Positions 1-64,000 of a stretch of DNA of 64,000 bases are shown one piece after another. The DNA is from Candidatus Omnitrophota bacterium. GTDB taxonomy: Bacteria > Omnitrophota > Gorgyraeia > Zapsychrales > JAKLDJ01. The notes under the pieces are model-generated. The model saw only the letters and a program-made list of their open reading frames with translations. It searched no databases and had not been told where the DNA came from. Made by a program: the position numbers and the translations under genes. How positions within the stretch are numbered: position 1 is the first letter of the stretch; every line of letters starts with the position of its first letter. The DNA lies in NCBI GenBank assembly GCA_022703585.1, contig JAKLDJ010000001.1:118891-182890 (forward strand), in the 5' to 3' direction.

Positions 1-1
1 C

Positions 2-514
2 TTATCCTGCTTTAGGATGTACCGTAATCTTATCCCCGGTAATCTTGGCATTAGGAACAATGACGCGCTTTTTATCCTTGGTGATGATAATGGTACTAAA
101 TATCTGTATTTCGTGGACAATCCCTTCGGCCCCGCCTGCTTCGATATAATCGTCGACGCGGAAAGGCTGAAAAAGAACCATCATAACCCCGGCGGCAAAA
201 TTCGATAACGAACCTTGTAATGCCAAACCAACGGCCAAGCCCGCGGCACCGATAATCGCCAGAAAAGAATTGGTCTCAACACCCAATTTATTAAGCGCGG
301 CAATCGCCACAAAGGCCAGGATGCCGAAGTAAATAATATTCTTGGCAAAAGTGGCGAGGGTTTTCTCGACTTTAGACTTAACCAAGGCCTTTTCGCATAA
401 CTGAGAAACAAGACGAGCTACCCATTTACCGATAATAAAGATAAATATAGCCGCAATAATATTCAACCCGTACTGGACTAAATAAACATACGCCTTATCA
501 ATTGCCTCCTGCAT
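2..514 (-). CDS. small-conductance mechanosensitive channel, MscS family
   Basis: 170-aa ORF with N-terminal TM helices followed by the conserved MscS pore/beta-domain (GAAGLAVGLALQGSLSNFAAGVMMVLFQPFRVDDYIE). The stop TAA lies at 2-4, so the gene is complete. Confidence 0.8.
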   Translation of the reverse strand: MQEAIDKAYVYLVQYGLNIIAAIFIFIIGKWVARLVSQLCEKALVKSKVEKTLATFAKNIIYFGILAFVAIAALNKLGVETNSFLAIIGAAGLAVGLALQGSLSNFAAGVMMVLFQPFRVDDYIEAGGAEGIVHEIQIFSTIIITKDKKRVIVPNAKITGDKITVHPKAG

Positions 515-547
515 TGCGCCCTCCCTTTTGGTTGATGTTGCTGCGTT

Positions 548-1531
548 TTATTTTATTCTCTCGGACACGCGATAAAGAATTCCGCCTGCCACCTCGGGCT
601 TAGGCAGCATAAACTGCCTGGCCGCGACCTTAACATTCGTCAAACCCCTATCGTCTTTCTTAAATGCAATTGTCAGGTCACAACCTTCGGCCTTGGCTTT
701 TATCTCCCCCTTGGCCTTATCTTCGCTTTTAACCTCGCCAATCTTTTTTACAACTTCCCCGACGGCCTTGAAAACCGCGTCAACACTTGCATGATAAGCG
801 ATTTCGGCAGAATCTTTACTCACCATGGCCCCCACCACTGCCGCAGGGAAAAATCCCACGCCTAAAATAGTCGCAGCGGCATAGGTTGCCGCACTTTTAA
901 TAGCTGCCGGTTTCATGCCTTCCAAGGTAATGACAGCCGCCAGCTGCTGGGCGCTTGTTAAATTTTCAAATGTCCTGTCTTTAAGACCCAGTTCATAGAC
1001 TAGGATGGAAGGGTTTTCCGGCTTCGTATAATCTTTTACGATAACGCGGCCTAAATTAAGCATAAATTTATCAATCTGCATCGGCATCTCTTGGGCCGAT
1101 TTCTTCTGATCTCCCTTTTTGGCTTCAGAGGCAGCGGCTTGTTCCTGGGCAAACTTGAGCTCATCGAAATTAAGTTTGCCGTCTTTGTTTTTGACGATCA
1201 TCATTTCCCTTAAATCAAAAACCAAAAGCGACAAATGAATCTTTCCCTTGAAAATCGAAAGGGGATTATAGTGAACGCTTATTCGGGGAATATTCACCAT
1301 CTCCCCGCCGGGGAAACCTTTGGGATTATACATCTTAAAATCTTTGATATGCACTGCCGGGCGGATAACGCCTAAGGAAAAACCTCCGATATGAATCGGG
1401 GCGCCGGTAATGCTGGAGGCAACCGTGGTCACGATGGATTTAACCGCCAAATCCTTGACTTGGCCCGCGGCAAATAAGACAACGGCAACAATAAGCGCGA
1501 TATTTAAGATTTTATTCTTTTTGACGTCCAT
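548..1531 (-). CDS. membrane-anchored protein of unknown function; paralog of 15096..15854
   Basis: 327 aa with an N-terminal TM helix. It has clear collinear similarity to the 252-aa ORF at 15096..15854 (IHIGGFSLGVIRP vs IEIGHFRLGVLSK; VIVKDYTKPENPSILVYEL vs IVFKDYSKTPTVIREYNL). No family recognised with confidence. Confidence 0.6.
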   Translation of the reverse strand: MDVKKNKILNIALIVAVVLFAAGQVKDLAVKSIVTTVASSITGAPIHIGGFSLGVIRPAVHIKDFKMYNPKGFPGGEMVNIPRISVHYNPLSIFKGKIHLSLLVFDLREMMIVKNKDGKLNFDELKFAQEQAAASEAKKGDQKKSAQEMPMQIDKFMLNLGRVIVKDYTKPENPSILVYELGLKDRTFENLTSAQQLAAVITLEGMKPAAIKSAATYAAATILGVGFFPAAVVGAMVSKDSAEIAYHASVDAVFKAVGEVVKKIGEVKSEDKAKGEIKAKAEGCDLTIAFKKDDRGLTNVKVAARQFMLPKPEVAGGILYRVSERIK

Positions 1532-1597
1532 ATTCCCTCCCTTCCTCGCCGACTCCCTTATTATTCAAACATTTGTTAAAACCGTCTTGCATCCTTT

Positions 1598-1625
1598 TAT
1601 ATAACGTTTTACCCGGCGATGTCAA
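1598..1625 (-). promoter_or_regulatory. sigma70-like promoter (TTGACA-16-TATATA) upstream of 548..1531
   Basis: The minus strand reads TTGACAtcgccgggtaaaacgtTATATA, about 70 nt upstream of the ATG at 1531. Confidence 0.4.
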
Positions 1626-1670
1626 TCCCTATTATCGCCCGCCAAGAAACGGCAGGCAGAAACAGCCGGG

Positions 1671-1868
1671 TTATCTTTTGGAAATTCTAATAAAGTGCCC
1701 GACCGACCGGTCATAGGTCCGCTCGGCGCTATCCGAGAAATAACATGCCGGAAGTTCTCCCTGAGAACGGTGATACTCCAGACATTCACAGCAGATACCT
1801 TTCCTGGAACAACCGGCGTAGCTACAATTGCAATTTTTGAGATTTCTGGCTTTATTGGTACACTCCAT
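1671..1868 (-). CDS. small cysteine-rich protein (DUF6485-like)
   Basis: 65 aa with the pattern C-x6-C-x-C...C-x6-CC-x-C typical of small Cys-rich proteins of anaerobes. It is preferred over the overlapping plus-strand ORF 1695..1925 because of this conserved Cys spacing. Confidence 0.45.
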
Positions 1869-1879
1869 ACGCCTCTCCT

Positions 1880-3508
1880 CTATTCCGACAATCTGACGAT
1901 AACGCCTTTCTGGCGCGCCTTGTAAAAAGCAAACTTTAGCATTCTAAGCCCAAGAAACAGGTACACGCCAATCAATCCAAAACCCTTAAGTAGGCTGTGG
2001 CTTAAAAGCGGCTCAAAACCAAAACTGGCCCGGAAATATTCAAGAAAATAGGTTATGGGAATAAATTGCGCGATGACAAACAAGAATTTCGGCAAGGTAT
2101 CGACCGGATAATAGATCCCGCAGATAAGCATAAACAGATAAGCAAACATCCAGGCGGTAATCTCTGCCTTCTGCCCGAAAATAAGAATTAAAAAACTCAC
2201 CAGAAGCCCGAGTAAAAGCGCGCAGCCAAAAATCCCCAGCAAAAATACGCTTACCACGAATATCGACGGGAATTTAAAACCGAAAAGGACAATCGCTGAA
2301 ACTCCCAAAATAAAGAAAATCGCTATCCCCCGGACAATACCGATAATCCATGAGCCGAATAAATGCTCCGACTCTCCCACCGGAGCCAGAAAGGTGTGTT
2401 TCATGCTTTTTGACCACACCTCGTAAAGGAGACTGTAGGCGACATCCAACTGGCTGACCTGTAAAATTCCCGAAGCAATAGCGCCGGTCATTACAAACGC
2501 CAGCGCTTTTTCCTGAAGCTCTAGATAACTTCCCAAAAGCCCGATAGAAATAAGCCCCACAATCGGCCAAAACACTAATTCCACAAACGCAAAGAAATTC
2601 CTGACGGCAAATTTGTAATTCCGGTAAGTAAAGGCTGCCGACCTTTGAAGCCACAGGGCTATCCTTTTAAGAAATCCTATCTTCGGAATTTGAAGCGGTG
2701 CCTGGGCAAGATCGACATTCGATACTTCGCTTTTAGACACCGGAATCGTGTCCGTCTTTATGTGCGCTAATTCAACAAAGACCCCTTCTAAATCCTTTTT
2801 GCCCTGTGCCTGTTTTAATTCCTGCGGACTGGCCAATCTTAAGACATGCCCGTGCCGGATAAACGCTATCCTCCGGCACATCGATTCGGCCTCGTGCATG
2901 TTGTGGGTGGTTAAAAGAATGGTGACTTTGGTTTTCTTAAAAATATCCAGGATGATTTCGCGGGTCTTGATAGCCACATCCGGGTCAAGCCCGACCGTAG
3001 GCTCGTCGAGAAAGATGATTTTAGGTTCATTTAAAAGGGCCTTGGCGAGGGATAATTTTTGTTTTGTGCCGCTGGAGAGCTCGTCAAATCTCTGACGGAA
3101 AACTTCTTCCAGGCTAAACATTTCGATCAGCCTATCGATACGATTTCTTAAAGTCTTTCTGTCCAGCCCATACAACATGCCATAAAATTTTAAGTTCTCT
3201 TCAACCGTCAGGCTCCAGGGAAAGTTAGGATGCCCGGAGGACATGTTTAAAATAGTGCGCAAATAATCAAAGTTCTTGGGGATGAGTTTTATTCCGAAAA
3301 TCTCAACCGTCCCTGTATCCGGCAAAAGGAGCGTAGAAAGAATATTAAGAAAAGTCGTCTTACCGGCGCCGTTAGGCCCTAAGATACCCAGAATCTCTCC
3401 GGAATATATTTCCAGGTTAATATCATCAAGCGCCCGGATCTTTTCAAGCCCTCGAGACTGAGAAACGAAACTTTTTCTTAGATGCTCAACTTTTATGGCA
3501 GTTTGCAT
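1880..3508 (-). CDS. fused ABC transporter: ATP-binding domain plus ABC-2 type permease
   Basis: The N-terminal 240 aa carry Walker A (GPNGAGKTT), the ABC signature ([15 protein letters not shown]), Walker B ([12 protein letters not shown]) and the H-loop. The C-terminal ~270 aa form a six-TM ABC-2 permease. Confidence 0.85.
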
Positions 3509-3545
3509 AGGTGTTTCAGTCTTTAGCCCGGATCCGGATTCGATA

Positions 3546-4028
3546 CTATCCTTTTATTGCTTTTCGTTTCAACAGAGTGACGACAACGAGATAGCCTACA
3601 AACGCAGCCGCAAGACCAACAATAACATAGCCGACAATCAGGGGCATGAGGATTTTTAATATTGAGACATCCCACAAATCTTTCCAGTGAAAATCTTTAA
3701 CGAGAAGCTCGCACTGGTCATAAACATTGCGCCAATCACAACCGGTTAAAAAAGATCCGGCTTTAACCGCGAGCAAAAACGTCACAAAACTAAGCCAGGT
3801 ATTGGTCAGGACACTGCCCAAAAGCGCTGCGGCCTTGTTAACCCTGAAAACGGCCGCCAAAACCAAAGACGCCACTGGCCCTGCCCCGGGAAATATCCCC
3901 AAGAACACGCCTAACCCAAACCCCAGGGCCGTCCTGTGCGGAGAATCGTTGATCTTGACGAGTTTTTCGTAGAGGACTTTTAAGAAATATTTCAGGCGGT
4001 CAATGATGTTTCTTTTTGAACTTTCCAT
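3546..4028 (-). CDS. DUF2062 family membrane protein
   Basis: 160 aa with the characteristic DUF2062 motif (HRTALGFGLGVFLGIFPGAG) and three TM segments. Confidence 0.7.
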   Translation of the reverse strand: MESSKRNIIDRLKYFLKVLYEKLVKINDSPHRTALGFGLGVFLGIFPGAGPVASLVLAAVFRVNKAAALLGSVLTNTWLSFVTFLLAVKAGSFLTGCDWRNVYDQCELLVKDFHWKDLWDVSILKILMPLIVGYVIVGLAAAFVGYLVVVTLLKRKAIKG

Positions 4029-4046
4029 GCACAGCTCCGCTTAATA

Positions 4047-5024
4047 TCATGATTTTACCCTGACCACATCCCCTGCGGTTTTTTTAACCACGACACCCGA
4101 ATCCTTACGGATTAAAAGCCCGCCGTCTTTGTCAATGTCAACGGCGACACCCTCGATCATTCCGCCGGGATCGGTAATCTTGATGCGTTTATTTAAAGTG
4201 ACCGAAAGCCCCTTCCAGCACTGGGCAATGGCCGCAAACCCGTGTTTGTTTAATTCGCCGTAACGCCTCTCGACCTGCCGCAAGATTTCCTTGGTTAATT
4301 CGACCCGGGAAACCGGCCCCTGCAAAATTCCGCGCAGGGACGTTGCCCCCTCGGGCAGAGCATCGGGCCTCGTATTGACATTGATTCCGATGCCGATAAC
4401 AACAAACTTAACACGGTCCACCTCGGCATTTAATTCCGTCAAAATACCGGCAATCTTCTTATCGTCAACCAATAAATCATTAGGCCATTTAATCAGGGCC
4501 GAAACACCCGTCACCTGCTTTATGGCTTCGCTGACGGCGACCGCCGTCAAAAGCGTAAGGCGGGATACTTCCGACGGGGAAGACAAAGGCCGCAGGATAA
4601 TCGACAGATAAATTCCCTTACCCTTAGGTGACGACCAGTTTCTCCCGAGCCTGCCGCGGCCCCTGGACTGCCCCTCAGCCAAAACAACCGTGCCTTCGGG
4701 AGCATTGTGCATCCCCAGATCAAAAGCAATGTCCATGGTAGAATCCAGCGAGTCATAGGCGACAATCTTCTTGCCAACAACCTTGGTAGAGAGGCCAAAT
4801 TGAATTTCATGGGGAAATAACTTGTCCGGGGACGATTCCAGCCGATAGCCTAGATGAGGAACAGCGACGATCTCGTAGCCTTCTTTTTTAAGCTCCTGGA
4901 TATATTTCCAGATAGCGGCACGGCTGATATTAAGCGCGCCGCTAATATCCTCCCCGGAAATAAATCCATCAGCTTTCTTTAGAAAATCGATAATTTTTTC
5001 TTGCATAGTCTGAGAATAGCTCAA
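4047..5024 (-). CDS. birA: bifunctional biotin--[acetyl-CoA-carboxylase] ligase and biotin operon repressor BirA
   Basis: N-terminal HTH (ISGEDISGALNISRAAIWKYIQELKKEG), the ligase core with the GRGRLGRNW biotin-binding loop, and the C-terminal SH3-like domain. The ORF-track start at 5024 is a TTG; an in-frame ATG at 5006 (MQEKII...) is the more likely start. Confidence 0.9.
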   Translation of the reverse strand: MSYSQTMQEKIIDFLKKADGFISGEDISGALNISRAAIWKYIQELKKEGYEIVAVPHLGYRLESSPDKLFPHEIQFGLSTKVVGKKIVAYDSLDSTMDIAFDLGMHNAPEGTVVLAEGQSRGRGRLGRNWSSPKGKGIYLSIILRPLSSPSEVSRLTLLTAVAVSEAIKQVTGVSALIKWPNDLLVDDKKIAGILTELNAEVDRVKFVVIGIGINVNTRPDALPEGATSLRGILQGPVSRVELTKEILRQVERRYGELNKHGFAAIAQCWKGLSVTLNKRIKITDPGGMIEGVAVDIDKDGGLLIRKDSGVVVKKTAGDVVRVKS

Positions 5025-5036
5025 AAAATATCATCT

Positions 5037-5066
5037 ATTATCGCATTTTAATTTTGGGATTGTCAA
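5037..5066 (-). promoter_or_regulatory. sigma70-like promoter (TTGACA-18-GATAAT) for birA
   Basis: The minus strand reads TTGACAatcccaaaattaaaatgcGATAAT, about 30 nt upstream of the birA ATG. It diverges from the promoter of the 5169 gene. Confidence 0.4.
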
Positions 5067-5094
5067 CTTCTATAGATTTTCTCGCCCAAGCTAA

Positions 5095-5123
5095 TTGACC
5101 TTTGAAAACAGGTATACTATAAT
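5095..5123 (+). promoter_or_regulatory. sigma70-like promoter (TTGACC-17-TATAAT) for the 5169..6935 gene
   Basis: The plus strand reads TTGACCtttgaaaacaggtatacTATAAT, about 45 nt upstream of the ATG at 5169. Confidence 0.5.
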
Positions 5124-5168
5124 TGAATATCAAACAACGCAATAAGCAGGCCAACAAAAACCTATCCC

Positions 5169-6935
5169 ATGCACCGAGAACAAAAACATAAAATCCCCGC
5201 CGCAAAAGACCGAATCGAATTTAAAGACGTCATCCCTCTGATCAAAGACGGGTTAGATAAAAAAGGGACTCTCGATTTTGAAGTTACCGGCCAAAGCATG
5301 ATGCCAGTGTTTATTCCCGGCGATAAAATTCACGGACAACGCGTCGCTTTTGAGCAACTACGCTGCGGCGATATTGTTATTTTTGAGACACAAAACCAGC
5401 TCACCGTCCACCGGATCATCTCCCTGGGAAACCCGTTTTGCGTTATCCTCAAAGGGGACAATGTCGAGAAACCCGATATCCCGATTGCCCGGGATAATAT
5501 AATCGCCAGAATTTCCCGCTTCGAGAGCGGTTCCTTATATATTGACCTGGAAATCCCCCGTTGGCAGAAAACGAACGGCCTGCTGGCTAAGGCCTCCTCC
5601 TGGGAACTTAAAAGGCCTCATTTTCTGACGCGGATAATCTCCGGCACCTTGCGGTTCTTTGCTGCCCTAACCAACCCTGACCTGGCCGATCTCGTTCGTC
5701 GGTGCAACAACAAAGAAACCCTGCAAAAGCTGGAAAAAGAAATAATCCTTAAGTTGTGCGACAAGGAAATAACCGAAACGGATAAGAAATATATCGGTCA
5801 AACCTTACGCCGATACTTAGACTGGGAAGAATTCTTTTCTTTGATTGTTTACAACAACGTCGGGCCGATCGTTTTTCGCAACCTCTCAAAAGTCAATACC
5901 GAAGATATCCCCGCTTGGGTGATTGAAAATCTTAAACAAAGCTACGTGCATAGCTTCTTAAAAACCGCCCCGCTTTTTTATGACCTTTCGCAATTTCTAA
6001 AAGAGATTAAGAAAAATAAAATTCCCGTTATTATCCTTAAAGGCGCTGCCATTTCCGAGAAGATTTACGGCGACACCTCCCTGCGGCCGATGGAGGATAT
6101 CGATATCCTGGTTAAAAAAGAGGATTGGCCGTCTATCCGGGAAACCTTAATCAAGCTCGGCTACATCAATAAGGAGAATCTCGACCTTCTGGATCTTGAA
6201 AATCTCTCTGCCGTTGCGATGGAACGGCACATCTCTTACGAAAACAAGAACGGGACAAAACTTGAGATTAAATTCTATTTATTCTCCCTGGATTTTCCCG
6301 ACTTTGCGCACCCGGAAGAATACTGGAAAGAAGCCGTCCCGCAGAAAATTGCCCAGGTAGAAGTTCTCACCCTTTGCCCCGAAGACCAGTTCCTGTATCT
6401 GGCCAGCCGCCTGATCAACGTCGGGTTCCGGCACCTTTTGTGGTTCTGCGACCTGAAGGAATTTCTGCTCTATTATCCAAAAATTGATTGGGACAGGATT
6501 GAAGAGAAAGCGATAAAACGAAAAGTAACAACCGCGCTGTATTACACGCTGGCCATATTAAAAGAAGAATTTCACGTCAATACCATCCCCGCGGGAACCC
6601 TGGAGAGAATCCGGCCTGCGTATCTTCGAAGGAAACTCTTTGAATGGTTTTTTAATTATAAAAACACCGGTTTTCGACAACCGGCCAAGACCCATCTTTA
6701 CCCCAACCCGCTGATCGCGAATTGTCTTCTTTTGGGGAAATTTTCGCTTAATATCAAAGACATCTTTAAGATGTTACGCTATACGTTAAGGGTGATTTTC
6801 CCGTCCCAAAAGTATATCGCCTACCGTTATAAAAACCGAATTCCAGTGCCTTTTCTGGGGGGATACGGGGCAAGAATTAGGCTGCTTTTTTTAAATCTTT
6901 GGAATATGTTGCGGGCACCCTTCACAAATCCTTAG
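5169..6935 (+). CDS. fusion of an S24/S26-family peptidase domain and an uncharacterised nucleotidyltransferase (NTP_transf_5-like); RiPP-cluster component
   Basis: The N-terminal ~120 aa carry the Ser/Lys dyad motifs of LexA/signal-peptidase-like proteases (TGQSMMPVFIPGDKI ... VILKGDNVEKPD). The C-terminal ~400 aa resemble the 'uncharacterised nucleotidyltransferase' family found in lasso-peptide/HprK-kinase clusters (ILKGAAISEKIYGDTSLRPMEDIDILV). The gene converges on the ABC permease, with a 4-nt end overlap. Confidence 0.75.
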   Translation: MHREQKHKIPAAKDRIEFKDVIPLIKDGLDKKGTLDFEVTGQSMMPVFIPGDKIHGQRVAFEQLRCGDIVIFETQNQLTVHRIISLGNPFCVILKGDNVEKPDIPIARDNIIARISRFESGSLYIDLEIPRWQKTNGLLAKASSWELKRPHFLTRIISGTLRFFAALTNPDLADLVRRCNNKETLQKLEKEIILKLCDKEITETDKKYIGQTLRRYLDWEEFFSLIVYNNVGPIVFRNLSKVNTEDIPAWVIENLKQSYVHSFLKTAPLFYDLSQFLKEIKKNKIPVIILKGAAISEKIYGDTSLRPMEDIDILVKKEDWPSIRETLIKLGYINKENLDLLDLENLSAVAMERHISYENKNGTKLEIKFYLFSLDFPDFAHPEEYWKEAVPQKIAQVEVLTLCPEDQFLYLASRLINVGFRHLLWFCDLKEFLLYYPKIDWDRIEEKAIKRKVTTALYYTLAILKEEFHVNTIPAGTLERIRPAYLRRKLFEWFFNYKNTGFRQPAKTHLYPNPLIANCLLLGKFSLNIKDIFKMLRYTLRVIFPSQKYIAYRYKNRIPVPFLGGYGARIRLLFLNLWNMLRAPFTNP

Positions 6936-7732
6936 GCAAAAACAATTGTCCCTCTTTTTTTAGTATACCGGATAGCCTTCTTTAGCACAAAGAGGCTCAA
7001 GGGAAATAATAAAACTGCGAATCCTGCCAGCACAACCAGAATATCCTGAAGCATCCCGATAGAATATCCCTTTAAGAATGCCAGCCTCAAACCCTCAAAG
7101 ACGTAGGTCGACGGAAGAAACATGGCTAGCTTTTGTAACGGCTGGGGAAAAACCGTTACGGGAAAATAGGCGCCGCCTAAAAGCCACATAAGATTAGTCA
7201 GCGTTCCGGCAAGGGGGTCACCTTTTTTCAGTATAATAATGCACGCGGCGGCACCGATACCCACCGATAAAAACGAGACCGTCGCTAGCAAACCGATCAC
7301 TAAAACCGACAATAAATTAGCCGAACTAAAATCGGCCCCGAAAATGGCCCCTAAGAACAGGAAGAATCCTGCCGCCAGAAAACCCATCATCAGATTATAG
7401 GCACCGAGAGAAAATATAATTCCCATAGTTTTCATCGGTACTGCCAAAAGCGGCTCGAGAGTTCCCGACCAGTGTTCGCGCGATACCGAATTAATCAGCC
7501 CGTTAACCGCAGAATCAAGATAGGATGCCGCTACCAATCCGATCAGGACAAAAGAGAAATAGTTTCCTCCGTATTTTAAAAGATATCCTTCCCCCTTGCC
7601 GCCGATAAGGCCGGAAAGATAATAGAACATGAAGACCGATATGGCGATGCCTACCCAACGGATACAAAAAGAAATTGTATAGCTGGTATCGATTAAGAAA
7701 TCGCGTTTAATGAAAGAAAATATCTTCCGCAT
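6932..7732 (-). CDS. ABC-2 type transporter permease (exporter of the RiPP-like cluster)
   Basis: 266 aa with six predicted TM helices and ABC-2 topology; directly downstream of the ATPase gene. Confidence 0.75.
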   Translation of the reverse strand: MRKIFSFIKRDFLIDTSYTISFCIRWVGIAISVFMFYYLSGLIGGKGEGYLLKYGGNYFSFVLIGLVAASYLDSAVNGLINSVSREHWSGTLEPLLAVPMKTMGIIFSLGAYNLMMGFLAAGFFLFLGAIFGADFSSANLLSVLVIGLLATVSFLSVGIGAAACIIILKKGDPLAGTLTNLMWLLGGAYFPVTVFPQPLQKLAMFLPSTYVFEGLRLAFLKGYSIGMLQDILVVLAGFAVLLFPLSLFVLKKAIRYTKKRGTIVFA

Positions 7733-7755
7733 TTAATAAAATCACTCCCTTTATT

Positions 7756-8583
7756 TCATGTTGCGATAAAAAAATCGTAAATTTCCTTTAAATCCGCGCT
7801 GGGGTCTCCCGCCTGCCTTCTTAACGACTCAAGGGTTCCCTGAGCCTTCAGACGGCCGCGGTCAAGAATCGCTATCTCGTCGGAGATATCAGAAACTTCC
7901 TCTAGAAAATGGCTGGCCATGAGAACTGTTTTATTTCTCTTTTTGACCAGTTCTTCTCTTATAAAGGTTCGCACGCGTTGCGCCATCTGGGGGTCCAAGT
8001 TTTTGGTAGGTTCATCCAAAAGCAAAACCGGGGCGTCATTTAATAAACCCCGCGCCAATGCAAACCTTTGCCTGACGCCTTGTGAATTCTCCTGGAACAT
8101 ATTGTCCAGATATTCCGAGAGTTCAAATACATTCGCCAGATATTTAATTTTCTCTTTCATCTGAGCCTTTGAAAGATTATATAGCGCGGCGTAAAATTCG
8201 AGATTTTGCCTTCCCGTCAGCCGAATATAGAAATTCTTATTTTCTCCCGTCACCAAGCCGATATGGCGCCTTGCCTCTAAACCCTTTTTAACCACATCGA
8301 ATCCATTGATGCTGGCGCTTCCACTATCAGGCAGAATAATCGTCGCCAGGATTCTGATAAGCGTTGTCTTTCCCGAACCGTTGGGGCCGACAAGCCCCAA
8401 GAGTTTTCCCTGCCTTATTGTTAGGTTGATACCATCACAAGCCGTAATGATCTTCTTAAGAGGAAGAGAAAAAATTGCGGACAAACACCAGGGTGGTTTT
8501 GAATAGAAATTCTTATTAAGATGAGAAATCTGAATCGGATATTCCATCAACTCTTTTCCAATAGGTCCCTGACCATTCCGCAT
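7756..8583 (-). CDS. ABC transporter ATP-binding protein
   Basis: Walker A (LVGPNGSGKTT), a Q-loop, the signature motif (NSQGVRQRFALARGL) and Walker B (LLLDEPTKNLD). Confidence 0.85.
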   Translation of the reverse strand: MRNGQGPIGKELMEYPIQISHLNKNFYSKPPWCLSAIFSLPLKKIITACDGINLTIRQGKLLGLVGPNGSGKTTLIRILATIILPDSGSASINGFDVVKKGLEARRHIGLVTGENKNFYIRLTGRQNLEFYAALYNLSKAQMKEKIKYLANVFELSEYLDNMFQENSQGVRQRFALARGLLNDAPVLLLDEPTKNLDPQMAQRVRTFIREELVKKRNKTVLMASHFLEEVSDISDEIAILDRGRLKAQGTLESLRRQAGDPSADLKEIYDFFIAT

Positions 8584-9551
8584 GCCTTATCCAGATTCTG
8601 GTCATTGTAATACAGGCGATAGGCCTTGACTTGATGAAGCAGGCCGCTTAAAACCTTAAAATATTCTCCCGAAACGTGACGGGAACCGGGTTTGATATAC
8701 AAAAATTCCTCCCGGATAAGGCGACTTAAAACAATGTGCTTATTAAGGGTTTGCATCCGAACCTTGGAAGATTTTGCATAGCGGGGAAAGATCAATAAAA
8801 GAGGTTTTGCCTTGCGCCTCATTGCTTTAGGAAAGGCACGGCCGGCATCGATGATGGCCTTGTCGTTTTTCCCTGAAGATTTTAAAATGGCCTTTTTGAA
8901 TTCAGGAAAAAGATAAAGCGAACTTTTCCTGATCTTTGGAAAAGAAGAAAAAGGGGCGCACTGGATACCCGATCCGGACTCACGCAGAATCACTTCGTCA
9001 TCGGCAAGATAATCAAAGCCCATTTTTGATAACGCCATCGCCAAAATACTCTTGCCGCTGCCTGATTTGCCGGTAAAGAGCACTCCCTTATCTCCCAGGG
9101 AAACAAATGAAGAATGAAAAAGGTAAAAGCCATGCAACTGCAACAAACATTTTAACGGTTGGAAGAAAATAAGGTCAAACAAGAGATCTTTTTCAATATC
9201 CGGTGGAGTCGCGACAAAGGAGGTGATGGTATCATGTTGCGGATCCACTGTCGTCCTGATGGTCCGCGGGCCGGCATCGAGATGAAGCTGCCGGTTTTCC
9301 CTAAACTGATTGTAAAATAACGTAAAACCGTGAAAACAGTCGCACCGGGAATGCGGGAGAAGCGAATATCTTGTCCGATGATACGCCCCATGAATAGTTA
9401 GTGCCGCCCTGCTTGCATTCGGGGCAACCGCCGAGGAAGGAAAATGGCGAATAATGAGATCGAATATACCCCGGTCGTTAGAGGTGATATTCAGTTTGAA
9501 ATCCGGAAAATAAAGGGAGGTTTTGAGTTTTGTGGCCATGAATGATATCAA
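8547..9551 (-). CDS. HPr kinase/phosphorylase-related kinase (HprK C-terminal-domain-like; 'HprK-related kinase A/B' type)
   Basis: 334 aa. The P-loop block (FTGKSGSGKSILAMALSKMGFDYLADDEVIL) matches the HprK catalytic-domain consensus GxSGxGKS...L..G..L.ADD. There is no HPr-binding N-terminal domain. The ORF-track start is a TTG; an in-frame ATG lies 4 codons downstream. Confidence 0.75.
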   Translation of the reverse strand: MISFMATKLKTSLYFPDFKLNITSNDRGIFDLIIRHFPSSAVAPNASRAALTIHGAYHRTRYSLLPHSRCDCFHGFTLFYNQFRENRQLHLDAGPRTIRTTVDPQHDTITSFVATPPDIEKDLLFDLIFFQPLKCLLQLHGFYLFHSSFVSLGDKGVLFTGKSGSGKSILAMALSKMGFDYLADDEVILRESGSGIQCAPFSSFPKIRKSSLYLFPEFKKAILKSSGKNDKAIIDAGRAFPKAMRRKAKPLLLIFPRYAKSSKVRMQTLNKHIVLSRLIREEFLYIKPGSRHVSGEYFKVLSGLLHQVKAYRLYYNDQNLDKACGMVRDLLEKS

Positions 9552-9645
9552 AAATCATTGCCCATCCTTGATCAAGAATCTGGCAATCAATCCTGTCAAT
9601 AACCTTTCGCGCGGCACCTGTTGATTTCCAACACAGCAAAACCGT

Positions 9646-9789
9646 CTACGTAAGCAAAGCAGAAGTAGTCGCTGCTGCCATCGCATTCTTTATTTTTAGA
9701 TATTTCACCAGGCACGGTTTTTCATACTCTTTGCTGCTGCGTTTTCGGGACTGCTTTTCGGTCTTTTTATCCTTGCCTTGCTCTTGCAT
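9646..9789 (-). CDS. unannotated 47-aa small ORF between the rSAM and kinase genes; candidate precursor peptide
   Basis: ATG at 9789, preceded by a strong AAGGAG Shine-Dalgarno at 7-nt spacing. The ORF overlaps the last 23 nt of the rSAM gene and encodes MQEQGKDKKTEKQSRKRSSKEYEKPCLVKYLKIKNAMAAATTSALLT (a Lys-rich N-terminus, one Cys, and an Ala/Thr/Ser-rich C-terminus). It is below the ORF-track size cutoff. Confidence 0.25.
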   Translation of the reverse strand: MQEQGKDKKTEKQSRKRSSKEYEKPCLVKYLKIKNAMAAATTSALLT

Positions 9790-10816
9790 AAGCCTGCTCC
9801 TTTTCTCGATGATAATCACTGTATATCTTGTTAATACGGCAGATCTCCAGGGGTTTTGCCTTCAAGTCGCCGTGTTCTAAGAATGCAAGGTCCGGCCTCC
9901 GGCATAGGCAGACGGTTTTATCCCTGCAATCATAGCAGCCGAAATCTTTCTCGGCAAGGCTGTGCAGCCAGTTTAATTTCGGAGAATTGCGCCAAATCTC
10001 GCGCAAATTCTGCTGCCGCAAATCCCCTACTTCTATACGTAATGTCACGGAAACATACACCTTGCCGTTCGAAGAAATATGGATAGAACTCCTGCCCCCG
10101 TCAAGGGTACGACCGCTGCGATACTTTTTATTTCGATTATTAAGGCCCCACGTCAGCAAACGCCGCTTAAAAGCTGATTTTAATTGTTCTTCCGTCGATC
10201 GTAAGCGAAGCGGGCCACGCTCTCCGGAAACCCCCGGCATAATAATAAAATCGGCAATAAAGTCGCATCCTTCTTCTTTTGCCATCTTCTTTATCGAGGT
10301 TAATTCGTGGAAATTATTATTAAACACTATGGTCGCAATAAGAACAGACATACCGTTGTCCCGGCAAAGCCGAATAGCCCTCATTGTCCTTTCAAAAGAA
10401 CCGGGAACCCGGGTAATCGACTCGTGGACTTGGGGACTTGCCCCATAAACACTAAAATGGACACTCAAGGGCTGAATCGCCTTTAACCGTTTGATGTTGT
10501 TTCTGCTAATCATCAGCCCGTTGGTTTTAATATCAAACCCAAACCCCATCTTTCTGGCAAACCTTAAGATATCCCATATGTCTTCACGCAAGAATACTTC
10601 CCCTCCGCTTAAAATGAGTCGTATGCACCCCTCCTCTTTTAGCTGGATAAGGATACCCTTGATTTCTTCAAGGGAGAGCTCATGAGCGCAATCGGTATTC
10701 CTAAGACAATGGATGCAATCTTCATTGCATCGGTTCGTCAGGTCTATCTGGGCATTCCAAAGAATACGCCTGTGCTGCATCCTTAGCCCCAGCTCCCGGA
10801 CATCTCGTAAACGCAT
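9767..10816 (-). CDS. radical SAM/SPASM domain peptide-modifying enzyme (PqqE-like maturase)
   Basis: CxxxCxxC radical-SAM cluster motif (CNEDCIHC) about 25 aa from the N-terminus. The C-terminal Cys-rich SPASM region reads GCYDCRDKTVCLCRRP. Confidence 0.85.
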   Translation of the reverse strand: MRLRDVRELGLRMQHRRILWNAQIDLTNRCNEDCIHCLRNTDCAHELSLEEIKGILIQLKEEGCIRLILSGGEVFLREDIWDILRFARKMGFGFDIKTNGLMISRNNIKRLKAIQPLSVHFSVYGASPQVHESITRVPGSFERTMRAIRLCRDNGMSVLIATIVFNNNFHELTSIKKMAKEEGCDFIADFIIMPGVSGERGPLRLRSTEEQLKSAFKRRLLTWGLNNRNKKYRSGRTLDGGRSSIHISSNGKVYVSVTLRIEVGDLRQQNLREIWRNSPKLNWLHSLAEKDFGCYDCRDKTVCLCRRPDLAFLEHGDLKAKPLEICRINKIYSDYHREKEQAYARARQG

Positions 10817-10818
10817 CT

Positions 10819-12078
10819 TTACGCCGACACCTTTCTTAAGATTCCTGCCCCCTCCAACATAAACATAAAATCATCAACATCTCTCGACACCGTATCGCTG
10901 GAGATATCATACAAGGAAGAAACCTCCGCCTTGGCCTTCTCTAAATCTTGCGTTTCAAGCAGGGCTTGCCAGATTCTTGTCCCTGTGCTGTTGAGGACAA
11001 CGGTGCGAAAATCCTCGCCGACAATCACCTTGATCCGATCTCTGTTTAGAAACCAGGTTACCGGAGAATTGGTAAGCCAATACGACCCGTTATGCCGGAT
11101 AGAGGCTTGTCTTCCGGCAAATTTATTTGACGGAACCCTGCAGGCTTTGTTATTTTTTGTGCCGTAAAAAAATCCTCTTAGCCTCGTCCATGCCCAGCCC
11201 GAAGAATACGCTACCGCTTTTAGAAAGTCTACCAAGGAGAAGATCGCCTCCGCTTTCCTCATCCCCCTTAATACACTGCGGACATTCCAGAGCACAATCG
11301 ATGAGATCTGTCCGACAATGACAGCAAAACTGTCCCTGGAGGTATTCCCTTTAAGGGCATCAAAAAATCCCCAATATTTCCGATAAAGCGTGCAATCCGC
11401 TTTTCCGAATTCAAAATGGTGTTTGATAAATTCAGCCAAGGTCCCGATGTGTTGATGATAGACAACGGCTTTCGGCACAAATCTGATTTCATACCCGGCT
11501 AAAGAAACGCGCCACCCCATTTCCGTATCTTCGCTGGTCACCAAGTCCTCGTCGAAATAACCGATTTCATCCAATATGCTTTTGCGGCAAATGGCATTGG
11601 CCGTAATCACGCGCGGCAAATCTTCCTCGCAGAGACCCTCAATGCTGATTTGCTGAGAAAGAAGCGCCTTGGTTTGCGCATACCGCTCAAAAATAGTCTC
11701 CGGCCTGTGGTCCAGAATGTTTCCTCCGCAAAAAGCGATGCCGTCATCCGATAGAATTTCTTCGTATAGAATCGTAAGCCAATCAGCGGTGACGATACAA
11801 TCGGAATCAGTAAAAGCAATAAAAACGGCTTTTGCGTTCTTTATCCCGCAATTTCTCGCCCAAGCCCTTCCTCGATTGGGCTCAAAAAGATAGGTGACCG
11901 GATATCTTAAGATGATTTCTTTAGTGCGGTCAGTGGAATGATTATCGACAACGATAATTTCCCTATCCTGCTCCGGAAAATCCAATCGCATCAAGGAATC
12001 CAGGCACGCCGGAAGCTTTTCCTCGCCGTTATAGACCACCACAACAATAGAAACTTTTGGCTTGCTATCTGATGCCAT
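10819..12078 (-). CDS. family-2 glycosyltransferase fused to a C-terminal PqqD-like (RRE) domain
   Basis: The N-terminus is a GT2 fold (VSIVVVVYNGEEKLPACLDSLMRLDF ... IIVVDNHSTDRT ... FTDSDC). The C-terminal ~90 aa (WFLNRDRIKVIVGEDFRTVVLNSTGTRIWQALLETQDLEKAKAEVSSLYDISSDTVSRDVDDFMFMLEGAGILRK) has the PqqD/RiPP-recognition-element signature. Confidence 0.8.
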   Translation of the reverse strand: MASDSKPKVSIVVVVYNGEEKLPACLDSLMRLDFPEQDREIIVVDNHSTDRTKEIILRYPVTYLFEPNRGRAWARNCGIKNAKAVFIAFTDSDCIVTADWLTILYEEILSDDGIAFCGGNILDHRPETIFERYAQTKALLSQQISIEGLCEEDLPRVITANAICRKSILDEIGYFDEDLVTSEDTEMGWRVSLAGYEIRFVPKAVVYHQHIGTLAEFIKHHFEFGKADCTLYRKYWGFFDALKGNTSRDSFAVIVGQISSIVLWNVRSVLRGMRKAEAIFSLVDFLKAVAYSSGWAWTRLRGFFYGTKNNKACRVPSNKFAGRQASIRHNGSYWLTNSPVTWFLNRDRIKVIVGEDFRTVVLNSTGTRIWQALLETQDLEKAKAEVSSLYDISSDTVSRDVDDFMFMLEGAGILRKVSA

Positions 12079-12139
12079 CTCTCGACCCTTGCTTTAAAAA
12101 TACCTTTAAAACCGGTATTGATTGCAATCAGTAGTTCTT

Positions 12140-12424
12140 TTAAGCCTTTGAAACAATAAGGCCTTCCGTTTCCAGGTCTTTTATAAGGCTACGAATATCC
12201 TGGCTGGCTTTTTTGTAGTCAAGGCCATACTCCTCGCGGATCTTCTCAATAATTTGCTCACCGGTCTTGTTTTCATTTAAAAGCGACCAAGCGAAGGACC
12301 CTGTTTTGTTAAGGCTATAATACCGTCCGGAATCGAGATCGAGTATCACGACCTCTCCGTCGATAGTACGCCAGACTATTTTTTCAGTGTCGATACGGTA
12401 ACGCTTTGATTGTTTTTTATTCAT
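12140..12424 (-). CDS. PqqD family peptide-modification chaperone (RiPP recognition element)
   Basis: 94 aa (WRTIDGEVVILDLDSGRYYSLNKTGSFAWSLLNENKTGEQIIEKIREEYGLDYKKASQDIRSLIKDLETEGLI) is a typical stand-alone PqqD. It has no Shine-Dalgarno of its own; its ATG overlaps the stop of a 25-aa upstream ORF. Confidence 0.75.
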   Translation of the reverse strand: MNKKQSKRYRIDTEKIVWRTIDGEVVILDLDSGRYYSLNKTGSFAWSLLNENKTGEQIIEKIREEYGLDYKKASQDIRSLIKDLETEGLIVSKA

Positions 12425-12494
12425 GGGATGGAAAACGATATACGGCCGGTATTTGGGATCGCACGATAATATAGCCTCCGCGAAACAAATTCAT
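12417..12494 (-). CDS. 25-aa upstream ORF translationally coupled to pqqD-like gene; possible leader/precursor peptide
   Basis: The ORF is ATG(12494)...TAA(12417) and encodes MNLFRGGYIIVRSQIPAVYRFPSHE. Its stop overlaps the PqqD start in a CATGAATAA arrangement, which is classic translational coupling. Its own SD is weak, and a TTGACA box lies 21 nt upstream. Confidence 0.15.
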   Translation of the reverse strand: MNLFRGGYIIVRSQIPAVYRFPSHE

Positions 12495-12639
12495 TTTATC
12501 ATACCCTACTTTCATGTCAACAGACTAAAGCGCCCAAGAATAGAAAAAACTCGCCTCACAGCAGCGCATTCCGCCCGCCCATAAAAAAAGGGATTATATT
12601 TTCATATAATCCCCTTCAAGCAGATTGAGACAACTGCAG

Positions 12640-13122
12640 TTACTTAAGAGCCAGTTCCGGTTCCTTTTTGGTAATCGTCACTTCCGGATGTTTGGCAAGA
12701 TTGGTCTTCTTGACCGTCACCGTATGATAGTTGGTGTCATTCTTGTAATAATCAAGCCCGCGCTCGATATACTGTTCATCAATTTTCTTGGGCGCAAAGA
12801 ATTTTCTGCACATATCTCTGGCTGTCTGCGGGTCAAACGCCTTACAGCAGTAGACATCGACCGAAATATAATCCTTAGGCGTCAGCGTATGAATAACAAT
12901 CGAGCTTTCGATCAACGGTGCCCAGCCCGAGAGACCGGCTTTGTCCGGAAAACGTTTCTCGTCGCTGCGAAATATATTCGGCGGTGCCTGCTTTTCCATC
13001 CCCAGCTTATCAACCATCTCATCTAAGAACTGGTAACATAAGGTCAAGTCATCGCATGCACCGGTTTTGCAGCCGTAGAGATCCAACAAAAGCTGATAAC
13101 CAAATACTTCATTCTTCATCAT
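12640..13122 (-). CDS. speH: S-adenosylmethionine decarboxylase proenzyme, small pyruvoyl-dependent type
   Basis: Conserved motifs LDLYGC and the processing/active-site block SGWAPLIESSIVIHTLTPKDY (Glu-Ser-Ser self-cleavage site). The protein is 160 aa, with a C-terminal extension of about 30 aa relative to typical 125-aa SpeH. It is preferred over the antisense ORF 12625..13026. Confidence 0.7.
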   Translation of the reverse strand: MMKNEVFGYQLLLDLYGCKTGACDDLTLCYQFLDEMVDKLGMEKQAPPNIFRSDEKRFPDKAGLSGWAPLIESSIVIHTLTPKDYISVDVYCCKAFDPQTARDMCRKFFAPKKIDEQYIERGLDYYKNDTNYHTVTVKKTNLAKHPEVTITKKEPELALK

Positions 13123-13296
13123 AGTCGCGCTAATCGGAGTCCTCCTTGTTAATGATTAACTTAATTATTTTTATACTATATCTACAGAAGAATGCAAGGA
13201 AAAAATATATTTTTTATAATATTTTTTTAATTTATTTCCGGAGATTTTGAGTACACCGATGCCTTACCGGAAGAAAATAGAGCATTTTTGATGGAA

Positions 13297-13494
13297 TTAG
13301 CGAATGGATACGAGCAAAAAAACTAAAACAACAATAAATACAATAAAAAACCATACCACTTTCCGGTTTGCGTACCGAATCCGGCTTAAAAATCCGTTCC
13401 CGGCCCTCTCCAAGCTCTCTCCGCAGAAATGGCAAAGCAGGGCATCGTCATCGCTGATATAATTTCCGCAGGCAGGGCACTTGTATTCAGCCAT
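13297..13494 (-). CDS. small zinc-ribbon membrane protein
   Basis: 65 aa with CPACG...CHFCG (C4 zinc ribbon) followed by a C-terminal TM helix. There is a strong SD (AAGGAG) 6 nt upstream of the ATG. Confidence 0.5.
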   Translation of the reverse strand: MAEYKCPACGNYISDDDALLCHFCGESLERAGNGFLSRIRYANRKVVWFFIVFIVVLVFLLVSIR

Positions 13495-13685
13495 AAAACT
13501 CCTTATGATTTAAAATAAATGGTTTTCTTGTCGTTATTATTACATCTGCCATCGTATCCGTCAAAAATATTATTATTTTTTCGCTCTCTCTTGTTCCATA
13601 TTTCTATTTGCATTTTAAAAGAGAGTGATTTAATATGACTAGGCATCGGTAATAATTTCCTGGCACAAAATCGGAGAATGCACTC

Positions 13686-14471
13686 ATGGATACATATTCT
13701 ATTTTAAAGAAAGTACGAGCTCAAAAACCCCTCATCCATCATTTAACCAACTGGGTGACGATTTATGACTGCGCCAACATCGTTAAGGTTTTCGGCGCTT
13801 CCCCGGTAATGGCCCATGCCCCCGAAGAAGCCGCCGAAATGACACAGATGGCATCGTCGCTGGTACTGAATATCGGCACCTTAACCGTTGATTTTGTCGA
13901 AGCGATGAAATTATCGGTCAAGGCGGCCAATAAAAAAGGAATTCCGGTTATCCTGGATGTCTGCGGCGCCGGGGCAACACAATTACGAGATAAAAAATGT
14001 TTTGAACTGGTTGACAATTTCCGCATCGACATTATCAAAGGCAACACCTCGGAAATCGCGCGTATCGCCGGAGAAAAGATTCAGACCAAAGGCGTTGATT
14101 CCGCTGATGTTAAAAATAACTTGGCCGATCTGGCAAGAGGCCTTTCCCTTAAATATAAAAATACAGTCGTTATCACCGGCGAGAAGGACATTATTGCGGA
14201 TGGCAAAGGGCATTGTACCGTTAAAAACGGCCACGCCATGATGGGCCAAATTGTCGGGACAGGATGCATGGCCGCATCGGTTATCGGCACCTTCGCGGCG
14301 GTTGAAGACAATTTAAAGAAGGCAGCAATGGCAGCCCTGTGTTGTTTCGGTATTGCCGGAGAATTGGCCGCGAGAGAGGCAACCGGGCCCGGATCATTTA
14401 AAGAGCGGCTATTTGACGAAGTTTACAATTTAAACAAAGAGAAGATCCAAAAAATGCAGAAGGTTAGATGA
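13686..14471 (+). CDS. thiM: hydroxyethylthiazole kinase
   Basis: 261 aa with ThiM family motifs (LIHHLTNWVTIYDCANIVKVFGASPVMAHAPEE; VDIIKGNTSEIARIAG). Confidence 0.9.
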   Translation: MDTYSILKKVRAQKPLIHHLTNWVTIYDCANIVKVFGASPVMAHAPEEAAEMTQMASSLVLNIGTLTVDFVEAMKLSVKAANKKGIPVILDVCGAGATQLRDKKCFELVDNFRIDIIKGNTSEIARIAGEKIQTKGVDSADVKNNLADLARGLSLKYKNTVVITGEKDIIADGKGHCTVKNGHAMMGQIVGTGCMAASVIGTFAAVEDNLKKAAMAALCCFGIAGELAAREATGPGSFKERLFDEVYNLNKEKIQKMQKVR

Positions 14472-15073
14472 TACGCGGTTACTACTTTATTACCGACGAA
14501 AGGCTGAGCAAAAACGGCGTTACCAACGATGTCCGTAGCGCCGTCGCTGCCGGTGTTAAAATAATTCAATACCGCAATAAAATCGCCGATACCGCTACGA
14601 TGCTCAAAGAAGCATTCCTGCTTAAGAAAATTTGCAGAAATTCCGCTTTTATCGTTAACGACAGAATCGATATTGCCCTTGCCGTTAATGCCGATGGTGT
14701 CCACATCGGCATGGAAGATATGCCCTATACGGCCGCGCGAAAACTTCTTGGCAAGAACAAAATAATCGGCGTTACCGTCCACACCCTTACGGAGGCGATT
14801 ACGGCAGCAAAAAAAGGCGCTGACTATTTGGGAGTCAGCCCAATCTTTGCCACTGCCACAAAGAAAAACGCGGGGCCCCCCAGCGGAACAGCACTGATCA
14901 AATCCATAAAAAAGAATTGCGATATTTCGATTGTGGCTATAGGCGGGATTAATTTACAGAATGCACCGCAGGTTGTTGAAGCCGGAGCAGATGCCTTGTG
15001 TGCAATTTCAGCGGTTGTCACCAAAGGCAACGTTAAAAAAGAAATCAGGAAATTCCAGGAACTTTTTCGCTAA
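14468..15073 (+). CDS. thiE: thiamine-phosphate synthase
   Basis: 201 aa, TMP-synthase TIM barrel (GYYFITDERL...; IIQYRNK; YLGVSPIFATATK). A 4-nt ATGA overlap with thiM indicates an operon. Confidence 0.9.
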   Translation: MIRGYYFITDERLSKNGVTNDVRSAVAAGVKIIQYRNKIADTATMLKEAFLLKKICRNSAFIVNDRIDIALAVNADGVHIGMEDMPYTAARKLLGKNKIIGVTVHTLTEAITAAKKGADYLGVSPIFATATKKNAGPPSGTALIKSIKKNCDISIVAIGGINLQNAPQVVEAGADALCAISAVVTKGNVKKEIRKFQELFR

Positions 15074-15095
15074 CACCTAAGTTTACCGCAAAAAT

Positions 15096-15854
15096 TTATT
15101 TGGGTTCAGCCGCCTTCCCTCTCCCAAAGATCGCATGAAACGTTTCTCTTAAGATACCTCCCGTGCCTTTAATGACAGCAGCCGTATTCTTGGTTGTCTC
15201 ATCGAAAATCTTTGTACCGCCGGACAAAGCCGACGCCACCGGCTTCTGGATCGAATCGAGGTTAAATTTTATAAGATTCTTGATCGCCGTACCGGTAACC
15301 GCCTTCACGATAACGATACGTACGACAGAATGAATTCCGTCGAGATTACGAAATTCCTCATTCAGGTTAAGGTTGTACTCACGAATCACCGTGGGGGTTT
15401 TCGAATAATCCTTAAAAACGATCTTTGAGATCTTCAGCCGCAGGCGAGCGATAGCAAAGTGACGGGATGATTTTGATTCCGAAATTTTAAAGGCCTTCAA
15501 ATTCAAAACACCCTGTTTATTTCTGGCAATTAAGAATTCTTTTAACTCCACGCGCATATCCCGAATCTGAATTCTATCGCTTAAGACTGAACTCAAATTA
15601 TAATCGGCATAAACCGCCGGCGCATCAGCCAAAACAGAATCCTCAAATTCATCGGGATTAAATATTCTTAACCCCTTGATATCGATAAACTGTTTTGATA
15701 AAACGCCCAGGCGAAAATGCCCTATCTCGATATCAAGGCCGGTCGCTGTCTTAACCGCTTTTTCGACAAGGAATTTATAGATAAGATCTTGCGCAAAATC
15801 AACGGCAAGGAAAATACCTGCGAGAAAAATAATAATGGTAATTTTCTTAATCAC
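15096..15854 (-). CDS. membrane-anchored protein of unknown function; paralog of 548..1531
   Basis: 252 aa with an N-terminal TM helix; collinear similarity to 548..1531 along the whole length. Confidence 0.6.
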   Translation of the reverse strand: MIKKITIIIFLAGIFLAVDFAQDLIYKFLVEKAVKTATGLDIEIGHFRLGVLSKQFIDIKGLRIFNPDEFEDSVLADAPAVYADYNLSSVLSDRIQIRDMRVELKEFLIARNKQGVLNLKAFKISESKSSRHFAIARLRLKISKIVFKDYSKTPTVIREYNLNLNEEFRNLDGIHSVVRIVIVKAVTGTAIKNLIKFNLDSIQKPVASALSGGTKIFDETTKNTAAVIKGTGGILRETFHAIFGRGKAAEPK

Positions 15855-15970
15855 AATCTCTGTCTTTCCTAAAACATTTTAGCCTTTGCCAAAACACGGC
15901 TTTAACATAAAACAAGGGCATCTCTTTAGATAATGCCCCTCCTGCTTCATCTTATAATCTTTAAAAAGGT

Positions 15971-16903
15971 CTATCCTCTGTACTCAGCGAACAAATCAGT
16001 GCTGAGATAGCGCTCGCCCGTACTGGCAAGAATAACAACAATCATCTTACCTTTATTTTCGGGCCTTTTGGCCACCTGCAATGCCGCACAAACAGCCGCC
16101 CCCGAGGAGATTCCGGCTAAAATACCCTCCTCACGCATCAGCCTTTTGGCAAAAGTAAAAGACTCTTCATTATCTACTTGGATAATCTCATCGATTATTT
16201 TCGTGTCAAGAATGCCGGGGATAAACCCCGCGCCGATTCCCTGAATTTTGTGAGGACCGGGTTTTCCCCCGGAGAGAACCGGCGAACCTTTGGGCTCAAC
16301 GGCTATTGCCTTAAACGAAGCCTTTCTTTTCTTGAGAACCTCCGCTATCCCTGTAATCGTCCCGCCCGTTCCCACGCCGGCAATCAGAATATCGACTTTG
16401 CCATCGGTATCTTTCCAGATTTCCTCGGCGGTCGTTTTGCGATGAATCTCGGGATTGGCAGGATTCTCAAATTGTTGCAAGATAAGATACCGCTCGTCCT
16501 CTTTCGCCATCTCCGTCGCCCTGTTGACCGCGCCCCGCATCCCTTCTACGCCGGGTGTTAAGATAATCTCCGCACCAAAAGCCCTCAAAAGAGCCCGTCT
16601 TTCTAAGCTCATCGTTTCCGGCATCGTTAAAACCAATTTATACCCTTTAACTGCGCAGACAAAAGCCAAGGCAATACCCGTGTTGCCGGAAGTCGGCTCA
16701 AGCAAAACGGTGCCCTTCTTGATCCTGCCGTCTTTCTCTGCCGCTTCAATCATGCTTAGGCCGATACGGTCCTTGACCGAACCCGCGGGATTAAAGAATT
16801 CCAGCTTTGCCGCGACATCGGCAACGCAACCCTCGGTAAGCTTATTCAATCTTACCAAAGGAGTTTTACCGATCAGTTCGGTAATATTATTCGCAATATT
16901 CAT
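15971..16903 (-). CDS. cysK: cysteine synthase A (O-acetylserine sulfhydrylase)
   Basis: 310 aa with the PLP lysine motif ([10 protein letters not shown]), [10 protein letters not shown], and a [18 protein letters not shown] substrate loop. Confidence 0.92.
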
Positions 16904-16995
16904 TTTTAAAAGGCCTCCATCCTATTAAAATCGTATACGATTAGAAATCTCAAATCGGCGTAATTTTACCCACAGAACATCTAATTAATAGATTG

Positions 16996-17024
16996 ATTAT
17001 AACACCCAGCCAAACTTTGTTCAA
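16996..17024 (-). promoter_or_regulatory. sigma70-like promoter (TTGAAC-17-TATAAT) for cysK
   Basis: The minus strand reads TTGAACaaagtttggctgggtgtTATAAT, about 90 nt upstream of the cysK ATG. A GGAGG Shine-Dalgarno lies 11 nt before the ATG. Confidence 0.5.
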
Positions 17025-17182
17025 CCCAGATTTTGCGCTACGTTTTTATTCTCGACGGGAATCGACAAATGGAAGAATACAACGCAAAATCTGCCTTCGG
17101 CCGCCTTTGGCGGGGCTGTGCAGAATCCGGGTTCAATCGGTAACGGGTGCACACCTTGGGTTTCTGAAGAATCGGATCACCC

Positions 17183-18496
17183 TTAGCTTTTCATTCTCTT
17201 GAATTCAACCATTGAATAAAAGTGCCCCCCGAGCATGATAGAGAAGATATCAAACGGCACCCGGTAACGGGGATCTCCGATAAATACCGCTGCGGTAATA
17301 ATGATAACCAGCAGGGCAAGGTAGGGAAGAACCTGGGGGCTGGTGACGATTCTTTTAAATTGAAAAAACAAAAGGGCAATTGCCGGCAAAATGACAAGGA
17401 CGACAAAAGCAATATTGAAATATTTAACCACCTTTGGCTGTATCCCCTCGAGCGCAGAGGTCGGCCAAATGACGGTGGAATAAAACAAATCGTAGATATT
17501 CTCAAGGGAATAGGCGATCGCCTTGGGGATATCTTTACGCACTTCTTTTAACCCCTCCTTAAAAAAGAATCCGGAGTCGTACGGCCCGGCATTGAAACGC
17601 TCGGTGCCGCTGTAGCCCTTTTGAGCAGCGACGGGGGATCCGTACCCGAAATAAGAATTCCGTTTAGCGTCACGAAATTCCACCATAGCCACGTGCGTTC
17701 TTCCGGTATAAAAGGTTGCGCCTCCGGTGGTGGCAATAATTCCAAATTTACCGGTTAAAGAAAATATTCGAAAGCATAAAAGAACAAACAGGGGAAGAAA
17801 ACCCAGCATACAGAAGAACGGGTTTGAGGCCAACTTATACTTTCTGAAGTTAAACAGCCACCAGATCCCGAATAGGGGAACAAAAAGAAGGATGCATTCT
17901 TTGAAAGAAGCGCTCAAGACAATAAAGAGGCCCGCAAGGAATGAATAAAGCCACTTTTGCTGCTGGCCTTTTGCAACAATACTTTTCAGGATAAAATAAA
18001 ACATGACGCTTAATCCTAAGATAAACGGTGTTTCGGACATCAGGTAGCCGCTGAAATCAATAAACAGGTAATTAGCACTCGAGATAATCAGGGCGATCCG
18101 GGCTGCTTTTTCGGTAAAGAGGATTTTGGTAGAAAGATAAATAAACAGGCAAGAGATAACCCCTGCCAGGATATTGAAGATTTTTATCCAAAAGAATGGT
18201 TGGGGCAGCCGGAAAAATGCCGAATAAAGGTAATGCGTCCCCGGAGGATGGAATGAATCAAAAATCCCTTCTTGAACACCTTTGGACAATTTAACCGCTT
18301 TATAGTGATAATCCCCCATATCACTATAAAGATACTTCTCGGGAGGGTGTATGAAAAAAACAAAAACGGTCCTTAAAATAAAGGCGCATAATAAAATTGC
18401 AAGAATCCCGGCAATCTTTGCCTTCCTATTATCCATTGTCATCAATGCATGTGCCTTCCCGCTGATTCGATATCCTTCTTGATATCTTACGGACAA
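17183..18496 (-). CDS. GT-C fold membrane glycosyltransferase-like protein (ArnT/PMT-like), putative
   Basis: 437 aa with about 11 predicted TM helices. It has an acidic DxxDY-like motif in the first external loop (YSDMGDYHYK) and an aromatic-rich periplasmic loop. The assignment is by topology and general resemblance only. Confidence 0.45.
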   Translation of the reverse strand: MSVRYQEGYRISGKAHALMTMDNRKAKIAGILAILLCAFILRTVFVFFIHPPEKYLYSDMGDYHYKAVKLSKGVQEGIFDSFHPPGTHYLYSAFFRLPQPFFWIKIFNILAGVISCLFIYLSTKILFTEKAARIALIISSANYLFIDFSGYLMSETPFILGLSVMFYFILKSIVAKGQQQKWLYSFLAGLFIVLSASFKECILLFVPLFGIWWLFNFRKYKLASNPFFCMLGFLPLFVLLCFRIFSLTGKFGIIATTGGATFYTGRTHVAMVEFRDAKRNSYFGYGSPVAAQKGYSGTERFNAGPYDSGFFFKEGLKEVRKDIPKAIAYSLENIYDLFYSTVIWPTSALEGIQPKVVKYFNIAFVVLVILPAIALLFFQFKRIVTSPQVLPYLALLVIIITAAVFIGDPRYRVPFDIFSIMLGGHFYSMVEFKRMKS

Positions 18497-18563
18497 AAAT
18501 TAAGATACGGTTATTTGGCGTTAGGGAGTGGCCAGCGGGCCCGCTAAAATCGTCGGATGATTC

Positions 18564-20444
18564 CTATCTTGCTTCTGCCGAAGGAACCTTTTTCCTTAGA
18601 TAAATCATCAGAATAGAAATGGCCGCGGGAGTAACGCCCGAAATCCGATTGGCCTGCCCTAAAGAGAGCGGTGAAAATTTCTTTAGCTTTTGCCGGATTT
18701 CCGTCGACAGCCCCGAAACACGGGAATAATCAAAGTCGGGCGGGATTTTAATATTCTCGATGCTTTTAAAACGTTGCACATCCTTTAATTGCCGCTGGAT
18801 AAACCCTTCGTACTTGATTTCATATTCGACTTGGTCGATAACGGTTGCGGGCAATTTCTTTAGCTTTCCGTCAAAAGGCGCGATCATATCATAGGTCACG
18901 CCGGGCCGTTTGAGAATATCGCTTAAAGTCATGGACCGTTTTAAAGGGCTGCTATTTATCTTTCCCAGCACCGCATCCAATGATTTGCTGGGAGAAACAT
19001 ATGTTTTCTTAAGATGCTCAATCTCTTTCTCGGCAGCGGCATATTTTCGGCATATCTTTGAATAATCACGTTTTTCGATAAGGCCAAATTCATATCCGTA
19101 CCCGGACAAACGTTTGTCGGCGTTGTCTTCCCGCACGATTAAGCGGTATTCAACCCGCGAAGTAAACATCCGGTACGGCTCATCCGTTCCCTTGGTCGTC
19201 AAATCATCGATTAAAACTCCGATATACGATTGATGGCGTTCTAAGATAAACGGGTCCTTGCCTTTGATTTTTAAAGCCGCGTTAATTCCGGCCATGATAC
19301 CTTGCGAGGCAGCCTCTTCATAGCCGGTCGTCCCGTTAATTTGGCCCGCCAAAAAGAGGTTCTGGATTTTCTTTGTCTCTAAGCTGTGGTAAAGTTCGGT
19401 AGGAACTACAACGCCGTGCTCAATAGCATAGCCGGGACGGATAATTCGCGCAGATTCCAGGCCCTTGATCGAGTGAACCAATTGTTCTTGCACATCAAAA
19501 GGGAGGCTCGTCGAGATACCGTTGGGATAGTATTCAAAAGTATCTATTCCTTCCGGCTCTAAGAAAACCTGGTGGCTTTTTTTATCGGAAAATCTAACGA
19601 TCTTATCTTCTATGGAAGGACAATAGCGCACGCCCGTTGACTTAATCACCCCCGAATACATGGCCGAGCGGTTTAAATTCGCCCGGATAATCTCATGTGT
19701 CTTTTCGTTGGTATGGGCAATATGGCAGGGAATCAATTTTTGATTGATTTTCTTTGTCGAGAAGGAAAATGGGACCGGATTTTTGTCCGGAAATTGTGAC
19801 TCGAGCTTCTTAAAATCAATCGTACGTCCGTCTAAGCGGGGCGGCGTTCCGGTCTTAAAACTTAAGGTCTCAAGCCCTAAGTCTTTTAAATTCTGCGCCA
19901 ATCGGTCGCTGGCCGGCTCGCCGATTCTGCCTCCGGCAAAAGTGGTCAGCCCGATATGAAGGCGGCCTTTAAGAAAAGTCCCCGGCGCTAAAATAACGGC
20001 CTGAGAATAAATCTCCGTACCGATTCCTGTCTTAATGCCACGCACCCGGCCATCTTTAACCAGCACCTCCGCTACCTTATCTTGGCGCACATCCAGATTC
20101 TTCTGGTGCTCAACCACACGGCGCATATACAGCTTGTAACCCATCCTGTCCGATTGGCAACGTGAGGAGCGTACCGCCTGGCCTCTGGAGGTATTCAGCT
20201 GCCGGAACTGGATAGCGGTTTTATCTGCGGCTCGGGCCATTTCTCCGCCCAAGGCATCGATTTCTTTGACCAACTGGCCCTTGCCGACTCCACCGATGGC
20301 AGGATTGCAACTCATCTGGCCGATGGTTTCGATATTAATAACCACCATGAGCGTCTTTAAACCCATGCGGCTAGAGGCCAACGCGGCCTCAACACCGGCA
20401 TGCCCACCGCCGACAACAATACAATCATAATGATGGATATTCAT
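18564..20444 (-). CDS. mnmG: tRNA uridine-5-carboxymethylaminomethyl(34) synthesis enzyme MnmG (GidA)
   Basis: 626 aa with an N-terminal FAD-binding GGGHAG motif and MnmG-specific blocks throughout (CNPAIGGVGKGQLVKEIDALGG; GQINGTTGYEEAASQG). Confidence 0.95.
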   Translation of the reverse strand: MNIHHYDCIVVGGGHAGVEAALASSRMGLKTLMVVINIETIGQMSCNPAIGGVGKGQLVKEIDALGGEMARAADKTAIQFRQLNTSRGQAVRSSRCQSDRMGYKLYMRRVVEHQKNLDVRQDKVAEVLVKDGRVRGIKTGIGTEIYSQAVILAPGTFLKGRLHIGLTTFAGGRIGEPASDRLAQNLKDLGLETLSFKTGTPPRLDGRTIDFKKLESQFPDKNPVPFSFSTKKINQKLIPCHIAHTNEKTHEIIRANLNRSAMYSGVIKSTGVRYCPSIEDKIVRFSDKKSHQVFLEPEGIDTFEYYPNGISTSLPFDVQEQLVHSIKGLESARIIRPGYAIEHGVVVPTELYHSLETKKIQNLFLAGQINGTTGYEEAASQGIMAGINAALKIKGKDPFILERHQSYIGVLIDDLTTKGTDEPYRMFTSRVEYRLIVREDNADKRLSGYGYEFGLIEKRDYSKICRKYAAAEKEIEHLKKTYVSPSKSLDAVLGKINSSPLKRSMTLSDILKRPGVTYDMIAPFDGKLKKLPATVIDQVEYEIKYEGFIQRQLKDVQRFKSIENIKIPPDFDYSRVSGLSTEIRQKLKKFSPLSLGQANRISGVTPAAISILMIYLRKKVPSAEAR

Positions 20445-20493
20445 ATCAACAAACCTTTATCCAGACATAAAAAAACGGTTAGAATAAAATCAC

Positions 20494-20664
20494 TTAAATT
20501 TTTTTTCCGATTCTAAAGAGGGTATTAACGAGGGTAAGGAGGAAAAAAACTCCTACGATAATATTCAGGTCAAGATATTGAAAATTGCTGAAAGTGATAA
20601 TAAGGATTCCGGCGAGAGAAACCGCCCACATGACATACATAACAACAGTAAAAAATATATCCAT
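20494..20664 (-). CDS. unannotated small membrane protein (56 aa, two TM helices)
   Basis: The ORF is ATG(20664)...TAA(20494) and encodes MDIFFTVVMYVMWAVSLAGILIITFSNFQYLDLNIIVGVFFLLTLVNTLFRIGKKI, with a GAAGGG SD-like sequence about 10 nt upstream. It lies in the mnmG-lacI intergenic region. Confidence 0.3.
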   Translation of the reverse strand: MDIFFTVVMYVMWAVSLAGILIITFSNFQYLDLNIIVGVFFLLTLVNTLFRIGKKI

Positions 20665-20797
20665 ATCTTTTTTCCCTTCAAGCCCAAACGGTAATTGTTT
20701 ATACCATACCGTTTTACGAAAGTTTTGTCAACATTTTCGTAAGAAAGAACGGTGATTTTTGAGTGATTGAGGGTAAAAACGGAAGTGCGTTTTAAAC

Positions 20798-21802
20798 TTA
20801 ATGTTTAGGGCCACTGCAGGATTCGCGCGTGACTAAGTCGGGAGACAAGATGATCTTTGCGGGCGTGGTCTTTTTACCGGCCACAATAGCATTAAGGTAC
20901 CTGACGGCTTCTTCGGCCATCTTAAAAAGAGGCTGACGGATTGTGGTTAAACCAATCGGCCCATACAAGGCAGAAGGATTATCGTCAAAACCGATAATCG
21001 AAATATCCTGTGGCACTTTAAGCCTTTTTTCCATAACCACTTCAATGGCCTCCAGCGCCATGTCATCGCTGGCGGCAAATATGGCCGTGGGAGGGTTTTT
21101 AAGCGACAGGAATTCTTCGACAGCGCTACGGGCACAGCGGCGGGAATAGTCCCCCTTATAAATATATTCGTCCCGCAGGGTGATTCCTTTCTTTTCAAGA
21201 GTTTCCTTAAATCCGTCCAGGCGGTGAGCCCCGGCCTGGGTGTTGACATTTCCGGTTATAGTGGCAATGCGTTTATGCCCAAGGCCGACTAAATATTCCG
21301 TCGCGATCTTAGCGCCCTTGATGTTATCAACGGCAATATAATTGACATCTAAATCCTCAACGATATTGTTGATAACAATGCAGGGGACACCTTCCTCAAG
21401 GACTTCCTGGACCTGTTTCTTATTCTCGATAATGTCGGCGAAAATAACCCCGCCCATGGCATTGGTATTAACCGGGCTATTGCCGTCGCTGATATGAAAA
21501 ACTAAATCCAGGTGCAGGGTCTCACAGGCATGGCCGACACCGCGGATAAGCTCGATGGCGTAAAAGGAATGGAACAAGCCCGGATAGCCGGGCATCACTA
21601 AGCCTACGGAATTGTTAAGGCCGCTGGCCAGCCGCTGGGCAGCAAGATTGGGTTTAAATTTTAGATGAGCAACAGCCTCTTCGACCTTAATGCGGTTTTG
21701 CTTGCTAACGGTAGGAACGTTATTGATAACGCGGGATACAGTGGTAATCGAAACCCCGGCTCGGCGGGCAACGTCTTCGATGCTGATTCTTTTTTTAACC
21801 AC
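20798..21802 (-). CDS. LacI-family transcriptional regulator
   Basis: N-terminal HTH (SIEDVARRAGVSITTVSRVINN) and a periplasmic-binding-protein-like sugar-binding core. Confidence 0.9.
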   Translation of the reverse strand: MVKKRISIEDVARRAGVSITTVSRVINNVPTVSKQNRIKVEEAVAHLKFKPNLAAQRLASGLNNSVGLVMPGYPGLFHSFYAIELIRGVGHACETLHLDLVFHISDGNSPVNTNAMGGVIFADIIENKKQVQEVLEEGVPCIVINNIVEDLDVNYIAVDNIKGAKIATEYLVGLGHKRIATITGNVNTQAGAHRLDGFKETLEKKGITLRDEYIYKGDYSRRCARSAVEEFLSLKNPPTAIFAASDDMALEAIEVVMEKRLKVPQDISIIGFDDNPSALYGPIGLTTIRQPLFKMAEEAVRYLNAIVAGKKTTPAKIILSPDLVTRESCSGPKH

Positions 21803-21814
21803 AGTCTTACAACC

Positions 21815-23077
21815 TTACTTTACGATATCACCGGCTTTAATCTTGGCGCCTTTTTGCTTGATATCGGCCGCGCAAATATCTTTTCTGACCTGGATGACTT
21901 CGACACTGGCAATAAATTTCGTTCCCCGATAAACACTCAGCTTATCGCCGATACGCACCCCGGCATTTTCTCCTCGGTCAATAACAATAAAATTATTTTC
22001 CGTATTTATACTCACGACACGCCCCTCAATACCAACGGCGCTGGCTGAGGGTTGAGAAACCGCGGCAGCAGGATTAGGCGCGCTAACGATAATGGGGGGA
22101 AGCTCGACCTCCTTGGAGGAGGAAGCCGATGTCTTTATCCGTTGGTCTAAGTTCTTTTTGATATCAAGGACTTCGTCGATTCTATTCTGGATAATGCTTT
22201 CGGTCTCGGAAAGTTTTCGCTCGACGGTATCCCGCTCTTCGCCCAGTTTCGTGATATTCTTCTCTAAGGCAATTTTAGCGGCCGATAATTCTTTGACCTG
22301 GGCGCGCAGATTTAAGTTTTCTTCCTTGAACTTATCCAAACGGTCCGCGATATAACGTTTGTCATTCTTCTCTTTGGCGAGTTCAATCGAGAGGCTGTTG
22401 GCTAAGTCCTCGCTATACTTGATCTTCCGCTCGATTTCTTCTTTGTCGTTCTTTAGCTGTCCCAACTCTAATTCCAAGTCGGAACTCTTTTTCTTAAGCT
22501 CCTCGACCTCGGTGGAGCCGCTCGACAGCTTGCCCTGCAGCTCTTCGATTTTTAATTCCAGCGAAGCTTTTTCCTTTAAGACATTCGCCCAGTATTTTTC
22601 ATTGCTTAAACTTTCCGGAAGCGCGATTGTCTCGGCCTGCTGTTCGCCAGCGGCTTGCTCCTTGGGCTGCTCCGGGACCTCCTTTGAAACCGCCGCTTGC
22701 TGCTGTAGCTGCGCCAACTCCTGGAGTTTCTCCTGGAGCTTGCTCATCAAATCATCGCGTTCTTTTCTAAGCTGATCAACCTGCCCCTTCCAGTCATCAC
22801 GTTCACCTGTTAACGTGACCACCTGGGTGTTGATATCGTCGAGTTGTTTTTTAATCTTGGCTTGGATGGATTGAGCTTCTTGGAGTTGCGTATCTAATTT
22901 TTTATTATCTTCGGTGAGCTTTTTTTCGCTTGCCTGGTAGGTTTCGATTGTTTTATTCTTATCGCTGACAGTCCGCTCGAGTTTTGTCTTATCATTAAGG
23001 AGGGAGACGCACAAAAATACGCTTGCAACAATAAGCACAAACAGTATGACGATAATCAGCTTGCCGGTTTTCGACAT
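21815..23077 (-). CDS. membrane-anchored coiled-coil protein with a C-terminal beta-rich domain
   Basis: 420 aa with an N-terminal TM helix, about 280 aa of heptad-rich coiled coil (K/E/L-rich), and a conserved-looking ~75-aa C-terminal domain (GRVVSINTENNFIVIDRGENAGVRIGDKLSVYRG...). It lies 12 nt upstream of lacI, so is probably co-transcribed. Confidence 0.6.
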   Translation of the reverse strand: MSKTGKLIIVILFVLIVASVFLCVSLLNDKTKLERTVSDKNKTIETYQASEKKLTEDNKKLDTQLQEAQSIQAKIKKQLDDINTQVVTLTGERDDWKGQVDQLRKERDDLMSKLQEKLQELAQLQQQAAVSKEVPEQPKEQAAGEQQAETIALPESLSNEKYWANVLKEKASLELKIEELQGKLSSGSTEVEELKKKSSDLELELGQLKNDKEEIERKIKYSEDLANSLSIELAKEKNDKRYIADRLDKFKEENLNLRAQVKELSAAKIALEKNITKLGEERDTVERKLSETESIIQNRIDEVLDIKKNLDQRIKTSASSSKEVELPPIIVSAPNPAAAVSQPSASAVGIEGRVVSINTENNFIVIDRGENAGVRIGDKLSVYRGTKFIASVEVIQVRKDICAADIKQKGAKIKAGDIVK

Positions 23078-23259
23078 CCCTTTTTCTCCTTTTGAGAATG
23101 ACGCAAAATAACTATATCAAACTATTTACGGCAAAACAAGAAAAATTAGATATTTTTTGACTCTTTTATTTAATATTACTATATTTTGGAAAAAATATAA
23201 GAGTTATTTATGATATTTGTAAATCCAACTGCGCAGGAGAATTGGGAGAGAATGGAACA

Positions 23260-23299
23260 GGGCAGCCCCGCACCCGGTTCACCGGGTGCGGGGCTGCCC
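23260..23299 (-). terminator. perfect 18-bp GC-rich inverted repeat (GGGCAGCCCCGCACCCGG ttca CCGGGTGCGGGGCTGCCC) downstream of the lipoprotein gene
   Basis: An exact palindrome 42 nt after the stop of 23342..24028. A U-rich tail is not obvious on the minus transcript; on the plus strand an A-tract follows. It is a likely transcription terminator or protein-binding palindrome. Confidence 0.45.
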
Positions 23300-23341
23300 T
23301 TAATCAAAAAAATCAATTACGGCAAATATTACGCCGCGTCT

Positions 23342-24028
23342 TTATTCGTACCTTAAATCATCAAGATAAAACGTACAACCCTCGGGATTGACATCCACGT
23401 TGGTCGACCAGGCAAAACCACCGCTGACATAAGAGAGGTCTTTGCCCCGCAGGTCGATTGAATACTCCCTCCACTGGGGCGTTAAAATAACCGGGCCCAC
23501 CATCGCGGAATCGGAGTCGGGATAGTCACCGCTGACTCCACCCATTTTAAACTCCTCGATACGTTCTCCGCCTTTCTCGCCCTTAGCCCAAAACGTAAGT
23601 TTCGTGGCTCCGGTTAAATCAAAACCGCCTTTACGGGATCCCCAATTATTCGCCGGATTCTGCCAATACATCCCCGCCCACTTTGCTCCCTGCTTGGAAC
23701 AAACAGTATCATAAACGATTTTGATACAGTTCTTTCCTGAATGGCAATTTTGCGACCAGATATCATCGATATTCAGGCATTTGCCGTCCGGCATAAAACC
23801 CGATGGAATAAAATGGTTATCGGGTGACCCCTTATCGGCAAAAATCGAGAACGGACGAAAGTCTCCCGTCCCCGCGTCTTTCTTTGTTGCCAACTTCTGC
23901 TCCTGAGCACCGGAGACAGACTGTTCCGCCGCCTTGGCAGAAACTGCCTGCTGTTGGCTTGATGCCTTACCGCATCCCACCGCAAAAATAAAGCATCCGG
24001 CCACCGCATAGAGAATTATACGTTTCAT
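23342..24028 (-). CDS. lipoprotein with a putative carbohydrate-binding beta-sandwich domain
   Basis: Signal peptide with a lipobox (FAVGC), followed by a Ser/Gln-rich linker and then a ~170-aa domain with aromatic-rich beta-strand character. Confidence 0.6.
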   Translation of the reverse strand: MKRIILYAVAGCFIFAVGCGKASSQQQAVSAKAAEQSVSGAQEQKLATKKDAGTGDFRPFSIFADKGSPDNHFIPSGFMPDGKCLNIDDIWSQNCHSGKNCIKIVYDTVCSKQGAKWAGMYWQNPANNWGSRKGGFDLTGATKLTFWAKGEKGGERIEEFKMGGVSGDYPDSDSAMVGPVILTPQWREYSIDLRGKDLSYVSGGFAWSTNVDVNPEGCTFYLDDLRYE

Positions 24029-24226
24029 TTTTTTAAAATCACCTTTCCTTGGGCCTTTACACCACTAAGAAAATAGTGCGGATTCTAAATCCGGAGAACA
24101 AAGGCCAATACCGCGCAACTTCAGTTGCGCAGTACTGGGCCACTACCCGGTATTAACCGCCTCTATTGCAATTCATTTTACAAAAGTCAATAAAATCGTA
24201 TTTACCTTGATGCCGTTAAGCTTATC

Positions 24227-25114
24227 TTACTCTGCTGTTTTTAATTCTGCTATTTGCCTTTGAGCAGCATCCACCGGTTTCCAGAACCAACCCTGAGGAT
24301 CCCAGCATTGGGCAAACGAAAAATCGTTAACCACTTTTTCATAAGCCTCTTTGGCCTCTGCGTTCTTGCCGGCCTTCTTTAATGCCTCGCCCTTGATGAA
24401 GAGGCATGTTCCCACGTCATTGAGGGCCCAGAACCCGAATACCTTGTCTTTCTCGACCGGATATTCATTGGCCGCTTTCAAAGTCGCCTGCATTTCTTTG
24501 GCCTTGGCTTCATAAAGCTCAAGACATTTGCCGGTATAGGCTAAGACAGCGTCGAGGTCATTGTTGGTTAAAGCAGCCCACGCCTTGGTGGCCAGCGTCG
24601 ATGAGGTATAATCACCGAAATCCAGCGTTGAGCCTGATGCGATCGCCGCCAGTTTTTCTTTTGCAGCCTCGGCAGGTTTCCAAAACCAGCCCTTAACGTC
24701 CCAGCATTGGCCGAAAGAATATTCGTTAATCAGTTTGTTGAAAACTTCCTTGGCCTCATCATTCATCTTGGCCTTGCGATAGGCCTCGCCCTGAATAAAA
24801 AGGCAGGTGGCCACATCGTTAAGAGCCCAGTAGCTGAAAATCTTATCGTTAGCACCCGAGGCATACTCGCTAAGGCCTGCCTGCATTTTCTTCGCCTGTT
24901 CACCGTAAAGATCCATACATTTGTTGGTGTAGGCTAAGACCGCCTCAATGTCCCCTTTTTCTAACGCCGCCCATGCCTTACCGGTCAAGGTCACGGAACG
25001 AAAATCCCCGAAATCATAAACCGCCGCAGAGGCCGGCTGCGCCAACGTGACTGCCGGACACAGACCAATGGTTACCGCCGCCAGCAAAACCATAAACATC
25101 GTCCTTCTCATCAC
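24227..25114 (-). CDS. secreted protein made of two tandem copies of a novel ~125-aa domain
   Basis: Signal peptide, then two collinear repeats (…KAWAALEKGDIEAVLAYTNKCMDLYGEQAKKMQ…WALNDVATCLFIQGEAYRK…QCWDVKGWFWKP and …KAWAALTNNDLDAVLAYTGKCLELYEAKAKEMQ…WALNDVGTCLFIKGEALKK…QCWDPQGWFWKP). Confidence 0.65.
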   Translation of the reverse strand: MMRRTMFMVLLAAVTIGLCPAVTLAQPASAAVYDFGDFRSVTLTGKAWAALEKGDIEAVLAYTNKCMDLYGEQAKKMQAGLSEYASGANDKIFSYWALNDVATCLFIQGEAYRKAKMNDEAKEVFNKLINEYSFGQCWDVKGWFWKPAEAAKEKLAAIASGSTLDFGDYTSSTLATKAWAALTNNDLDAVLAYTGKCLELYEAKAKEMQATLKAANEYPVEKDKVFGFWALNDVGTCLFIKGEALKKAGKNAEAKEAYEKVVNDFSFAQCWDPQGWFWKPVDAAQRQIAELKTAE

Positions 25115-25189
25115 TTCCTCCTTTTGATTGTTTTATTGCTGTGGTTTGCTTTTGTTTTTACCCGTTAACTTCGCCTAAACAATTTTCTC

Positions 25190-27553
25190 CTAAGACTGAT
25201 TCCAAAGCCTTTTATATAAATAATAGCTTTGCCTCAATTGCCTTAAGAAGGGACTGCTCTTGCCGTCTCCCTGGCCGCAGAGGCCAAACCATTCCTCATA
25301 CATATAGCCGTCGGGAAACGGGCCTATAGCGCCCGCAGTTCTATCGTGATTGGAGGGCTCGTAATTCTTCCACCACTCGTCAATCCATTCAAAAACAATG
25401 CCTCCGATGGCATTGCCCACGCCCTCCGCACTCTTAGCGGAATTGGACTCGATATCCAGCCAGTTGCCTAAATGATAATCAGCCTGGGCCTTCTCGGCCT
25501 CTTCACGCGTCAAGTTAGTCGCATACCCGGGACAACCGAATTCCGAAATAAAGGCGGGCTTTCCGGTGGCGTCAAACACCTGCTCCCAGAAAGAACCAAA
25601 TCCGTAATCACCCCGGTAGGCATTCGCCGCATAGACATCCACATCGGGACAATATTTGGCAAATATATCCAAGTATAGCATATCGCCGTTACACATGGCA
25701 ACAGGATGATTGGGGTCAATAGATTTGATCATCAAGGCCACTTCATTAACAAATTTATAATAGGCCTCGGGTTTTTTATCCGCGTTACAGGCAACACCGT
25801 AATTATTTTCATTGCCCAAAAGCCACATGAGAACATACGGCTCGTCCTTGTATTCCATAACCATCTTCCTGACCGATTCCATCATGGCAGAGCGATGTTG
25901 CGGATTTTCGTAATCGGTTCCTTCGTACCAGCTTGCGCCCGAACCCAAAGCATACTTTCCCAAGAAGTCCGCCAGGATAACACGGATACCGTATTCCTTA
26001 TACATAGCTCGCAAGAGATTCTTATCAGGTTCAAACGGCTGATGATAAAAACGGATGGTGTTGGCCCCCAATTCCTCGAGCAGCCTGAAGTCACCTACCA
26101 CCAATTCATTCACATCTTGGATGTTATTTAAGTTCCCGTCAACCCAAGAATCGTACGGCCCGTCAGCCTTGCCGTTATGATTGGTATCTTCCGTCATCCA
26201 ATTAACCAACGTTCCCTTGTCCGGGCTCTGCCCTACCTTGGTAGGGGCATAGGTAATACCTTTGATTATATACGGTTTCCCGCCGACAAGCATCTGCCAG
26301 TGGCCATTTTCATATTGAACCAGACGCACTTCGCCTTGCCCTAAGCTTCTTTTGATTTTCCCCAAGTTAACACGCTGCTTATTTAAATTCAATCGTTCCG
26401 CCACGTGATCCATAAAACTTTTCTTCTTGAGGATTCCCGGCGAAGTAATCACAATATCATTGGCGATATCGTTATCAAAACCTTTAATGACCTGGATCTT
26501 GGCTCCCTTAAATTGCAGATTCAACTCCGGATGCAAGCGAACCAGGTGCCGGATCTTGGCGACAGCAGCCTGACCAGGATACCAGGGCGTACGCCAGTAG
26601 GTCCGGCCGGTGGCATTGGGAAAATGCACGATAATTGCCCGATAAGCCTTTAAGGCCTCATAATACATCTTGGCTTTTTCAAAGATTAATCCGATATAAA
26701 AAAGCTTAACTCCCCAGGGTTCGGGAGCCGTCGCCCATTTATAAAAAGCCGCCTCCAAATCCGCGCTGTGCACAAAATCCCAGTGGCTGCCCTCCAGCCT
26801 TCCTTCTTTTCTGACCCGATTATAACCGGGGTCTTTTAAAACCGAACCCGTATTCGGATAAATCCCTTCGCCGATCGCCTCGGATAATCCTTTGGGATCA
26901 GTAGCCTCATAATGATACTCTTTAGTGCCCGCCCCGATAAATCTCCCGTACTTCGCGTAATCGACAACGTCTTCTTTTCCCTTAAAATGAAGCTGGGGCA
27001 AGGTCTTTTTTTCTTCCTTGGTAACGACAACAGGTTTTTCCTCCGCTTTCTTACCGTTCAGCATGTCAATACTCGCCTGGCTTTTCTCCGCCACCGACCA
27101 AAACCAGCCGCGCGGATCCCAAGCCTGCGACCATTTATATTCATCAATGATTTTTTGGAAAATCTGTTTGGCCTCTTCGCTGCGGCCGTTTTGCATCAGG
27201 GCTTCGGCTTTAATAAATAAGCACGTGGCCACATTGTTTAACGATTGATAATCGTCTTCCTGGCCGGGCATGGGAAAAGTCCCTAAGCTTGCCTGTTGGT
27301 TCTTGGCCTCATTGTCGTAGGTATCAACACATTTTTGGGTAATCGATAGAACCTTTTCCAAATCGTTTTTCCCTGAGGCTTCCCAGGCTTGACGGACGAA
27401 TTCTTTGGAAGGAATGTCGGAAGGAACATCTTGGGCAAGGGCATAGGAGTTGGGGTTTAGGGCATAGAAGAAAAAGGCCAGGGCCAACATTTTCATTGTT
27501 AAGCCCCAGCCCCTAGACCCTAATCCCTGAACCATAGACCCTAAACTTCTCAT
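25190..27553 (-). CDS. secreted glycoside hydrolase, clan GH-A TIM barrel (GH2/GH5-like), with an N-terminal copy of the novel domain found in 24227..25114
   Basis: 787 aa with a signal peptide. The N-terminal ~130 aa match the repeat of the upstream gene (CLFIKAEALMQNG…QAWDPRGWFWS). The catalytic core carries an NE acid/base motif (LLGNENNYG) and a nucleophile motif (FISEFGCPGY), as in GH2/GH5 families. Confidence 0.7.
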   Translation of the reverse strand: MRSLGSMVQGLGSRGWGLTMKMLALAFFFYALNPNSYALAQDVPSDIPSKEFVRQAWEASGKNDLEKVLSITQKCVDTYDNEAKNQQASLGTFPMPGQEDDYQSLNNVATCLFIKAEALMQNGRSEEAKQIFQKIIDEYKWSQAWDPRGWFWSVAEKSQASIDMLNGKKAEEKPVVVTKEEKKTLPQLHFKGKEDVVDYAKYGRFIGAGTKEYHYEATDPKGLSEAIGEGIYPNTGSVLKDPGYNRVRKEGRLEGSHWDFVHSADLEAAFYKWATAPEPWGVKLFYIGLIFEKAKMYYEALKAYRAIIVHFPNATGRTYWRTPWYPGQAAVAKIRHLVRLHPELNLQFKGAKIQVIKGFDNDIANDIVITSPGILKKKSFMDHVAERLNLNKQRVNLGKIKRSLGQGEVRLVQYENGHWQMLVGGKPYIIKGITYAPTKVGQSPDKGTLVNWMTEDTNHNGKADGPYDSWVDGNLNNIQDVNELVVGDFRLLEELGANTIRFYHQPFEPDKNLLRAMYKEYGIRVILADFLGKYALGSGASWYEGTDYENPQHRSAMMESVRKMVMEYKDEPYVLMWLLGNENNYGVACNADKKPEAYYKFVNEVALMIKSIDPNHPVAMCNGDMLYLDIFAKYCPDVDVYAANAYRGDYGFGSFWEQVFDATGKPAFISEFGCPGYATNLTREEAEKAQADYHLGNWLDIESNSAKSAEGVGNAIGGIVFEWIDEWWKNYEPSNHDRTAGAIGPFPDGYMYEEWFGLCGQGDGKSSPFLRQLRQSYYLYKRLWNQS

Positions 27554-27747
27554 CCCGCAAATCGCTCCTTAAGGAAAGACTTTTATGATGTATTTTCGAA
27601 TGCTCAAGTATACACCAATAATGGGGCAGAGGCAACATTTAGACTATCATTCATGCCGGGCGTTCAACCCGCCAAAATTCCCCGTCCGAAAGGACAGGAT
27701 TTGCTTAAAGTTGCTAAATTACCCCCATCTTCATTAGATAAATAATA

Positions 27748-27776
27748 TTGTACCCACCGGGTTTGTTTGTTATAAT
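27748..27776 (+). promoter_or_regulatory. sigma70-like promoter (TTGTAC-17-TATAAT) for the MFS transporter gene
   Basis: The plus strand reads TTGTACccaccgggtttgtttgtTATAAT, about 50 nt upstream of the ATG at 27828, which is preceded by a GGAGGG SD. Confidence 0.45.
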
Positions 27777-27827
27777 ACGAAACTCATAATCATTCAAGTA
27801 AAATATTATTTACCAGGGAGGGAATGA

Positions 27828-29408
27828 ATGGAACAAGCAGCGAATCAGCCAACCCACCATGTAACAGCCCGTGCCGATCGTATTTCTTTCTTTCAAAAAT
27901 TCGTCTACGGGATGGGGTCGTTCGTTAACCAATTTGCCGGCGCTGCGATGGGGAGCTTAATTCTTGTTTTAAACCTTGGGCTCGGTGTCAATCCCGCCTT
28001 AGTCGGAACGATAGGAGCTATCCCTCGTTTTCTCGATGCCTTTTCCGATCCCTTAATCGGCTACAGCTCGGACAATACCCGAACCCGCTGGGGCCGCCGT
28101 AAGCCCTGGATATTGTTTGGGGCCCTTTCTTCGGGAATTTTATTAGCCATGATGTTCCAGCTCCATCCGGGAAAAAGCGAAATGTTCTATTTCTGGTGGG
28201 TCTTGGGAATCCAATGCCTCTTTGTTATTGCCTTCGCCTGCTATTCAATCCCCTGGCTTGCTCTTGGATATGAAATGACGCCGGATTATCATGAACGGAC
28301 ACGGTTGCAGGCAGTCGCCAGTTTTTTTGGCCAACCCGTCTGGATTATTGCAGCCTGGATTCCGATGGTCATGACTTCAAAAGAAATTCCTATCAAAATA
28401 TGGAATTGGACTTTAACCGTTATCAATAGTCCGTTTAAAGATATCGTCGAAGCATCACGGGGCCTTGCGATCTTTGTCGGGATCTTTATTACCGTCTTCG
28501 GGGTCCTTCCGGCTCTTTTCAATAAAGAACTTTACGGGAATTTACCCCGGCCGGAAAAAGCAAAAGGTTATAAAAATGTTATTAAAGACATCTTGCACAA
28601 TTGTGCCACTTCTTTCAAATGCGGCCCGTTTGTCAAGCTGGTCACGGTAACATTCCTGATCTTCAACGGATTCATGCTGGCCTCCGCCTTCACCGCTTAT
28701 GTTGTTTTCTTCTATGTCTTTGGCAATCAACCCACCATGGACCTGATGTACCAAAACGGCGGGGCCTTGCTGGGTGTCTTTGGGTCACTCAGTGCCATTT
28801 GTACTGCCTTCGTCGCCATTCCCTTAACAACATGGATTTCGACAAAACTCGGCAAGCGCAAGACCTTTTTAATCACCATGTCGCTGGCAATCTTTGGTTA
28901 CGTCTTAAAATGGGTCGGATATAACCAGCAATATCCTTATTTACTGATCGTCGCGGCGCCATTCTTGGCGTTCCACCTGGGGTCGCTGTTTACAATCGTC
29001 TGCTCCATGGTCGCCGATGTATGTGATCTTGATGAGCTTCAGACCGGCACCCGCCGGGAGGGGATGTTCAGCGGTATTTTCTGGTGGGTCCAAAAGCTGG
29101 GCATGGCCGGGGCATCGCTCCTCGCCGGAATCCTCCTCAATGCAACCGGTTTCAAACAGGCGCTAGGCCTCAACCAGACAGCGGACGCTTTGTTTTACAT
29201 GAGAGTTTGCGACGTCGGAATTCCGATTGTGACCTCTTTGATCGCTATTTACATTATCATGACCTTTGATATCACAGAAGCTAAAGCCTACGATATCCGC
29301 CAGCAGGTCGAACGGCGAAGAGAAGACAGGCGAAAAGAAGAACGGCGTGCAGAAGAAAGACGCGCAGAAAAAAGACGGGAAGAAGAAAGACGAGGAAGGC
29401 AGTTATAG
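27828..29408 (+). CDS. MFS transporter, glycoside-pentoside-hexuronide (GPH):cation symporter family
   Basis: 12 TM helices and the GPH signature (DAFSDPLIGYSSDNTRTRWGRRKPW). It has an atypical 35-aa Arg/Glu-rich C-terminal tail (RREDRRKEERRAEERRAEKRREEERRGRQL). Confidence 0.85.
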   Translation: MEQAANQPTHHVTARADRISFFQKFVYGMGSFVNQFAGAAMGSLILVLNLGLGVNPALVGTIGAIPRFLDAFSDPLIGYSSDNTRTRWGRRKPWILFGALSSGILLAMMFQLHPGKSEMFYFWWVLGIQCLFVIAFACYSIPWLALGYEMTPDYHERTRLQAVASFFGQPVWIIAAWIPMVMTSKEIPIKIWNWTLTVINSPFKDIVEASRGLAIFVGIFITVFGVLPALFNKELYGNLPRPEKAKGYKNVIKDILHNCATSFKCGPFVKLVTVTFLIFNGFMLASAFTAYVVFFYVFGNQPTMDLMYQNGGALLGVFGSLSAICTAFVAIPLTTWISTKLGKRKTFLITMSLAIFGYVLKWVGYNQQYPYLLIVAAPFLAFHLGSLFTIVCSMVADVCDLDELQTGTRREGMFSGIFWWVQKLGMAGASLLAGILLNATGFKQALGLNQTADALFYMRVCDVGIPIVTSLIAIYIIMTFDITEAKAYDIRQQVERRREDRRKEERRAEERRAEKRREEERRGRQL

Positions 29409-29447
29409 AGGCTTTCGTTCTGTTTATCCCTGGAGCTTAAGGAAAAC

Positions 29448-30389
29448 GTGACAAAACAACCTGACAATAAAAGTATGAACTCAAAACCGGTTATTATTTT
29501 TCCATACCGAGGGTATGAGAATAACGAACAGTGTGAATGGTATTTTTGGTGGACCGTTGACCGATGCAAAGAAATCGATCCCAGGCCGATCGTTGTGTTG
29601 CCCCGGGATACAGTCATAAAGCAGAATGCCGTTTCTTTCATAAAAGATGAGCGATACAAGACCCTCGAGGTTGTGCAAACCTGGTCGGTCGACACATCCC
29701 AGACATGGCTTGCCGGCTGGGGCCATGTGCTTGATAATTATCCTAAAGTAGAAAGAATTGTGCAAATCCCGGGTGACCTGGATTATGTCAAAGAGGATGT
29801 CAAGTTCTATGAAAACTTGAGCAGCTTTATTAAAACAACAGGTTCGGATATTGCCATAGGAGATTTTGGGACCGGGGATAAGTTCAGCGCCAAAAGCTTA
29901 GTCGATACCTACGGCTCGTACCCACTTCTCGCGAACTGGTTTCCGGAGATCTCGCAAAGCATAAGGTCCCTGCCTCTTCACAGATCGAGGTCCGAGTTTC
30001 TTAATATCAAGACATCGGTTTTGCGCGAGCTTATCATAAATAACAGAAATTTTGCTTATGAACAAACCCTGAACTTCTTGATCAAATCCTGGAATTACGA
30101 TGAAGCAAAATGGAAATATAATATATCCGTATCTCCCCTAGGAAGCCTGTCGGACAATAAGTCTTTTAGGGATTACAGAGCCTCTGTTGACCAGATAGAG
30201 AGAATCGAACGGATGCTTTCTTTATTATGGCGGGAAATCAGGGAGCCAAAAAAGAAAGACAGCGTAGACGATAAAGAGTTCGAACAACAGTATACCGTGT
30301 TCAGCAACGAATACGACAAACTCTACACTAAATCAAAAGGCATTATGGAAACCGCCCGAACGACTCTAAGGGCCTTCTTGGGCGTATAG
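29448..30389 (+). CDS. hypothetical protein (no recognisable domain)
   Basis: 313-aa ORF 39 nt downstream of the MFS gene. It is soluble and no motif was recognised. It is followed by a bidirectional terminator hairpin. Confidence 0.5.
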   Translation: MTKQPDNKSMNSKPVIIFPYRGYENNEQCEWYFWWTVDRCKEIDPRPIVVLPRDTVIKQNAVSFIKDERYKTLEVVQTWSVDTSQTWLAGWGHVLDNYPKVERIVQIPGDLDYVKEDVKFYENLSSFIKTTGSDIAIGDFGTGDKFSAKSLVDTYGSYPLLANWFPEISQSIRSLPLHRSRSEFLNIKTSVLRELIINNRNFAYEQTLNFLIKSWNYDEAKWKYNISVSPLGSLSDNKSFRDYRASVDQIERIERMLSLLWREIREPKKKDSVDDKEFEQQYTVFSNEYDKLYTKSKGIMETARTTLRAFLGV

Positions 30390-30417
30390 ATTAAAACAAA
30401 ACGGTTCCTTTAAAAAG

Positions 30418-30450
30418 AAACCCTGTTTCTCGTCGAGAAACAGGGTTTTT
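30418..30450. terminator. bidirectional rho-independent terminator between convergent genes
   Basis: 14-bp perfect stem AAACCCTGTTTCTC/GAGAAACAGGGTTT with a 3-nt loop, flanked by A-run and T-run, so a U-tract follows the hairpin on both strands. Confidence 0.65.
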
Positions 30451-30468
30451 AACAAAGTGCCGTTTTCG

Positions 30469-31314
30469 CTATCCCCCCGTTGCCCCGTATGTAAAGCCCC
30501 GCATAATATGTTTTTGCATCAGTAAATATATAAAGATAATAGGAAGCGCGGCAATAGTCAGGCCCGCCATCAAGACCGGATAGTCCACGCTGTGAGCCCC
30601 CTGAAATTTCATAAGCCCTATCTGAAGCGGCATCAGGTCTTTATCGTTTAAAAGCAGTTGCGCTAAAATATACTCGTTCCACACAATTAAAGAATTAAAA
30701 ATAACAACGACCGCAATGGCAGGCCTGGCCCACGGCAAGGCAACATGCCACCAGATACCCAATTTATTGCATCCCTCGATGCGGGCCACATCTTCCAAGT
30801 CAGACGGCAATTTATCAAAGAATGTCTTGAGCAAAAAGATACTCATGGAAAGCCCGACATTGATCATGCAAAGAATATAGCCGATGCGCGTATCGGCCAA
30901 TCCCAATTTATTGACCAAAACAACCAGGGGAACAAAACTCCCCGGCAAGGGGATCATCATCGCGGCGATAAACATATAGAAAAAGAAATTCTTGCCCGGA
31001 AAACTCAAACGAGAAAATGCAAAAGCAGCCAGAGAAGCGACAACGACTATTCCCCCCACAACCGTACCCGTATAAAAGATGCTGTTGAGCAAATATATTC
31101 CAAAACCTCCGTCAACCCAGGCCTTGGCATAGTTTCCAAAATGAAGCGCAGACGGTATTAAAGACTTGTCCGTAAAAATAGTGTCCAGGCTCATCAAAGA
31201 CGATCGAAACATCCAAAAAAGCGGAAACAAGCACGTCACGGCGGTCGCAATTAAGAAAGCATGGGCACCGACACCGCCTAAAACTTTTAATGCCCTGTAA
31301 TACAATAAGTTCAT
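30469..31314 (-). CDS. carbohydrate ABC transporter permease (MalG-like)
   Basis: 281 aa with six TM helices and the binding-protein-dependent EAA motif (EDVARIEGCNKLGIWWHVALPWARP). Confidence 0.85.
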   Translation of the reverse strand: MNLLYYRALKVLGGVGAHAFLIATAVTCLFPLFWMFRSSLMSLDTIFTDKSLIPSALHFGNYAKAWVDGGFGIYLLNSIFYTGTVVGGIVVVASLAAFAFSRLSFPGKNFFFYMFIAAMMIPLPGSFVPLVVLVNKLGLADTRIGYILCMINVGLSMSIFLLKTFFDKLPSDLEDVARIEGCNKLGIWWHVALPWARPAIAVVVIFNSLIVWNEYILAQLLLNDKDLMPLQIGLMKFQGAHSVDYPVLMAGLTIAALPIIFIYLLMQKHIMRGFTYGATGG

Positions 31315-31396
31315 ATGTTTTTAATCCTATGCGATTGACTTTGAGAGTTCTTTGCGTTCGCTGGGTTCGTTGAGTTCGTTGTGTTTCTTACTCAGC

Positions 31397-31445
31397 CAAC
31401 TCTATAACTCTATAAACCCTATAAACCCAATAAACCCAACAAACT
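31397..31445. repeat. short tandem repeat array (~9-nt unit AACYCTATA / AAACCCAAY) in the spacer between the two ABC permease genes
   Basis: aactctat aactctat aaaccctat aaacccaat aaacccaac aaactcact, preceded by gggttcgttgagttcgttg. Confidence 0.5.
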
Positions 31446-31448
31446 CAC

Positions 31449-32456
31449 TCAGGCTTGCTTTAACCTGTCCGAAATAAACTTAAACCCTAAAGAAACAGCA
31501 ATTAAAATGATACCAAAAGCGACACCCTGCGCGCAGGCATAACCAAAATAGTGATCCAGCATCGAATCCAGGATCTCTGTTACCGGAACAGAAGTGTAGT
31601 CCACAAAACCGCTTCTGCCAGTCATCGAAATAATAAGGATAAACGACTGCATGGAACCTAAGATCGTCAGTATAACAACGACGAGGGTGACCGGTATCAT
31701 CGCGGGAAGAGTAACATTCTTTAGTATCTTCCAGCTCCCGGCCCCATCAACTTTCGCCGCTTCATAAAGCTGCCGATCGATTGTCTGCAGTCCGGCCAAG
31801 AACATCAAAAATCCCCATCCAAAACCTTTCCAGGAGTGCACGATGGATATGCACGGCAAGGCCGTCCGGGGGTCGGACAACCAGTTATTGACCAAATGGG
31901 GAAAACCTGTTTTTACCAGTACGTAATTTAAAAGCCCGATAGGTTCACCGCTTTGCATTCCGGCATTTAGAATCCACGTCCACACTAAACCAACCACCAC
32001 TTCCGATAAAACAGGCGGTATAAAAAAAACGACAATATAAAAATTCTTCATTCTTAGCTCGCGGTCACACAAAAGAGCGAGTGTAAAAGCCAGGGCATTC
32101 TGAAAGGTTAATGCCACGAGGGTAATAAATCCTGCGTTCATCAGAGAGCCCCACCATTGCCTATCCTGGAAAAGGTCGATAAAGTTCTGAAAACCTACAA
32201 AATCTTCCTTGAACTTAATAACATCAATCCCATTCCATTCAAGAACGGAAAGTCGAAATATATCGATAAAAGGATATACGTAGAAAGTGCAGAAGATAAC
32301 AACAGCGGGCAAAATAAACAAAAAGCTCGTGAGATGCGCCCCCATGAAGTCCTTCGACTTTGGCTCAGAATGGTGAGCGAAAGTCGAACCATTTTTCTTA
32401 CCCGGGTTCACCCGCCGCAATTCCGTGGGACGAGTCGAAGGGCCTGTCTCTACCAT
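31449..32456 (-). CDS. carbohydrate ABC transporter permease (MalF-like)
   Basis: EAA motif (YEAAKVDGAGSWKILKNVTLP) and six TM helices. The ORF-track start at 32522 overlaps the upstream binding-protein gene by 65 nt; the start was moved to the in-frame ATG at 32456 (MVETGP...) immediately after the SBP stop. A later ATG at 32345 is also possible. Confidence 0.8.
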   Translation of the reverse strand: MVETGPSTRPTELRRVNPGKKNGSTFAHHSEPKSKDFMGAHLTSFLFILPAVVIFCTFYVYPFIDIFRLSVLEWNGIDVIKFKEDFVGFQNFIDLFQDRQWWGSLMNAGFITLVALTFQNALAFTLALLCDRELRMKNFYIVVFFIPPVLSEVVVGLVWTWILNAGMQSGEPIGLLNYVLVKTGFPHLVNNWLSDPRTALPCISIVHSWKGFGWGFLMFLAGLQTIDRQLYEAAKVDGAGSWKILKNVTLPAMIPVTLVVVILTILGSMQSFILIISMTGRSGFVDYTSVPVTEILDSMLDHYFGYACAQGVAFGIILIAVSLGFKFISDRLKQA

Positions 32457-32457
32457 G

Positions 32458-33834
32458 TTAATTCTTTCGCCTGCTTTCTCTTTCCAAAACTTTTTCTTTC
32501 GCGGCTTGAACTTCTTGCGCAACTTCTTGGGGTGTTTTTTCTCCGATAATAATCGACTGAATTCCTTTAGTAAATCTTTCGCTCACCTTAGGATGCTCAT
32601 TGACTCGCCATGCCGTCGGATGAGTCCCGTAGTCTGCGCCTTTGGCAAAGCCTGACAAAATAGGATCAACGGCTGAAAGTGCCTTTTTATTGGCGGGGAG
32701 ATTTTTTGTTTCTGCCGCAAAGACAGCTTGTTGTTCTCGGGCTGTCAGCCATTTTAAAAAATCAATTGATTTTTGCTTATTCATAGATCCGCCATTAACC
32801 ACAAACGACGAACCCGTGTACCAGATGGCCATAGGAAAATTTTTGCTCACGGCCGGGGGCAGCATAACGCCGTATTCGAGATTCGGATTCATATCCTTAT
32901 AAACATTAACACACCAAGAACCGTTAAAGGCAAAGGCGGCGCGCTCTAAGGCAAAATCCTGCTCGGCATATTTGTTGCCTTTGATAACGATGCCCTTAAC
33001 AAACGCGTCGTGATCGGCCAATATTTTAAAAAGATTAAACACTGTTATCCAGTCAGCATCGGTATACTTTACCTTGCCGCGGTAGGTCGCCATGACCTTT
33101 TCTTCGCCCATTACATTAAACGCATAATTCGAGGCAAAGCAATCGATCAGCCATGCCTCGCCCCAGCCGGACACAAAGCCGGCAAGGCCGACGCGCTTTA
33201 AGGCTTCGATGTCTTCGATAAGTTCCTGGAATGTCTCCGGGGGATTGGTAATGCCGGCCTGTTTGAGGAGTTTTTTGTTATAAAGCATCTGGATGGTGGT
33301 CACATCGATAGGGACCCCGTAAATACCGGGCCTGATCTTATAGATGTTGCTTTCTTCAAATTGATTAACCGCCAGGGCCTTGGGGAAAAAGCTCGATTCC
33401 CACTCGGAATTATTAAGCCGAAAATCATTTGTCAGATCCGCGACAAAACCGTTTTCGATAAACGAGGCAAAGACTTTCTTTTCGCCCAATACGCCGAAAA
33501 TATCCGGCAGGACCTTGGCCTGGGCAGCGGCAATAACCTTCTGCGAGTAGGCGTCCGACGGAGCATAGAGTTCAAAATTGACTTTGATGCCCGTTTCCCG
33601 CTCGTATTTTTGGGCGAGCTCAACCAGCGCGTCGTGCCGGTCAGTCATCCAGTGCCAGACGGTAATCGTATCGGTATTTTTGTTTTTTCCGAATGTGCAG
33701 CCCGTAATATTTAAAGCAGAAATAACGGCAAGAATGGATAGAACAAAAACGCAGGAGAAAGGTTTTCTCATCCGCCCTTTTCCTTTGTGCGGTGGGTTTC
33801 CCTTAGAGATTTTGCCCCGCCTCCGGCGGGGCAA
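32458..33834 (-). CDS. extracellular solute-binding protein of a sugar ABC transporter
   Basis: 458 aa with a lipoprotein-type signal (ALNITGCTFG), then a family-1 SBP fold. Confidence 0.8.
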   Translation of the reverse strand: MPRRRRGKISKGNPPHKGKGRMRKPFSCVFVLSILAVISALNITGCTFGKNKNTDTITVWHWMTDRHDALVELAQKYERETGIKVNFELYAPSDAYSQKVIAAAQAKVLPDIFGVLGEKKVFASFIENGFVADLTNDFRLNNSEWESSFFPKALAVNQFEESNIYKIRPGIYGVPIDVTTIQMLYNKKLLKQAGITNPPETFQELIEDIEALKRVGLAGFVSGWGEAWLIDCFASNYAFNVMGEEKVMATYRGKVKYTDADWITVFNLFKILADHDAFVKGIVIKGNKYAEQDFALERAAFAFNGSWCVNVYKDMNPNLEYGVMLPPAVSKNFPMAIWYTGSSFVVNGGSMNKQKSIDFLKWLTAREQQAVFAAETKNLPANKKALSAVDPILSGFAKGADYGTHPTAWRVNEHPKVSERFTKGIQSIIIGEKTPQEVAQEVQAAKEKVLERESRRKN

Positions 33835-33881
33835 AATCTCTAAGGTTCATAGACAAAATATTTGTATCGAATGCTCCTTAC

Positions 33882-36800
33882 TTACCGCTGGCCTCCATCC
33901 GGAACCATCATGATATTGATATTCGGTTTCCGGTTGTGCACAATAACGCCATCGGCTACATAAGTATGATAAGGATTAACCTCGAAATTGTAAATATTAA
34001 CTTTATTATTTACAACTTCGATAGTTTGGATGGCAACGTCTTCGCCTTGAGTGTTCGTCAGGGTATCACCGACTTTTAATTTCCCTATCTCTGTCCAGGC
34101 TCCTTTGCTTAAAACCCGGTGGATAGGTGTCACCTTCATATGACCGTTCACGATCAAGAAAGTGTCCTCTTGGTCATGCTTAAAGACCTCCGTGACCTTG
34201 TCCGGCTTCATCTGCTTTGTCTCTTCGTCGAAGGCCAAGACCACATCACCGACGCTGATATTCTCAATCGGCTTTTGCGTCCCGTCTGCCATCGTGATCG
34301 GCGTCCCGGCCAAGAAACAGCCAGGCGCGCTGGTAATGGTCAGGGTGGCGTCGTCGAAGTAGGCCTGCGCAGGAAGCGGGTAACTTACCGCGTCATAAAA
34401 GAGATTGGCTCTAATTGTCGCAGTGGCAGCTGTACTAGGAATTGTTATATTGCTAACCGATAACAGCGTCCAAGGAGTATTTCCTCCTATCGTGTTAGAA
34501 GAATGGGTGCCGATTTCAGCGCCACTGGAATTCTTAAATATGACCAAAAGCTGGGCGCTGGCTGTTGCCAGCGGGTCAATAATCGTTCTACCGTAAATTG
34601 TAGCGGTTAACTTCCTTCCCGGCGTAACGTTAACCGTTTGTTCGACTGCTCCGTTATGATCCTGAAGAGATACCGGGAATTCAAAGAGCGCGGCATAACT
34701 CCCGCTATGAGAAAGCGTCGTGACTTCAGCCGGTTGAAAAGGCATGTCCCAATCGCTTAACCCATTTTCAAAACCGGAATTAAGCAAAGTTGTTTGCGCC
34801 GGAGGAGAAATATAGTCATAGGAATAAACGAAATTATCGAAGTTGCCTATCCCTCCTACTGCTTGGCTATCTCCCTGAGAAGCGAAAACAAACCCGCTGA
34901 CTCTCACCTTGGTTGCGCCGGCAGGAATAGTCCCGGAAACATAAAGTTGCCGCCAACCATTATCCGCGGTTATTTGATCCGCATCAATGACATACGCGTC
35001 CCCTTGATTATCAATATACTCAAGCTGTATTCCAGCCGCCGCACTTGAAAAAACGCTTATGTCCGATTTAAGATAAGCGGTTAGATAAACATTTTGTGCC
35101 GCAGGAAATGGGCTTCCTTGCGCATTGTAATAGATATCCTGATAAATCGTGCTGTAATAATTTTGGGTAGTAGTTGAACCGATAGTCTTCTTAGCAGAAT
35201 AAGGAGAACTGTGCGGATTAACAGAATCTAATTCGCTGGGCGCTCCGTAAAGGTCAGTCCAACCACCAAGACCGCTACCGTCGTCAAAATTAGGGTTAAC
35301 GAGGCTTGTCCTAAAATTAGGTGGCGGTAATTGATCAAAAGAAGCAAAAACATCGTCGAAATATATATTCCCGCCATAAAGCGATGCGGCATGCGGGCAG
35401 GAAACAAAAGGACTCACCCTGGCCTTAGCCGATGAAGACGGGGCAACTGCCGTTACAAAAAGATACGTCCAGCCTGTTATCCCGCCGATTGTATTTGATT
35501 GCACCGGGCTACCGATAGGCGTACCATCTGCCTCAAAAAATTCCAGCTGCAAGCCAGCCGTTGCGCTGGATCGTGGATCTATAACAGTTTTGGCCCATTC
35601 AGTTGCCCACAATTGCTGTCCGGGAGTCACGGTAAATTCCTGGTAAATCCTCGACCAAAAATCCGCAGATCCGCCTGGAACTTGAATAATTGATTTGGCG
35701 GATTTGGTCCCAGTCCGATGCTCTTCAGTAACTGCCGCCATCGGATACCCGGTTGCATCTTGCGTCCATCCAGCCATGTCACTTTCAAAACTAGGATTGA
35801 GGATTAAATCGCTGGGCGGAGTGTTTGAAAAAGCCATGTCATCAACAAAAACATTGCCATTGATTGTCCCTTGATTCCTTTGCGCCCAAGCATAAGCACT
35901 TATTCTAACCGTGGCTGTGCCCGTTGGTGCTATGTTGTAAACATAAAGTAAAGACCAGTCGGTTTGACCTCCTATATCTGCTTGCTGAGCTGAACCAATC
36001 GGCTGCCCGGAACCATCTAAGAACTGAATCTTCACTCCGCCCCTAGCAATTTTCGAAGGATCAATATTTGTTTTTACCCATCCGGTAACATAAGCAGTAT
36101 TTCCTACGGTAAAGGGGATATCTTGCTGGTAAAGCTCAGTATAATAGTCGTTACTACCAGCCGTATCTCCTATTGTATGGTTTGCAGAATAAATTCCGGA
36201 ATGATGAGTCGTACTGGCTATCCACGGCCGGTAGAGAAAAGTCCAATCATTAACACCATTTTCAAAATCGGCATTAATCAAATCCGACGGAGGAAGTAAC
36301 GGTGGAATAGCCGTGTATGAAACTGCAAAATCATCAATATAGAAGTTACCACCTACTGCTGCCGTATCATTTTGCCCAGCCCAAAGAAATCCGCCAACTC
36401 TTATTTTTGTTGTAGTTGCCGGGGCAATCCCTGAAACATACAGCTGACGCCAATCCGTCATTCCTCCGATCTCCGACTTGATATCATACTGGCTGCCTAA
36501 ATAAGTGTTTCCGTTGTAAAACTGAATAAGCAATCCACCCTTCGCGCTTGCTAATGGATTTATGGCTGTCTTACCCCAAGCTGTGGCATAAATTGCCTGA
36601 CCTGCGCTTAAGGGCACTTCTTGATAAACTTGACCCCAATAATCCGAAGTAACACCATTGACATTATCCCGGGCACTATAAACTCCGGTATGAGCATAAG
36701 TAGTCGAAGCGCTGAATTGAGAATTACCGGCCCAACCGCTTAACTGTGATTCAAAACCAGGATTCGTTATTAAGCCGCCACCGGGGGCTTGAATTCTATC

Positions 36801-37340
36801 AATAAACATATTGTCAACGGCTACTTTGCCTCCAATAGCAGATGAATCGTCTTTGGCGGCATAAGCAAACGCACCTGCTCTCACTTTTGCTGTTCCGGTC
36901 GGAGCAGTGCCGGTTACATAAATTTCAGTCCAATCATTAACCCCGCCGACGGGCGTAGTTATCGTCCCAACGACAACATCTGAAGAATTGAGAAATTCTA
37001 CCATGATACCACCGCGAGCGGATGAACCCTCAGCCATTTGGGTTTTAATCTGCGCGGTCATGTAAATCGGATCGCCGGCCGCGACAGGAGTAATTACTTG
37101 ATAAATCTCGGCAAAATAATCCCTGTCAGCTACGGTGGTTATCGTATTTTCCGCGGCATAATTCGGGCTATGCACTATGGCATAGAAAGGATAGCCGACC
37201 GTTGACCAATTATTCACCCCGTTCTCAAAGCCCGGATCCGTAAAAAGATTCGTCGCCCAAGCTTGTGTGCCTACAGACAAAAACAGCCCTACAATTAGGG
37301 CTCCGATGGTTAATGCTCGTTTCATAACTCTGCCTCCCAT
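33882..37340 (-). CDS. secreted protein with six CBM4/9-like carbohydrate-binding repeats and a C-terminal bacterial intein-like (Hint/BIL) domain
   Basis: 1152 aa with a signal peptide. Six ~150-aa repeats each start with a NPGFE/DFENG...W motif. The C-terminal ~140 aa carry Hint blocks: CFLAGTPITMADG (N-terminal nucleophile Cys) ... VGDVVLAFDEE ... NIYNFEVNPYHTYVADGVIVHN (terminal His-Asn), followed by only 16 residues. Confidence 0.8.
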   Translation of the reverse strand: MGGRVMKRALTIGALIVGLFLSVGTQAWATNLFTDPGFENGVNNWSTVGYPFYAIVHSPNYAAENTITTVADRDYFAEIYQVITPVAAGDPIYMTAQIKTQMAEGSSARGGIMVEFLNSSDVVVGTITTPVGGVNDWTEIYVTGTAPTGTAKVRAGAFAYAAKDDSSAIGGKVAVDNMFIDRIQAPGGGLITNPGFESQLSGWAGNSQFSASTTYAHTGVYSARDNVNGVTSDYWGQVYQEVPLSAGQAIYATAWGKTAINPLASAKGGLLIQFYNGNTYLGSQYDIKSEIGGMTDWRQLYVSGIAPATTTKIRVGGFLWAGQNDTAAVGGNFYIDDFAVSYTAIPPLLPPSDLINADFENGVNDWTFLYRPWIASTTHHSGIYSANHTIGDTAGSNDYYTELYQQDIPFTVGNTAYVTGWVKTNIDPSKIARGGVKIQFLDGSGQPIGSAQQADIGGQTDWSLLYVYNIAPTGTATVRISAYAWAQRNQGTINGNVFVDDMAFSNTPPSDLILNPSFESDMAGWTQDATGYPMAAVTEEHRTGTKSAKSIIQVPGGSADFWSRIYQEFTVTPGQQLWATEWAKTVIDPRSSATAGLQLEFFEADGTPIGSPVQSNTIGGITGWTYLFVTAVAPSSSAKARVSPFVSCPHAASLYGGNIYFDDVFASFDQLPPPNFRTSLVNPNFDDGSGLGGWTDLYGAPSELDSVNPHSSPYSAKKTIGSTTTQNYYSTIYQDIYYNAQGSPFPAAQNVYLTAYLKSDISVFSSAAAGIQLEYIDNQGDAYVIDADQITADNGWRQLYVSGTIPAGATKVRVSGFVFASQGDSQAVGGIGNFDNFVYSYDYISPPAQTTLLNSGFENGLSDWDMPFQPAEVTTLSHSGSYAALFEFPVSLQDHNGAVEQTVNVTPGRKLTATIYGRTIIDPLATASAQLLVIFKNSSGAEIGTHSSNTIGGNTPWTLLSVSNITIPSTAATATIRANLFYDAVSYPLPAQAYFDDATLTITSAPGCFLAGTPITMADGTQKPIENISVGDVVLAFDEETKQMKPDKVTEVFKHDQEDTFLIVNGHMKVTPIHRVLSKGAWTEIGKLKVGDTLTNTQGEDVAIQTIEVVNNKVNIYNFEVNPYHTYVADGVIVHNRKPNINIMMVPDGGQR

Positions 37341-37470
37341 GGCTTTCGTTCCTGCGCCACGACGGTACGTCGGGGCGCGGAAACGCTTTCTTGTTAAATT
37401 TTAAAAAATGGCGTACATTCCAAGCGAAACTCCGGCGTGTACACCATCTTCGCTTCTCTTCTGCGACTAA

Positions 37471-37499
37471 AATATAACATATACTTATAGCATTGTCAA
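37471..37499 (-). promoter_or_regulatory. sigma70-like promoter (TTGACA-17-TATATT) for the CBM/BIL protein gene
   Basis: The minus strand reads TTGACAatgctataagtatatgtTATATT. It gives a ~125-nt leader ending in a GGGAGG SD 8 nt before the ATG at 37340. Confidence 0.5.
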
Positions 37500-37531
37500 A
37501 ATTATTAGCGACGGGTGGCAGGGGTGGTATT

Positions 37532-37563
37532 GCCCGGCGTCCCGCGAAAGCGGGACGCCGGGC
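37532..37563 (-). terminator. perfect 14-bp GC-rich hairpin with GAAA tetraloop immediately downstream of the GH94 gene
   Basis: GCCCGGCGTCCCGC gaaa GCGGGACGCCGGGC, located 11 nt after the GH94 stop. There is no clean U-tract, so it may be a terminator or an RNA-stability element. Confidence 0.5.
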
Positions 37564-37573
37564 AAAGGGGTAT

Positions 37574-40000
37574 TTAGCCCAAAACGGCTTTAATTTTATG
37601 AGTTTTTCCGTCCGCGAAAGGAGTAACGAGGTTGCCTTCTATTTTTTGACCATCAACAAAAAGTTCCTTAACCCCGCGCTCAACACCCTTGGGATTAAGA
37701 ATCTCGATTTCGTAAATATCGTTTCTAAACGGCCTTTTGATAAAACATTTTTTCCACTTTTTAGGGATACACGGATCAATCCGCAAGCCTTCAAAATCGC
37801 GCCGGGCACCCAGGACCCATTCGGTCGCGGCCATAAAGGTCCAACCGGCGGTTCCGGTAATCCAGGTAAAGGCCCCTTCGCCGTAACGGTAAGGATTTTC
37901 GGGCCCGACTAAATATTCGGCATAAACATAAGGCTCGGTCTTGTAAAGGTCCATATCCTTTTGCGCGTTGGGCATGATTTTTCGCATGGCCTCATAGGCC
38001 TTGTCCCCGCGGCCGGCCAGGCAGTAGGCCACCGCCATGAATGTCGCCGCGTGGCAAAAGGCGGCGGCGTTCTCCTTCGTGCCTTCAGAGAACATGCTGA
38101 TACGCCCCAAACGTTTGACCCAGGAAGAATAGGCAGGGTAAAACAAGGTAATGCCGTGCGGGCCGTTTAGATATTTGTCAACGGAATCAAGGACATGGTT
38201 GAGTCTCTCGTCTCGTGCCACTCCTCCTAAAACCGCCCAAGCCTGGGAATTGATATAAATCCGGCGCCCTTCTTTGTCGTTCTTGCTTCCGTAAACCACG
38301 TCGTCATCGTCAAAGCCGCGGACATACCATGACCCGTCCCAGCAAAGCGAATTAACCCGCTCGTCCATGGTCTTGGCCATTTGCAGGTAATTGTTTTTCT
38401 TGTTTTCATCGCCGGTTAAAGCGCACAAGTCCGCCAGCATCTTTAAAGACCGCACCAAAGCCTGCGCCAGCCAGACGCTCTGGCCTTTATGTTTTATCCC
38501 GGCTGAATCAATGGCATCGTTCCAGTCGGCATGGCCGATTTTTGGCAGCCCTTTGTCGCCGACATCATTAAAACAAAAGTTTAAATTTTTCTCCAGGTGT
38601 TCTAACAGCGTCCCTTCGCCATCCACTTGAGCGCTATTTTTCCAGTTAGGATCAATTTCCCAGCCACCCAGCCATTGGTCCTTGAGGTAGGGCACGTATT
38701 CCGAAAGAATGCTTTTATCACCGGTTTCCTTTATATAGGCGCTAACGGTTGAAGTCAGCCAGATCTGGTGGTCTTTGTTGGGCCGGTGCTTGTTGGGCCC
38801 GACTGTGTCCGACCAACCCGGGGCCGAGGTGCCGTCCCTGCGGATGAGCGAAGCAAGCTTTAAAATCTTTTTGCGGGTCAGCTGCGGATTAATCGAAACT
38901 ACCCCTTCCGAGTCCTGACAGGAATCGCGGTAACCGCGCCCGCCCGAGCCCTCATGATAAAAACTTGGGGATCGTGACCAGAAATTACAAATGTACATCT
39001 GGTATTTGACCCAGACATTCATCATGGTGTTAAAATCCTTGTCCGGGGTTTCGACAACAATGTTTTTAACAATGCGTTCCCGCCAGATTTTCTTGGTATT
39101 TTCGAGTTCCTTCTTGGCCGCGGCGACCTTTCGGTACTTGGCAAGAATTTTAGTGATGGCCGGGATGCCGGTGGTTTGGCCCAAGATAACGGTAAATTCT
39201 TTTGTCTGGTGAGGCGCAAGAGTTATATTATTCTTAAAAGCACCGATGGCATCTTCGCCGGAGCAAAGCGGAAAGTTTTTGAATTTCCCTTCAAGGACAG
39301 CCTCGGGATTTTCTTCAGTGTTATAACGGCCTAAGAATGCGTCTTTTTGAGTGCAGCAGCCCGACACAGATAACGATGTCGCAAAGAATCCTAAGGTGTC
39401 AAAGGGCTGAATATTCATCCCCTGCCACTGGGCGGTCTTTTTGGCAAACACAGCCTTGTGGGATTTATCGAACCAGATGCGATTATAAAGATTCATGATG
39501 TTGCGGTAGCGCAACTCCTCATGATAATCGCCCATTAAAAATTCTACATAAGGATAAATTTCAAGCTTGCGGGTTTTGGTCGTTTTATTGGTGAGCTTGA
39601 CCAGCCAGACTTCGCAATCATCGTGCTCGGGGACAAAATAGGTAATTTCGGATTGGATTCCGCTATTAACCGACTCAATAACCGTGTAGCCAAGCCCGTG
39701 GCGGCACGCATAGGATTGCGGTTTCACACGCAAAGGCTGAAAGGTTGCCGACCAAGCTTTATTGGTTTTTGCGTCGCGGATAAGAATGTATTTGCCCGGG
39801 CGGTCAAAATGCCAATTCTCCGGCGACCAGCGGGTAATACGGTTGGTGCGGCAGTCTTTGTAAAAACTGTATCCCCCCGCGGTCTGAGAAACAATCGAGC
39901 AATAGGTTTCGTTGGTTAGATAATTAATCCAAGGGCGAGGAGTCACGGGATTGGTAATGACGTATTCCAATCCGTCGGGAGAAAAGTGGCCGTAATTCAT
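37574..40000 (-). CDS. glycoside hydrolase family 94-like glycan phosphorylase (cellobiose/cellodextrin/chitobiose phosphorylase family)
   Basis: 808 aa. The N-terminus (MNYGHFSPDGLEYVITNPVTPRPWINYLTNE) and the central (alpha/alpha)6 barrel are collinear with GH94 phosphorylases. Confidence 0.8.
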   Translation of the reverse strand: MNYGHFSPDGLEYVITNPVTPRPWINYLTNETYCSIVSQTAGGYSFYKDCRTNRITRWSPENWHFDRPGKYILIRDAKTNKAWSATFQPLRVKPQSYACRHGLGYTVIESVNSGIQSEITYFVPEHDDCEVWLVKLTNKTTKTRKLEIYPYVEFLMGDYHEELRYRNIMNLYNRIWFDKSHKAVFAKKTAQWQGMNIQPFDTLGFFATSLSVSGCCTQKDAFLGRYNTEENPEAVLEGKFKNFPLCSGEDAIGAFKNNITLAPHQTKEFTVILGQTTGIPAITKILAKYRKVAAAKKELENTKKIWRERIVKNIVVETPDKDFNTMMNVWVKYQMYICNFWSRSPSFYHEGSGGRGYRDSCQDSEGVVSINPQLTRKKILKLASLIRRDGTSAPGWSDTVGPNKHRPNKDHQIWLTSTVSAYIKETGDKSILSEYVPYLKDQWLGGWEIDPNWKNSAQVDGEGTLLEHLEKNLNFCFNDVGDKGLPKIGHADWNDAIDSAGIKHKGQSVWLAQALVRSLKMLADLCALTGDENKKNNYLQMAKTMDERVNSLCWDGSWYVRGFDDDDVVYGSKNDKEGRRIYINSQAWAVLGGVARDERLNHVLDSVDKYLNGPHGITLFYPAYSSWVKRLGRISMFSEGTKENAAAFCHAATFMAVAYCLAGRGDKAYEAMRKIMPNAQKDMDLYKTEPYVYAEYLVGPENPYRYGEGAFTWITGTAGWTFMAATEWVLGARRDFEGLRIDPCIPKKWKKCFIKRPFRNDIYEIEILNPKGVERGVKELFVDGQKIEGNLVTPFADGKTHKIKAVLG

Positions 40001-40152
40001 TGAAGGACCTCAAAATTGATCGGGCTGTTATTGTTGAGTTGGTAATTTTTAGAGGCGCGGCAAAACGCGGCTAAAAAATTATAGAAAACTCTACCATGGG
40101 GCAAATTTGCGGTCAAGGAAAAATTACGGGAAATTATAAAGGATAAACGGTT

Positions 40153-40186
40153 GGGGGCTTGGCGGCCATCCGGCCGCCAAGCCCCC
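40153..40186 (-). terminator. perfect 15-bp hairpin (GGGGGCTTGGCGGCC atcc GGCCGCCAAGCCCCC), likely the terminator of the giant-gene/PilZ transcription unit
   Basis: An exact inverted repeat 36 nt after the stop of the second PilZ gene, with A/T-rich flanks on both sides. Translating it is also what creates the two mirror-image 'MGAWRP' ORFs in the track. Confidence 0.6.
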
Positions 40187-40221
40187 ATGAAATTTTCCCA
40201 ACAAAAACAGTTTAACCTAAC

Positions 40222-40551
40222 CTACTGGCAAAACTTAAAAATCCTCTGGGTGTCCATAAAATCAACTTTGTCAAACTTCATGCCCACATCCCATGTTTGC
40301 GGGTTGGCGGGCCGGCTCCAAGCCACACGTCCGCTTAAATTCAGCGGTTCATGACCGTCGGGAAGCTCCACCAGCAAATCAATCTTGTCGTTTAAGAGAA
40401 ATCTCTCCTTAGTGGAGACTTTCGCGCCTGTCGCGGAGACATCTCTTAAGAAAACATTGGTACCGAAATCTGCCCGTTCGTCTTTAAACTTGACCGGGAA
40501 CCTAGCCATGAAACGATCGAAGACACGGCGATCATCAATGCCGATAACCAT
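40222..40551 (-). CDS. PilZ domain protein (c-di-GMP receptor)
   Basis: 109 aa with the RxxxR motif (RRVFDRF) and DxSxxG motif (DVSATGAKV). Confidence 0.75.
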   Translation of the reverse strand: MVIGIDDRRVFDRFMARFPVKFKDERADFGTNVFLRDVSATGAKVSTKERFLLNDKIDLLVELPDGHEPLNLSGRVAWSRPANPQTWDVGMKFDKVDFMDTQRIFKFCQ

Positions 40552-40661
40552 AGGGTTACCCTTTTCTCCGTGGCTGTTCTACTGCCCTTGGGGCAGGTAT
40601 GGCTTTCTCCCGTGGCTTGCTGTCTTCTCTTTACCCTGATAAAAATAAGGGGTAATATTCC

Positions 40662-41036
40662 TTAAAAGGCTTTTTCAATTGCGGAGCACGAACCGCTGGC
40701 GACATCGGCAAACGTCATCCCCACCCGGTAAAAATCCGAACTGGGCAGCTGGCGGACCCATCGCACTTTTCCGACGGCTAAGATCGGCTCGCTGTCGGGT
40801 GTTAACGCCAATTCTATCGGCATCTTGGTATTGACCGGAATAAATTTGGTCGATAAAAATCCCACCCCGCCGCGACTGATGTCTAAAGTCAGACTGCTAT
40901 CGAAAGCGTTACCTTTCTTGCACACAACCGGGACCCGGCAGTCGAACCGGGTCGATTTTCTTTTGTCAGAATCTTGCACTTTGTTCCTCCAATTGAAGTA
41001 TAGCACCATTTTTTCCGAAGAAAGCGTTTTTTTCAA
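40662..41036 (-). CDS. PilZ domain protein (c-di-GMP receptor)
   Basis: 124 aa with RxxxR (KRKSTRF) and DxSxxG (DISRGGVGF). Confidence 0.75.
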   Translation of the reverse strand: MKKTLSSEKMVLYFNWRNKVQDSDKRKSTRFDCRVPVVCKKGNAFDSSLTLDISRGGVGFLSTKFIPVNTKMPIELALTPDSEPILAVGKVRWVRQLPSSDFYRVGMTFADVASGSCSAIEKAF

Positions 41037-41146
41037 CTTTTTTTACAAGGCCTTCTGAAATACGTTCTGAAAACACTTTCTTTTACCCCTTAAACGAGCC
41101 AATTCTGCCAAGAAATAAGTTTCTCTCCGGTATCCGCGGACTCATG

Positions 41147-44100
41147 TTACCCGCATTCCGCCTCTTGCGGAGAAAGTTCCGAATCCGGATTTTCCTTATC
41201 CGGTAATCCCTCCTCTTGAAACAAAACCCCGGCCTTGACCAACGCCCGGCGAAGAGGCTTAAACTTCTCGGTTGAAATAACTTCCTCAAAACGCGCGTTC
41301 AAAACTTGGTCACCCCTGATCATATCCATAACAACCCGCGCTCCGTCGGGAACGATCAAAACACAATCCAATACCACTTTAAGCGCGTCTTCTTGCCGGC
41401 TGCCCTGGCCGCATAACATCGCTCTGGCATGCCGCGGTAAAGCATTCCATTGGCGAATCAATTGATTCAATAGCTGCGACCCTGCGTCAGTATCGCGGAA
41501 ATTGTCGATGGCCTCACCCAGCAAAAGATGATTAAGAAATACCCTCGCGATTGATAAAGTTTTCTCAATAGGCATAAAGGAAATTAATATGACAAGCTCC
41601 TTTAATGCCCTGGGCTTATTGTGCGCAGGCTCTCCTTTTGAATAATAAATCCATAAGTATTGCGCAAATAATATCTGGTATTCGCGGGTCGCCGGCGAAG
41701 AGCTCCTGGCATCAAGAAGCAATGCTTTTCCGGTCCGCTGCTCGATGGCCGTAATTCGTTCCTGCGAATCGGTATGATGGCCAAAACTGCGCCGGGATAT
41801 AGACCTTCCTTCACGCAAACGTTCTTTCAGCCGCTCGACAATAGAATCTTCATCGCTGGATTCATCCTGGCGGGGAAGCAACCGGATTTTTTCTTTTCTT
41901 TCGATATCCATAGCGTGCTTATACAGGGCGTCGTCGGGAAATGGCCCGTTTTGAAGGCCCTGCGGATAATTCGCTTCTCGCCCCAGGGCTTCTTTTCTCA
42001 CGGCCAGCTGATAAATAACCGAATCCCTGTCGGGATAAAGATCAAGGCGGCCGGCCAGAAGCGTAAACCTAAGCTGGCGCCCAAGCGTGTAAATTCTCGC
42101 CGCTAAATTCACTCCCGCCGAACCTTCGTTTTTCATGGCGGCGTTGGTATTGCGCAATCCTTTTTCAAGGCGTTGACGGAGTTCTTCTTTGGTGCGGACT
42201 AACGAACGGCGGCGGCAACCGGGGACAACAAAATCCGACAATCGCTCGATATCCCGCCGCACGTTGTAGAGCCTGCCGTAACCGTCCAGTAATTTGCTTA
42301 AGATAATCCATTCTAAGGGGCCGAGCTTATAGTATTCAACGATTTCATCCAAACAGCATAGCTTCTGACCCACCGGTAAATTCCACCATTCCTTGGTCCT
42401 TAAACGGCAATCCAATCGCGCCAAGGCCTTTTGAATCGGCGCCCGCAGGGCCGTGCCTTCATCCAGCGCTTCATCTATATCGCCGGCGTCTCTTATTCTA
42501 AAGAATGCCATCCTTCGGGAAAATTGCAGGCGCAAGAGTTCGTCTTTGGGATTCTCCTCTACCATTTCGGCCAAGGCGACATCACTGTCGTCAAAGGGAT
42601 CTGCATATAATTTTGTTTCGGGGCCAAATGCCTGGTCCATACCATTCAGGGTTGCCTTGATGGCTACCTCAGTGATGGATATGGCCTGCTTACTGATACC
42701 CCAGAGATTACCGACACGTTCCTGACTCCAGGGTTGCCCGTCTTTTGTGCCTATGCCATGGCGCAGACCAACGATCAATCTCCTCCGAGGATCTTCTAAA
42801 GAGGCGATATGCCGGCGGGCAAGTTTGATTTTTCCGTTGACCTCTTGTTCCCTGTCCAATCTTTCTTCCGCATCCTCAAAGGTACGCTGAGGGATACATT
42901 CTCCTTCTTCCCGGTCATCATTCGAACCGCGCTTAGCGTCTAAAGAAACGACGGCTGTTTCCTTTTCCGCCTTACTTTTTCCGTTGTAATGTATTTTATT
43001 TCGATATTGAGAGATCTCACCTTTCATCCACCATTCCCAATAAGTCAAAAGTCCGTTTTCGAAACTTAAGTCAAATTTGCCTAATGCCCCGAGAAGGGCC
43101 AGGCGCCCGATAGCCTTCATCTCAACCCTGGAGATGCCTGCCCGCAGCAAGTCGGACCCATGCCGATTAAACATCTCCCCCACAAATCCTATATTATTTT
43201 TAACAATATAATCGCATATACGCCCCCGAAGGTTATTGTCTCCCAGCTGAAAAGCCCAAATGAGAATCCGCTCCTCGCTGCGGGAAAGATAGCAGCCCGG
43301 CTTAACCGGCCGGGCCATGATGCGCCTGGCCCTGGCGATGGCCTCGTCTTTGGGGCTTCCCTTGACCATCCCCACCATCACAATCGGCAAAAACATCAGC
43401 GGCCCGGCCTCGACGAAGGCCATGAAAATGGCCGAGGCGGGCCCGAGGGCAGAGGGAACAAAACATCCTAAATTCTGATCCTTCAGCTGGGCTTCCTGAT
43501 CTTTAGGCCGCTGCACCATCATGAAGGAGTACTCTCTCGAAATAAATATTCCCGGCCAGGTGGCGGCTTTTTTCATCTCCCCAAGCTCAAAACCGTTCAT
43601 TGCCAAAACGTTCAATGGAAAATCAATTTCGTCCCCTAAGAGAAAACCTTGCTTCCCAAATGATTGAGCAATCTTATTAGCCATCTTTCCAAAAACGCAA
43701 TCAGGCGCGATAGCAGAAAAAAAGTTCACAGAGTAACCCATGGAAATAATAAATCCTCTAACAATATTTTCGGGTATTTGCGAATCTTCGAACCCGAAGG
43801 GAATTAGTTGAAGATTATCTTTATTTCCGGGGCTCTTGGCTTCAAGGGTCGAAAACGCGGCGTCCATAATTTCTTTGCAGTAATACGACAAGGCTTGGGG
43901 TGAAAAAACCGGGTCAAAGGCGATCACACGCACCCCACGGCTGGCCAGTTCTATCTCGACAAAAAGATTGTCACCAGAACCGATTGACATGACCATATCG
44001 CCCTCCCTGATGGGAAGCTGGTCAACGATAGCCTTCGCGGTCGCAAAAAACGGTCCGTTGAGATCTTTGAGCGCCGCTAAAACCTCTCTCTTTCTTTCCG

Positions 44101-47100
44101 CAATACCTCGCTGCTGGGGCGAATAGGAAAAAATGTCACCTTCGAAGAAAGACCCCCGTCCCCGCATCATCCCCGCCACCGGCAACAACATCAGCGGCCC
44201 GAGGGCGAAGGGCAGCAGGAAGCCGTAGAGATCGTCTTCATCATCGTCATTCGATGAGGCCTCGGAATCAGTTGCCTCTGCCTCTTGCACATCTTCTCCG
44301 TGTTTTTTAACATCATCCCAATAAATTCTCTGCTCCATATTTCCCTTGCGTAACTTAAAATTATGAAACGTCTGCGCATTAATCAATCGGGCCTCTTGGT
44401 AACTGACAGCAATCGCCGAATCAGAACCCTTTTCTTGGATAACCGCGCTGGGGAAAAGCGCGCGCACATAAGAAATAAAATCTTGGTTATCCTGATCCTT
44501 ATTGACGAATACGGCTATTCTTGCCTTCTCAATCTTAAAATCTTTTAATTTCTCAACAACGCCGTCAAAATCCTGCCTTTCCTGGCCCGCCCTGATCCTT
44601 TGGATAACCAGATCTTGCGCATAATCTTCTTCCTCCCACTCGCCGCGCACGGCAACGACGATATCGCTTCCTAAATTCTCCGAAAGGATAATACTGTTAT
44701 CGCGAAAACTTGTACCGATTCTTAATAGAATATTGCTTCCTACATAATAAAGAGTTTTGCCCTTCCATTCTGACGTCCAGCCATCATCGATAGAATACCC
44801 GGCACCTGGAGCGACCACATTAACTCGGGAATATCTTCCTTTCTTCTCCTCAATTTTATGTTTTTTAACCGACTTTGAGCCGCCTTGATTCACAGCCCCA
44901 AAGAAAGCAACAACAAAATCAAGAAAATCTGCCAATCGTAAGGCCCGTATGGCATCGGATTTTCTTTTCTTTAATCCTGACCGTTCTGAAGAATATATCT
45001 GAACGAGTCTTTCTGTTTCTTCAACTGCATGTTTTTGAAACTCCAAGGCACGTACTTCTTCGCGAAGCCTTTCCCTTGTTGATCCGAGCTCTTCCTTTCT
45101 TCTCTCGCGTTCTTCATCGTCGGGATCATTACTGTTTACCCCGTTCCGTAAGCGACGAAACTCCTCATCCGCTTCTTCTATCTGTTGCATTTTTATCGCG
45201 ATCTTTCTTTCATATTCTTTTAATTGCTTTCTAAGAAAAGAGGGGCTGGAAGCAATCCTCAATCTATGCCTGATCGTTTCCATGCGTTTTGCGGTCGCTT
45301 CATGCTCCTTTTCTTTTCCCTTGGGAACATTGTAGCGGTACTTTTCATATTGCTTATCTAATGCAGTATAAAGGTCGCTTAATCTCTTAAGAAGGGTAAC
45401 ATTTCTCGAATCATATTCATCCGCCCACCGGATAACATCTTCGCTCTCAAAATCGGCGATGATACAGAAGTCCGGATCGCCCACGAAACCACTCATTCTC
45501 GTAATCCGCGCATGCATTTTCTTAAAGATGACCGGGATCGCGATCGTAACCGCCCGCTGGAGTTGCGCGCGAGTGAGCCGTCTAAATTCTTTGCGTACCT
45601 CCTGAACTTTTTCCGCGAAACCGTCTCGATCTTCATCACCCCTTAAATGCTGTTCATCCGTTAATAGAACAATGGCCTTCAGCATGTCAGTTTCTTGCTC
45701 AGAAAATTTCATGTTAGGCAATATTTTATTCCCAGAACGCCATCTTATCTGGCCGGAAAGACTGGGGATTATCGAGCAGATCGAAGCGAAGAAAAGCAGA
45801 TACCCGTCTTCTTCCTTAACCCGCCCATGTTTAATATCTTCCGTGAATCTAAAGACCGTTGTCATGGCTAAATCCAACTTTGAGAAAACATTAACGCGCC
45901 GATGAAAAAATGAATCAGACTCTTCTCTGTGCAGGGGGCTGAGTTCGTGAATCACAAAAGACAATAAACCACACCCTTTAAGGATATCGACCGCTTCCAC
46001 CAACCGTATCTTTGAATCCTTTTTCGTCCCACCCTTAACAAGCCGCTTAAAGAATTTGAGAAATTCATCGCTTCGGGCCACCCGGGCTTTTGTTCTGGTG
46101 GATAGACGATGGACGTAGGTCATGGCCTCGATATAATCCTCATCTTCCCTGAATCTTCTTTCAAGCATATTCACCACTTCCGAGGCTTCGCAATCCATGA
46201 CCCTGGCGTGTCTATCGCAGGGAAAATTGAACCGGTAACTGTATTCATTTCTCAATATCTGTAGCGTCCGATTTTCTCTTAATCTTTTTTTGATCTCTTC
46301 TAAACCAAGACTATTGCGCTCATTCACAAAGTCAATAAGCGGGGTATAAACATAATTGTAATAGCCCTCTAATAACCCGGCCGCGCCGGTTTGATAATGC
46401 AAGGTTTGCAGGGCCACTTCGATTTCCAAAATTAACCGGATCATTTCCGGCGTGCCGGCGCTATCCAATGATTCAATCTCGTCCGCAGCCGCCAGAATAG
46501 CACGTTTGGCCTCGTACTCGATTCTTTGAACATACATTAATTCTTTAACGATGGCAGTCACCGTCTTGGTATTTAAGAAAACGCGTCTTTTATAGGCATA
46601 GGAAGGAATCGGCTCTTCAAAGGCAAGCGCAAGAGAAACATGGATATCTTTTTTTGTTGCCGTCGGGGATAATTGATAATCAATCTCTTGAATAACGGTC
46701 CGTCCTTGAGCAACCTGGTTGACACCATTACGGTCCCGGTCAGCCGCTTCGCCGCCCCGCCAGCCATAATGCATAATGGCGGTCGTCACCGCGCGTGTCG
46801 TATAGCGGGCATCGGAATGGTCGTTTTCACGAGTCCCGCGGTATCCGGTATCAAGAACGGAAAAGCGCGGGACAATAAACCCGTTAGAAAGAATGGATAA
46901 ATGGGGGGCGATTATTTCATCCTCGCCGTGAAGGGCTAAATTCATGTCATCCAGTATCGCTTCTAGTTTTTCCTGCGATATTTCCAGATCAAATTCTTCG
47001 AGGTATTCTTTTAATTCACCAACCAAAAGAGGCTCCGTCAATTCTTCCATGTGCAGCCCCTCAAGCTTCTCCGACAAAGGAACAAGCCGGTGCCCGGTGA

Positions 47101-50100
47101 CCCTTTTTTCAAAAAGCTTTACCATATCCGAATAACTGCTTAAGATACGGTTAAAGTGATGGTCGAGAAATGCCCTCGCCAGCGCCTCGGCATTAAGGAT
47201 TAATCTTCCTTCCCCGACCAATTCTTTCATGAACGACCGATCAGTCAACAATACCCTGATAGCCCGCATATCCCCCTGATTGGCTTTACGTATTACAAAA
47301 CCCCTGTATTGCCTTAAATCTTTTATCGCATCGCTAACCTGAGAAGGAATTCTGTAATAGAAATTATCCAGTGCCTTGGAATGCATCTTGAGGGCAACAA
47401 CAAATAATTCTTCCCGCTCTTTTCTGTCCCGCGACTCTTCGGCCAATTCTGCCATCAAATCGCCCAAGACCCGTAACGTTTTCCCGTAACTTTCGTAATC
47501 GATCCAGTCGTCATTGGTCTTAAACCATAACCCCTGCTCATCCGACTCAGGGCTTTCTCCGTGCAAAGAACAAAAAGCAAATAATACATTCTTTAATGCC
47601 TTATCCGTCGTAGCCACTTCTATCATCTTGGCCAGGCGCAGCGCATAGAATCTTCTCACTTCTTTATTTTGGATCCCCGCGAATCTTTCTTTATCGTGTC
47701 CGTTATCCAAACATCCTTCTTCATCCAGGGAAGAAAGCTTCTTGTATAAATCCACATCCACTGTTAGCCATAGATAGGTCGCCATATGCGCCATAGCGGC
47801 TTTTATCAGGTCGTCATCGCGGCCCGGTCTTTCCCCTTCCTTACAATCACCTGCCTCTTTCTTTGCGGCTAAACGCTCAATGTGTGCCGTAAGGGGTGTC
47901 GTAATTCTCCGGCGGATAAATTCGATCAATTCCAGATTGCCCTGCATAATTTCGCGCTTTAAAAGAGCTTCTAAATCATGCTCATATTCTGTCCGAAATA
48001 CGCCGTATTCGGTAATGGGATTGTCCAGTCCCTGGCTTAAAAATGCCAGCGCCTTCTTGCCTCCGATTAAAACCATGATTCCCCTTAAGCCACTTTTATA
48101 ACCATAAACCCCCTCGCCCTCGCCTGGCTTTTCGTCCAGATCTTCGTCTCTATTCTCGTCCAGTTTTTCGTCCAGATCTTCATCCTGCCCTTCGTTTTCT
48201 TCTCCGATTTCGCCTTTCTGCTTTGAAGGATCTGACTTTTTATTTTTTGCTTCTGCCTTTGCGGCCATGCGACGCTGTTTCAAAATTTCTTCGGCATTTT
48301 CATGCAACTCAACCAATCGCTCAAAATCATCTTCTGTTAATAAATGACCCAGCGCGGCTTCTATGTTCTTCGTACTATCCCCGCGATTTATCCAGTTTCT
48401 GGTCAGCTGTTTTGAAAGAAGCATGGAAAAAAGAATATCAATCAATTGCCCCCTGTTTTGCCTGGCCAATACGTCCAGAAGAGTAAAATGCGCTTCTTCA
48501 ATATGATAGAATTTATTCGAATCCAGCATATACTCAAGTACCGTCAAAAGCTCTTCATCAGTCATCGATTGCCCGATTTTAAGGGAGAACTGAAGTAATT
48601 TGTAATTCCATTCTTTCTTTAAATGGCCTGCTTTTTCTTCCGGGTACATACAAGAATGATGCCAATCAAGCCATCTTGAGAAATGATTTAGCACCGCCCG
48701 TTCCGGGAATTCTTTTGCGTAGGCAAAAAGGACGTACATTGCCGGTCGGCTCCAGTAATCCAGCCACAGACTCCGGCTCCATGTTTCGCGCGCGTCAATA
48801 AATTCATTTAAAACTTCAATCAAAATACCGTACGCCTGTTCAATATCGCTCTTTGTCCCCGAGGCCAGGACATAGGCCTTGCGTAATTTCGCCACCCTTT
48901 CCGGGAATTCTTCTTTTACCCTGCTCGAACCGGTTCTGTCCTTGCCGGGATAAAAACCCTTATTAATTCTTTCATCCATCTTGACGGTTATGGGATGCCG
49001 CGCGCCTAAAATTCTTTTTAAGGTAAAATATTTAGGCAAAATGCTTCCGGCGCTATCGCTATCATGAAATGGTATAATCAGATCTTCTACGCTTTCTAAC
49101 TCAAAGGTCCGGCCGTCTTCTTCATAATAACGCCCCGCCATATCAAACAGCTGGTTGGCGATCAATTTGCTCATCAGGCGCAGGGCATCTTTGGGATCAA
49201 ATTCTTTTATCTGAGGCGGGACAATCACCAACCCGTCGCTGCCCCCGGGCATAATGAATAAACCGCTTTCATCCGCCAGGGCAATGACAATACTGCCGCA
49301 TTTCTTTTCTCTTTCCCTAAGCCCCCGGTAAAATACCCCTTGATGATCAATATTCAAACAGTCATTACTTCCGCCTTGAATCGCATACTCGATATCGCTT
49401 TGTTTCATTTTAAAAAATTCAAAAATCCTCTCGTCGACATACACGTATATATTTCCCAGCTCCTTGATAACCTCATGATCATCATCTTTTTTATTGAGCT
49501 TTATTTTCCTCGCCCTTTTTAATGCCTCTTCTTTAATCTTTCTTCTATCCATAATACCGTCGCGCATGACATAGCCGGAGGTTGATTCAATAAGCGGAAC
49601 CGGTTTCTCGCGGTCATCGTCTGAAAGCACCGCGGTAATAAATTGAAGCAGGCCGCTTTGCTCAAACCGTGAAAACGATTCTTCAGTATAAAAATACACA
49701 TAATATCCGTCCCGGCCGATACGCTCAAAGTCATAACCCTGCCCTTGCGCCAAAATCTGATGAATATCCCTCGGCCCCCTTAATTCACAGACCCTGACAG
49801 CTTTCTGGTTATAGTCAAAGGCATCTTTCAACGCATAGGCGAGCTCGTCGGGGTGAGCAAATGATTGATTAAACCGTTTACCTTCCACGTAGATCTTGGC
49901 AGCATGAACAAGCCTGCGCCAACTCCATTCGTTTAAGGTGTCTAAACAGTTGGAACCTTCCAGGTCGCAAATCTTAAATTTTTCTCTCACTTCGCTTAAC
50001 GGCCTGATGCGCCTGCCTGTAGTGTTGTACCCGTAGAAATAAATAAGCGCCATCGCCTTATACAAGCTTCCGGGTGTTTTCACCTGCCAGCCCGATTCGT

Positions 50101-53100
50101 CGAACCCGCCCGATTGAATAATGAGCTGTTCGGCACCAATTCCCCGAAGCCCGCCGTGGACCTTTTTGTAAGAATTCACTATCTTTTGCAGGATATATTT
50201 CATAACGAGAATATCGGATAAAACCTCCTGCAACCCTTTCTCCCCGAAATTTTCCCTTATCTGTGCGATTTGAGCGTTAAACATCTCCGGATAAGTCTTC
50301 ATACTCTCGGACATCGATATTTCAACTCTTGTTACCGGAATTCCTTGACGGTCTTTTAAAAGAAAAGTGAACATTTGCTTTCCGTGGGCGGGAAGATAAC
50401 CTTTGACATGATCGATGAAATAACCCTGCCGGGCTAAGGCTGTATCCAAATAAATCTTTAGCCGGGCGTTTTCTTCGTCCCGGTCAAAATCATCGGCAAA
50501 CTGTACGGTCATATCGATATCAAACCGGCCGGCCATATCCGTTTCCCGCCCGACCGAACCATGATTAATAACCACGGCCCTTTCTTTGAAATAACCGCTT
50601 AGGATACTCATGATCATTTCTACCAGCGCCTCGCGCTGCTGCCGCTCATCCCTCGACGGAATTAACTCAATGCGCGTATCGATAAAATCATCCTGCGATT
50701 GGATTTGGTCAAACAATTCTTCCAAGGCAAGCGCCATAGAAAGATTCTCCTTCAGCGTCAACACCCAGGCTTGCATGTGGGAACCGAGTTTCTTTTCTTT
50801 TCGTTCATGAAATACGATAAGCTCGAGGGCTTCTTTGGCATGGTTCCGGAAAGTTTTAATAAGCCGATCAACAAGCTCTTGGGAGGAAAGATAAATCTTG
50901 ACGGAAGAATAATCATCGCCGGCCCAGATAAAATGTAACGGACCTGCCGTGGGAGATTCTTTTCGTTGATAAAATTGCACACGGGTTTTCTTAGGTGCTC
51001 CAAAAATACTTTGCAATTCAGGGCACGGTTCATAGCCGCTATGAAATTCCTCGTTAACCTCACGCTGAAAATCTTCTTGTGTCATATTGCCCCACAAACC
51101 CCAGCCCCCGGCAAGCAAGCGGTTCAATACTAAATCCATTCGCACACCCCTATTGCCTGGCGGACGGATTGCGTCTCCCTCTTTCACCATCCCCGCCATC
51201 GGAACAGAAGCGAGTAGAAGCCCCAACAGGCTGCTTAAAAACAGGGCTGTTTCAAAAAATCCCGGCAAGGCAAAGGCCCTGAGCCCTTCTTCCAACTGAG
51301 CGCGGCGCTCAAGCAACTGCGCCTGGGCAACAGGGTCATCTCGAAGTGCGCGAATTTTTCCCTGAAATTCAGGGGTTAAAACATCAAAAACCTGATTATT
51401 CTTCTGATAGGCAATGTAAAAATATACAAACGCCTCCTCTTTCTTATCCTGGCTAAAATAGGCCCTGCCGATATCAAAATAAGCCTCCCAAGGCTCAGGG
51501 AGCAGACGAATCGCCTCAAGATAATTCTCTATAGCGCGGTCATATTCTCCTCTTTCCAGATAGAAAAGTCCGAGTTCAAAAAACGCCCCTGCGTTTTCGG
51601 GGTCAACCTCTATCGACGCTGCAAAATACCCGAGCGCCAATTCATCATTCTTAGCAAAGCCATATTCCCGCCCCAAAATGCCATACGCCATTGATTCGAT
51701 TTGTTTTTGCAATGTATTGACACCGGTCGTATCCATAGCGGCGCTCAACGGCCCCTGCAGTTCTAACGGCAATTCATCAATAACCCCGGCATCCCTCTCC
51801 TGCGCCAGGTAAAAATACGCCAGCGCCTCCTCCGGTTTATCCTGGGCAAAAGATATCCTGCCTAAGTGAAAATAGGGATACATCGGATCAGGGTCGATAG
51901 CAATCGCATTCAGAAGATACGGCCGCGCCTCATCATACATCCCTCGCTCAAGATAACAGACACCGGCCCAATTCATCGCCGCCGTATCATCCGGGCGCAA
52001 CTCAAGGACTTTAAGAAAATGGGCACACGCGCCCTCATAGTCGCCGGCGTTCTCGAGCATCAGGCCGAGGTCGTAATGCGGCCTGGCGTATTCGGGATTC
52101 TTGGCTAACGCCGTGCGGAAACATTCTTCTGCTGCCTCAAGCTCGCCCATTCTCAGATACACAATGCCGAGGCCGCTCCAGGCAATTTCATAGTAGGGAT
52201 TGATTTCAAGCGCCCTCGTAAATGTGAGCAGTGCCTGCTCAAGATCCCCGTTTCTAAAATAAGTATCTCCGCGATTGGTATAAATCCAGGAGACAATGCT
52301 TTCGGCATTTCCCTGCCGAATAGTCGTGTAAAAAGAAGGCAACTCATCGGACTGCAATTTAAATATCAGCCCGCCGTCTTTTCCGCCGGGAAAAAGCATC
52401 TCAAGGGAGCCAAGATACCCTTGAGGATTGCGGTACACAGAATGAAAATTAAATCCCGGGCTGATATAAGCGCTCTCCGTAACGCTTAAGTCGACAATAT
52501 ACGATAATAGGCCGATATCCGCCATCGTCGCTGCGTGCTCCATATTGAATTCATTCGATGTAAAAACATAGATAGGATTGATGTGCAACCCGACGGCACG
52601 GCCATAGATATAAAACAACTGGACATACCCCAGACAATTGGACTTTCGCAGCCGAAGTACCTCGCTAAGGTCCCAACCGAGCGAAGAATCTTCGTGCGGG
52701 CTGAAAGAATTCCTGATAGCTGCGACAAGAAGCTCAAGTCTTTCCATTTCATCTTGAGTCTCAAGCAGCCGCGGAATATCCAATGCCGGCGCGAGCGCGA
52801 CAAGTTCATTTGCAATCTGCGGCGAGTATTCAAACGCTTGAGCCAATTCTCTGATTTTCGCATAGGCTGCTTGCTTGGTAGGAATGGAGCGCTGCGTTTG
52901 CTGGCTGGCAGTTTCCTGCGGGGCTGACCATGCGGGGACAACAGAAATAACCGATGACATAAGGACAATAAATATGCCCGCTATAACCCTTCTAAGGAGC
53001 GTCGATACAGTTCCTGGCTTTCTAGAATTGTTTAAAACAGAAGCCGCTGCGGCATGTATCCATACCACCAGTCCGTCCCGTCGAAGACGGGACGAGATCT

Positions 53101-56100
53101 CGTCGGAAGGCGCGAAACGTTTCCCACCAGCCACGGCGAGGTTAAACGTTTCGTCTTGAAAACGCCTTCCGACGGACCCCGTTGAGATACGCGGTACTCG
53201 AGATTGAACTCTGTACCGCAGTAGTTTAAAGGTAGCCAGGGGCGGCGCCCGGCTTACGATAAAATTACGAATTGGGGGCAATACCTTTTTATGCTGACGT
53301 TGCAAGAAAAGATATGCAAGCGCACCCGCGCCGAGAATCGCCAGGGCCCATACCAGAGGCACCACGCTCAAAAGCCTGCCATCCGGCTGGTCATTCTTCG
53401 GGCAGGGATATCGTTTGCCGCTCCTGCGCGACTCTTTATTCTTCCTTTCATCTAAAATTGTCTTTATCGCCGGGCCGTCCGATCTTAAAAGGCAATATGA
53501 CAAGGCGATAAAATGGAATGCAAAGAAGGCAAAGCCGGCGGTAAAAACAACATCGTTCTCTCGATTCTTCGAAGCTATTACCCATCCCGGCACAGCCACC
53601 ATCGCATGAATAAAGGCCGGCACTAAAAGGATAATAATCCGCTGGATGTCCGTTGCGTACTTGATTTTCTTTAGCTTATTCCATCCATTGAAGATAATGG
53701 CCGGAACAATATGTCCGATAAAATGCAACCCGGTAAGGCTCAAAGGAGCGGCTACGGAAATTGTTATCATAAAAACAAGCGGATTGGAAATACACGATTT
53801 CGCATCCGGCAATTCAGTTAAAAAGACTCCAAGGATTATGCCGGCCATAATAAACAAAAGACGCATTTCCTCCTTCATTGCCTTACGGCTTTTCCAATAA
53901 TAATCACTAATGAATCCGTTCTTATGCAATTCTTCTCCGTGCTTATAAATTAAAGGCAGTATTTCTTTGTACCGCCGGGATAAGAAAAGATATACACTCG
54001 CGCCCGCGCCGAGAATCGCCAGGGCCCATACCAGAGGCACCACACTCAAAAGCCCGCCGCCCGGCTGGTCATTCTCCTGGTAAGAGTTCGCGGGGTTGGT
54101 GCCCCCGGAATACATATCCTGCTGCGAAACTCTTTGCCGCAAGAGCGCGAACATTTTAAGCCATAAAGAGGTAACCTGCGATTCGCTGATGGCCTCCTGC
54201 TCCGGCGTGTTGCGTAAATTAAGCAGCGTGCGGCTATACCCGCGTGCCCGGCCGTCAACCATTTCCAGCAGCACGGATGCAGAATGAAGACGCGCGATAA
54301 CTTTACGCATACGTTTCCCGTCGGATTCTTCATTCTTAAGATCGATTTTCTTGATCCGTTGCAAGGCTGCTTTCAGAAAATCGGCCGCAATAGCATTCAA
54401 GTGCTGCCGGTAATTTTCCAGCGGGATAAAATCTCTGCCAAAAGCCGGGATATTACGAACATAGAGAAGAGCCGTAGTTGTTTCCAGGACGTTGGTGTGC
54501 ACCCGTCCCCCTTCTATTTCGGTGCCCTGCCCCTTGCCCTGTTCTATATTTTCAAGCCCAAAGACAACAAAACTGATATCTTTAACCGGAATGTCCAGGC
54601 TGCTAAAATGTTTTTCCAAATATTCCCTGTCGATTGAACGTAACGCATAGGCATCGCCTTCGACGATGATATCGATATCAAGGTCGGAAGGATTATCGTT
54701 ATACGGCCAGCTGCCGTAAACCGAGACGGAAACAATATTCTCGCCGGGATACCGCTGTTGCCAATAACGGACAATGAGCGGCGCAATATGGGTTTGCAAA
54801 TAAACGATTCTTGCGACAACACCTTGAAGTTTCTCCTCATCCATCGATCGGCAATACATATTGCGTTCCCGCAGTATCCCCATGATCTCACCCGGTGTCA
54901 TGTGTTCGCTGACTTGTGTATCCGCCAGCACCTGAATAGGAAACCGGATATCGATTTTTGAGGCCTGCCCAAGCCAGGCAAGATATCGCCTGGCAGCATC
55001 CATGCTTATCTCGTTGGGGACAGACCCCGCCCCATCTTGGGTATGTCCCCCCTTTACACTTTGGTCTGTCCCTGATAATAGAGGGACATGTCTAGGTACA
55101 GCTGGGGGACATACCGGGGTTACAGCGGGGTCTGTCCCCTTACCCCGCTTGTTAAATAGGGGCTTAAAGGAAAGATATTTCATGCCCCAGAAAGCAATAA
55201 TACCGCTGGCCAGCAACACAATAATATTAACGGCCTGGCTTTCCGTGGGCCCTAAAGGAATGGTTGTTTCTATGCGGAGAACACTGGAGAGATATTTCTT
55301 TATTTCAGTAAGACACCAGACGCTGGAGATAAACACAACCAGCCGTTTTCTATCCTGAAACAGTTCCAGGATAAGGTTGTTCATCTTTTTACCGCCCATT
55401 TTATTAAACACATTCCTGGAAGCCATATGAAAAAGATACAGGGCGCTTACAACCGACGGTGTCGCCAGTATTTTAAAATATTGAACGTTGTCGTGATTAA
55501 GCGGTTGGCGCAATAAACACTTTAAGGCCGTATCCTCAAACAGGCATTTCAGGGAGCCATAGGAAGAATGCCGCACAAAACCGACAAATGTCAGGATTCC
55601 GGCTATCAACAGAGACGTAAGCGTGCGACCGCTGATAGGGCGATACCTAAGAAAAGAGAAACGCGAACTGCTTTTCTCGTCATCCTTTTGTGATACGGCG
55701 GAGCTGCCATGATTTACCCCGTTCTTTTTATTCCACCGGAAGATAATCGCGAGCGCAACAGATAAAATCATCGCCGCCACTATTATTTCCAGAAGAATTC
55801 TTACCATTTCCGACGGCTTACAGATTGAGGGCAATGTCTCTTTGTGCCGGCTGCACAAGAAAAGATATACAAGCGCACCCGCGCCGAGAATGGCCCAAAC
55901 CCATGCCGCCGGCGCCACGCTCAAAAGCCTGCCATCCGGTTCGTTACTCTCCGGACGAGGATTCGAAGAGTTCGTGTCTTGGGAATGCCTAAAAACTCTC
56001 TTAACCAATCTAAACACCCTTTTAATCTTTCCCTCCGGCCTTAAAATTGCGCACAAGGCTTTTGAATAGCCGAGCAATGCGGGCGAAGGCAACCAATCCA

Positions 56101-59100
56101 TTTTTTTGCCCCGGTAGGACCCTAAAATATTTTCGATAAGAATCACAGTGCCGTGTTCAACAACCGGTTCGCCGGCTACAGACCCCTCACTCTCAATATC
56201 ATCGATCTTTCTCGCATACGAACCTGCGGTCGTGCCGTCCGGTCCGCGATGAAATTCCGCGATCACACACCGATACGATTCGCGATAAGTCTCCCCTAAA
56301 GCCGCGCCGTTTAATCCTTTTACCCTGTTGGTATGCAATCCCGCGACAGCCTGTCGAATGGCAATCGGATTTCCATACTCATCCCTAAAACCCGTCCCGG
56401 CATCGAAAAGCAAAAACTGAAAGGCATACTTTTCTCCAAAATCTCCAAACCTCTTAACCCGGCGAACTAACAGGGCTCCCCGGCCGCCCCCGTGCTGTTG
56501 AAGATTCTCTAGAGAAGCGCTCATGGCCCGTTTACTTGAGGACATCGCAAAATAATTCGCCTCAGGAAAGACGCTCCGAGAAAACGCCACATTGACAATC
56601 GTCCAGAAGAAGTCTGATAACTCGTGCGCATTACCGGTTTTTCCGGCAAAACCCAGCTCCCAAAGCTGCTGCTGTATGCCAAAAGAAAAATCTTCGCCGG
56701 CTTCTTTTCCCAAAACTTCCTGCCAAACCATTGGCAGAATTTTCTGAACGTCCGGATCTCCGTCAAAAACTGCCCCCATTGATAGGTCTTCCGTTATCAC
56801 CTCCCCGCTTCTGGCCTGGCTTCGCCCAAGGGCTTCGCCGAGGCGAGTGGGCCGAGGCTCGCCCGCCTCGGCTTTTGCCTTCGTCGAGGCCGGGTCTTTC
56901 CGACTATCGCCGGAAAGACGGCCCAGCATAAACAAGACAGGCAGGATAAAAACCGATAAACCGGGAATCAAGGCCCACAACTCCAGCTGTTCCGGCTGAG
57001 CGCCCCGGCCTGGCTCCGGTTGAACGCCCCGGCTTTGTTCCTGCCAATGGCTATTGTCAATCACCATATCAAAGACGGGATAATCGCGCAGCATGCTGCC
57101 GATGGACGGCATCGACAGCTCATCGACAACCTCCGTTATTCTTACACCAGGATTATCGAGGCGGATATTCTCCTGGCGTGTTTTTGGGTCAGCGTACACG
57201 AGCACTTTGACGTCAAAGACAAGCGGAGTATATTCTTCCAAAAACAGCGCGCTCCACCCCTCGACAACAATCATGCGTACGGTGCTGTTTCTTTGCAATT
57301 GCTCAATCTGCCCGGTGATCCTTAACATCGGCTCTTCGAGAGTAACGCTCCGGGAATCGGCATGGAGAACAACAACCCCATCCAACTGCTGCTCCAGAAG
57401 TCCGGCTATGTGCGTCTTACCCGTCGCCGTCTTTCCTGTCAACGCCACATACAGAGGCCGGTTAGCCCGAGACCTTTTGGAAAGATTTTTCATGTGTCTG
57501 AGAGCCACTTCCACTGAAATAGGTTTCCGGGAAAACTTCCGCCACATCGCCATAAGGCCCGCGCGGAATGCCGCAAAATCATCGCCTTTCGTTATCTCCA
57601 AAATCCTGTCAAGTTTAGAGGTCAACAAATACCGTTCATTCACCGGGGTGGCATCGATAAGCTTTCCGATGAGATTCTGCGCAAATCCCGGTTCCTGCTG
57701 GCGCAGGCGGATCAATTCGCGGACAAGAAACCTGACATTAAGCGTTCCTAAATCTTTGTCAAAAGGCGTTAAAGTATTCAGCGCGCAGATAATCACTTTA
57801 TACAAGTAAGGCCCGTACTCCCGGGGCAGCGCGTTAACCGATTCCGCGATAGCGGGAATATCTTTAGGATCCTGGGCATAATAGACACGCTCATAAACTA
57901 ATTCACTGATCGGCAATACCCGATTTCCGGATGTATTGATCATTCCCGACAGCGGCAGAAAGATAAGCCCGGGCAGGAAACAACCGAGCCTTTCTGCGCC
58001 GGGATCTTTGACAATACTCTGGCTATCGCGCCTCATGATGGCGACGGGGACACTGATTGAATCCGACGCCGCATGGATGTAGCGCGAGCCGCTTCGAGTT
58101 GTCGCCTTGACGGCAAATAACCCTCCGTTATCCAAATAATAATAAGGTGTCAGCCGGGCCGGGCCTTCCATGGTACGGTAGGCGCATGATGCCGCGTCAT
58201 AATAAGTCCACGGCATCTTCCGCGGCTTGAGGGCTTCCTGGATAACATATGTTTCCTTATCTCCCAGGGCCTGGCGGATCAACCGCCCTACTTTGTCATG
58301 AGATTCTCCATCCAAAAACCACAAGTTCATGCCCCACGATTGGTTGGTGGGCTTAAGCACAAACTGCCGTTGTCTTCTTTTAAGATTCTTTATCTCTTCC
58401 CACTGCCGAACACCCAGCTCTTTTAATTCCTCGGGTATGTACGCGTTATCCACCACCCACGTTTTGGGTATAAGCCCCATCAAGATCCGGTAATGTTCCC
58501 TACCCAATTTTTGTTCAAACCAGGGATTGTATTCCGGAGAGTGAAACAGCGCCAAGGGGATCTTGCCTTCGCAAAAAGCGCTTAAGCCGGGCACTAAGGT
58601 GATACGCCCTTCCTTCGCGAGGCGGATTATTTCTTCGACAGAGGAATTACTGTGGCGGTCTTTCACATAAAAACAGCGGTAAACGGTTAATCCGGATTCC
58701 TGCCGGAGCAACCGGATGAATCCGTCATCCGTCTGCGGCGGAGCCCTGGTATCGTCGAGTAAAAAGGCTGTCGCGTTAATGCCGACGGACTGCAGCTCTT
58801 GGGTAAAATATTGAATCTGCCCGAGGAATTTTCTTGTCCGTTCATTGGCGGCAAAAATAATCTTTTTATCTTGAAGTGAGCCGCTGTCTCCCGCACTCAA
58901 GACTCTTTGGGCAAAACTCTTAAGAAAATCCTCTCCGGTGAGGCCCAAAACCTCAAAGCCGCTTTCCTGATAGATCTTCTGGAGCAGATACACCAGGCCC
59001 AGGCCGTAAAAAGAAGTTTCAAGCTCAACCATCCCCATGCCGTTTTCGGTCATAACCAAATCCGGCCGGATAAAGATATTCCCCGCCCTATTGGCATCAT

Positions 59101-62100
59101 CCAGCAGGCCCTTGTGATCAAGCCGAACATGGCACTCCGACGACCAAATGTAACGATACCACCGTGAATCAACCGGCAAAAGAGTCCGGTCGTGAACAAG
59201 GTCCAGGCATGCCGCAAAAAATTCCCTCAATGCCTGGCAGGCATGCTCCAGGAGAGCAGCCTCTTGTTGGCTGATATATAACGGCTCCGGACTGACACGA
59301 AACGGCACGTTTTCGACAGAAATAATTTCGCCGCTTCTGGAAGGATAAATCCATCCCTCCGGCCGGTGAGAGGCCTCTTGATCCATCGCGGCCAAAACCG
59401 GATCGTTTTCTTTGATCCCCGCAAGCGAGAATGGAACCGAAAACAGAAACATTAACGACCCGGGCAGAATAAAACAACCCACCGAATGGTCAGTTGACAC
59501 TTCATCCCCGTCGTCTTTCCTGCCGGAATGCCGGCGGCTTAAAACATAATAATCAAATTGACGATACCCGGGCATCACATCTAAAACGCCCATTATGGTC
59601 GCGCGCAATTTCATCATAATCAATTTTAGCGCGGCGCCGTTAGAGAACATTTCTGACATGGCCTGCAGCGGCATCGCCGCGTATCCGACAATCGGCAAGC
59701 CGGACACCACAACCCAATACCAGCGAAAGACCACATCGCGATTGCGCGCCGCTGACAGCAGGGTAACGACAAACCTGAAGATACCGGGAATAAAGCATCC
59801 AAAGATTGCCAGCCTGACCGGCGCGGACCAGTGAAAGCTATGCTCGATAAAAATCATCCGGTACAGGTCACCCGTCGCGTATGCGCTCAACGCCCCCGCG
59901 ATCACATCGCCGGGGAATTTAAAAACGGTGTGCCAGAAAAATACCAGCGAATAGGTCAGCCATTCTTTGGTTTTTGTGGCGGCGTGAAAACGTTCGTATT
60001 CCGCGCGCGGCATCTTGCCGGCATCGTGCATTTTCTCAACGTCTTCCAAAAGCCAGGTATTGATTTTAAGAATTGTTCCCGCTTTAAAATCTCCCCACGA
60101 GCGCGAACGATAGCTGTTTTTAATCAGCGGCCAAAGCAGGCGGCCGACATGCCGCCATGTTTGCGTGTTAAAAATAAGCGCGCGGCTTATCTTGTCGACA
60201 AGCGGAATTCCGTCGAGAGTGGCAAGCAGGACATACAACGGCGTATGCCGTTTCAGACGCTGTGCCGTCGCGGGTGAAATATCTTCACTCGCCAACCAAT
60301 AGCGAATCATCGTATCTTTAATATAAAAGTTTTTAGAGACACGGCCGGTTATCCGCCCCCAGAAATCAAGCCGGCTGGCATCGTAGATGCCGCACAGTTC
60401 TTCATAGAAAGCAAGGCGGGCACCCATCCGTTCTGCCTCTTCGCCGCGCATGTGGTCGCCGATATAGTCCGACAGCGCTGCGGGGTCAAGCCGGTCAAAC
60501 ATCACCCGGTAGTTTCCGGCTCGAAACGCCCTTAAAATCGCCGCCGCGTGATAGGGATAGAAAAAGACCATAATCGGAATTGCCGGCGTGCGGTCGACCC
60601 AGACAAATTCCCCCGAATGCCGCCGCATAATATTCTTATAGGTCTGCGCCGGGCCGTCGAAGCGGTCATCAATCTGATAGAGATGCTCGTTAAACCCGGC
60701 CTTTTCCGCCAGCAGGCGAAAACGCCGAAGGTTTTCTTCGTACATCTTGCGGTTTGCCTGGCCGCTAAAACCATTGCCGCCGTCAATCCATTCCACCACT
60801 TCACCGTAGGCGCGATGGCTGACGCTAAAGAATATCGCCCGCGAACGCGCCACCACCGGCGCGCCGACCTCATGCTCGGCAACATCGGCGAGCATGTCGC
60901 CCACGACCATATTGAGCAGCACCGCTTCCTTAATATAGCGATAGGGAAAACGCGATTGATAGGCTACGGCGTGGGAAAGATTTCTTAAAAATTCTTTGAT
61001 GGCGCCGCTTAGGCCCGACAAGGCATACACCCGTAGCGCCACCGGAGTACCGGTTTTAAGGTCAACCGCCCTGTAGACGCTGGCGCCAAGGCCGCTACCC
61101 GCGAAACTTTCAATCCGGTATCGCCGTTTTTCTTTTCTTAAAATATCGCGAAGGTTAAAGCCTGAGGCATGATGAAACGCGTAAGAAAGCCGCTCCTCAT
61201 CAATGACTTCGGTATCCAGTGCGACGGTTTCCCCGCGGACAAATAAACGCTCATCCGTATCTTGCATGCTGACTTCCGCGTCCACAGACTCTTTGATTGC
61301 TTGACTTCGCCGGCGTTCGGCTAAACCCGCGATTAAACCTTGCAACTCTTTTACGTCAGACGTTACCCCCAGCACCGATTCGTCATTAACCCAATATTCC
61401 ACATCTTCCTGGTGGGTTGTGTAGAATACGACCGGGATATTTATTTTTGCCTTCATCATCTCCTGAAGTAAACAGACACCACAACCATCAGGCATATCAA
61501 AATCAAGAACGACCAGGCCAATTCGCTGTATGCCTTTTTCAATCTTCTGCCATGCCTCTTGACAGCCATTGGCATGAACCACTGTATAGCCTTGGGCCGT
61601 CAATATCCTATCCAAATGTCTGTGCACATCCTCGGAATCATCGACAACCAATATCTGTAAATGATCTTCAAAAGACGCCGTCATCCCCGTCCGGCAAAGC
61701 CTTCTTGAGGCTTTGCCGAGATCTCGGCGTTCCGACCCCTCGTCGGAACGCCGGACCATCCCCACAACAGGTAAGCCCACTAGCGGCAGGAAGATAAGCC
61801 CGGGCAGGAAACAGCCCAACGATTCAGGTTCACATCCAAAGGCACGGTAGTAGTGCTCCATCTCTTTGTCGGACACCTTGGTATCAAGCTTGTAATCGGC
61901 GCGCGCGGCAGCCAAAAGCTCCGCCAGGAATTGTCGTCGTTCTGCTTTGGGAATTTTGGTCACGCGGCTGATGTCACGGTTAGACAGCGCGTAAATCATC
62001 GCAAGCATTCTTTCCCGTTTGTGTTTGGTGAGGGTGCGGATCATGGTGCGCAGGTCTTTAACTTTGATCATCAGAAGAACAGTATCGCAGGCGATAAATG

Positions 62101-64000
62101 CGAGGGAACGTTCGGAGAGAAAAACGGTTTTATAGCAACGGCCATGCCAATAGGTCGGCGCGCCTCTGACAAAATTATTGCGCGCTGCCCAGTCACGGTA
62201 AACCTTATTAAATACCGCCTCATCATTGGCAAAACCTTTTACATTCCCCATATGCGCCTGGTGCGCAAGCCGTGTATAACCAACCATAAAACGGCTTACC
62301 TGCAATGAATCATTAATAATGGCGATGGCGATATCCAGGCTATCCAGGGCTTCCTGCCGTGCCTTCTCATCGCTTTTGGATAACGGGGCGATTCCTAATA
62401 ATAATCCTTTTTTAAGATGCCGGTCCACGATGCGCTGCACCATATCCTGGGCGTTTAAGATGCGGTTTCTGATGCCCATAAAATCCGGCTCGTTTAAAAA
62501 CGGCCAGGTAAATACATGGCGTAATCCCGCCCTGGCTTCGCCGGGACGAGGCTCGCCGTTTTCCCGGCGGCCCGCGCGATTTTCTGTGCCGATGGCCTCC
62601 GTGAACCGGTTCTCAGAAATATCCTTTCGAATCTTTGTCATTCTTGTCAACACCCTCCGGAACCGGGTCTGGGAAATTTCGCGCAGTTGAAAACGCAGAT
62701 GTTCCAAATAGGCAATCTCGCCGGCGATCTGTCCTAAGCGCACCTCGATTGACGGTATGCCCGCCGAGATACAGGCTAAGGCCGGCTTGGCTCTTTGCAC
62801 CCTAATAAAGTTGAGAGCCATTTCAAGTTCTCTGCGGCAATCCTGCTTTTCCTCCACGCGCACCCCTTCTAAGGAAATGAGCAGGGCTGCGATATCGCGC
62901 TCGATACTGCCGGTATCAAGCGGCGCGGCCGCAGCCGCCCGGGCGTGGAATCGTAAATGATTTTCAATATGCCGCAGCGTTACTAAGAATTCCTTCATCG
63001 CCTTGTGGTCGGCGGCCAGAGAGGCAAAAATCTTATCCAGAATTCTGAACCAGCGGTACAGCGTCTGGGTCTGGGGCCGCTGCTCGAGCACGGTTGCACC
63101 GGCCTTCCTGACGTAGCGGCCCATCAATACGGTGATTTTTCCGTCCGGCTCTTGGTTAATTTTTGTTTTTGATTTTCTGCGTTGTAAGCGTTCCTGCAGC
63201 GCTTGCTTTCGCTGGTGTGCCAGTTTTCGGGAAATGCCGTCTAAGATCCAGACCGCGGCCATTTCGTTGCCGGCATCAATAAAGGCAATAATCTCCTCTG
63301 CGCGGGCAATGGCGCTGCTACGAATATTTCTTTTAAGCGCGCCGATTTGCCGCCGGTCCGGCAATGCGCCGGTGTAGCGCTGGTAGGCCAAGCTCAAAAG
63401 GCGGCTGTGCATATCCCGTACCTTGGTGTGCTTTCGCTTAAGGATGGCCTCTTGCGGCAAAATCGTTTGCCGGTACGCCGAGCGGTCCGTGCGCCGCGGT
63501 TTCTTTCCGTCTTCGTCTAACGCTCCCAAAAGCGGCAGAAACATTAAAAACGGCCCGGTCCCGACGAGGCCTAAAAGATTAAAGAGGGCCGAGGCGGACA
63601 GGAACGCGAGCGGCGATAGGAACATAAGGGCCCGAAGCGTTTCAACTTCTTTCCAGTCATCGTCCTCCTTCGCCTCATCCCTCGCCTCATCCCAAGCCTC
63701 CTCCCGGCCCGGAAGAATGCTGCCTCTATAGTCAACATCTTTTTCCGTCGGAAAGATTTTTTCAGGTTGGACAGCGCCTGACCAGCAAGGATCAAAAGGG
63801 TTGGAAAGCGGCCACCATGCTATAGGTAGCTCTTGGCCTTTACTGAAACGCTTCCAGTCATCTGCCACAACAATAAAGATTAAAGGAGTTTTATCGGATT
63901 GCACTGAATCCGGTTGAAAGCCTATCCAGTCGCCTATCATCATGTCAAACCAAGGCTCCCACCAAAGGTGTTTGACGCTGTTTCGCCGCTTGAGAACCTC
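41147..64000 (-). CDS. giant multidomain membrane protein (at least 7,617 aa; N-terminus lies beyond the window)
   Basis: A single stop-free minus-strand frame from 64000 down to the TGA at 41147. The first ATG is at 63943, but the same frame stays open upstream to the window edge (…EVLKRRNSVKHLWWEPWFD MMIGD…). Several catalytic and signalling domains are recognisable and are listed as separate features. Confidence 0.85.
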   Translation of the reverse strand, partial: EVLKRRNSVKHLWWEPWFDMMIGDWIGFQPDSVQSDKTPLIFIVVADDWKRFSKGQELPIAWWPLSNPFDPCWSGAVQPEKIFPTEKDVDYRGSILPGREEAWDEARDEAKEDDDWKEVETLRALMFLSPLAFLSASALFNLLGLVGTGPFLMFLPLLGALDEDGKKPRRTDRSAYRQTILPQEAILKRKHTKVRDMHSRLLSLAYQRYTGALPDRRQIGALKRNIRSSAIARAEEIIAFIDAGNEMAAVWILDGISRKLAHQRKQALQERLQRRKSKTKINQEPDGKITVLMGRYVRKAGATVLEQRPQTQTLYRWFRILDKIFASLAADHKAMKEFLVTLRHIENHLRFHARAAAAAPLDTGSIERDIAALLISLEGVRVEEKQDCRRELEMALNFIRVQRAKPALACISAGIPSIEVRLGQIAGEIAYLEHLRFQLREISQTRFRRVLTRMTKIRKDISENRFTEAIGTENRAGRRENGEPRPGEARAGLRHVFTWPFLNEPDFMGIRNRILNAQDMVQRIVDRHLKKGLLLGIAPLSKSDEKARQEALDSLDIAIAIINDSLQVSRFMVGYTRLAHQAHMGNVKGFANDEAVFNKVYRDWAARNNFVRGAPTYWHGRCYKTVFLSERSLAFIACDTVLLMIKVKDLRTMIRTLTKHKRERMLAMIYALSNRDISRVTKIPKAERRQFLAELLAAARADYKLDTKVSDKEMEHYYRAFGCEPESLGCFLPGLIFLPLVGLPVVGMVRRSDEGSERRDLGKASRRLCRTGMTASFEDHLQILVVDDSEDVHRHLDRILTAQGYTVVHANGCQEAWQKIEKGIQRIGLVVLDFDMPDGCGVCLLQEMMKAKINIPVVFYTTHQEDVEYWVNDESVLGVTSDVKELQGLIAGLAERRRSQAIKESVDAEVSMQDTDERLFVRGETVALDTEVIDEERLSYAFHHASGFNLRDILRKEKRRYRIESFAGSGLGASVYRAVDLKTGTPVALRVYALSGLSGAIKEFLRNLSHAVAYQSRFPYRYIKEAVLLNMVVGDMLADVAEHEVGAPVVARSRAIFFSVSHRAYGEVVEWIDGGNGFSGQANRKMYEENLRRFRLLAEKAGFNEHLYQIDDRFDGPAQTYKNIMRRHSGEFVWVDRTPAIPIMVFFYPYHAAAILRAFRAGNYRVMFDRLDPAALSDYIGDHMRGEEAERMGARLAFYEELCGIYDASRLDFWGRITGRVSKNFYIKDTMIRYWLASEDISPATAQRLKRHTPLYVLLATLDGIPLVDKISRALIFNTQTWRHVGRLLWPLIKNSYRSRSWGDFKAGTILKINTWLLEDVEKMHDAGKMPRAEYERFHAATKTKEWLTYSLVFFWHTVFKFPGDVIAGALSAYATGDLYRMIFIEHSFHWSAPVRLAIFGCFIPGIFRFVVTLLSAARNRDVVFRWYWVVVSGLPIVGYAAMPLQAMSEMFSNGAALKLIMMKLRATIMGVLDVMPGYRQFDYYVLSRRHSGRKDDGDEVSTDHSVGCFILPGSLMFLFSVPFSLAGIKENDPVLAAMDQEASHRPEGWIYPSRSGEIISVENVPFRVSPEPLYISQQEAALLEHACQALREFFAACLDLVHDRTLLPVDSRWYRYIWSSECHVRLDHKGLLDDANRAGNIFIRPDLVMTENGMGMVELETSFYGLGLVYLLQKIYQESGFEVLGLTGEDFLKSFAQRVLSAGDSGSLQDKKIIFAANERTRKFLGQIQYFTQELQSVGINATAFLLDDTRAPPQTDDGFIRLLRQESGLTVYRCFYVKDRHSNSSVEEIIRLAKEGRITLVPGLSAFCEGKIPLALFHSPEYNPWFEQKLGREHYRILMGLIPKTWVVDNAYIPEELKELGVRQWEEIKNLKRRQRQFVLKPTNQSWGMNLWFLDGESHDKVGRLIRQALGDKETYVIQEALKPRKMPWTYYDAASCAYRTMEGPARLTPYYYLDNGGLFAVKATTRSGSRYIHAASDSISVPVAIMRRDSQSIVKDPGAERLGCFLPGLIFLPLSGMINTSGNRVLPISELVYERVYYAQDPKDIPAIAESVNALPREYGPYLYKVIICALNTLTPFDKDLGTLNVRFLVRELIRLRQQEPGFAQNLIGKLIDATPVNERYLLTSKLDRILEITKGDDFAAFRAGLMAMWRKFSRKPISVEVALRHMKNLSKRSRANRPLYVALTGKTATGKTHIAGLLEQQLDGVVVLHADSRSVTLEEPMLRITGQIEQLQRNSTVRMIVVEGWSALFLEEYTPLVFDVKVLVYADPKTRQENIRLDNPGVRITEVVDELSMPSIGSMLRDYPVFDMVIDNSHWQEQSRGVQPEPGRGAQPEQLELWALIPGLSVFILPVLFMLGRLSGDSRKDPASTKAKAEAGEPRPTRLGEALGRSQARSGEVITEDLSMGAVFDGDPDVQKILPMVWQEVLGKEAGEDFSFGIQQQLWELGFAGKTGNAHELSDFFWTIVNVAFSRSVFPEANYFAMSSSKRAMSASLENLQQHGGGRGALLVRRVKRFGDFGEKYAFQFLLFDAGTGFRDEYGNPIAIRQAVAGLHTNRVKGLNGAALGETYRESYRCVIAEFHRGPDGTTAGSYARKIDDIESEGSVAGEPVVEHGTVILIENILGSYRGKKMDWLPSPALLGYSKALCAILRPEGKIKRVFRLVKRVFRHSQDTNSSNPRPESNEPDGRLLSVAPAAWVWAILGAGALVYLFLCSRHKETLPSICKPSEMVRILLEIIVAAMILSVALAIIFRWNKKNGVNHGSSAVSQKDDEKSSSRFSFLRYRPISGRTLTSLLIAGILTFVGFVRHSSYGSLKCLFEDTALKCLLRQPLNHDNVQYFKILATPSVVSALYLFHMASRNVFNKMGGKKMNNLILELFQDRKRLVVFISSVWCLTEIKKYLSSVLRIETTIPLGPTESQAVNIIVLLASGIIAFWGMKYLSFKPLFNKRGKGTDPAVTPVCPPAVPRHVPLLSGTDQSVKGGHTQDGAGSVPNEISMDAARRYLAWLGQASKIDIRFPIQVLADTQVSEHMTPGEIMGILRERNMYCRSMDEEKLQGVVARIVYLQTHIAPLIVRYWQQRYPGENIVSVSVYGSWPYNDNPSDLDIDIIVEGDAYALRSIDREYLEKHFSSLDIPVKDISFVVFGLENIEQGKGQGTEIEGGRVHTNVLETTTALLYVRNIPAFGRDFIPLENYRQHLNAIAADFLKAALQRIKKIDLKNEESDGKRMRKVIARLHSASVLLEMVDGRARGYSRTLLNLRNTPEQEAISESQVTSLWLKMFALLRQRVSQQDMYSGGTNPANSYQENDQPGGGLLSVVPLVWALAILGAGASVYLFLSRRYKEILPLIYKHGEELHKNGFISDYYWKSRKAMKEEMRLLFIMAGIILGVFLTELPDAKSCISNPLVFMITISVAAPLSLTGLHFIGHIVPAIIFNGWNKLKKIKYATDIQRIIILLVPAFIHAMVAVPGWVIASKNRENDVVFTAGFAFFAFHFIALSYCLLRSDGPAIKTILDERKNKESRRSGKRYPCPKNDQPDGRLLSVVPLVWALAILGAGALAYLFLQRQHKKVLPPIRNFIVSRAPPLATFKLLRYRVQSRVPRISTGSVGRRFQDETFNLAVAGGKRFAPSDEISSRLRRDGLVVWIHAAAASVLNNSRKPGTVSTLLRRVIAGIFIVLMSSVISVVPAWSAPQETASQQTQRSIPTKQAAYAKIRELAQAFEYSPQIANELVALAPALDIPRLLETQDEMERLELLVAAIRNSFSPHEDSSLGWDLSEVLRLRKSNCLGYVQLFYIYGRAVGLHINPIYVFTSNEFNMEHAATMADIGLLSYIVDLSVTESAYISPGFNFHSVYRNPQGYLGSLEMLFPGGKDGGLIFKLQSDELPSFYTTIRQGNAESIVSWIYTNRGDTYFRNGDLEQALLTFTRALEINPYYEIAWSGLGIVYLRMGELEAAEECFRTALAKNPEYARPHYDLGLMLENAGDYEGACAHFLKVLELRPDDTAAMNWAGVCYLERGMYDEARPYLLNAIAIDPDPMYPYFHLGRISFAQDKPEEALAYFYLAQERDAGVIDELPLELQGPLSAAMDTTGVNTLQKQIESMAYGILGREYGFAKNDELALGYFAASIEVDPENAGAFFELGLFYLERGEYDRAIENYLEAIRLLPEPWEAYFDIGRAYFSQDKKEEAFVYFYIAYQKNNQVFDVLTPEFQGKIRALRDDPVAQAQLLERRAQLEEGLRAFALPGFFETALFLSSLLGLLLASVPMAGMVKEGDAIRPPGNRGVRMDLVLNRLLAGGWGLWGNMTQEDFQREVNEEFHSGYEPCPELQSIFGAPKKTRVQFYQRKESPTAGPLHFIWAGDDYSSVKIYLSSQELVDRLIKTFRNHAKEALELIVFHERKEKKLGSHMQAWVLTLKENLSMALALEELFDQIQSQDDFIDTRIELIPSRDERQQREALVEMIMSILSGYFKERAVVINHGSVGRETDMAGRFDIDMTVQFADDFDRDEENARLKIYLDTALARQGYFIDHVKGYLPAHGKQMFTFLLKDRQGIPVTRVEISMSESMKTYPEMFNAQIAQIRENFGEKGLQEVLSDILVMKYILQKIVNSYKKVHGGLRGIGAEQLIIQSGGFDESGWQVKTPGSLYKAMALIYFYGYNTTGRRIRPLSEVREKFKICDLEGSNCLDTLNEWSWRRLVHAAKIYVEGKRFNQSFAHPDELAYALKDAFDYNQKAVRVCELRGPRDIHQILAQGQGYDFERIGRDGYYVYFYTEESFSRFEQSGLLQFITAVLSDDDREKPVPLIESTSGYVMRDGIMDRRKIKEEALKRARKIKLNKKDDDHEVIKELGNIYVYVDERIFEFFKMKQSDIEYAIQGGSNDCLNIDHQGVFYRGLREREKKCGSIVIALADESGLFIMPGGSDGLVIVPPQIKEFDPKDALRLMSKLIANQLFDMAGRYYEEDGRTFELESVEDLIIPFHDSDSAGSILPKYFTLKRILGARHPITVKMDERINKGFYPGKDRTGSSRVKEEFPERVAKLRKAYVLASGTKSDIEQAYGILIEVLNEFIDARETWSRSLWLDYWSRPAMYVLFAYAKEFPERAVLNHFSRWLDWHHSCMYPEEKAGHLKKEWNYKLLQFSLKIGQSMTDEELLTVLEYMLDSNKFYHIEEAHFTLLDVLARQNRGQLIDILFSMLLSKQLTRNWINRGDSTKNIEAALGHLLTEDDFERLVELHENAEEILKQRRMAAKAEAKNKKSDPSKQKGEIGEENEGQDEDLDEKLDENRDEDLDEKPGEGEGVYGYKSGLRGIMVLIGGKKALAFLSQGLDNPITEYGVFRTEYEHDLEALLKREIMQGNLELIEFIRRRITTPLTAHIERLAAKKEAGDCKEGERPGRDDDLIKAAMAHMATYLWLTVDVDLYKKLSSLDEEGCLDNGHDKERFAGIQNKEVRRFYALRLAKMIEVATTDKALKNVLFAFCSLHGESPESDEQGLWFKTNDDWIDYESYGKTLRVLGDLMAELAEESRDRKEREELFVVALKMHSKALDNFYYRIPSQVSDAIKDLRQYRGFVIRKANQGDMRAIRVLLTDRSFMKELVGEGRLILNAEALARAFLDHHFNRILSSYSDMVKLFEKRVTGHRLVPLSEKLEGLHMEELTEPLLVGELKEYLEEFDLEISQEKLEAILDDMNLALHGEDEIIAPHLSILSNGFIVPRFSVLDTGYRGTRENDHSDARYTTRAVTTAIMHYGWRGGEAADRDRNGVNQVAQGRTVIQEIDYQLSPTATKKDIHVSLALAFEEPIPSYAYKRRVFLNTKTVTAIVKELMYVQRIEYEAKRAILAAADEIESLDSAGTPEMIRLILEIEVALQTLHYQTGAAGLLEGYYNYVYTPLIDFVNERNSLGLEEIKKRLRENRTLQILRNEYSYRFNFPCDRHARVMDCEASEVVNMLERRFREDEDYIEAMTYVHRLSTRTKARVARSDEFLKFFKRLVKGGTKKDSKIRLVEAVDILKGCGLLSFVIHELSPLHREESDSFFHRRVNVFSKLDLAMTTVFRFTEDIKHGRVKEEDGYLLFFASICSIIPSLSGQIRWRSGNKILPNMKFSEQETDMLKAIVLLTDEQHLRGDEDRDGFAEKVQEVRKEFRRLTRAQLQRAVTIAIPVIFKKMHARITRMSGFVGDPDFCIIADFESEDVIRWADEYDSRNVTLLKRLSDLYTALDKQYEKYRYNVPKGKEKEHEATAKRMETIRHRLRIASSPSFLRKQLKEYERKIAIKMQQIEEADEEFRRLRNGVNSNDPDDEERERRKEELGSTRERLREEVRALEFQKHAVEETERLVQIYSSERSGLKKRKSDAIRALRLADFLDFVVAFFGAVNQGGSKSVKKHKIEEKKGRYSRVNVVAPGAGYSIDDGWTSEWKGKTLYYVGSNILLRIGTSFRDNSIILSENLGSDIVVAVRGEWEEEDYAQDLVIQRIRAGQERQDFDGVVEKLKDFKIEKARIAVFVNKDQDNQDFISYVRALFPSAVIQEKGSDSAIAVSYQEARLINAQTFHNFKLRKGNMEQRIYWDDVKKHGEDVQEAEATDSEASSNDDDEDDLYGFLLPFALGPLMLLPVAGMMRGRGSFFEGDIFSYSPQQRGIAERKREVLAALKDLNGPFFATAKAIVDQLPIREGDMVMSIGSGDNLFVEIELASRGVRVIAFDPVFSPQALSYYCKEIMDAAFSTLEAKSPGNKDNLQLIPFGFEDSQIPENIVRGFIISMGYSVNFFSAIAPDCVFGKMANKIAQSFGKQGFLLGDEIDFPLNVLAMNGFELGEMKKAATWPGIFISREYSFMMVQRPKDQEAQLKDQNLGCFVPSALGPASAIFMAFVEAGPLMFLPIVMVGMVKGSPKDEAIARARRIMARPVKPGCYLSRSEERILIWAFQLGDNNLRGRICDYIVKNNIGFVGEMFNRHGSDLLRAGISRVEMKAIGRLALLGALGKFDLSFENGLLTYWEWWMKGEISQYRNKIHYNGKSKAEKETAVVSLDAKRGSNDDREEGECIPQRTFEDAEERLDREQEVNGKIKLARRHIASLEDPRRRLIVGLRHGIGTKDGQPWSQERVGNLWGISKQAISITEVAIKATLNGMDQAFGPETKLYADPFDDSDVALAEMVEENPKDELLRLQFSRRMAFFRIRDAGDIDEALDEGTALRAPIQKALARLDCRLRTKEWWNLPVGQKLCCLDEIVEYYKLGPLEWIILSKLLDGYGRLYNVRRDIERLSDFVVPGCRRRSLVRTKEELRQRLEKGLRNTNAAMKNEGSAGVNLAARIYTLGRQLRFTLLAGRLDLYPDRDSVIYQLAVRKEALGREANYPQGLQNGPFPDDALYKHAMDIERKEKIRLLPRQDESSDEDSIVERLKERLREGRSISRRSFGHHTDSQERITAIEQRTGKALLLDARSSSPATREYQILFAQYLWIYYSKGEPAHNKPRALKELVILISFMPIEKTLSIARVFLNHLLLGEAIDNFRDTDAGSQLLNQLIRQWNALPRHARAMLCGQGSRQEDALKVVLDCVLIVPDGARVVMDMIRGDQVLNARFEEVISTEKFKPLRRALVKAGVLFQEEGLPDKENPDSELSPQEAECG
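42650..42760 (-). other. sigma70-region-4/LuxR-like helix-turn-helix near the C-terminus of the giant protein
   Basis: PWSQERVGNLWGISKQAISITEVAIKATL resembles the r4 HTH (ER.V..L..G.S...I....I...RV.QI...AL). Confidence 0.3.
50200..50620 (-). other. minimal Pol-beta-superfamily nucleotidyltransferase module 2 in the giant protein
   Basis: VVINHGSVGRETDMAGRFDIDMTVQFADD. Confidence 0.5.
51400..52330 (-). other. tetratricopeptide (TPR) repeat array in the giant protein
   Basis: About 8 consecutive 34-aa repeats with the W-LG-Y…A…F…AL…P consensus (e.g. AWSGLGIVYLRMGELEAAEECFRTALAKNPEYA). Confidence 0.7.
52380..52800 (-). other. transglutaminase-like cysteine-protease core in the giant protein
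   Basis: KSNCLGYVQLFYIYGRAVGLHINPIYV … EHAATMA matches the C-x-G-[FY]-x-x-L-F-x-x-x-x-R-A-x-G-[IL] Cys block followed by the His block of transglutaminase-like peptidases. Confidence 0.5.
53301..53399 (-). repeat. intragenic ~100-bp repeat, copy 3
   Basis: Encodes NDQPDGRLLSVVPLVWALAILGAGALAYLFL. Confidence 0.7.
53981..54077 (-). repeat. intragenic ~100-bp repeat, copy 2
   Basis: About 90% identical to copy 3; encodes NDQPGGGLLSVVPLVWALAILGAGASVYLFL. Confidence 0.7.
54350..54800 (-). other. minimal Pol-beta-superfamily nucleotidyltransferase module 1 in the giant protein
   Basis: hG[GS]...D.D motif: VSVYGSWPYNDNPSDLDIDIIVEGD. Confidence 0.5.
55853..55950 (-). repeat. intragenic ~100-bp repeat, copy 1 (encodes PDGRLLSVAPAAWVWAILGAGALVYLFL TM module)
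   Basis: DNA-level similarity to copies at 53981-54077 and 53301-53399 (shared kaagaaaagatatrcaagcgcacccgcgccgagaat…ctcaaaagcctgcc). Each copy encodes the same hydrophobic module. Confidence 0.7.
57040..57520 (-). other. P-loop nucleoside/nucleotide-kinase-like module in the giant protein
   Basis: Walker A LYVALTGKTATGKTHIAGLL, followed by a Walker-B-like hhhhD (VVVLHAD) and a lid region. Confidence 0.5.
58000..59360 (-). other. circularly permuted ATP-grasp / glutathionylspermidine-synthase-like amidoligase module in the giant protein
   Basis: Blocks PLYISQQEAALLEHACQALREFF … RPDLVMTENGMGMVELETSFYGLGLVYLL … FVLKPTNQSWGMNLWFLDG … YVIQEAL follow the order of the CP-ATP-grasp family. Confidence 0.5.
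61290..61660 (-). other. CheY-like response-regulator receiver domain embedded in the giant protein
   Basis: LQILVVDDSEDVHRHLDRILTAQGYTVVHANGCQEAWQKI…GLVVLDFDMPDGCGVCLL…IPVVFYTTH carries the phospho-acceptor Asp in the conserved position. Confidence 0.7.

Follow-up and report, generated by a model that had tools for sequence, protein, structure and literature searches.

The largest predicted proteins may exist as single multi-megadalton chains or as cut pieces, and the locus analyzed here raises this question through a hydrophobic segment that recurs along one such protein. The window, the whole 64,000-nucleotide stretch of DNA that was analyzed, contains the C-terminal part of a giant open reading frame (ORF).

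41147..64000, minus strand: C-terminal part of the giant ORF, 7,617 codons, running past the window end

The last 19 codons of the window are stop-free on the minus strand, and thus the ATG at 63943 is not the true ORF start and the reported region covers only the C-terminal ~9% of the ORF. This ATG is residue 1 in the amino-acid numbering of the motif copies. A 22.4-kb part of the window is 100% identical to ERZ761563 NODE_2, JGI Ga0116241_10000010 and GCA_035453785.1 DAOTDT010000001.1, in all three of which the gene product has 85,803 aa; the full ORF measures 257,412 bp. The part in the window is the end of the giant Omnitrophota gene from wastewater, with an 85,804-aa product, that West-Roberts et al. 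2023 (bioRxiv 10.1101/2023.11.21.568195) published, and numerous transmembrane (TM) regions have already been described in this product. The same authors suspected cleavage of the protein but stated that, the cleavage points being unknown to them, they could not divide it for analysis. The gene is a single Omnitrophota ORF of more than 30,000 aa, and relatives of its module M1 come from Omnitrophota metagenome-assembled genomes and Velamenicoccus archaeovorus. In the 7.6 kaa of the tail, approximately 20 hydrophobic segments are interspersed with divergent enzyme and regulator domains, including receiver, TPR, P-loop and sigma-like domains. The 85,804-aa protein belongs to the 'multi-enzyme' (Archaeovorin-like) class and resembles a chain of formerly independent genes that were fused into one ORF. 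The C-terminus of the ORF reads …SPQEAECG* and lacks the recurrent segment.

The recurrent segment is a Pro/Gly-rich hydrophobic motif, [L]GCF-x-PG … [LM]FLP … G-M-V-[KR], that is found in nine copies (m1-m9) in one minus-strand reading frame. All eight copies of the original prediction are present, and a ninth (m3) had been missed.

63521..63637, minus strand: m1, aa 103-141, long form with a 26-aa first arm, TGP turn and FLMFLPLLGA, then DEDGKKPRR; directly upstream of M1
61748..61819, minus strand: m2, aa 709-732, LGCFLPGLIFLPLVGLPVVGMVRR, the canonical short form
59756..59812, minus strand: m3, aa 1378-1396, LAIFGCFIPGIF / LAIFGCFIPGIFRFVVTLL, the newly found copy
59411..59482, minus strand: m4, aa 1488-1511, VGCFILPGSLMFLFSVPFSLAGIK
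57935..57988, minus strand: m5, aa 1986-2003, LGCFLPGLIFLPLSGMIN
56918..56980, minus strand: m6, aa 2322-2342, LWALIPGLSVFILPVLFMLGR, without Cys
51182..51268, minus strand: m7, aa 4226-4254, LPGFFETALFLSSLLGLLLASVPMAGMVK, after a TPR module
44162..44227, minus strand: m8, aa 6573-6594, YGFLLPFALGPLMLLPVAGMMR, preceded by an acidic run
43361..43474, minus strand: m9, aa 6824-6861, NLGCFVPSALGPASAIFMAFVEAGPLMFLPIVMVGMVK, long form with two arms around an AGP turn

The motif spans 18-39 aa (m1, 39 aa; m9, 37 aa) and consists of two hydrophobic arms that are connected by a tight PG or GP turn, a dipeptide present in every core. The first arm is short and often contains LGCF; it comprises 20-26 residues in m1 and m9 and is cut down to 5-9 residues in m2-m6 and m8. 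The second arm spans 10-25 aa with an internal Pro residue ([LM]FLP[LIV]). The motif ends in G-[MA]-[VM], which is followed by Lys or Arg in five copies (m2, m4, m7, m8 and m9). The N-terminal flank is usually acidic, and Cys is missing in four of the nine copies.

The motif is enriched beyond chance. GCF occurs five times in the giant ORF tail against 0.21 expected from composition, and GCF.{1,2}P[GS] also occurs five times against 0.002 expected. GCF ranks among the most over-represented 3-mers of the protein, and LMFL among its most over-represented 4-mers. Across all six-frame ORFs of the window, GCF..P[GS] and [LMI][MIL]FLP[LIV] are confined to the giant ORF, and stray matches elsewhere are limited to the 4-residue G[MI][VM][KR] (n=3). 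The Pro+Gly fraction is 0.226 in the motif, compared with 0.107 in the protein's 11 other hydrophobic segments (Mann-Whitney p=1e-4). The DNA core described as ~35 nt and common to two copies is real for m2 and m5, with a length of 32 nt and one mismatch; 9 of 11 codons are identical between these copies (P=1.3e-3 given the amino acids). In the remaining seven copies, synonymous codons differ while GCF, PG, FLP and GMV are kept. A DNA-level element or recombination scar was rejected as a general explanation because the codons of GCF, and those of the SSPA linker of related proteins described below, vary; DNA is common to m2 and m5 only. Internal translation initiation at the Met residue of GMV (GGG-ATG in five copies) is unsupported since the upstream sequence contains nothing Shine-Dalgarno-like at a workable spacing. 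Outside the window, a search with the back-translated motif (GGNTGYTTYNTNCCCGGNYTNATHTTY) of JGI metagenome contigs, in a set without this contig, returned six matches, all chance matches in short unrelated ORFs. A motif profile returned nothing at E<=10 from 5.8 billion proteins, although the motif is too short for a decisive result.

The motif copies punctuate the C-terminal part of the giant protein, each lying between two modules. None of the nine is located inside a Pfam or NCBIfam domain envelope, and the description of the segments as beads on a string between soluble modules holds in this respect. The following features border the motif or mark a cytoplasmic module, and the last is a second recurrent segment.

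61829..63481, minus strand: module M1, aa 155-705 ('YRQTILP…LYRAFG'), conserved and all-alpha, bounded by m1 and m2
61403..61654, minus strand: response-regulator receiver domain, aa 764-847, E 1e-13, starting 34 aa past m2; a cytoplasmic marker
42647..43111, minus strand: sigma-70/ECF-like region, aa 6945-7099, downstream of m9; a cytoplasmic marker
55829..55939, minus strand: second recurrent membrane segment, copy 1, aa 2669-2705, N[DE]xP[DG]G-LLSV.P..W..AILGAGA..YLFL..R.K..LP

M1 (~550 aa) provides the border evidence. Its homologues (17 representative proteins, 16 genome loci) belong to many Omnitrophota giant proteins, and their alignments all end at approximately aa 695-710 without crossing m1 or m2. 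M1 also exists as a stand-alone gene (553-605 aa; P0012 and L022), the product of which ends 2 aa past the AFG motif. An AF2 model of M1 (pLDDT 75) adopts an all-alpha bundle, for which a comparison with PDB folds gave nothing significant (best E 0.07). Protein searches with M4 and M5 found no homologues, and the homologue-based border evidence is therefore limited to M1 and its flanking copies m1 and m2. A protein search with the first 2,400 aa listed P0001 as its sole match, the candidate list having probably been swamped. The sequences of M4, M5 and M11 gave nothing significant against the PDB. The P-loop kinase-like module M5, located between m5 and m6, is assigned to the cytoplasm on weak matches (E about 1e-3), and the methyltransferase-like M11 is assigned there on a SAM-binding-like motif that was seen by eye (single-sequence AF2 pLDDT 42). 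The sigma-70/ECF-like region matches TIGR02937 with an E value of 3e-8 and 33.5 bits, under the NCBIfam curated cut-off of 42.9, and Sigma70_r4 with an E value of 0.024. A transglutaminase-like and TPR module precedes m7 and is itself preceded by a signal-anchor-like segment (RR, a hydrophobic stretch and AWS|AP; aa 3653-3673). The second recurrent membrane segment is separate from the GCF motif and has the appearance of an ordinary TM helix; it is observed again at 53954-54064 and 53279-53389.

At the equivalent joints of related giant proteins, M1 borders with recognizable punctuation carry one of two kinds of linker. In L012/P0003, L016, L019 and L021/P0007, a two-helix hydrophobic hairpin (…SLIALLGLVAL…HPATAGP-LGIILAFPLLFGAVKD) of 40-56 aa contains a ~20-25-aa first TM arm. 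Such a full-length first arm is seen in m1 and m9 of the present protein and is reduced in m2-m6 and m8. The second arm of some of the relatives' hairpins resembles the motif (AGPLGIILAFPLLFGAVKD), as a comparison of AGPLMFLPIVMVGMVK from this protein with AGPLGIILAFPLLFGAVK from P0007/L021 illustrates. In ~100 kaa of giant-protein sequence, the strict second-arm pattern [x][GAL]P…P…G.[VM][KRDQ] is found only in m1, m8 and m9 and in two P0007/L021 linkers. The hairpin-linker arrangement ([AG]P, hydrophobic, P, hydrophobic and G-x-V-[KR]) is observed at a module border, with both P0007/L021 linkers directly upstream of M1. In P0001, L013, L015, L017, L018 (V. archaeovorus), L023/P0009 and L026, the M1 border instead carries the soluble peptide SSPA, with 14-17 occurrences against 0.12 expected. 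Its codons vary (AGC vs TCN), which argues for selection on the peptide. None of the 21 SSP sites of V. archaeovorus lies within a Pfam domain, and its GGDEF, HAD, GNAT, aldose epimerase, LOG, HD and receiver domains are each placed between SSP sites. In P0001 and L018, the neighbors of M1 are cytoplasmic enzymes, from which no TM segment separates it. No recognizable punctuation was found at either M1 border of L011 or at the C-terminal border of L012. The presence of SSPA at the same joint in relatives indicates that hydrophobicity is not required for the role of the joint.

The motif segments most likely do not change membrane side, judging from the predicted types of their neighbors. The receiver, sigma-70-like and P-loop kinase-like modules are of cytoplasmic types, and M1 accompanies cytoplasmic enzymes in relatives without an intervening TM segment. 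The best overall reading of the motif, to which we give an even chance, combines module punctuation with the tethering of cytoplasmic modules by hairpin or re-entrant linkers. Each copy would form a helical hairpin or re-entrant loop that dips into the cytoplasmic membrane from the inside, and the modules would be tethered without a change of compartment because both motif ends stay on the cytoplasmic side. Successive enzyme and regulator modules may be held side by side on the inner membrane face in the same compartment. Of the earlier proposal of repeated re-entrant or TM hairpins, the geometry fits best, and the passage of modules across the membrane is unsupported given these cytoplasmic neighbors. 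The motif may represent a shortened form of the two-helix hairpin linkers (40-56 aa) found in other Omnitrophota giants and probably occupies the architectural position of the soluble SSPA linker in Archaeovorin-type giants. Its conserved residues suggest that it could additionally be recognized by a partner, such as an insertase, protease or modifying enzyme, and the codon sharing of m2 and m5 is consistent with a spread of copies in the gene through duplication or gene conversion.

Three features of the copies run against a hairpin. The cores of six copies span 18-22 aa, which suits an ordinary single-pass helix but would not accommodate a full two-helix hairpin. The parity between the receiver and sigma-like domains can also be reconciled with single-pass hydrophobic segments throughout. 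The consistent acidic-N/basic-C asymmetry is expected of a uniform N-out/C-in segment or a sorting signal.

The role of the motif as inter-module punctuation appears to be new. In the texts covered, West-Roberts 2023, Seymour 2023 and a 2026 preprint (10.64898/2026.06.07.730766) describe no conserved motif, module-border link or SSPA equivalent; Kizina et al. 2022, on the V. archaeovorus proteome, may mention SSPA.

Polyprotein processing or sorting at the motif provides the strongest alternative, although we regard it as unlikely. The giant ORF would be translated as a precursor, and an enzyme within the membrane (S2P/M50, CPBP, rhomboid, LspA-like or exosortase-like) would cut, or cut and lipidate, the chain at the motif, with LG|CF or the position after GMV as examples, and release membrane-anchored proteins of module size. 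In other lineages, soluble proteases would act in the same way at SSPA and DNGG, much as virus polyprotein sites co-vary with their protease. Short lineage-specific peptides are indeed kept at the joints across species in which the modules are 30-45% identical, through synonymous and even non-synonymous-class codon changes, and this retention suggests that a trans-acting factor recognizes the peptides and that they are more than spacers. Helix-breaking Pro and Gly residues, which intramembrane proteases prefer, are present in the hydrophobic cores. The order of signature, hydrophobic stretch and basic patch with an acidic N-flank is that of a sorting signal, and the stand-alone M1 protein has the same ends as the embedded module. 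M50-like HExxH membrane modules are located within related giants (P0001 with PF02163; P0007 and P0009 by eye), and the cleavage suspected by West-Roberts et al. would find its points in the motif. Against these observations, no sequence evidence of cleavage was obtained, no protease or sortase gene was found in the 41 kb beside the giant gene, and the motif occurs in no other ORF of the window. It also matches no curated sorting-signal HMM, and four of its nine copies lack Cys.

A broader form of the cleavage reading, which we consider rather unlikely, would make Omnitrophota giant genes bacterial polyproteins. Lineage-specific punctuation peptides would be the sites at which the 257-kb ORF is divided into dozens of proteins of enzyme size, some of them tethered to the membrane. 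The peptide would be GCF.PG…FLP…GMV[KR] in this protein, SSPA in the Archaeovorins of Velamenicoccus type and DNGG in a further lineage, with site and protease co-evolving as in RNA viruses.

The copies could also be ordinary single-pass TM helices that merely share common descent, with the chain threading the membrane and alternate modules lying outside. The six short cores have Kyte-Doolittle means of 1.5-2.3, compatible with this arrangement, and the receiver/sigma-like parity can be even. Moreover, the signal-anchor-like segment before the transglutaminase-like and TPR module makes it plausible that m7 brings an exported module back inside. Such segments are handled in this manner in the published TMHMM and DeepTMHMM counts, and many regions are extracellular in the published view. 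This threading is nevertheless quite unlikely. It would put the P-loop kinase-like M5 and the methyltransferase-like M11 outside the cell and M1 opposite the receiver domain, whereas in relatives M1 lies on the same side as LOG, HD, GNAT and receiver domains, with no intervening TM segment. Alternating helices should alternate in polarity, but the acidic-N/basic-C polarity is the same in every copy, and the Pro+Gly content is twice that of the other TM segments of the protein.

A passively copied linker with no specific function, spread by intragenic duplication or gene conversion as modules were added and any spacer was tolerated, is improbable. In its favor are the 32-nt m2/m5 core, which is more alike than the peptide demands, and the M1 borders of L011 and L012 at which no punctuation was recognized. 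Against it are the synonymous divergence of the seven other copies around retained GCF/PG/FLP/GMV residues, a second arm common to a relative whose M1 is only 32% identical, and the retention of SSPA in many species despite changing codons.

Punctuation and membrane tethering, the preferred reading, bears on the analysis and the origin of giant genes. The punctuation motifs mark exact candidate module borders or cutting points, at which giant ORFs can be split for structure prediction and annotation. They can guide proteomics to termini and be correlated with the protease domains embedded in giants. They present giant genes as once-independent genes strung together via conserved joints, which concerns how such genes originate and grow. 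The hydrophobic joints offer a mechanism by which tens of cytoplasmic enzymes could be kept in a row along the inner membrane of a predatory cell of ultra-small size.

In layout, the motif is similar to C-terminal tripartite signals (PEP-CTERM/exosortase, GlyGly-CTERM/rhombosortase, MYXO-CTERM, PGF-CTERM/archaeosortase and LPXTG/sortase), with a signature that often contains Cys (GCF.PG). Unlike these signals, the nine copies all occupy internal positions, the modules are not each preceded by a signal peptide, and no sorting enzyme was seen in the window. A function as a C-terminal sorting signal, which had been suggested, was rejected because every copy is internal and the true C-terminus lacks the motif. 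The original prediction was right that the motif does not match PEP-CTERM, GlyGly-CTERM or LPXTG, and MYXO-CTERM is likewise unmatched: the nine motif peptides matched no NCBIfam model at E<=10, and the only Pfam match at this threshold was a chance one to DUF6136 (E 0.27). No sortase-like gene was found among the window neighbors of the giant ORF, and no other ORF in the 64 kb carries the motif.

The letters GCF.PG and LGC locally resemble the N-terminus of the Hedgehog/intein Hint domain (G|CFPG) and the lipobox (L-[AS]-[GA]-C). A Hint domain was rejected because no ~130-150-aa Hint fold follows G|C and no Hint-family Pfam match occurs anywhere in the giant ORF. A PT-HINT domain was detected with Pfam in the neighboring gene (33882-37340), which indicates that the Hint search works here. 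A lipobox was also rejected. The residues before Cys in the five GCF copies (SLG, IFG, SVG, RLG and NLG) misfit positions -3 and -2, and the upstream flank is acidic or hydrophilic with the hydrophobic stretch on the wrong side, downstream of Cys.

Viral polyprotein sites (3C, NIa and NS3) are likewise short lineage-specific motifs at the borders of functional modules in a long ORF; the putative site here differs in being a membrane segment. Monotopic hairpin or re-entrant anchors (the oleosin 'proline knot', caveolin and the reticulon type) combine a hydrophobic segment, a Pro/Gly turn and soluble flanks in the same compartment. The likeness is one of principle, with no sequence relationship, and those anchors occur once per protein, whereas the present motif forms repeated joints with a presumed geometry. 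A further comparison is with the published TM segments of Omnitrophota giants, which include those of the same protein. They are described as TM helices every few hundred to thousand residues, and the 2026 preprint (10.64898/2026.06.07.730766) interprets 'TM-only' giants as cytoplasmic domains with an anchor in the inner membrane. The published work on giants counts helices via TMHMM or DeepTMHMM, whereas the segments described here constitute a conserved motif at module borders.

The motif lies within a single minus-strand open reading frame (ORF) that runs from position 41147 to the end of the window. No stop is found in the 19 codons that separate the ATG listed for it (63943) from base 64000, so the ORF is already open on entering the window. 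The GH94 gene just downstream was used to locate three matching public assemblies. In all three, the neighboring giant gene encodes an 85,803-residue product, and 22.4 kb of the window is 100% identical to each.

Locator gene and matching assemblies
37574-40000: GH94 gene, just downstream of the giant ORF
ENA ERZ761563 NODE_2: 1.17 Mb
JGI 3300010429: Ga0116241_10000010
GCA_035453785.1: DAOTDT010000001.1, 1.6 Mb

The giant ORF is the longest ORF of West-Roberts et al. 2023 (bioRxiv 10.1101/2023.11.21.568195; 257,412 bp, 85,804 aa, wastewater Omnitrophota genome), so the motif survey covers the last ~9% of a known gene (7.6 of 85.8 kaa). Numerous predicted transmembrane (TM) helices in such giants are already described there and in other giant-protein papers.

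Immediately after the giant gene come two small PilZ-domain genes (40222-40551 and 40662-41036, minus strand), which are followed by the GH94 cellobiose-phosphorylase-like gene; the three public assemblies have the identical arrangement. Between PilZ and GH94, a perfect, G+C-rich 16-nt inverted repeat with a 4-nt loop (40152-40187; TGGGGGCTTGGCGGCC / GGCCGCCAAGCCCCCA) looks like a terminator; spurious ORFs on both strands read each arm as an MGAWRP start. The gene at 33882-37340 (minus strand), which adjoins a sugar ABC transporter, encodes a 1,152-aa protein with CBM_4_9 and a C-terminal Hint/pretoxin-HINT domain (aa ~1005-1136), suggesting a self-cleaving polymorphic-toxin-like or surface protein. 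Throughout the window (1-64000), the minus strand carries nearly all long ORFs and the GC skew stays negative, which fits a published remark that the replichores of these genomes each have genes almost entirely on one strand.

The giant ORF contains nine copies (m1-m9) of the hydrophobic motif [L]GCF-x-PG…[LM]FLP…G-M-V-[KR]: all eight of the original prediction and a ninth (GCFIPG) at aa 1378-1396, counted from the ATG at 63943. In the part of the giant ORF within the window, GCF occurs five times against 0.21 expected, and an unbiased k-mer scan places GCF and LMFL among the protein's most enriched words. Chance recurrence, which the original prediction held would count against it, is not the explanation, as GCF.{1,2}P[GS] is observed five times against 0.002 expected. 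The longer sub-motifs are absent from the window's other six-frame ORFs, in which the four-residue G[MI][VM][KR] has three stray matches. A protein search with the motif profile returned nothing at E<=10, and a scan of JGI metagenome contigs with the back-translated motif returned chance matches only.

The first arm of the motif is short and hydrophobic (LGCF; 20-26 aa in m1 and m9), the second arm carries an internal proline ([LM]FLP[LIV]), and a PG or GP turn is present in every copy. The motif ends in G-[MA]-[VM], with Lys or Arg next in five copies. Its N-terminal flank is usually acidic (net charge -8 to +1), and its C-terminal flank is mildly basic. The Pro+Gly fraction is 0.226 in the motif cores versus 0.107 in the protein's 11 other hydrophobic segments (p=1e-4).

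The motif is a conserved inter-module joint. All Pfam/NCBIfam envelopes in the part of the giant ORF within the window, several of them weak assignments, fall between motif copies and none extends across one, in keeping with the 'beads on a string' arrangement proposed originally.

Modules and their position relative to the motif (Pfam/NCBIfam envelopes, except M1)
aa 155-705 (window 61829-63481, minus strand): module M1 ('YRQTILP…LYRAFG'), bounded by m1 and m2
aa 764-847: receiver, after m2
about aa 2158-2258: P-loop, kinase-like, between m5 and m6
aa 3733-4200: transglutaminase-like + TPR, before m7
aa 6945-7099: sigma-70-like, after m9

M1 homologues comprise P0001, 17 representative proteins and 16 Omnitrophota genome loci, Candidatus Velamenicoccus archaeovorus LiM included. 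Their alignments all start at aa 127-173 or later and stop at 695-710, without crossing m1 or m2, and the modules flanking M1 vary between genomes. M1 is found on its own too, in a separate gene of 553-605 aa whose product stops two residues past the AFG motif; in locus L022 (2665-4482) the neighbouring genes are on the opposite strand, and P0012 is likewise stand-alone. The bounded alignments and the stand-alone gene indicate that the motif occupies the place where a stop codon, intergenic spacer and start codon would once have stood. M1 (~550 aa) has no Pfam or NCBIfam match; its AF2 model (pLDDT 75), an all-alpha bundle apart from a single beta hairpin, matches no PDB fold significantly. 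Homologue searches with modules M4 and M5 found nothing.

In related giant proteins, three types of punctuation are observed at the M1 borders and elsewhere. Hydrophobic elements of 40-56 aa (L012/P0003, L016, L019, L021/P0007) consist of a TM helix, an '(H/Y)PATAGP' turn and a short second arm, followed by K/R/D. A strict second-arm pattern matches only m1, m8, m9 and the two P0007/L021 linkers (giant-ORF motif AGPLMFLPIVMVGMVK versus linker AGPLGIILAFPLLFGAVK), and the motif resembles a shorter version of these hairpins. The second type is a soluble tetrapeptide, SSPA or [AG]SSP[ALV] (L013, L015, L017, L018, L023, L026, P0001, P0009), which is located 3 aa before and 5-10 aa after M1 and reaches 14-17 copies in Archaeovorin-type giants versus 0.12 expected per 7.2 kaa.

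Tetrapeptide punctuation in related giant proteins
P0001: SSPA, 9 observed, 0.065 expected
L013: SSPA, 17 observed, 0.12 expected
V. archaeovorus (L018, NZ_CP019384.1 118127-139785): SSPA, 14 observed, 0.12 expected (p=2e-24)
P0009: SSP, 26 observed, 1.5 expected

The SSPA serines use both AGC and TCN codons, which points to selection on the peptide. Pfam envelopes cover 30% of the V. archaeovorus sequence but contain none of its 21 SSP sites (P=5e-4), and the GGDEF, HAD, GNAT, aldose epimerase, LOG, HD and receiver domains each take up one SSP-delimited segment. A module with SSP on both sides occupies different positions in L018 and L013. SSPA looks like a general inter-module punctuation of Archaeovorin-type giants. 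The third type, DNGG (LDNGG), occurs six times versus 0.02 expected in a 1.5-kaa giant-protein fragment (L020/P0006, Omnitrophota MAG STD1_205), with two copies at most about 40 residues upstream of M1. LGC is also enriched in P0010, a 2,859-aa Omnitrophota fragment (6 versus 0.3 expected); a short hydrophobic stretch and then a basic patch often come after it (e.g. ALGCALAGAWLLARPRSTDRRK), and it may be related to the LGCF start of the motif.

As judged from sequence, the motif most likely enters the cytoplasmic membrane as a hairpin or re-entrant loop, and the chain would stay on the same side. Five observations favor this mode: the identifiable neighbors are cytoplasmic types (receiver, sigma-70-like, P-loop kinase-like); M1 accompanies cytoplasmic enzymes in SSPA-type relatives, with no TM segments between; charge polarity is constant across the copies but should switch back and forth in alternating helices; every core contains a PG/GP turn and is rich in Pro and Gly; and the relatives' elements are long enough for true two-helix hairpins. 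This mode agrees with a 2026 preprint (10.64898/2026.06.07.730766) in which 'TM-only' giants are read as cytoplasmic domains with an inner-membrane anchor. Of the original proposal, the PG/GP turns favor the hairpin or re-entrant element, and the cytoplasmic-type neighbors speak against the passage of successive modules across the membrane.

One exception is proposed. A signal-anchor-like segment (aa 3653-3673; window 52925-52987, minus strand; RR, hydrophobic stretch, PAWS|AP) is located just before the transglutaminase-like + TPR module, which may therefore be exported and then brought back inside by m7; in that case m7 would be a true return helix. Another membrane segment, unrelated to the motif, also recurs, in three near-identical copies (N[DE]xP[DG]G-LLSV.P..W..AILGAGA..YLFL..R.K..LP). 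The first two are 55% (aa) and 70% (nt) identical, and the segment has the look of an ordinary TM helix preceded by a conserved lead-in.

Second recurrent membrane segment (minus strand)
55829-55939: aa ~2669-2705
53954-54064: aa ~3294-3330
53279-53389: aa ~3519-3555

The strongest alternative is that the motif copies are polyprotein processing or sorting sites. Short lineage-specific peptides are kept at the module joints of distant species, which suggests recognition by an enzyme, and related giants contain embedded M50-like modules. Intramembrane proteases typically act on hydrophobic segments rich in Pro and Gly, and the layout of the motif (signature, hydrophobic, basic) is that of a sorting signal. 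However, Cys is absent from four copies, the motif matches no curated sorting-signal model, and no cognate enzyme is seen in the window; the motif copies are candidate cutting points. Plain alternating TM helices are less likely: six copies are as long as a single-pass helix, but the cytoplasmic-type neighbors, constant charge polarity and PG/GP turns argue against them. A functionless copied linker is also less likely: m2 and m5 share the originally noted DNA core (32 nt, one mismatch; 9/11 codons identical, P=1.3e-3 given the peptide), but synonymous codons differ in the other copies, indicating that the peptide, not the DNA, is conserved overall.

Among known systems, PEP-CTERM, GlyGly-CTERM, MYXO-CTERM and LPXTG signals are ruled out by the internal position of the motif and the lack of an HMM match, and a lipobox is ruled out because the hydrophobic region lies downstream, not upstream, of the Cys; the original failure to recognize any such signal (PEP-CTERM, GlyGly-CTERM, LPXTG or lipobox) was thus justified. 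A Hint/intein junction is ruled out by the absence of a Hint fold, which Pfam does detect in the neighboring gene. No description of inter-module punctuation, SSPA included, was found in West-Roberts et al. 2023, Seymour et al. 2023 or the 2026 preprint. The motif belongs to the same class as the published hydrophobic segments of Omnitrophota giants. Its conserved sequence signature, its strict tie to module borders, its kinship with the hairpin linkers of other lineages and its positional equivalence to SSPA/DNGG punctuation appear to be new, and it provides module borders and candidate cleavage points, both of which are missing according to the field.

Follow-up and report, generated by a model that had tools for sequence, protein, structure and literature searches.

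The giant ORF and its class-A repeats

On its minus strand, the 64-kb stretch of DNA analyzed here (the window) carries the 3′ part of a giant ORF that stays open to base 64000 without an in-frame stop and extends beyond the window (Table 1). On three contigs, at loci 100% identical in DNA to the window, the complete product is called at 85,803 residues. This length equals that of the product of the longest published Omnitrophota ORF (257,412 bp, from wastewater; West-Roberts et al., 2023, bioRxiv 10.1101/2023.11.21.568195), and the host gene thus appears to be this published "Archaeovorin" giant gene. It is a single Omnitrophota ORF of >30,000 aa (taxonomy from West-Roberts et al., 2023), and it shares with other Archaeovorin-type giants (Kizina et al., 2022; West-Roberts et al., 2023; and a 2026 preprint) many predicted transmembrane (TM) helices and adjoining sugar-uptake and GH genes, and appears to share their highly divergent enzyme-like and TPR modules. 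Such giants carry approximately one TM helix per 370–1,500 residues, and their module boundaries and cleavage points are undescribed (10.1101/2023.11.21.568195; 10.64898/2026.06.07.730766), a gap that the 2023 paper explicitly says blocks structural analysis (10.1101/2023.11.21.568195). The host gene is the longest bacterial ORF described.

The 7,598 residues encoded in the window contain ∼20 distinct hydrophobic segments. Clear domains in this portion are TPR and a response-regulator receiver; a transglutaminase-like core was borderline (23.2 bits vs. a cut-off of 23), and P-loop kinase, nucleotidyltransferase, and sigma-70 region 4 models gave weak matches only. Neither a glycosyltransferase nor a SecA DEAD-like domain was detected in this 3′ part, and a library of 1.84 billion representative proteins contained no relatives of >42% identity.

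A repeat search of the window detected one three-copy direct-repeat family (53263–53438, 53941–54116, and 55816–55991), here called class A. The first-pass annotation had placed three copies at these sites, and self-blastn and nhmmer confirmed them. In each class-A unit of ∼144 nt (48 codons), an acidic/polar linker leads into a hydrophobic helix of 24 residues, with a basic patch behind it, in line with the pattern (N/D/Q/P-rich linker)-PDGRLLSV(V/A)P..W.(L/W)AILGAGA..YLFL-(R/K/H-rich) with 23 of 61 alignment columns invariant; the N/D/Q/P-rich linker before and the R/K-rich residues after each copy, also noted previously, are evident in the protein alignment. The helices rank among the most hydrophobic ∼0.2% of 19-residue windows, and their apparent insertion ΔG, calculated from a hydrophobicity scale without position weighting, is approximately −0.6 to +0.5 kcal/mol (copy 1, approximately −0.6). 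From its layout, the unit is predicted to be a membrane-spanning, topology-setting segment.

Table 1. Positions in the window of the giant ORF, the class-A units, the modules and motifs around them, and the class-B junctions.
Feature	Position	Strand	Remarks
Giant ORF, 3′ part	41147–64000	−	7,617 codons; product 85,803 residues in source contigs
Class-A unit, copy 1	55817–55960	−	aa 2662–2709; helix LLSVAPAAWVWAILGAGALVYLFL at 55856–55927
Class-A unit, copy 2	53942–54085	−	aa 3287–3334; helix LLSVVPLVWALAILGAGASVYLFL at 53981–54052
Class-A unit, copy 3	53264–53407	−	aa 3513–3560; helix LLSVVPLVWALAILGAGALAYLFL at 53303–53374
Module 6	54086–55816	−	Between copies 1 and 2; one extra TM helix and two domains
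Module 7	53408–53941	−	Between copies 2 and 3; ∼180-aa membrane domain, about four TM helices, HFIGH motif
RNFIVSRAPP motif	53240–53269	−	Directly after copy 3
Next hydrophobic helix	52931–52987	−	aa 3653–3671; resembles a signal anchor (RRVIAGIFIVLMSSVISVVPAWSA/PQE); leads into transglutaminase-like and TPR module
Class-B junction b103	63521–63637	−	
Class-B junction b709	61751–61825	−	ESLGCFLPGLIFLPLVGLPVVGMVRR
Class-B junction b1489	59408–59485	−	
Class-B junction b1987	57935–57991	−	
Class-B junction b2322	56909–56986	−	
Class-B junction b4226	51182–51274	−	
Class-B junction b6575	44162–44227	−	
Class-B junction b6826	43361–43474	−	

Short (∼144 nt), sharply bounded, in frame, and set between unrelated flanks, the class-A units might be taken for in-frame mobile DNA, MITE-like or similar to Rickettsia palindromic elements, that encodes a hydrophobic peptide by chance. 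Rickettsia palindromic elements are short in-frame repeat insertions within coding genes, likewise ∼100–150 nt long, that add a peptide segment to an ORF. They are palindromic, whereas class A lacks a palindrome: RNA folding of the three copies was no better than that of shuffled sequences (z = +0.34, +0.11, and −0.31), and the copies share no terminal inverted repeats. Searching the 64-kb window with an nhmmer model of the copies recovered exactly these three sites, all in one gene, on one strand and in one frame, with none intergenic. No further instance turned up in GTDB species-representative genomes (profile scan with the class-A protein alignment) or in viral contigs (degenerate pattern AxLGAGA..YLFL). 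The absence of a hairpin and of inverted repeats, together with three same-strand copies, largely refutes a palindromic or miniature repeat of either type, and a mobile origin is in our judgment highly improbable. A search of metagenome contigs with aa 2655–3566 gave no match.

Descent and stability of the class-A copies

The three copies descend from one DNA sequence through internal duplication. Copies 2 and 3 share 91.5% identity over 94 nt (53982–54075 vs. 53304–53397; self-blastn, E = 1e-32), bearing out the earlier estimate of ∼90%. Within the gene, copy 1 matches copy 3 at 77.9% over 145 nt and copy 2 at 75.9% over 137 nt. Exact identity between copies runs to at most 41 nt (copies 2 and 3), whereas in 20 codon-shuffled versions of the gene it reached 13–16 nt. 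At conserved residues with degenerate codons, the same codon is used at 25 of 31, 23 of 28, and 18 of 27 positions, ∼2.5 times the 9–10 expected from the codon usage of the gene (P ≤ 3e-4). Codon sharing so far above expectation argues for shared DNA ancestry rather than convergence, and supports the internal duplication proposed in the first-pass annotation.

The extent and age of that duplication differ from what had been proposed. What was copied is not a module: only the 48-codon linker-helix-basic cassette is shared, and its flanks are unrelated (pS ∼0.6 and pN 0.4–0.8, random-like). The edges are sharp, with nucleotide identity at 79–92% in the helix vs. 25–58% in the 8–12 codons on each side, and pS at 0.15–0.33 within the helix vs. 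∼0.6 outside. Nor is the event recent, given that whole units differ by 22–26% and that pS over the core is 0.26–0.42. A pN/pS of ∼0.4–0.75 indicates relaxed constraint. The greater divergence of copy 1 that had been noted is correct, but over the full 144 nt the three units are about equally related (74–78%), and 91.5% is reached only by copies 2 and 3, in their central 94 nt. Because of the rough equidistance of the whole units, the order of insertion cannot be read from them. Each copy carries 12–19 private substitutions, fewest in copy 3, and mosaic gene conversion among them gained no significant support from a runs test (P = 0.12).

The first-pass annotation had further suggested that direct repeats within one gene are substrates for recombination, whose expansion or contraction would make the giant protein variable in size or phase. 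The geometry of such a hot spot is suitable, since the copies are direct and in frame, with spacings of 1875 and 678 nt that are each a multiple of 3. RecA-dependent exchange usually needs roughly 20–30 nt of identity, a threshold passed by the 41 nt that copies 2 and 3 share exactly, and exchange would cleanly remove module 7 or module 6. Against this stand the limited identity of the copies (just 91.5% over 94 nt for copies 2 and 3, and 76–78% for copy 1) and the fact that the units have reached 22–26% divergence without loss or homogenization. Over the three copies, the protein sequence does not differ between the window and the JGI contigs from which P0001 and P0075 come, nor between the window and three JGI contigs in all, and a product of the same length, 85,803 residues, is called in three further assemblies. 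However, comparison at the DNA level showed 100.000% identity among all the assemblies included, which represent one strain, so that their agreement is weak evidence on stability. We regard such variation as distinctly unlikely; on their own, the three repeats amount to an internal duplication of an ordinary kind and of fair age, without sign of variation.

It had also been cautioned that the repeats might be collapsed in the assembly, and a collapsed or chimeric structure would gain some plausibility from the several assemblies that break inside this gene a short way upstream of the window. Those breaks lie near 63.5–64.0 kb, away from the repeats. A read is longer than any of the repeats, no exact match between them exceeds 41 nt, and private substitutions and unique flanks tell them apart; contigs with SPAdes (NODE_), MEGAHIT (k141_), and JGI-style names all traverse them, with the three JGI contigs agreeing in sequence. 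An artefact of this kind is extremely improbable.

Modules, seams, and further junction families

In protein order, the region comprises a GHKL-like ATPase module, copy 1, a multi-pass membrane domain and a nucleotidyltransferase, copy 2, a four-helix membrane module, and copy 3, followed by the RNFIVSRAPP motif, a signal-anchor-like helix, and a transglutaminase-like and TPR module. Module 6 contains a ∼180-aa multi-pass membrane domain (aa ∼2766–2940) and a nucleotidyltransferase-like (NTase) domain (aa ∼2994–3277) with a weak NTP_transf_2 match. Homologues of the two are shorter proteins of 120–215 aa (membrane domain) and roughly 205–370 aa (NTase domain), found among hits P0002–P0065. A scan of genome contigs located membrane-domain homologues in MAGs labeled Planctomycetales, Ignavibacteria, and Acidobacteria, and in these MAGs of other phyla neither an NTase nor a module-7 neighbor lay beside them. 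Homologues of module 7 are P0066 (249 aa) and P0070 (511 aa; BLASTP E = 1e-14). In P0070, the helix that precedes module 7 (PDVKFLSV) resembles class A to a degree that is statistically non-significant.

The seams filled by copies 2 and 3 separate blocks with homology to different protein families, and copy 1 lies between two such blocks. At unit 2 (aa 3287–3334), the NTase homology stops at aa 3277 and the module-7 homology begins at aa 3337; that homology runs to aa 3503 (P0066), and unit 3 follows 10 residues later, at aa 3513. Unit 1 (aa 2662–2709) falls between the end of the GHKL-like homology (aa ∼2607) and the start of the membrane-domain homology (aa ∼2766), with 50–60 unmatched residues on each side, and does not abut either block. 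The seam position is possibly in part trivial, as TM helices often lie at domain edges anyway. GC content gave no clear separation of modules 6 and 7 (0.43–0.49) from the rest of the gene (0.45–0.53), and a single-sequence AlphaFold2 model of copy 2, module 7, and copy 3 was unusable (mean pLDDT 54.8).

The same ORF harbors eight copies of a second and older hydrophobic junction family, class B (LGCFLPG...GMV[KR]). Bases 61782–61816 in junction b709 are 94% identical to 57951–57985, and b6575 and b6826 use the same codon at 11 of 12 conserved residues; across the family, adjacent junctions showed no clear trend toward being most alike at the codon level (52% vs. 44%). Comparable features occur in other giant-protein fragments. 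P0019, an unrelated fragment of 5,939 aa, has two families of short hydrophobic junction repeats with three copies each and unrelated flanks, and in P0026 the inter-module motif GEKSYPAG occurs nine times. Each gene has junction sequences of its own, which are not conserved across giant proteins.

As a separate observation, two of the TM junction copies in P0019 are followed by RNFISRAPP, as copy 3 is followed by RNFIVSRAPP. Metagenome contigs yielded no match to the degenerate pattern [VI]RNFISRAPP[LI].

Possible origin and role of the junction cassettes

We lean slightly toward a reading in which the class-A units are membrane-helix joints that were copied as modules were spliced into the gene, or were homogenized afterwards. 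In the first case, whenever a new module was spliced in, the resident junction helix next to it would have been copied, the duplication covering the short 48-codon cassette alone; in the second, pre-existing junction helices would have been partly homogenized by short-patch gene conversion. We infer the link between copying and module insertion from the seam positions, and the data do not distinguish duplication at insertion from later conversion. The present role of the units may be to thread and anchor about a dozen hydrophobic segments (aa 2668–3680) in the cytoplasmic membrane. Seam helices of this kind hint at a growth of giant genes through reusable junctions where modules are spliced in, and DNA-level helix copies, two of the three exactly at seams, would offer a testable way to cut giant proteins into building blocks.

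A different role would follow if the giant ORF were a polyprotein, with the class-A and class-B junctions serving as sites for a sortase-, exosortase-, rhomboid-, or C39-type protease. The class-A units share the three-part layout of C-terminal sorting signals: PEP-CTERM/exosortase, PGF-CTERM/archaeosortase, LPXTG/sortase, and GlyGly-CTERM/rhombosortase systems have the same order of polar signature, helix, and basic cluster, and the predicted orientation, polar side out and basic side in, is alike. The modules resemble independent cytoplasmic enzymes or separately occurring proteins, inter-module motifs recur in other giant fragments (e.g., GEKSYPAG in P0026), a transglutaminase-like module with a cysteine-peptidase fold lies downstream of copy 3 together with TPR, and West-Roberts et al. 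consider that C39/S8 domains might cleave these proteins, at points that they describe as not known (10.1101/2023.11.21.568195). Sorting signals are C-terminal, however, whereas the class-A units are internal; their signature, PDGRLLSV, is no known motif, and they evolve under relaxed constraint. NCBIfam models matched no class-A or class-B copy at E ≤ 10, and Pfam gave chance-level matches only (best E ∼0.1, to unrelated TM families). The known C-terminal sorting-signal families were rejected, with no profile HMM match and with the copies 4,040–4,930 residues ahead of the stop codon. Sortase, exosortase, and rhomboid were absent from the 28 flanking ORFs scanned (of about 32 of at least 150 aa in the window). 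Because the junction sequences are gene-specific, propagation within the gene fits better than a shared processing enzyme, and we consider processing at these sites unlikely.

Returning to the splicing of modules at membrane-helix joints, a wider and rather doubtful extension is that Omnitrophota giant ORFs are former independent genes joined at gene-specific hydrophobic or linker cassettes that spread within each gene. The cassettes in question would be class A (three copies), class B (eight copies), the two three-copy families of P0019, and the nine GEKSYPAG motifs of P0026. If this were so, they would mark module boundaries and might act as recombination joints, as membrane staples for cytoplasmic enzymes, or as polyprotein processing sites, and they would supply the missing information on cleavage points and module boundaries in giant proteins. 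The giant-protein papers, in the parts available, count TM helices and list domains (10.1101/2023.11.21.568195; 10.64898/2026.06.07.730766); those parts do not state that helices occur as DNA-level copies, form gene-specific junction families, or lie at homology seams. The term "polyprotein" is absent from the available text of the former, and "cleav," "linker," and "internal repeat" from that of the latter.

Two kinds of known system invite comparison. Giant adhesins and titin-like proteins likewise show intragenic duplication in a giant protein, but they are built of tandem folded domains, whereas class A is a dispersed 48-codon helix cassette with unrelated flanks. Modular polyketide and non-ribosomal peptide synthases undergo concerted evolution and recombination at conserved inter-module regions, which can mediate module gain, module loss, and gene conversion. 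They too are encoded by very long multi-module ORFs with short inter-module stretches that are similar at the DNA level; in the host gene, by contrast, these stretches are membrane helices, the modules are mutually unrelated, and no exchange event was observed.

Class-A Repeats and Their Common Descent

The three repeats noted in the first-pass annotation lie within one minus-strand ORF whose 3′ end is at position 41147 and whose start is beyond base 64000, with no in-frame stop upstream to the window edge. A repeat search reported a single direct-repeat family, with three copies (53263-53438, 53941-54116, and 55816-55991). In self-blastn of the 22.8-kb gene portion, copy 2 matched copy 3 at 91.5% identity over 94 nt (E = 1e-32), and copy 1 matched copies 3 and 2 at 77.9% over 145 nt and 75.9% over 137 nt, respectively (copies are numbered along the protein). 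The only other DNA-level repeat in this portion was one 35-nt pair. The longest exact run common to two copies is 41 nt; with the gene's codons shuffled, it was 13–16 nt. With an nhmmer model built from the copies, just these three sites were found across the entire window, and a protein HMM searched against its six-frame translation returned the same three and no others. Every copy encodes an N/D/Q/P-rich linker, the sequence PDGRLLSV(V/A)P..W.(L/W)AILGAGA..YLFL, and then R/K/H-rich residues, and the original description of the repeats was accurate.

Within the class-A helix, nucleotide identity is 79–92% and pS is 0.15–0.33, whereas the 8–12 codons flanking the unit on each side show 25–58% identity, pS of ~0.6, and pN of 0.4–0.8, the level of unrelated sequence. 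Only the cassette was copied, without its neighboring module, so that the earlier proposal of a module duplication holds for the duplication itself but not for its scale. Where two copies agree in amino acid, 25/31, 23/28, and 18/27 codons are identical, where ~9–10 would be expected from the gene's codon usage (P ≤ 3e-4), and the similarity thus reflects common DNA descent rather than convergence on a hydrophobic helix. Because the full units are roughly equidistant (74–78% identity pairwise) and carry 19, 17, and 12 private substitutions (copies 1, 2, and 3, respectively), the duplications cannot be called very recent, as had been supposed. A runs test gave no significant sign of mosaic gene conversion among the three copies (P = 0.12).

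The copies are spaced 1875 and 678 nt apart, both in frame. Recombination between them had been suggested as a source of size or phase variation of the giant protein, and direct, in-frame repeats with a 41-nt exact run would permit it; however, the units have diverged by 22–26% without loss and nothing besides geometry speaks for such variation, which we consider quite unlikely. All assemblies compared at the DNA level represent one strain, and scans of public collections found no related strain or species. The class-A unit has neither terminal inverted repeats nor RNA or DNA secondary structure beyond that of shuffled controls; that it is a mobile in-frame element is highly improbable and largely excluded.

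Homology Blocks and the Position of the Units

Residues 2308–3507 (numbered along the window part of the giant protein) were searched exhaustively with HMMER against 1.84 billion representative proteins. The sole close match was the same protein, represented by P0001 and its cluster mate P0075; each is identical to the C-terminal part of the window protein and contains all three copies. Mis-assembly of the repeats, against which the first-pass annotation had cautioned, found no support, and an assembly artefact is scarcely credible and largely excluded. Most of the 73 distant matches (≤48% identity), many of them small proteins of 120–370 aa, fell on four blocks, and in no case was a class-A unit the site of the best match. 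Homologues of the membrane domain also occur in MAGs labelled Planctomycetales, Ignavibacteria, and Acidobacteria.

Coordinates of class-A units, homology blocks, and class-B junctions in the giant gene
Feature	Window position (nt)	Strand	Residues (aa)	Basis
Class-A unit, copy 1	55817-55960	minus	2662-2709	codon alignment, ~48 codons (144 nt)
Class-A unit, copy 2	53942-54085	minus	3287-3334	codon alignment, ~48 codons (144 nt)
Class-A unit, copy 3	53264-53407	minus	3513-3560	codon alignment, ~48 codons (144 nt)
GHKL-like block			up to about 2607	HMMER homology
Membrane domain, ~180 aa			~2766-2940	HMMER homology
Nucleotidyltransferase block			~2994-3277	HMMER homology
Four-helix membrane module (module 7)	53408-53941		3335-3503	HMMER homology
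Class-B junctions, eight sites	63521-63637, 61751-61825, 59408-59485, 57935-57991, 56909-56986, 51182-51274, 44162-44227, 43361-43474			

Unit 2 takes up the interval from residue 3277, where nucleotidyltransferase homology ends, to residue 3337, where module-7 homology begins, and unit 3 starts ten residues past the end of the latter. Unit 1 has the GHKL-like block before it and the membrane domain after it, separated from it by 50–60 unmatched residues on each side. The block edges thus place units 2 and 3 exactly at joins of independently originated pieces, and unit 1 between two such pieces. On an approximate Hessa-type insertion scale, scores of the class-A helices run from about −0.6 to +0.5 kcal/mol, as would be expected for self-inserting helices, and the helices rank in the ~0.2% most hydrophobic 19-residue windows of the protein.

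Our reading, with slightly better than even confidence, makes the class-A units joint helices that span the membrane, a label owed mainly to their positions at or between homology blocks. A short cassette would have been copied as module 6 (the membrane domain plus nucleotidyltransferase) and module 7 joined next to a resident junction; alternatively, the units may have been partly homogenised by short-patch conversion. They would now thread a block of ~12 hydrophobic segments (aa 2668–3680) through the membrane.

Module 7 itself has roughly four TM helices and an HFIGH motif, with homologues in P0066 (249 aa) and P0070 (511 aa). In P0070, a different TM helix with PDVKFLSV precedes the module-7 domain, and its likeness to class A is faint and not significant. 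A weak self-complementary stretch (55016-55139, 68.8% over 125 nt) lies in the gene between copies 1 and 2.

Class-B Junctions and Other Giant Proteins

A second hydrophobic junction family, class B, consists of an acidic linker, LGCF-LPG, a P/G-rich hydrophobic stretch, and then GMV[KR]. Its eight copies in the giant ORF are more diverged than class A and stand between modules of otherwise unrelated kinds: unknown helical, REC, ATP-grasp-like, P-loop kinase-like, GHKL-like, a 2,300-aa large block, methyltransferase-like, and sigma-70-r4-like. Insertion scores, on the same approximate scale, are mostly marginal (> +3 kcal/mol in five of eight, +0.6 to +2.2 in the rest), so these stretches may not be true TM helices but re-entrant or interfacial ones. 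Some pairs retain codon-level relatedness; b709 and b1987 are 94% identical over 35 nt (61782-61816 vs. 57951-57985), and b6575 and b6826, the last two sites in the table, which flank a single 231-aa methyltransferase-like module, have 11/12 codons in common at conserved residues. A 24-nt tandem duplication (79% identical, 56991-57038) occurs in the linker just upstream of b2322 (protein ...QPEPGRGAQPEQLE...).

Other giant-protein fragments among the HMMER matches have recurrent junctions of their own: P0019 (5,939 aa) has two short hydrophobic families of three copies each with unrelated flanks, P0026 contains GEKSYPAG nine times, and P0017 has long exact linker repeats. The class-A and class-B HMMs matched none of the three, and the junction sequences are thus gene-specific. 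The recurrent motifs of these fragments suggest that junction motifs peculiar to each gene are general in such giant proteins. RNFISRAPP follows two of the P0019 junction repeats (residues ~1105 and ~4105), and RNFIVSRAPP directly follows unit 3 (53240-53269); for a shared 9-mer RNFI(V)SRAPP at equivalent positions in an otherwise unrelated protein, we roughly estimate a chance probability of ~1e-3.

Processing or sorting signals of a polyprotein would suit the attractive layout of the class-A units and a question that the literature leaves open. We nevertheless judge this role unlikely, given that the units are internal, have no sorting-signal or other family match in NCBIfam or Pfam, and are gene-specific in sequence, and that no sorting enzyme was found among the neighboring genes scanned. 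The three copies form a genuine internal repeat of firm statistical standing, in a giant gene that had been published before. What the analysis adds, a modest gain, is that junction helices fall into sequence families peculiar to each gene and located at homology blocks or between them, which offers a practical way into the question of how these giant genes are built.

The Host Gene and Its Neighborhood

DNA at the neighboring GH94 gene is 100.000% identical over 8.4 kb on contigs of 0.5–1.6 Mb from four sources, and three of these carry, next to it, a gene predicted to encode 85,803 residues. This length equals that of the 257,412-bp ORF that West-Roberts et al. (2023) described from an Omnitrophota genome from wastewater and reported to be the longest open reading frame known. 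The final 7,617 codons, the 3′ end, of that published "Archaeovorin"-type gene therefore appear to be what the window contains. The passages searched in published accounts of these giant proteins report TM helices in very large numbers, domains that have diverged strongly, and cleavage points that are not known, and make no mention of repeated TM sequences or junction motifs.

A MEGAHIT contig, on which the gene call has 7,606 residues, stops within ~35 bases of the window end, and the JGI gene calls P0001 (7,465 aa) and P0075 (7,492 aa) begin at Met codons at positions 63544 and 63625. At least three contigs thus seem to break between ~63.55 and 64.0 kb, and a longer repeat probably lies immediately upstream in the giant gene.

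Pfam finds little in the window part of the protein: a receiver domain, TPRs, and a transglutaminase-like core at threshold, with weak P-loop, nucleotidyltransferase, and sigma-70 region 4 signals. A signal-anchor-like or signal-peptide-like internal helix (RRVIAGIFIVLMSSVISVVPAWSA/PQE, 52931-52987) leads into the transglutaminase-like (cysteine-peptidase fold) core and then ~300 residues of TPRs (region 52304-53275), the sole module in this portion with a periplasmic or exported look.

Two small PilZ genes (40662-40979 and 40222-40551) come directly after the giant gene on its downstream side, followed by a GH94 phosphorylase (37574-40000) and a 1,152-aa CBM_4_9 + PT-HINT protein (33882-37340); sugar ABC-transporter components also occur in this region (31449-40979), and the set fits the carbohydrate-import neighborhood reported for giant genes. 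Elsewhere in the window, a RiPP-like gene cluster (5169-12078) encodes an NTP_transf_5 protein with an S24-like N-terminus, an ABC-2 transporter pair, an HPr-kinase-C-like protein, a radical SAM/SPASM enzyme, and a GT2 fused to PqqD.
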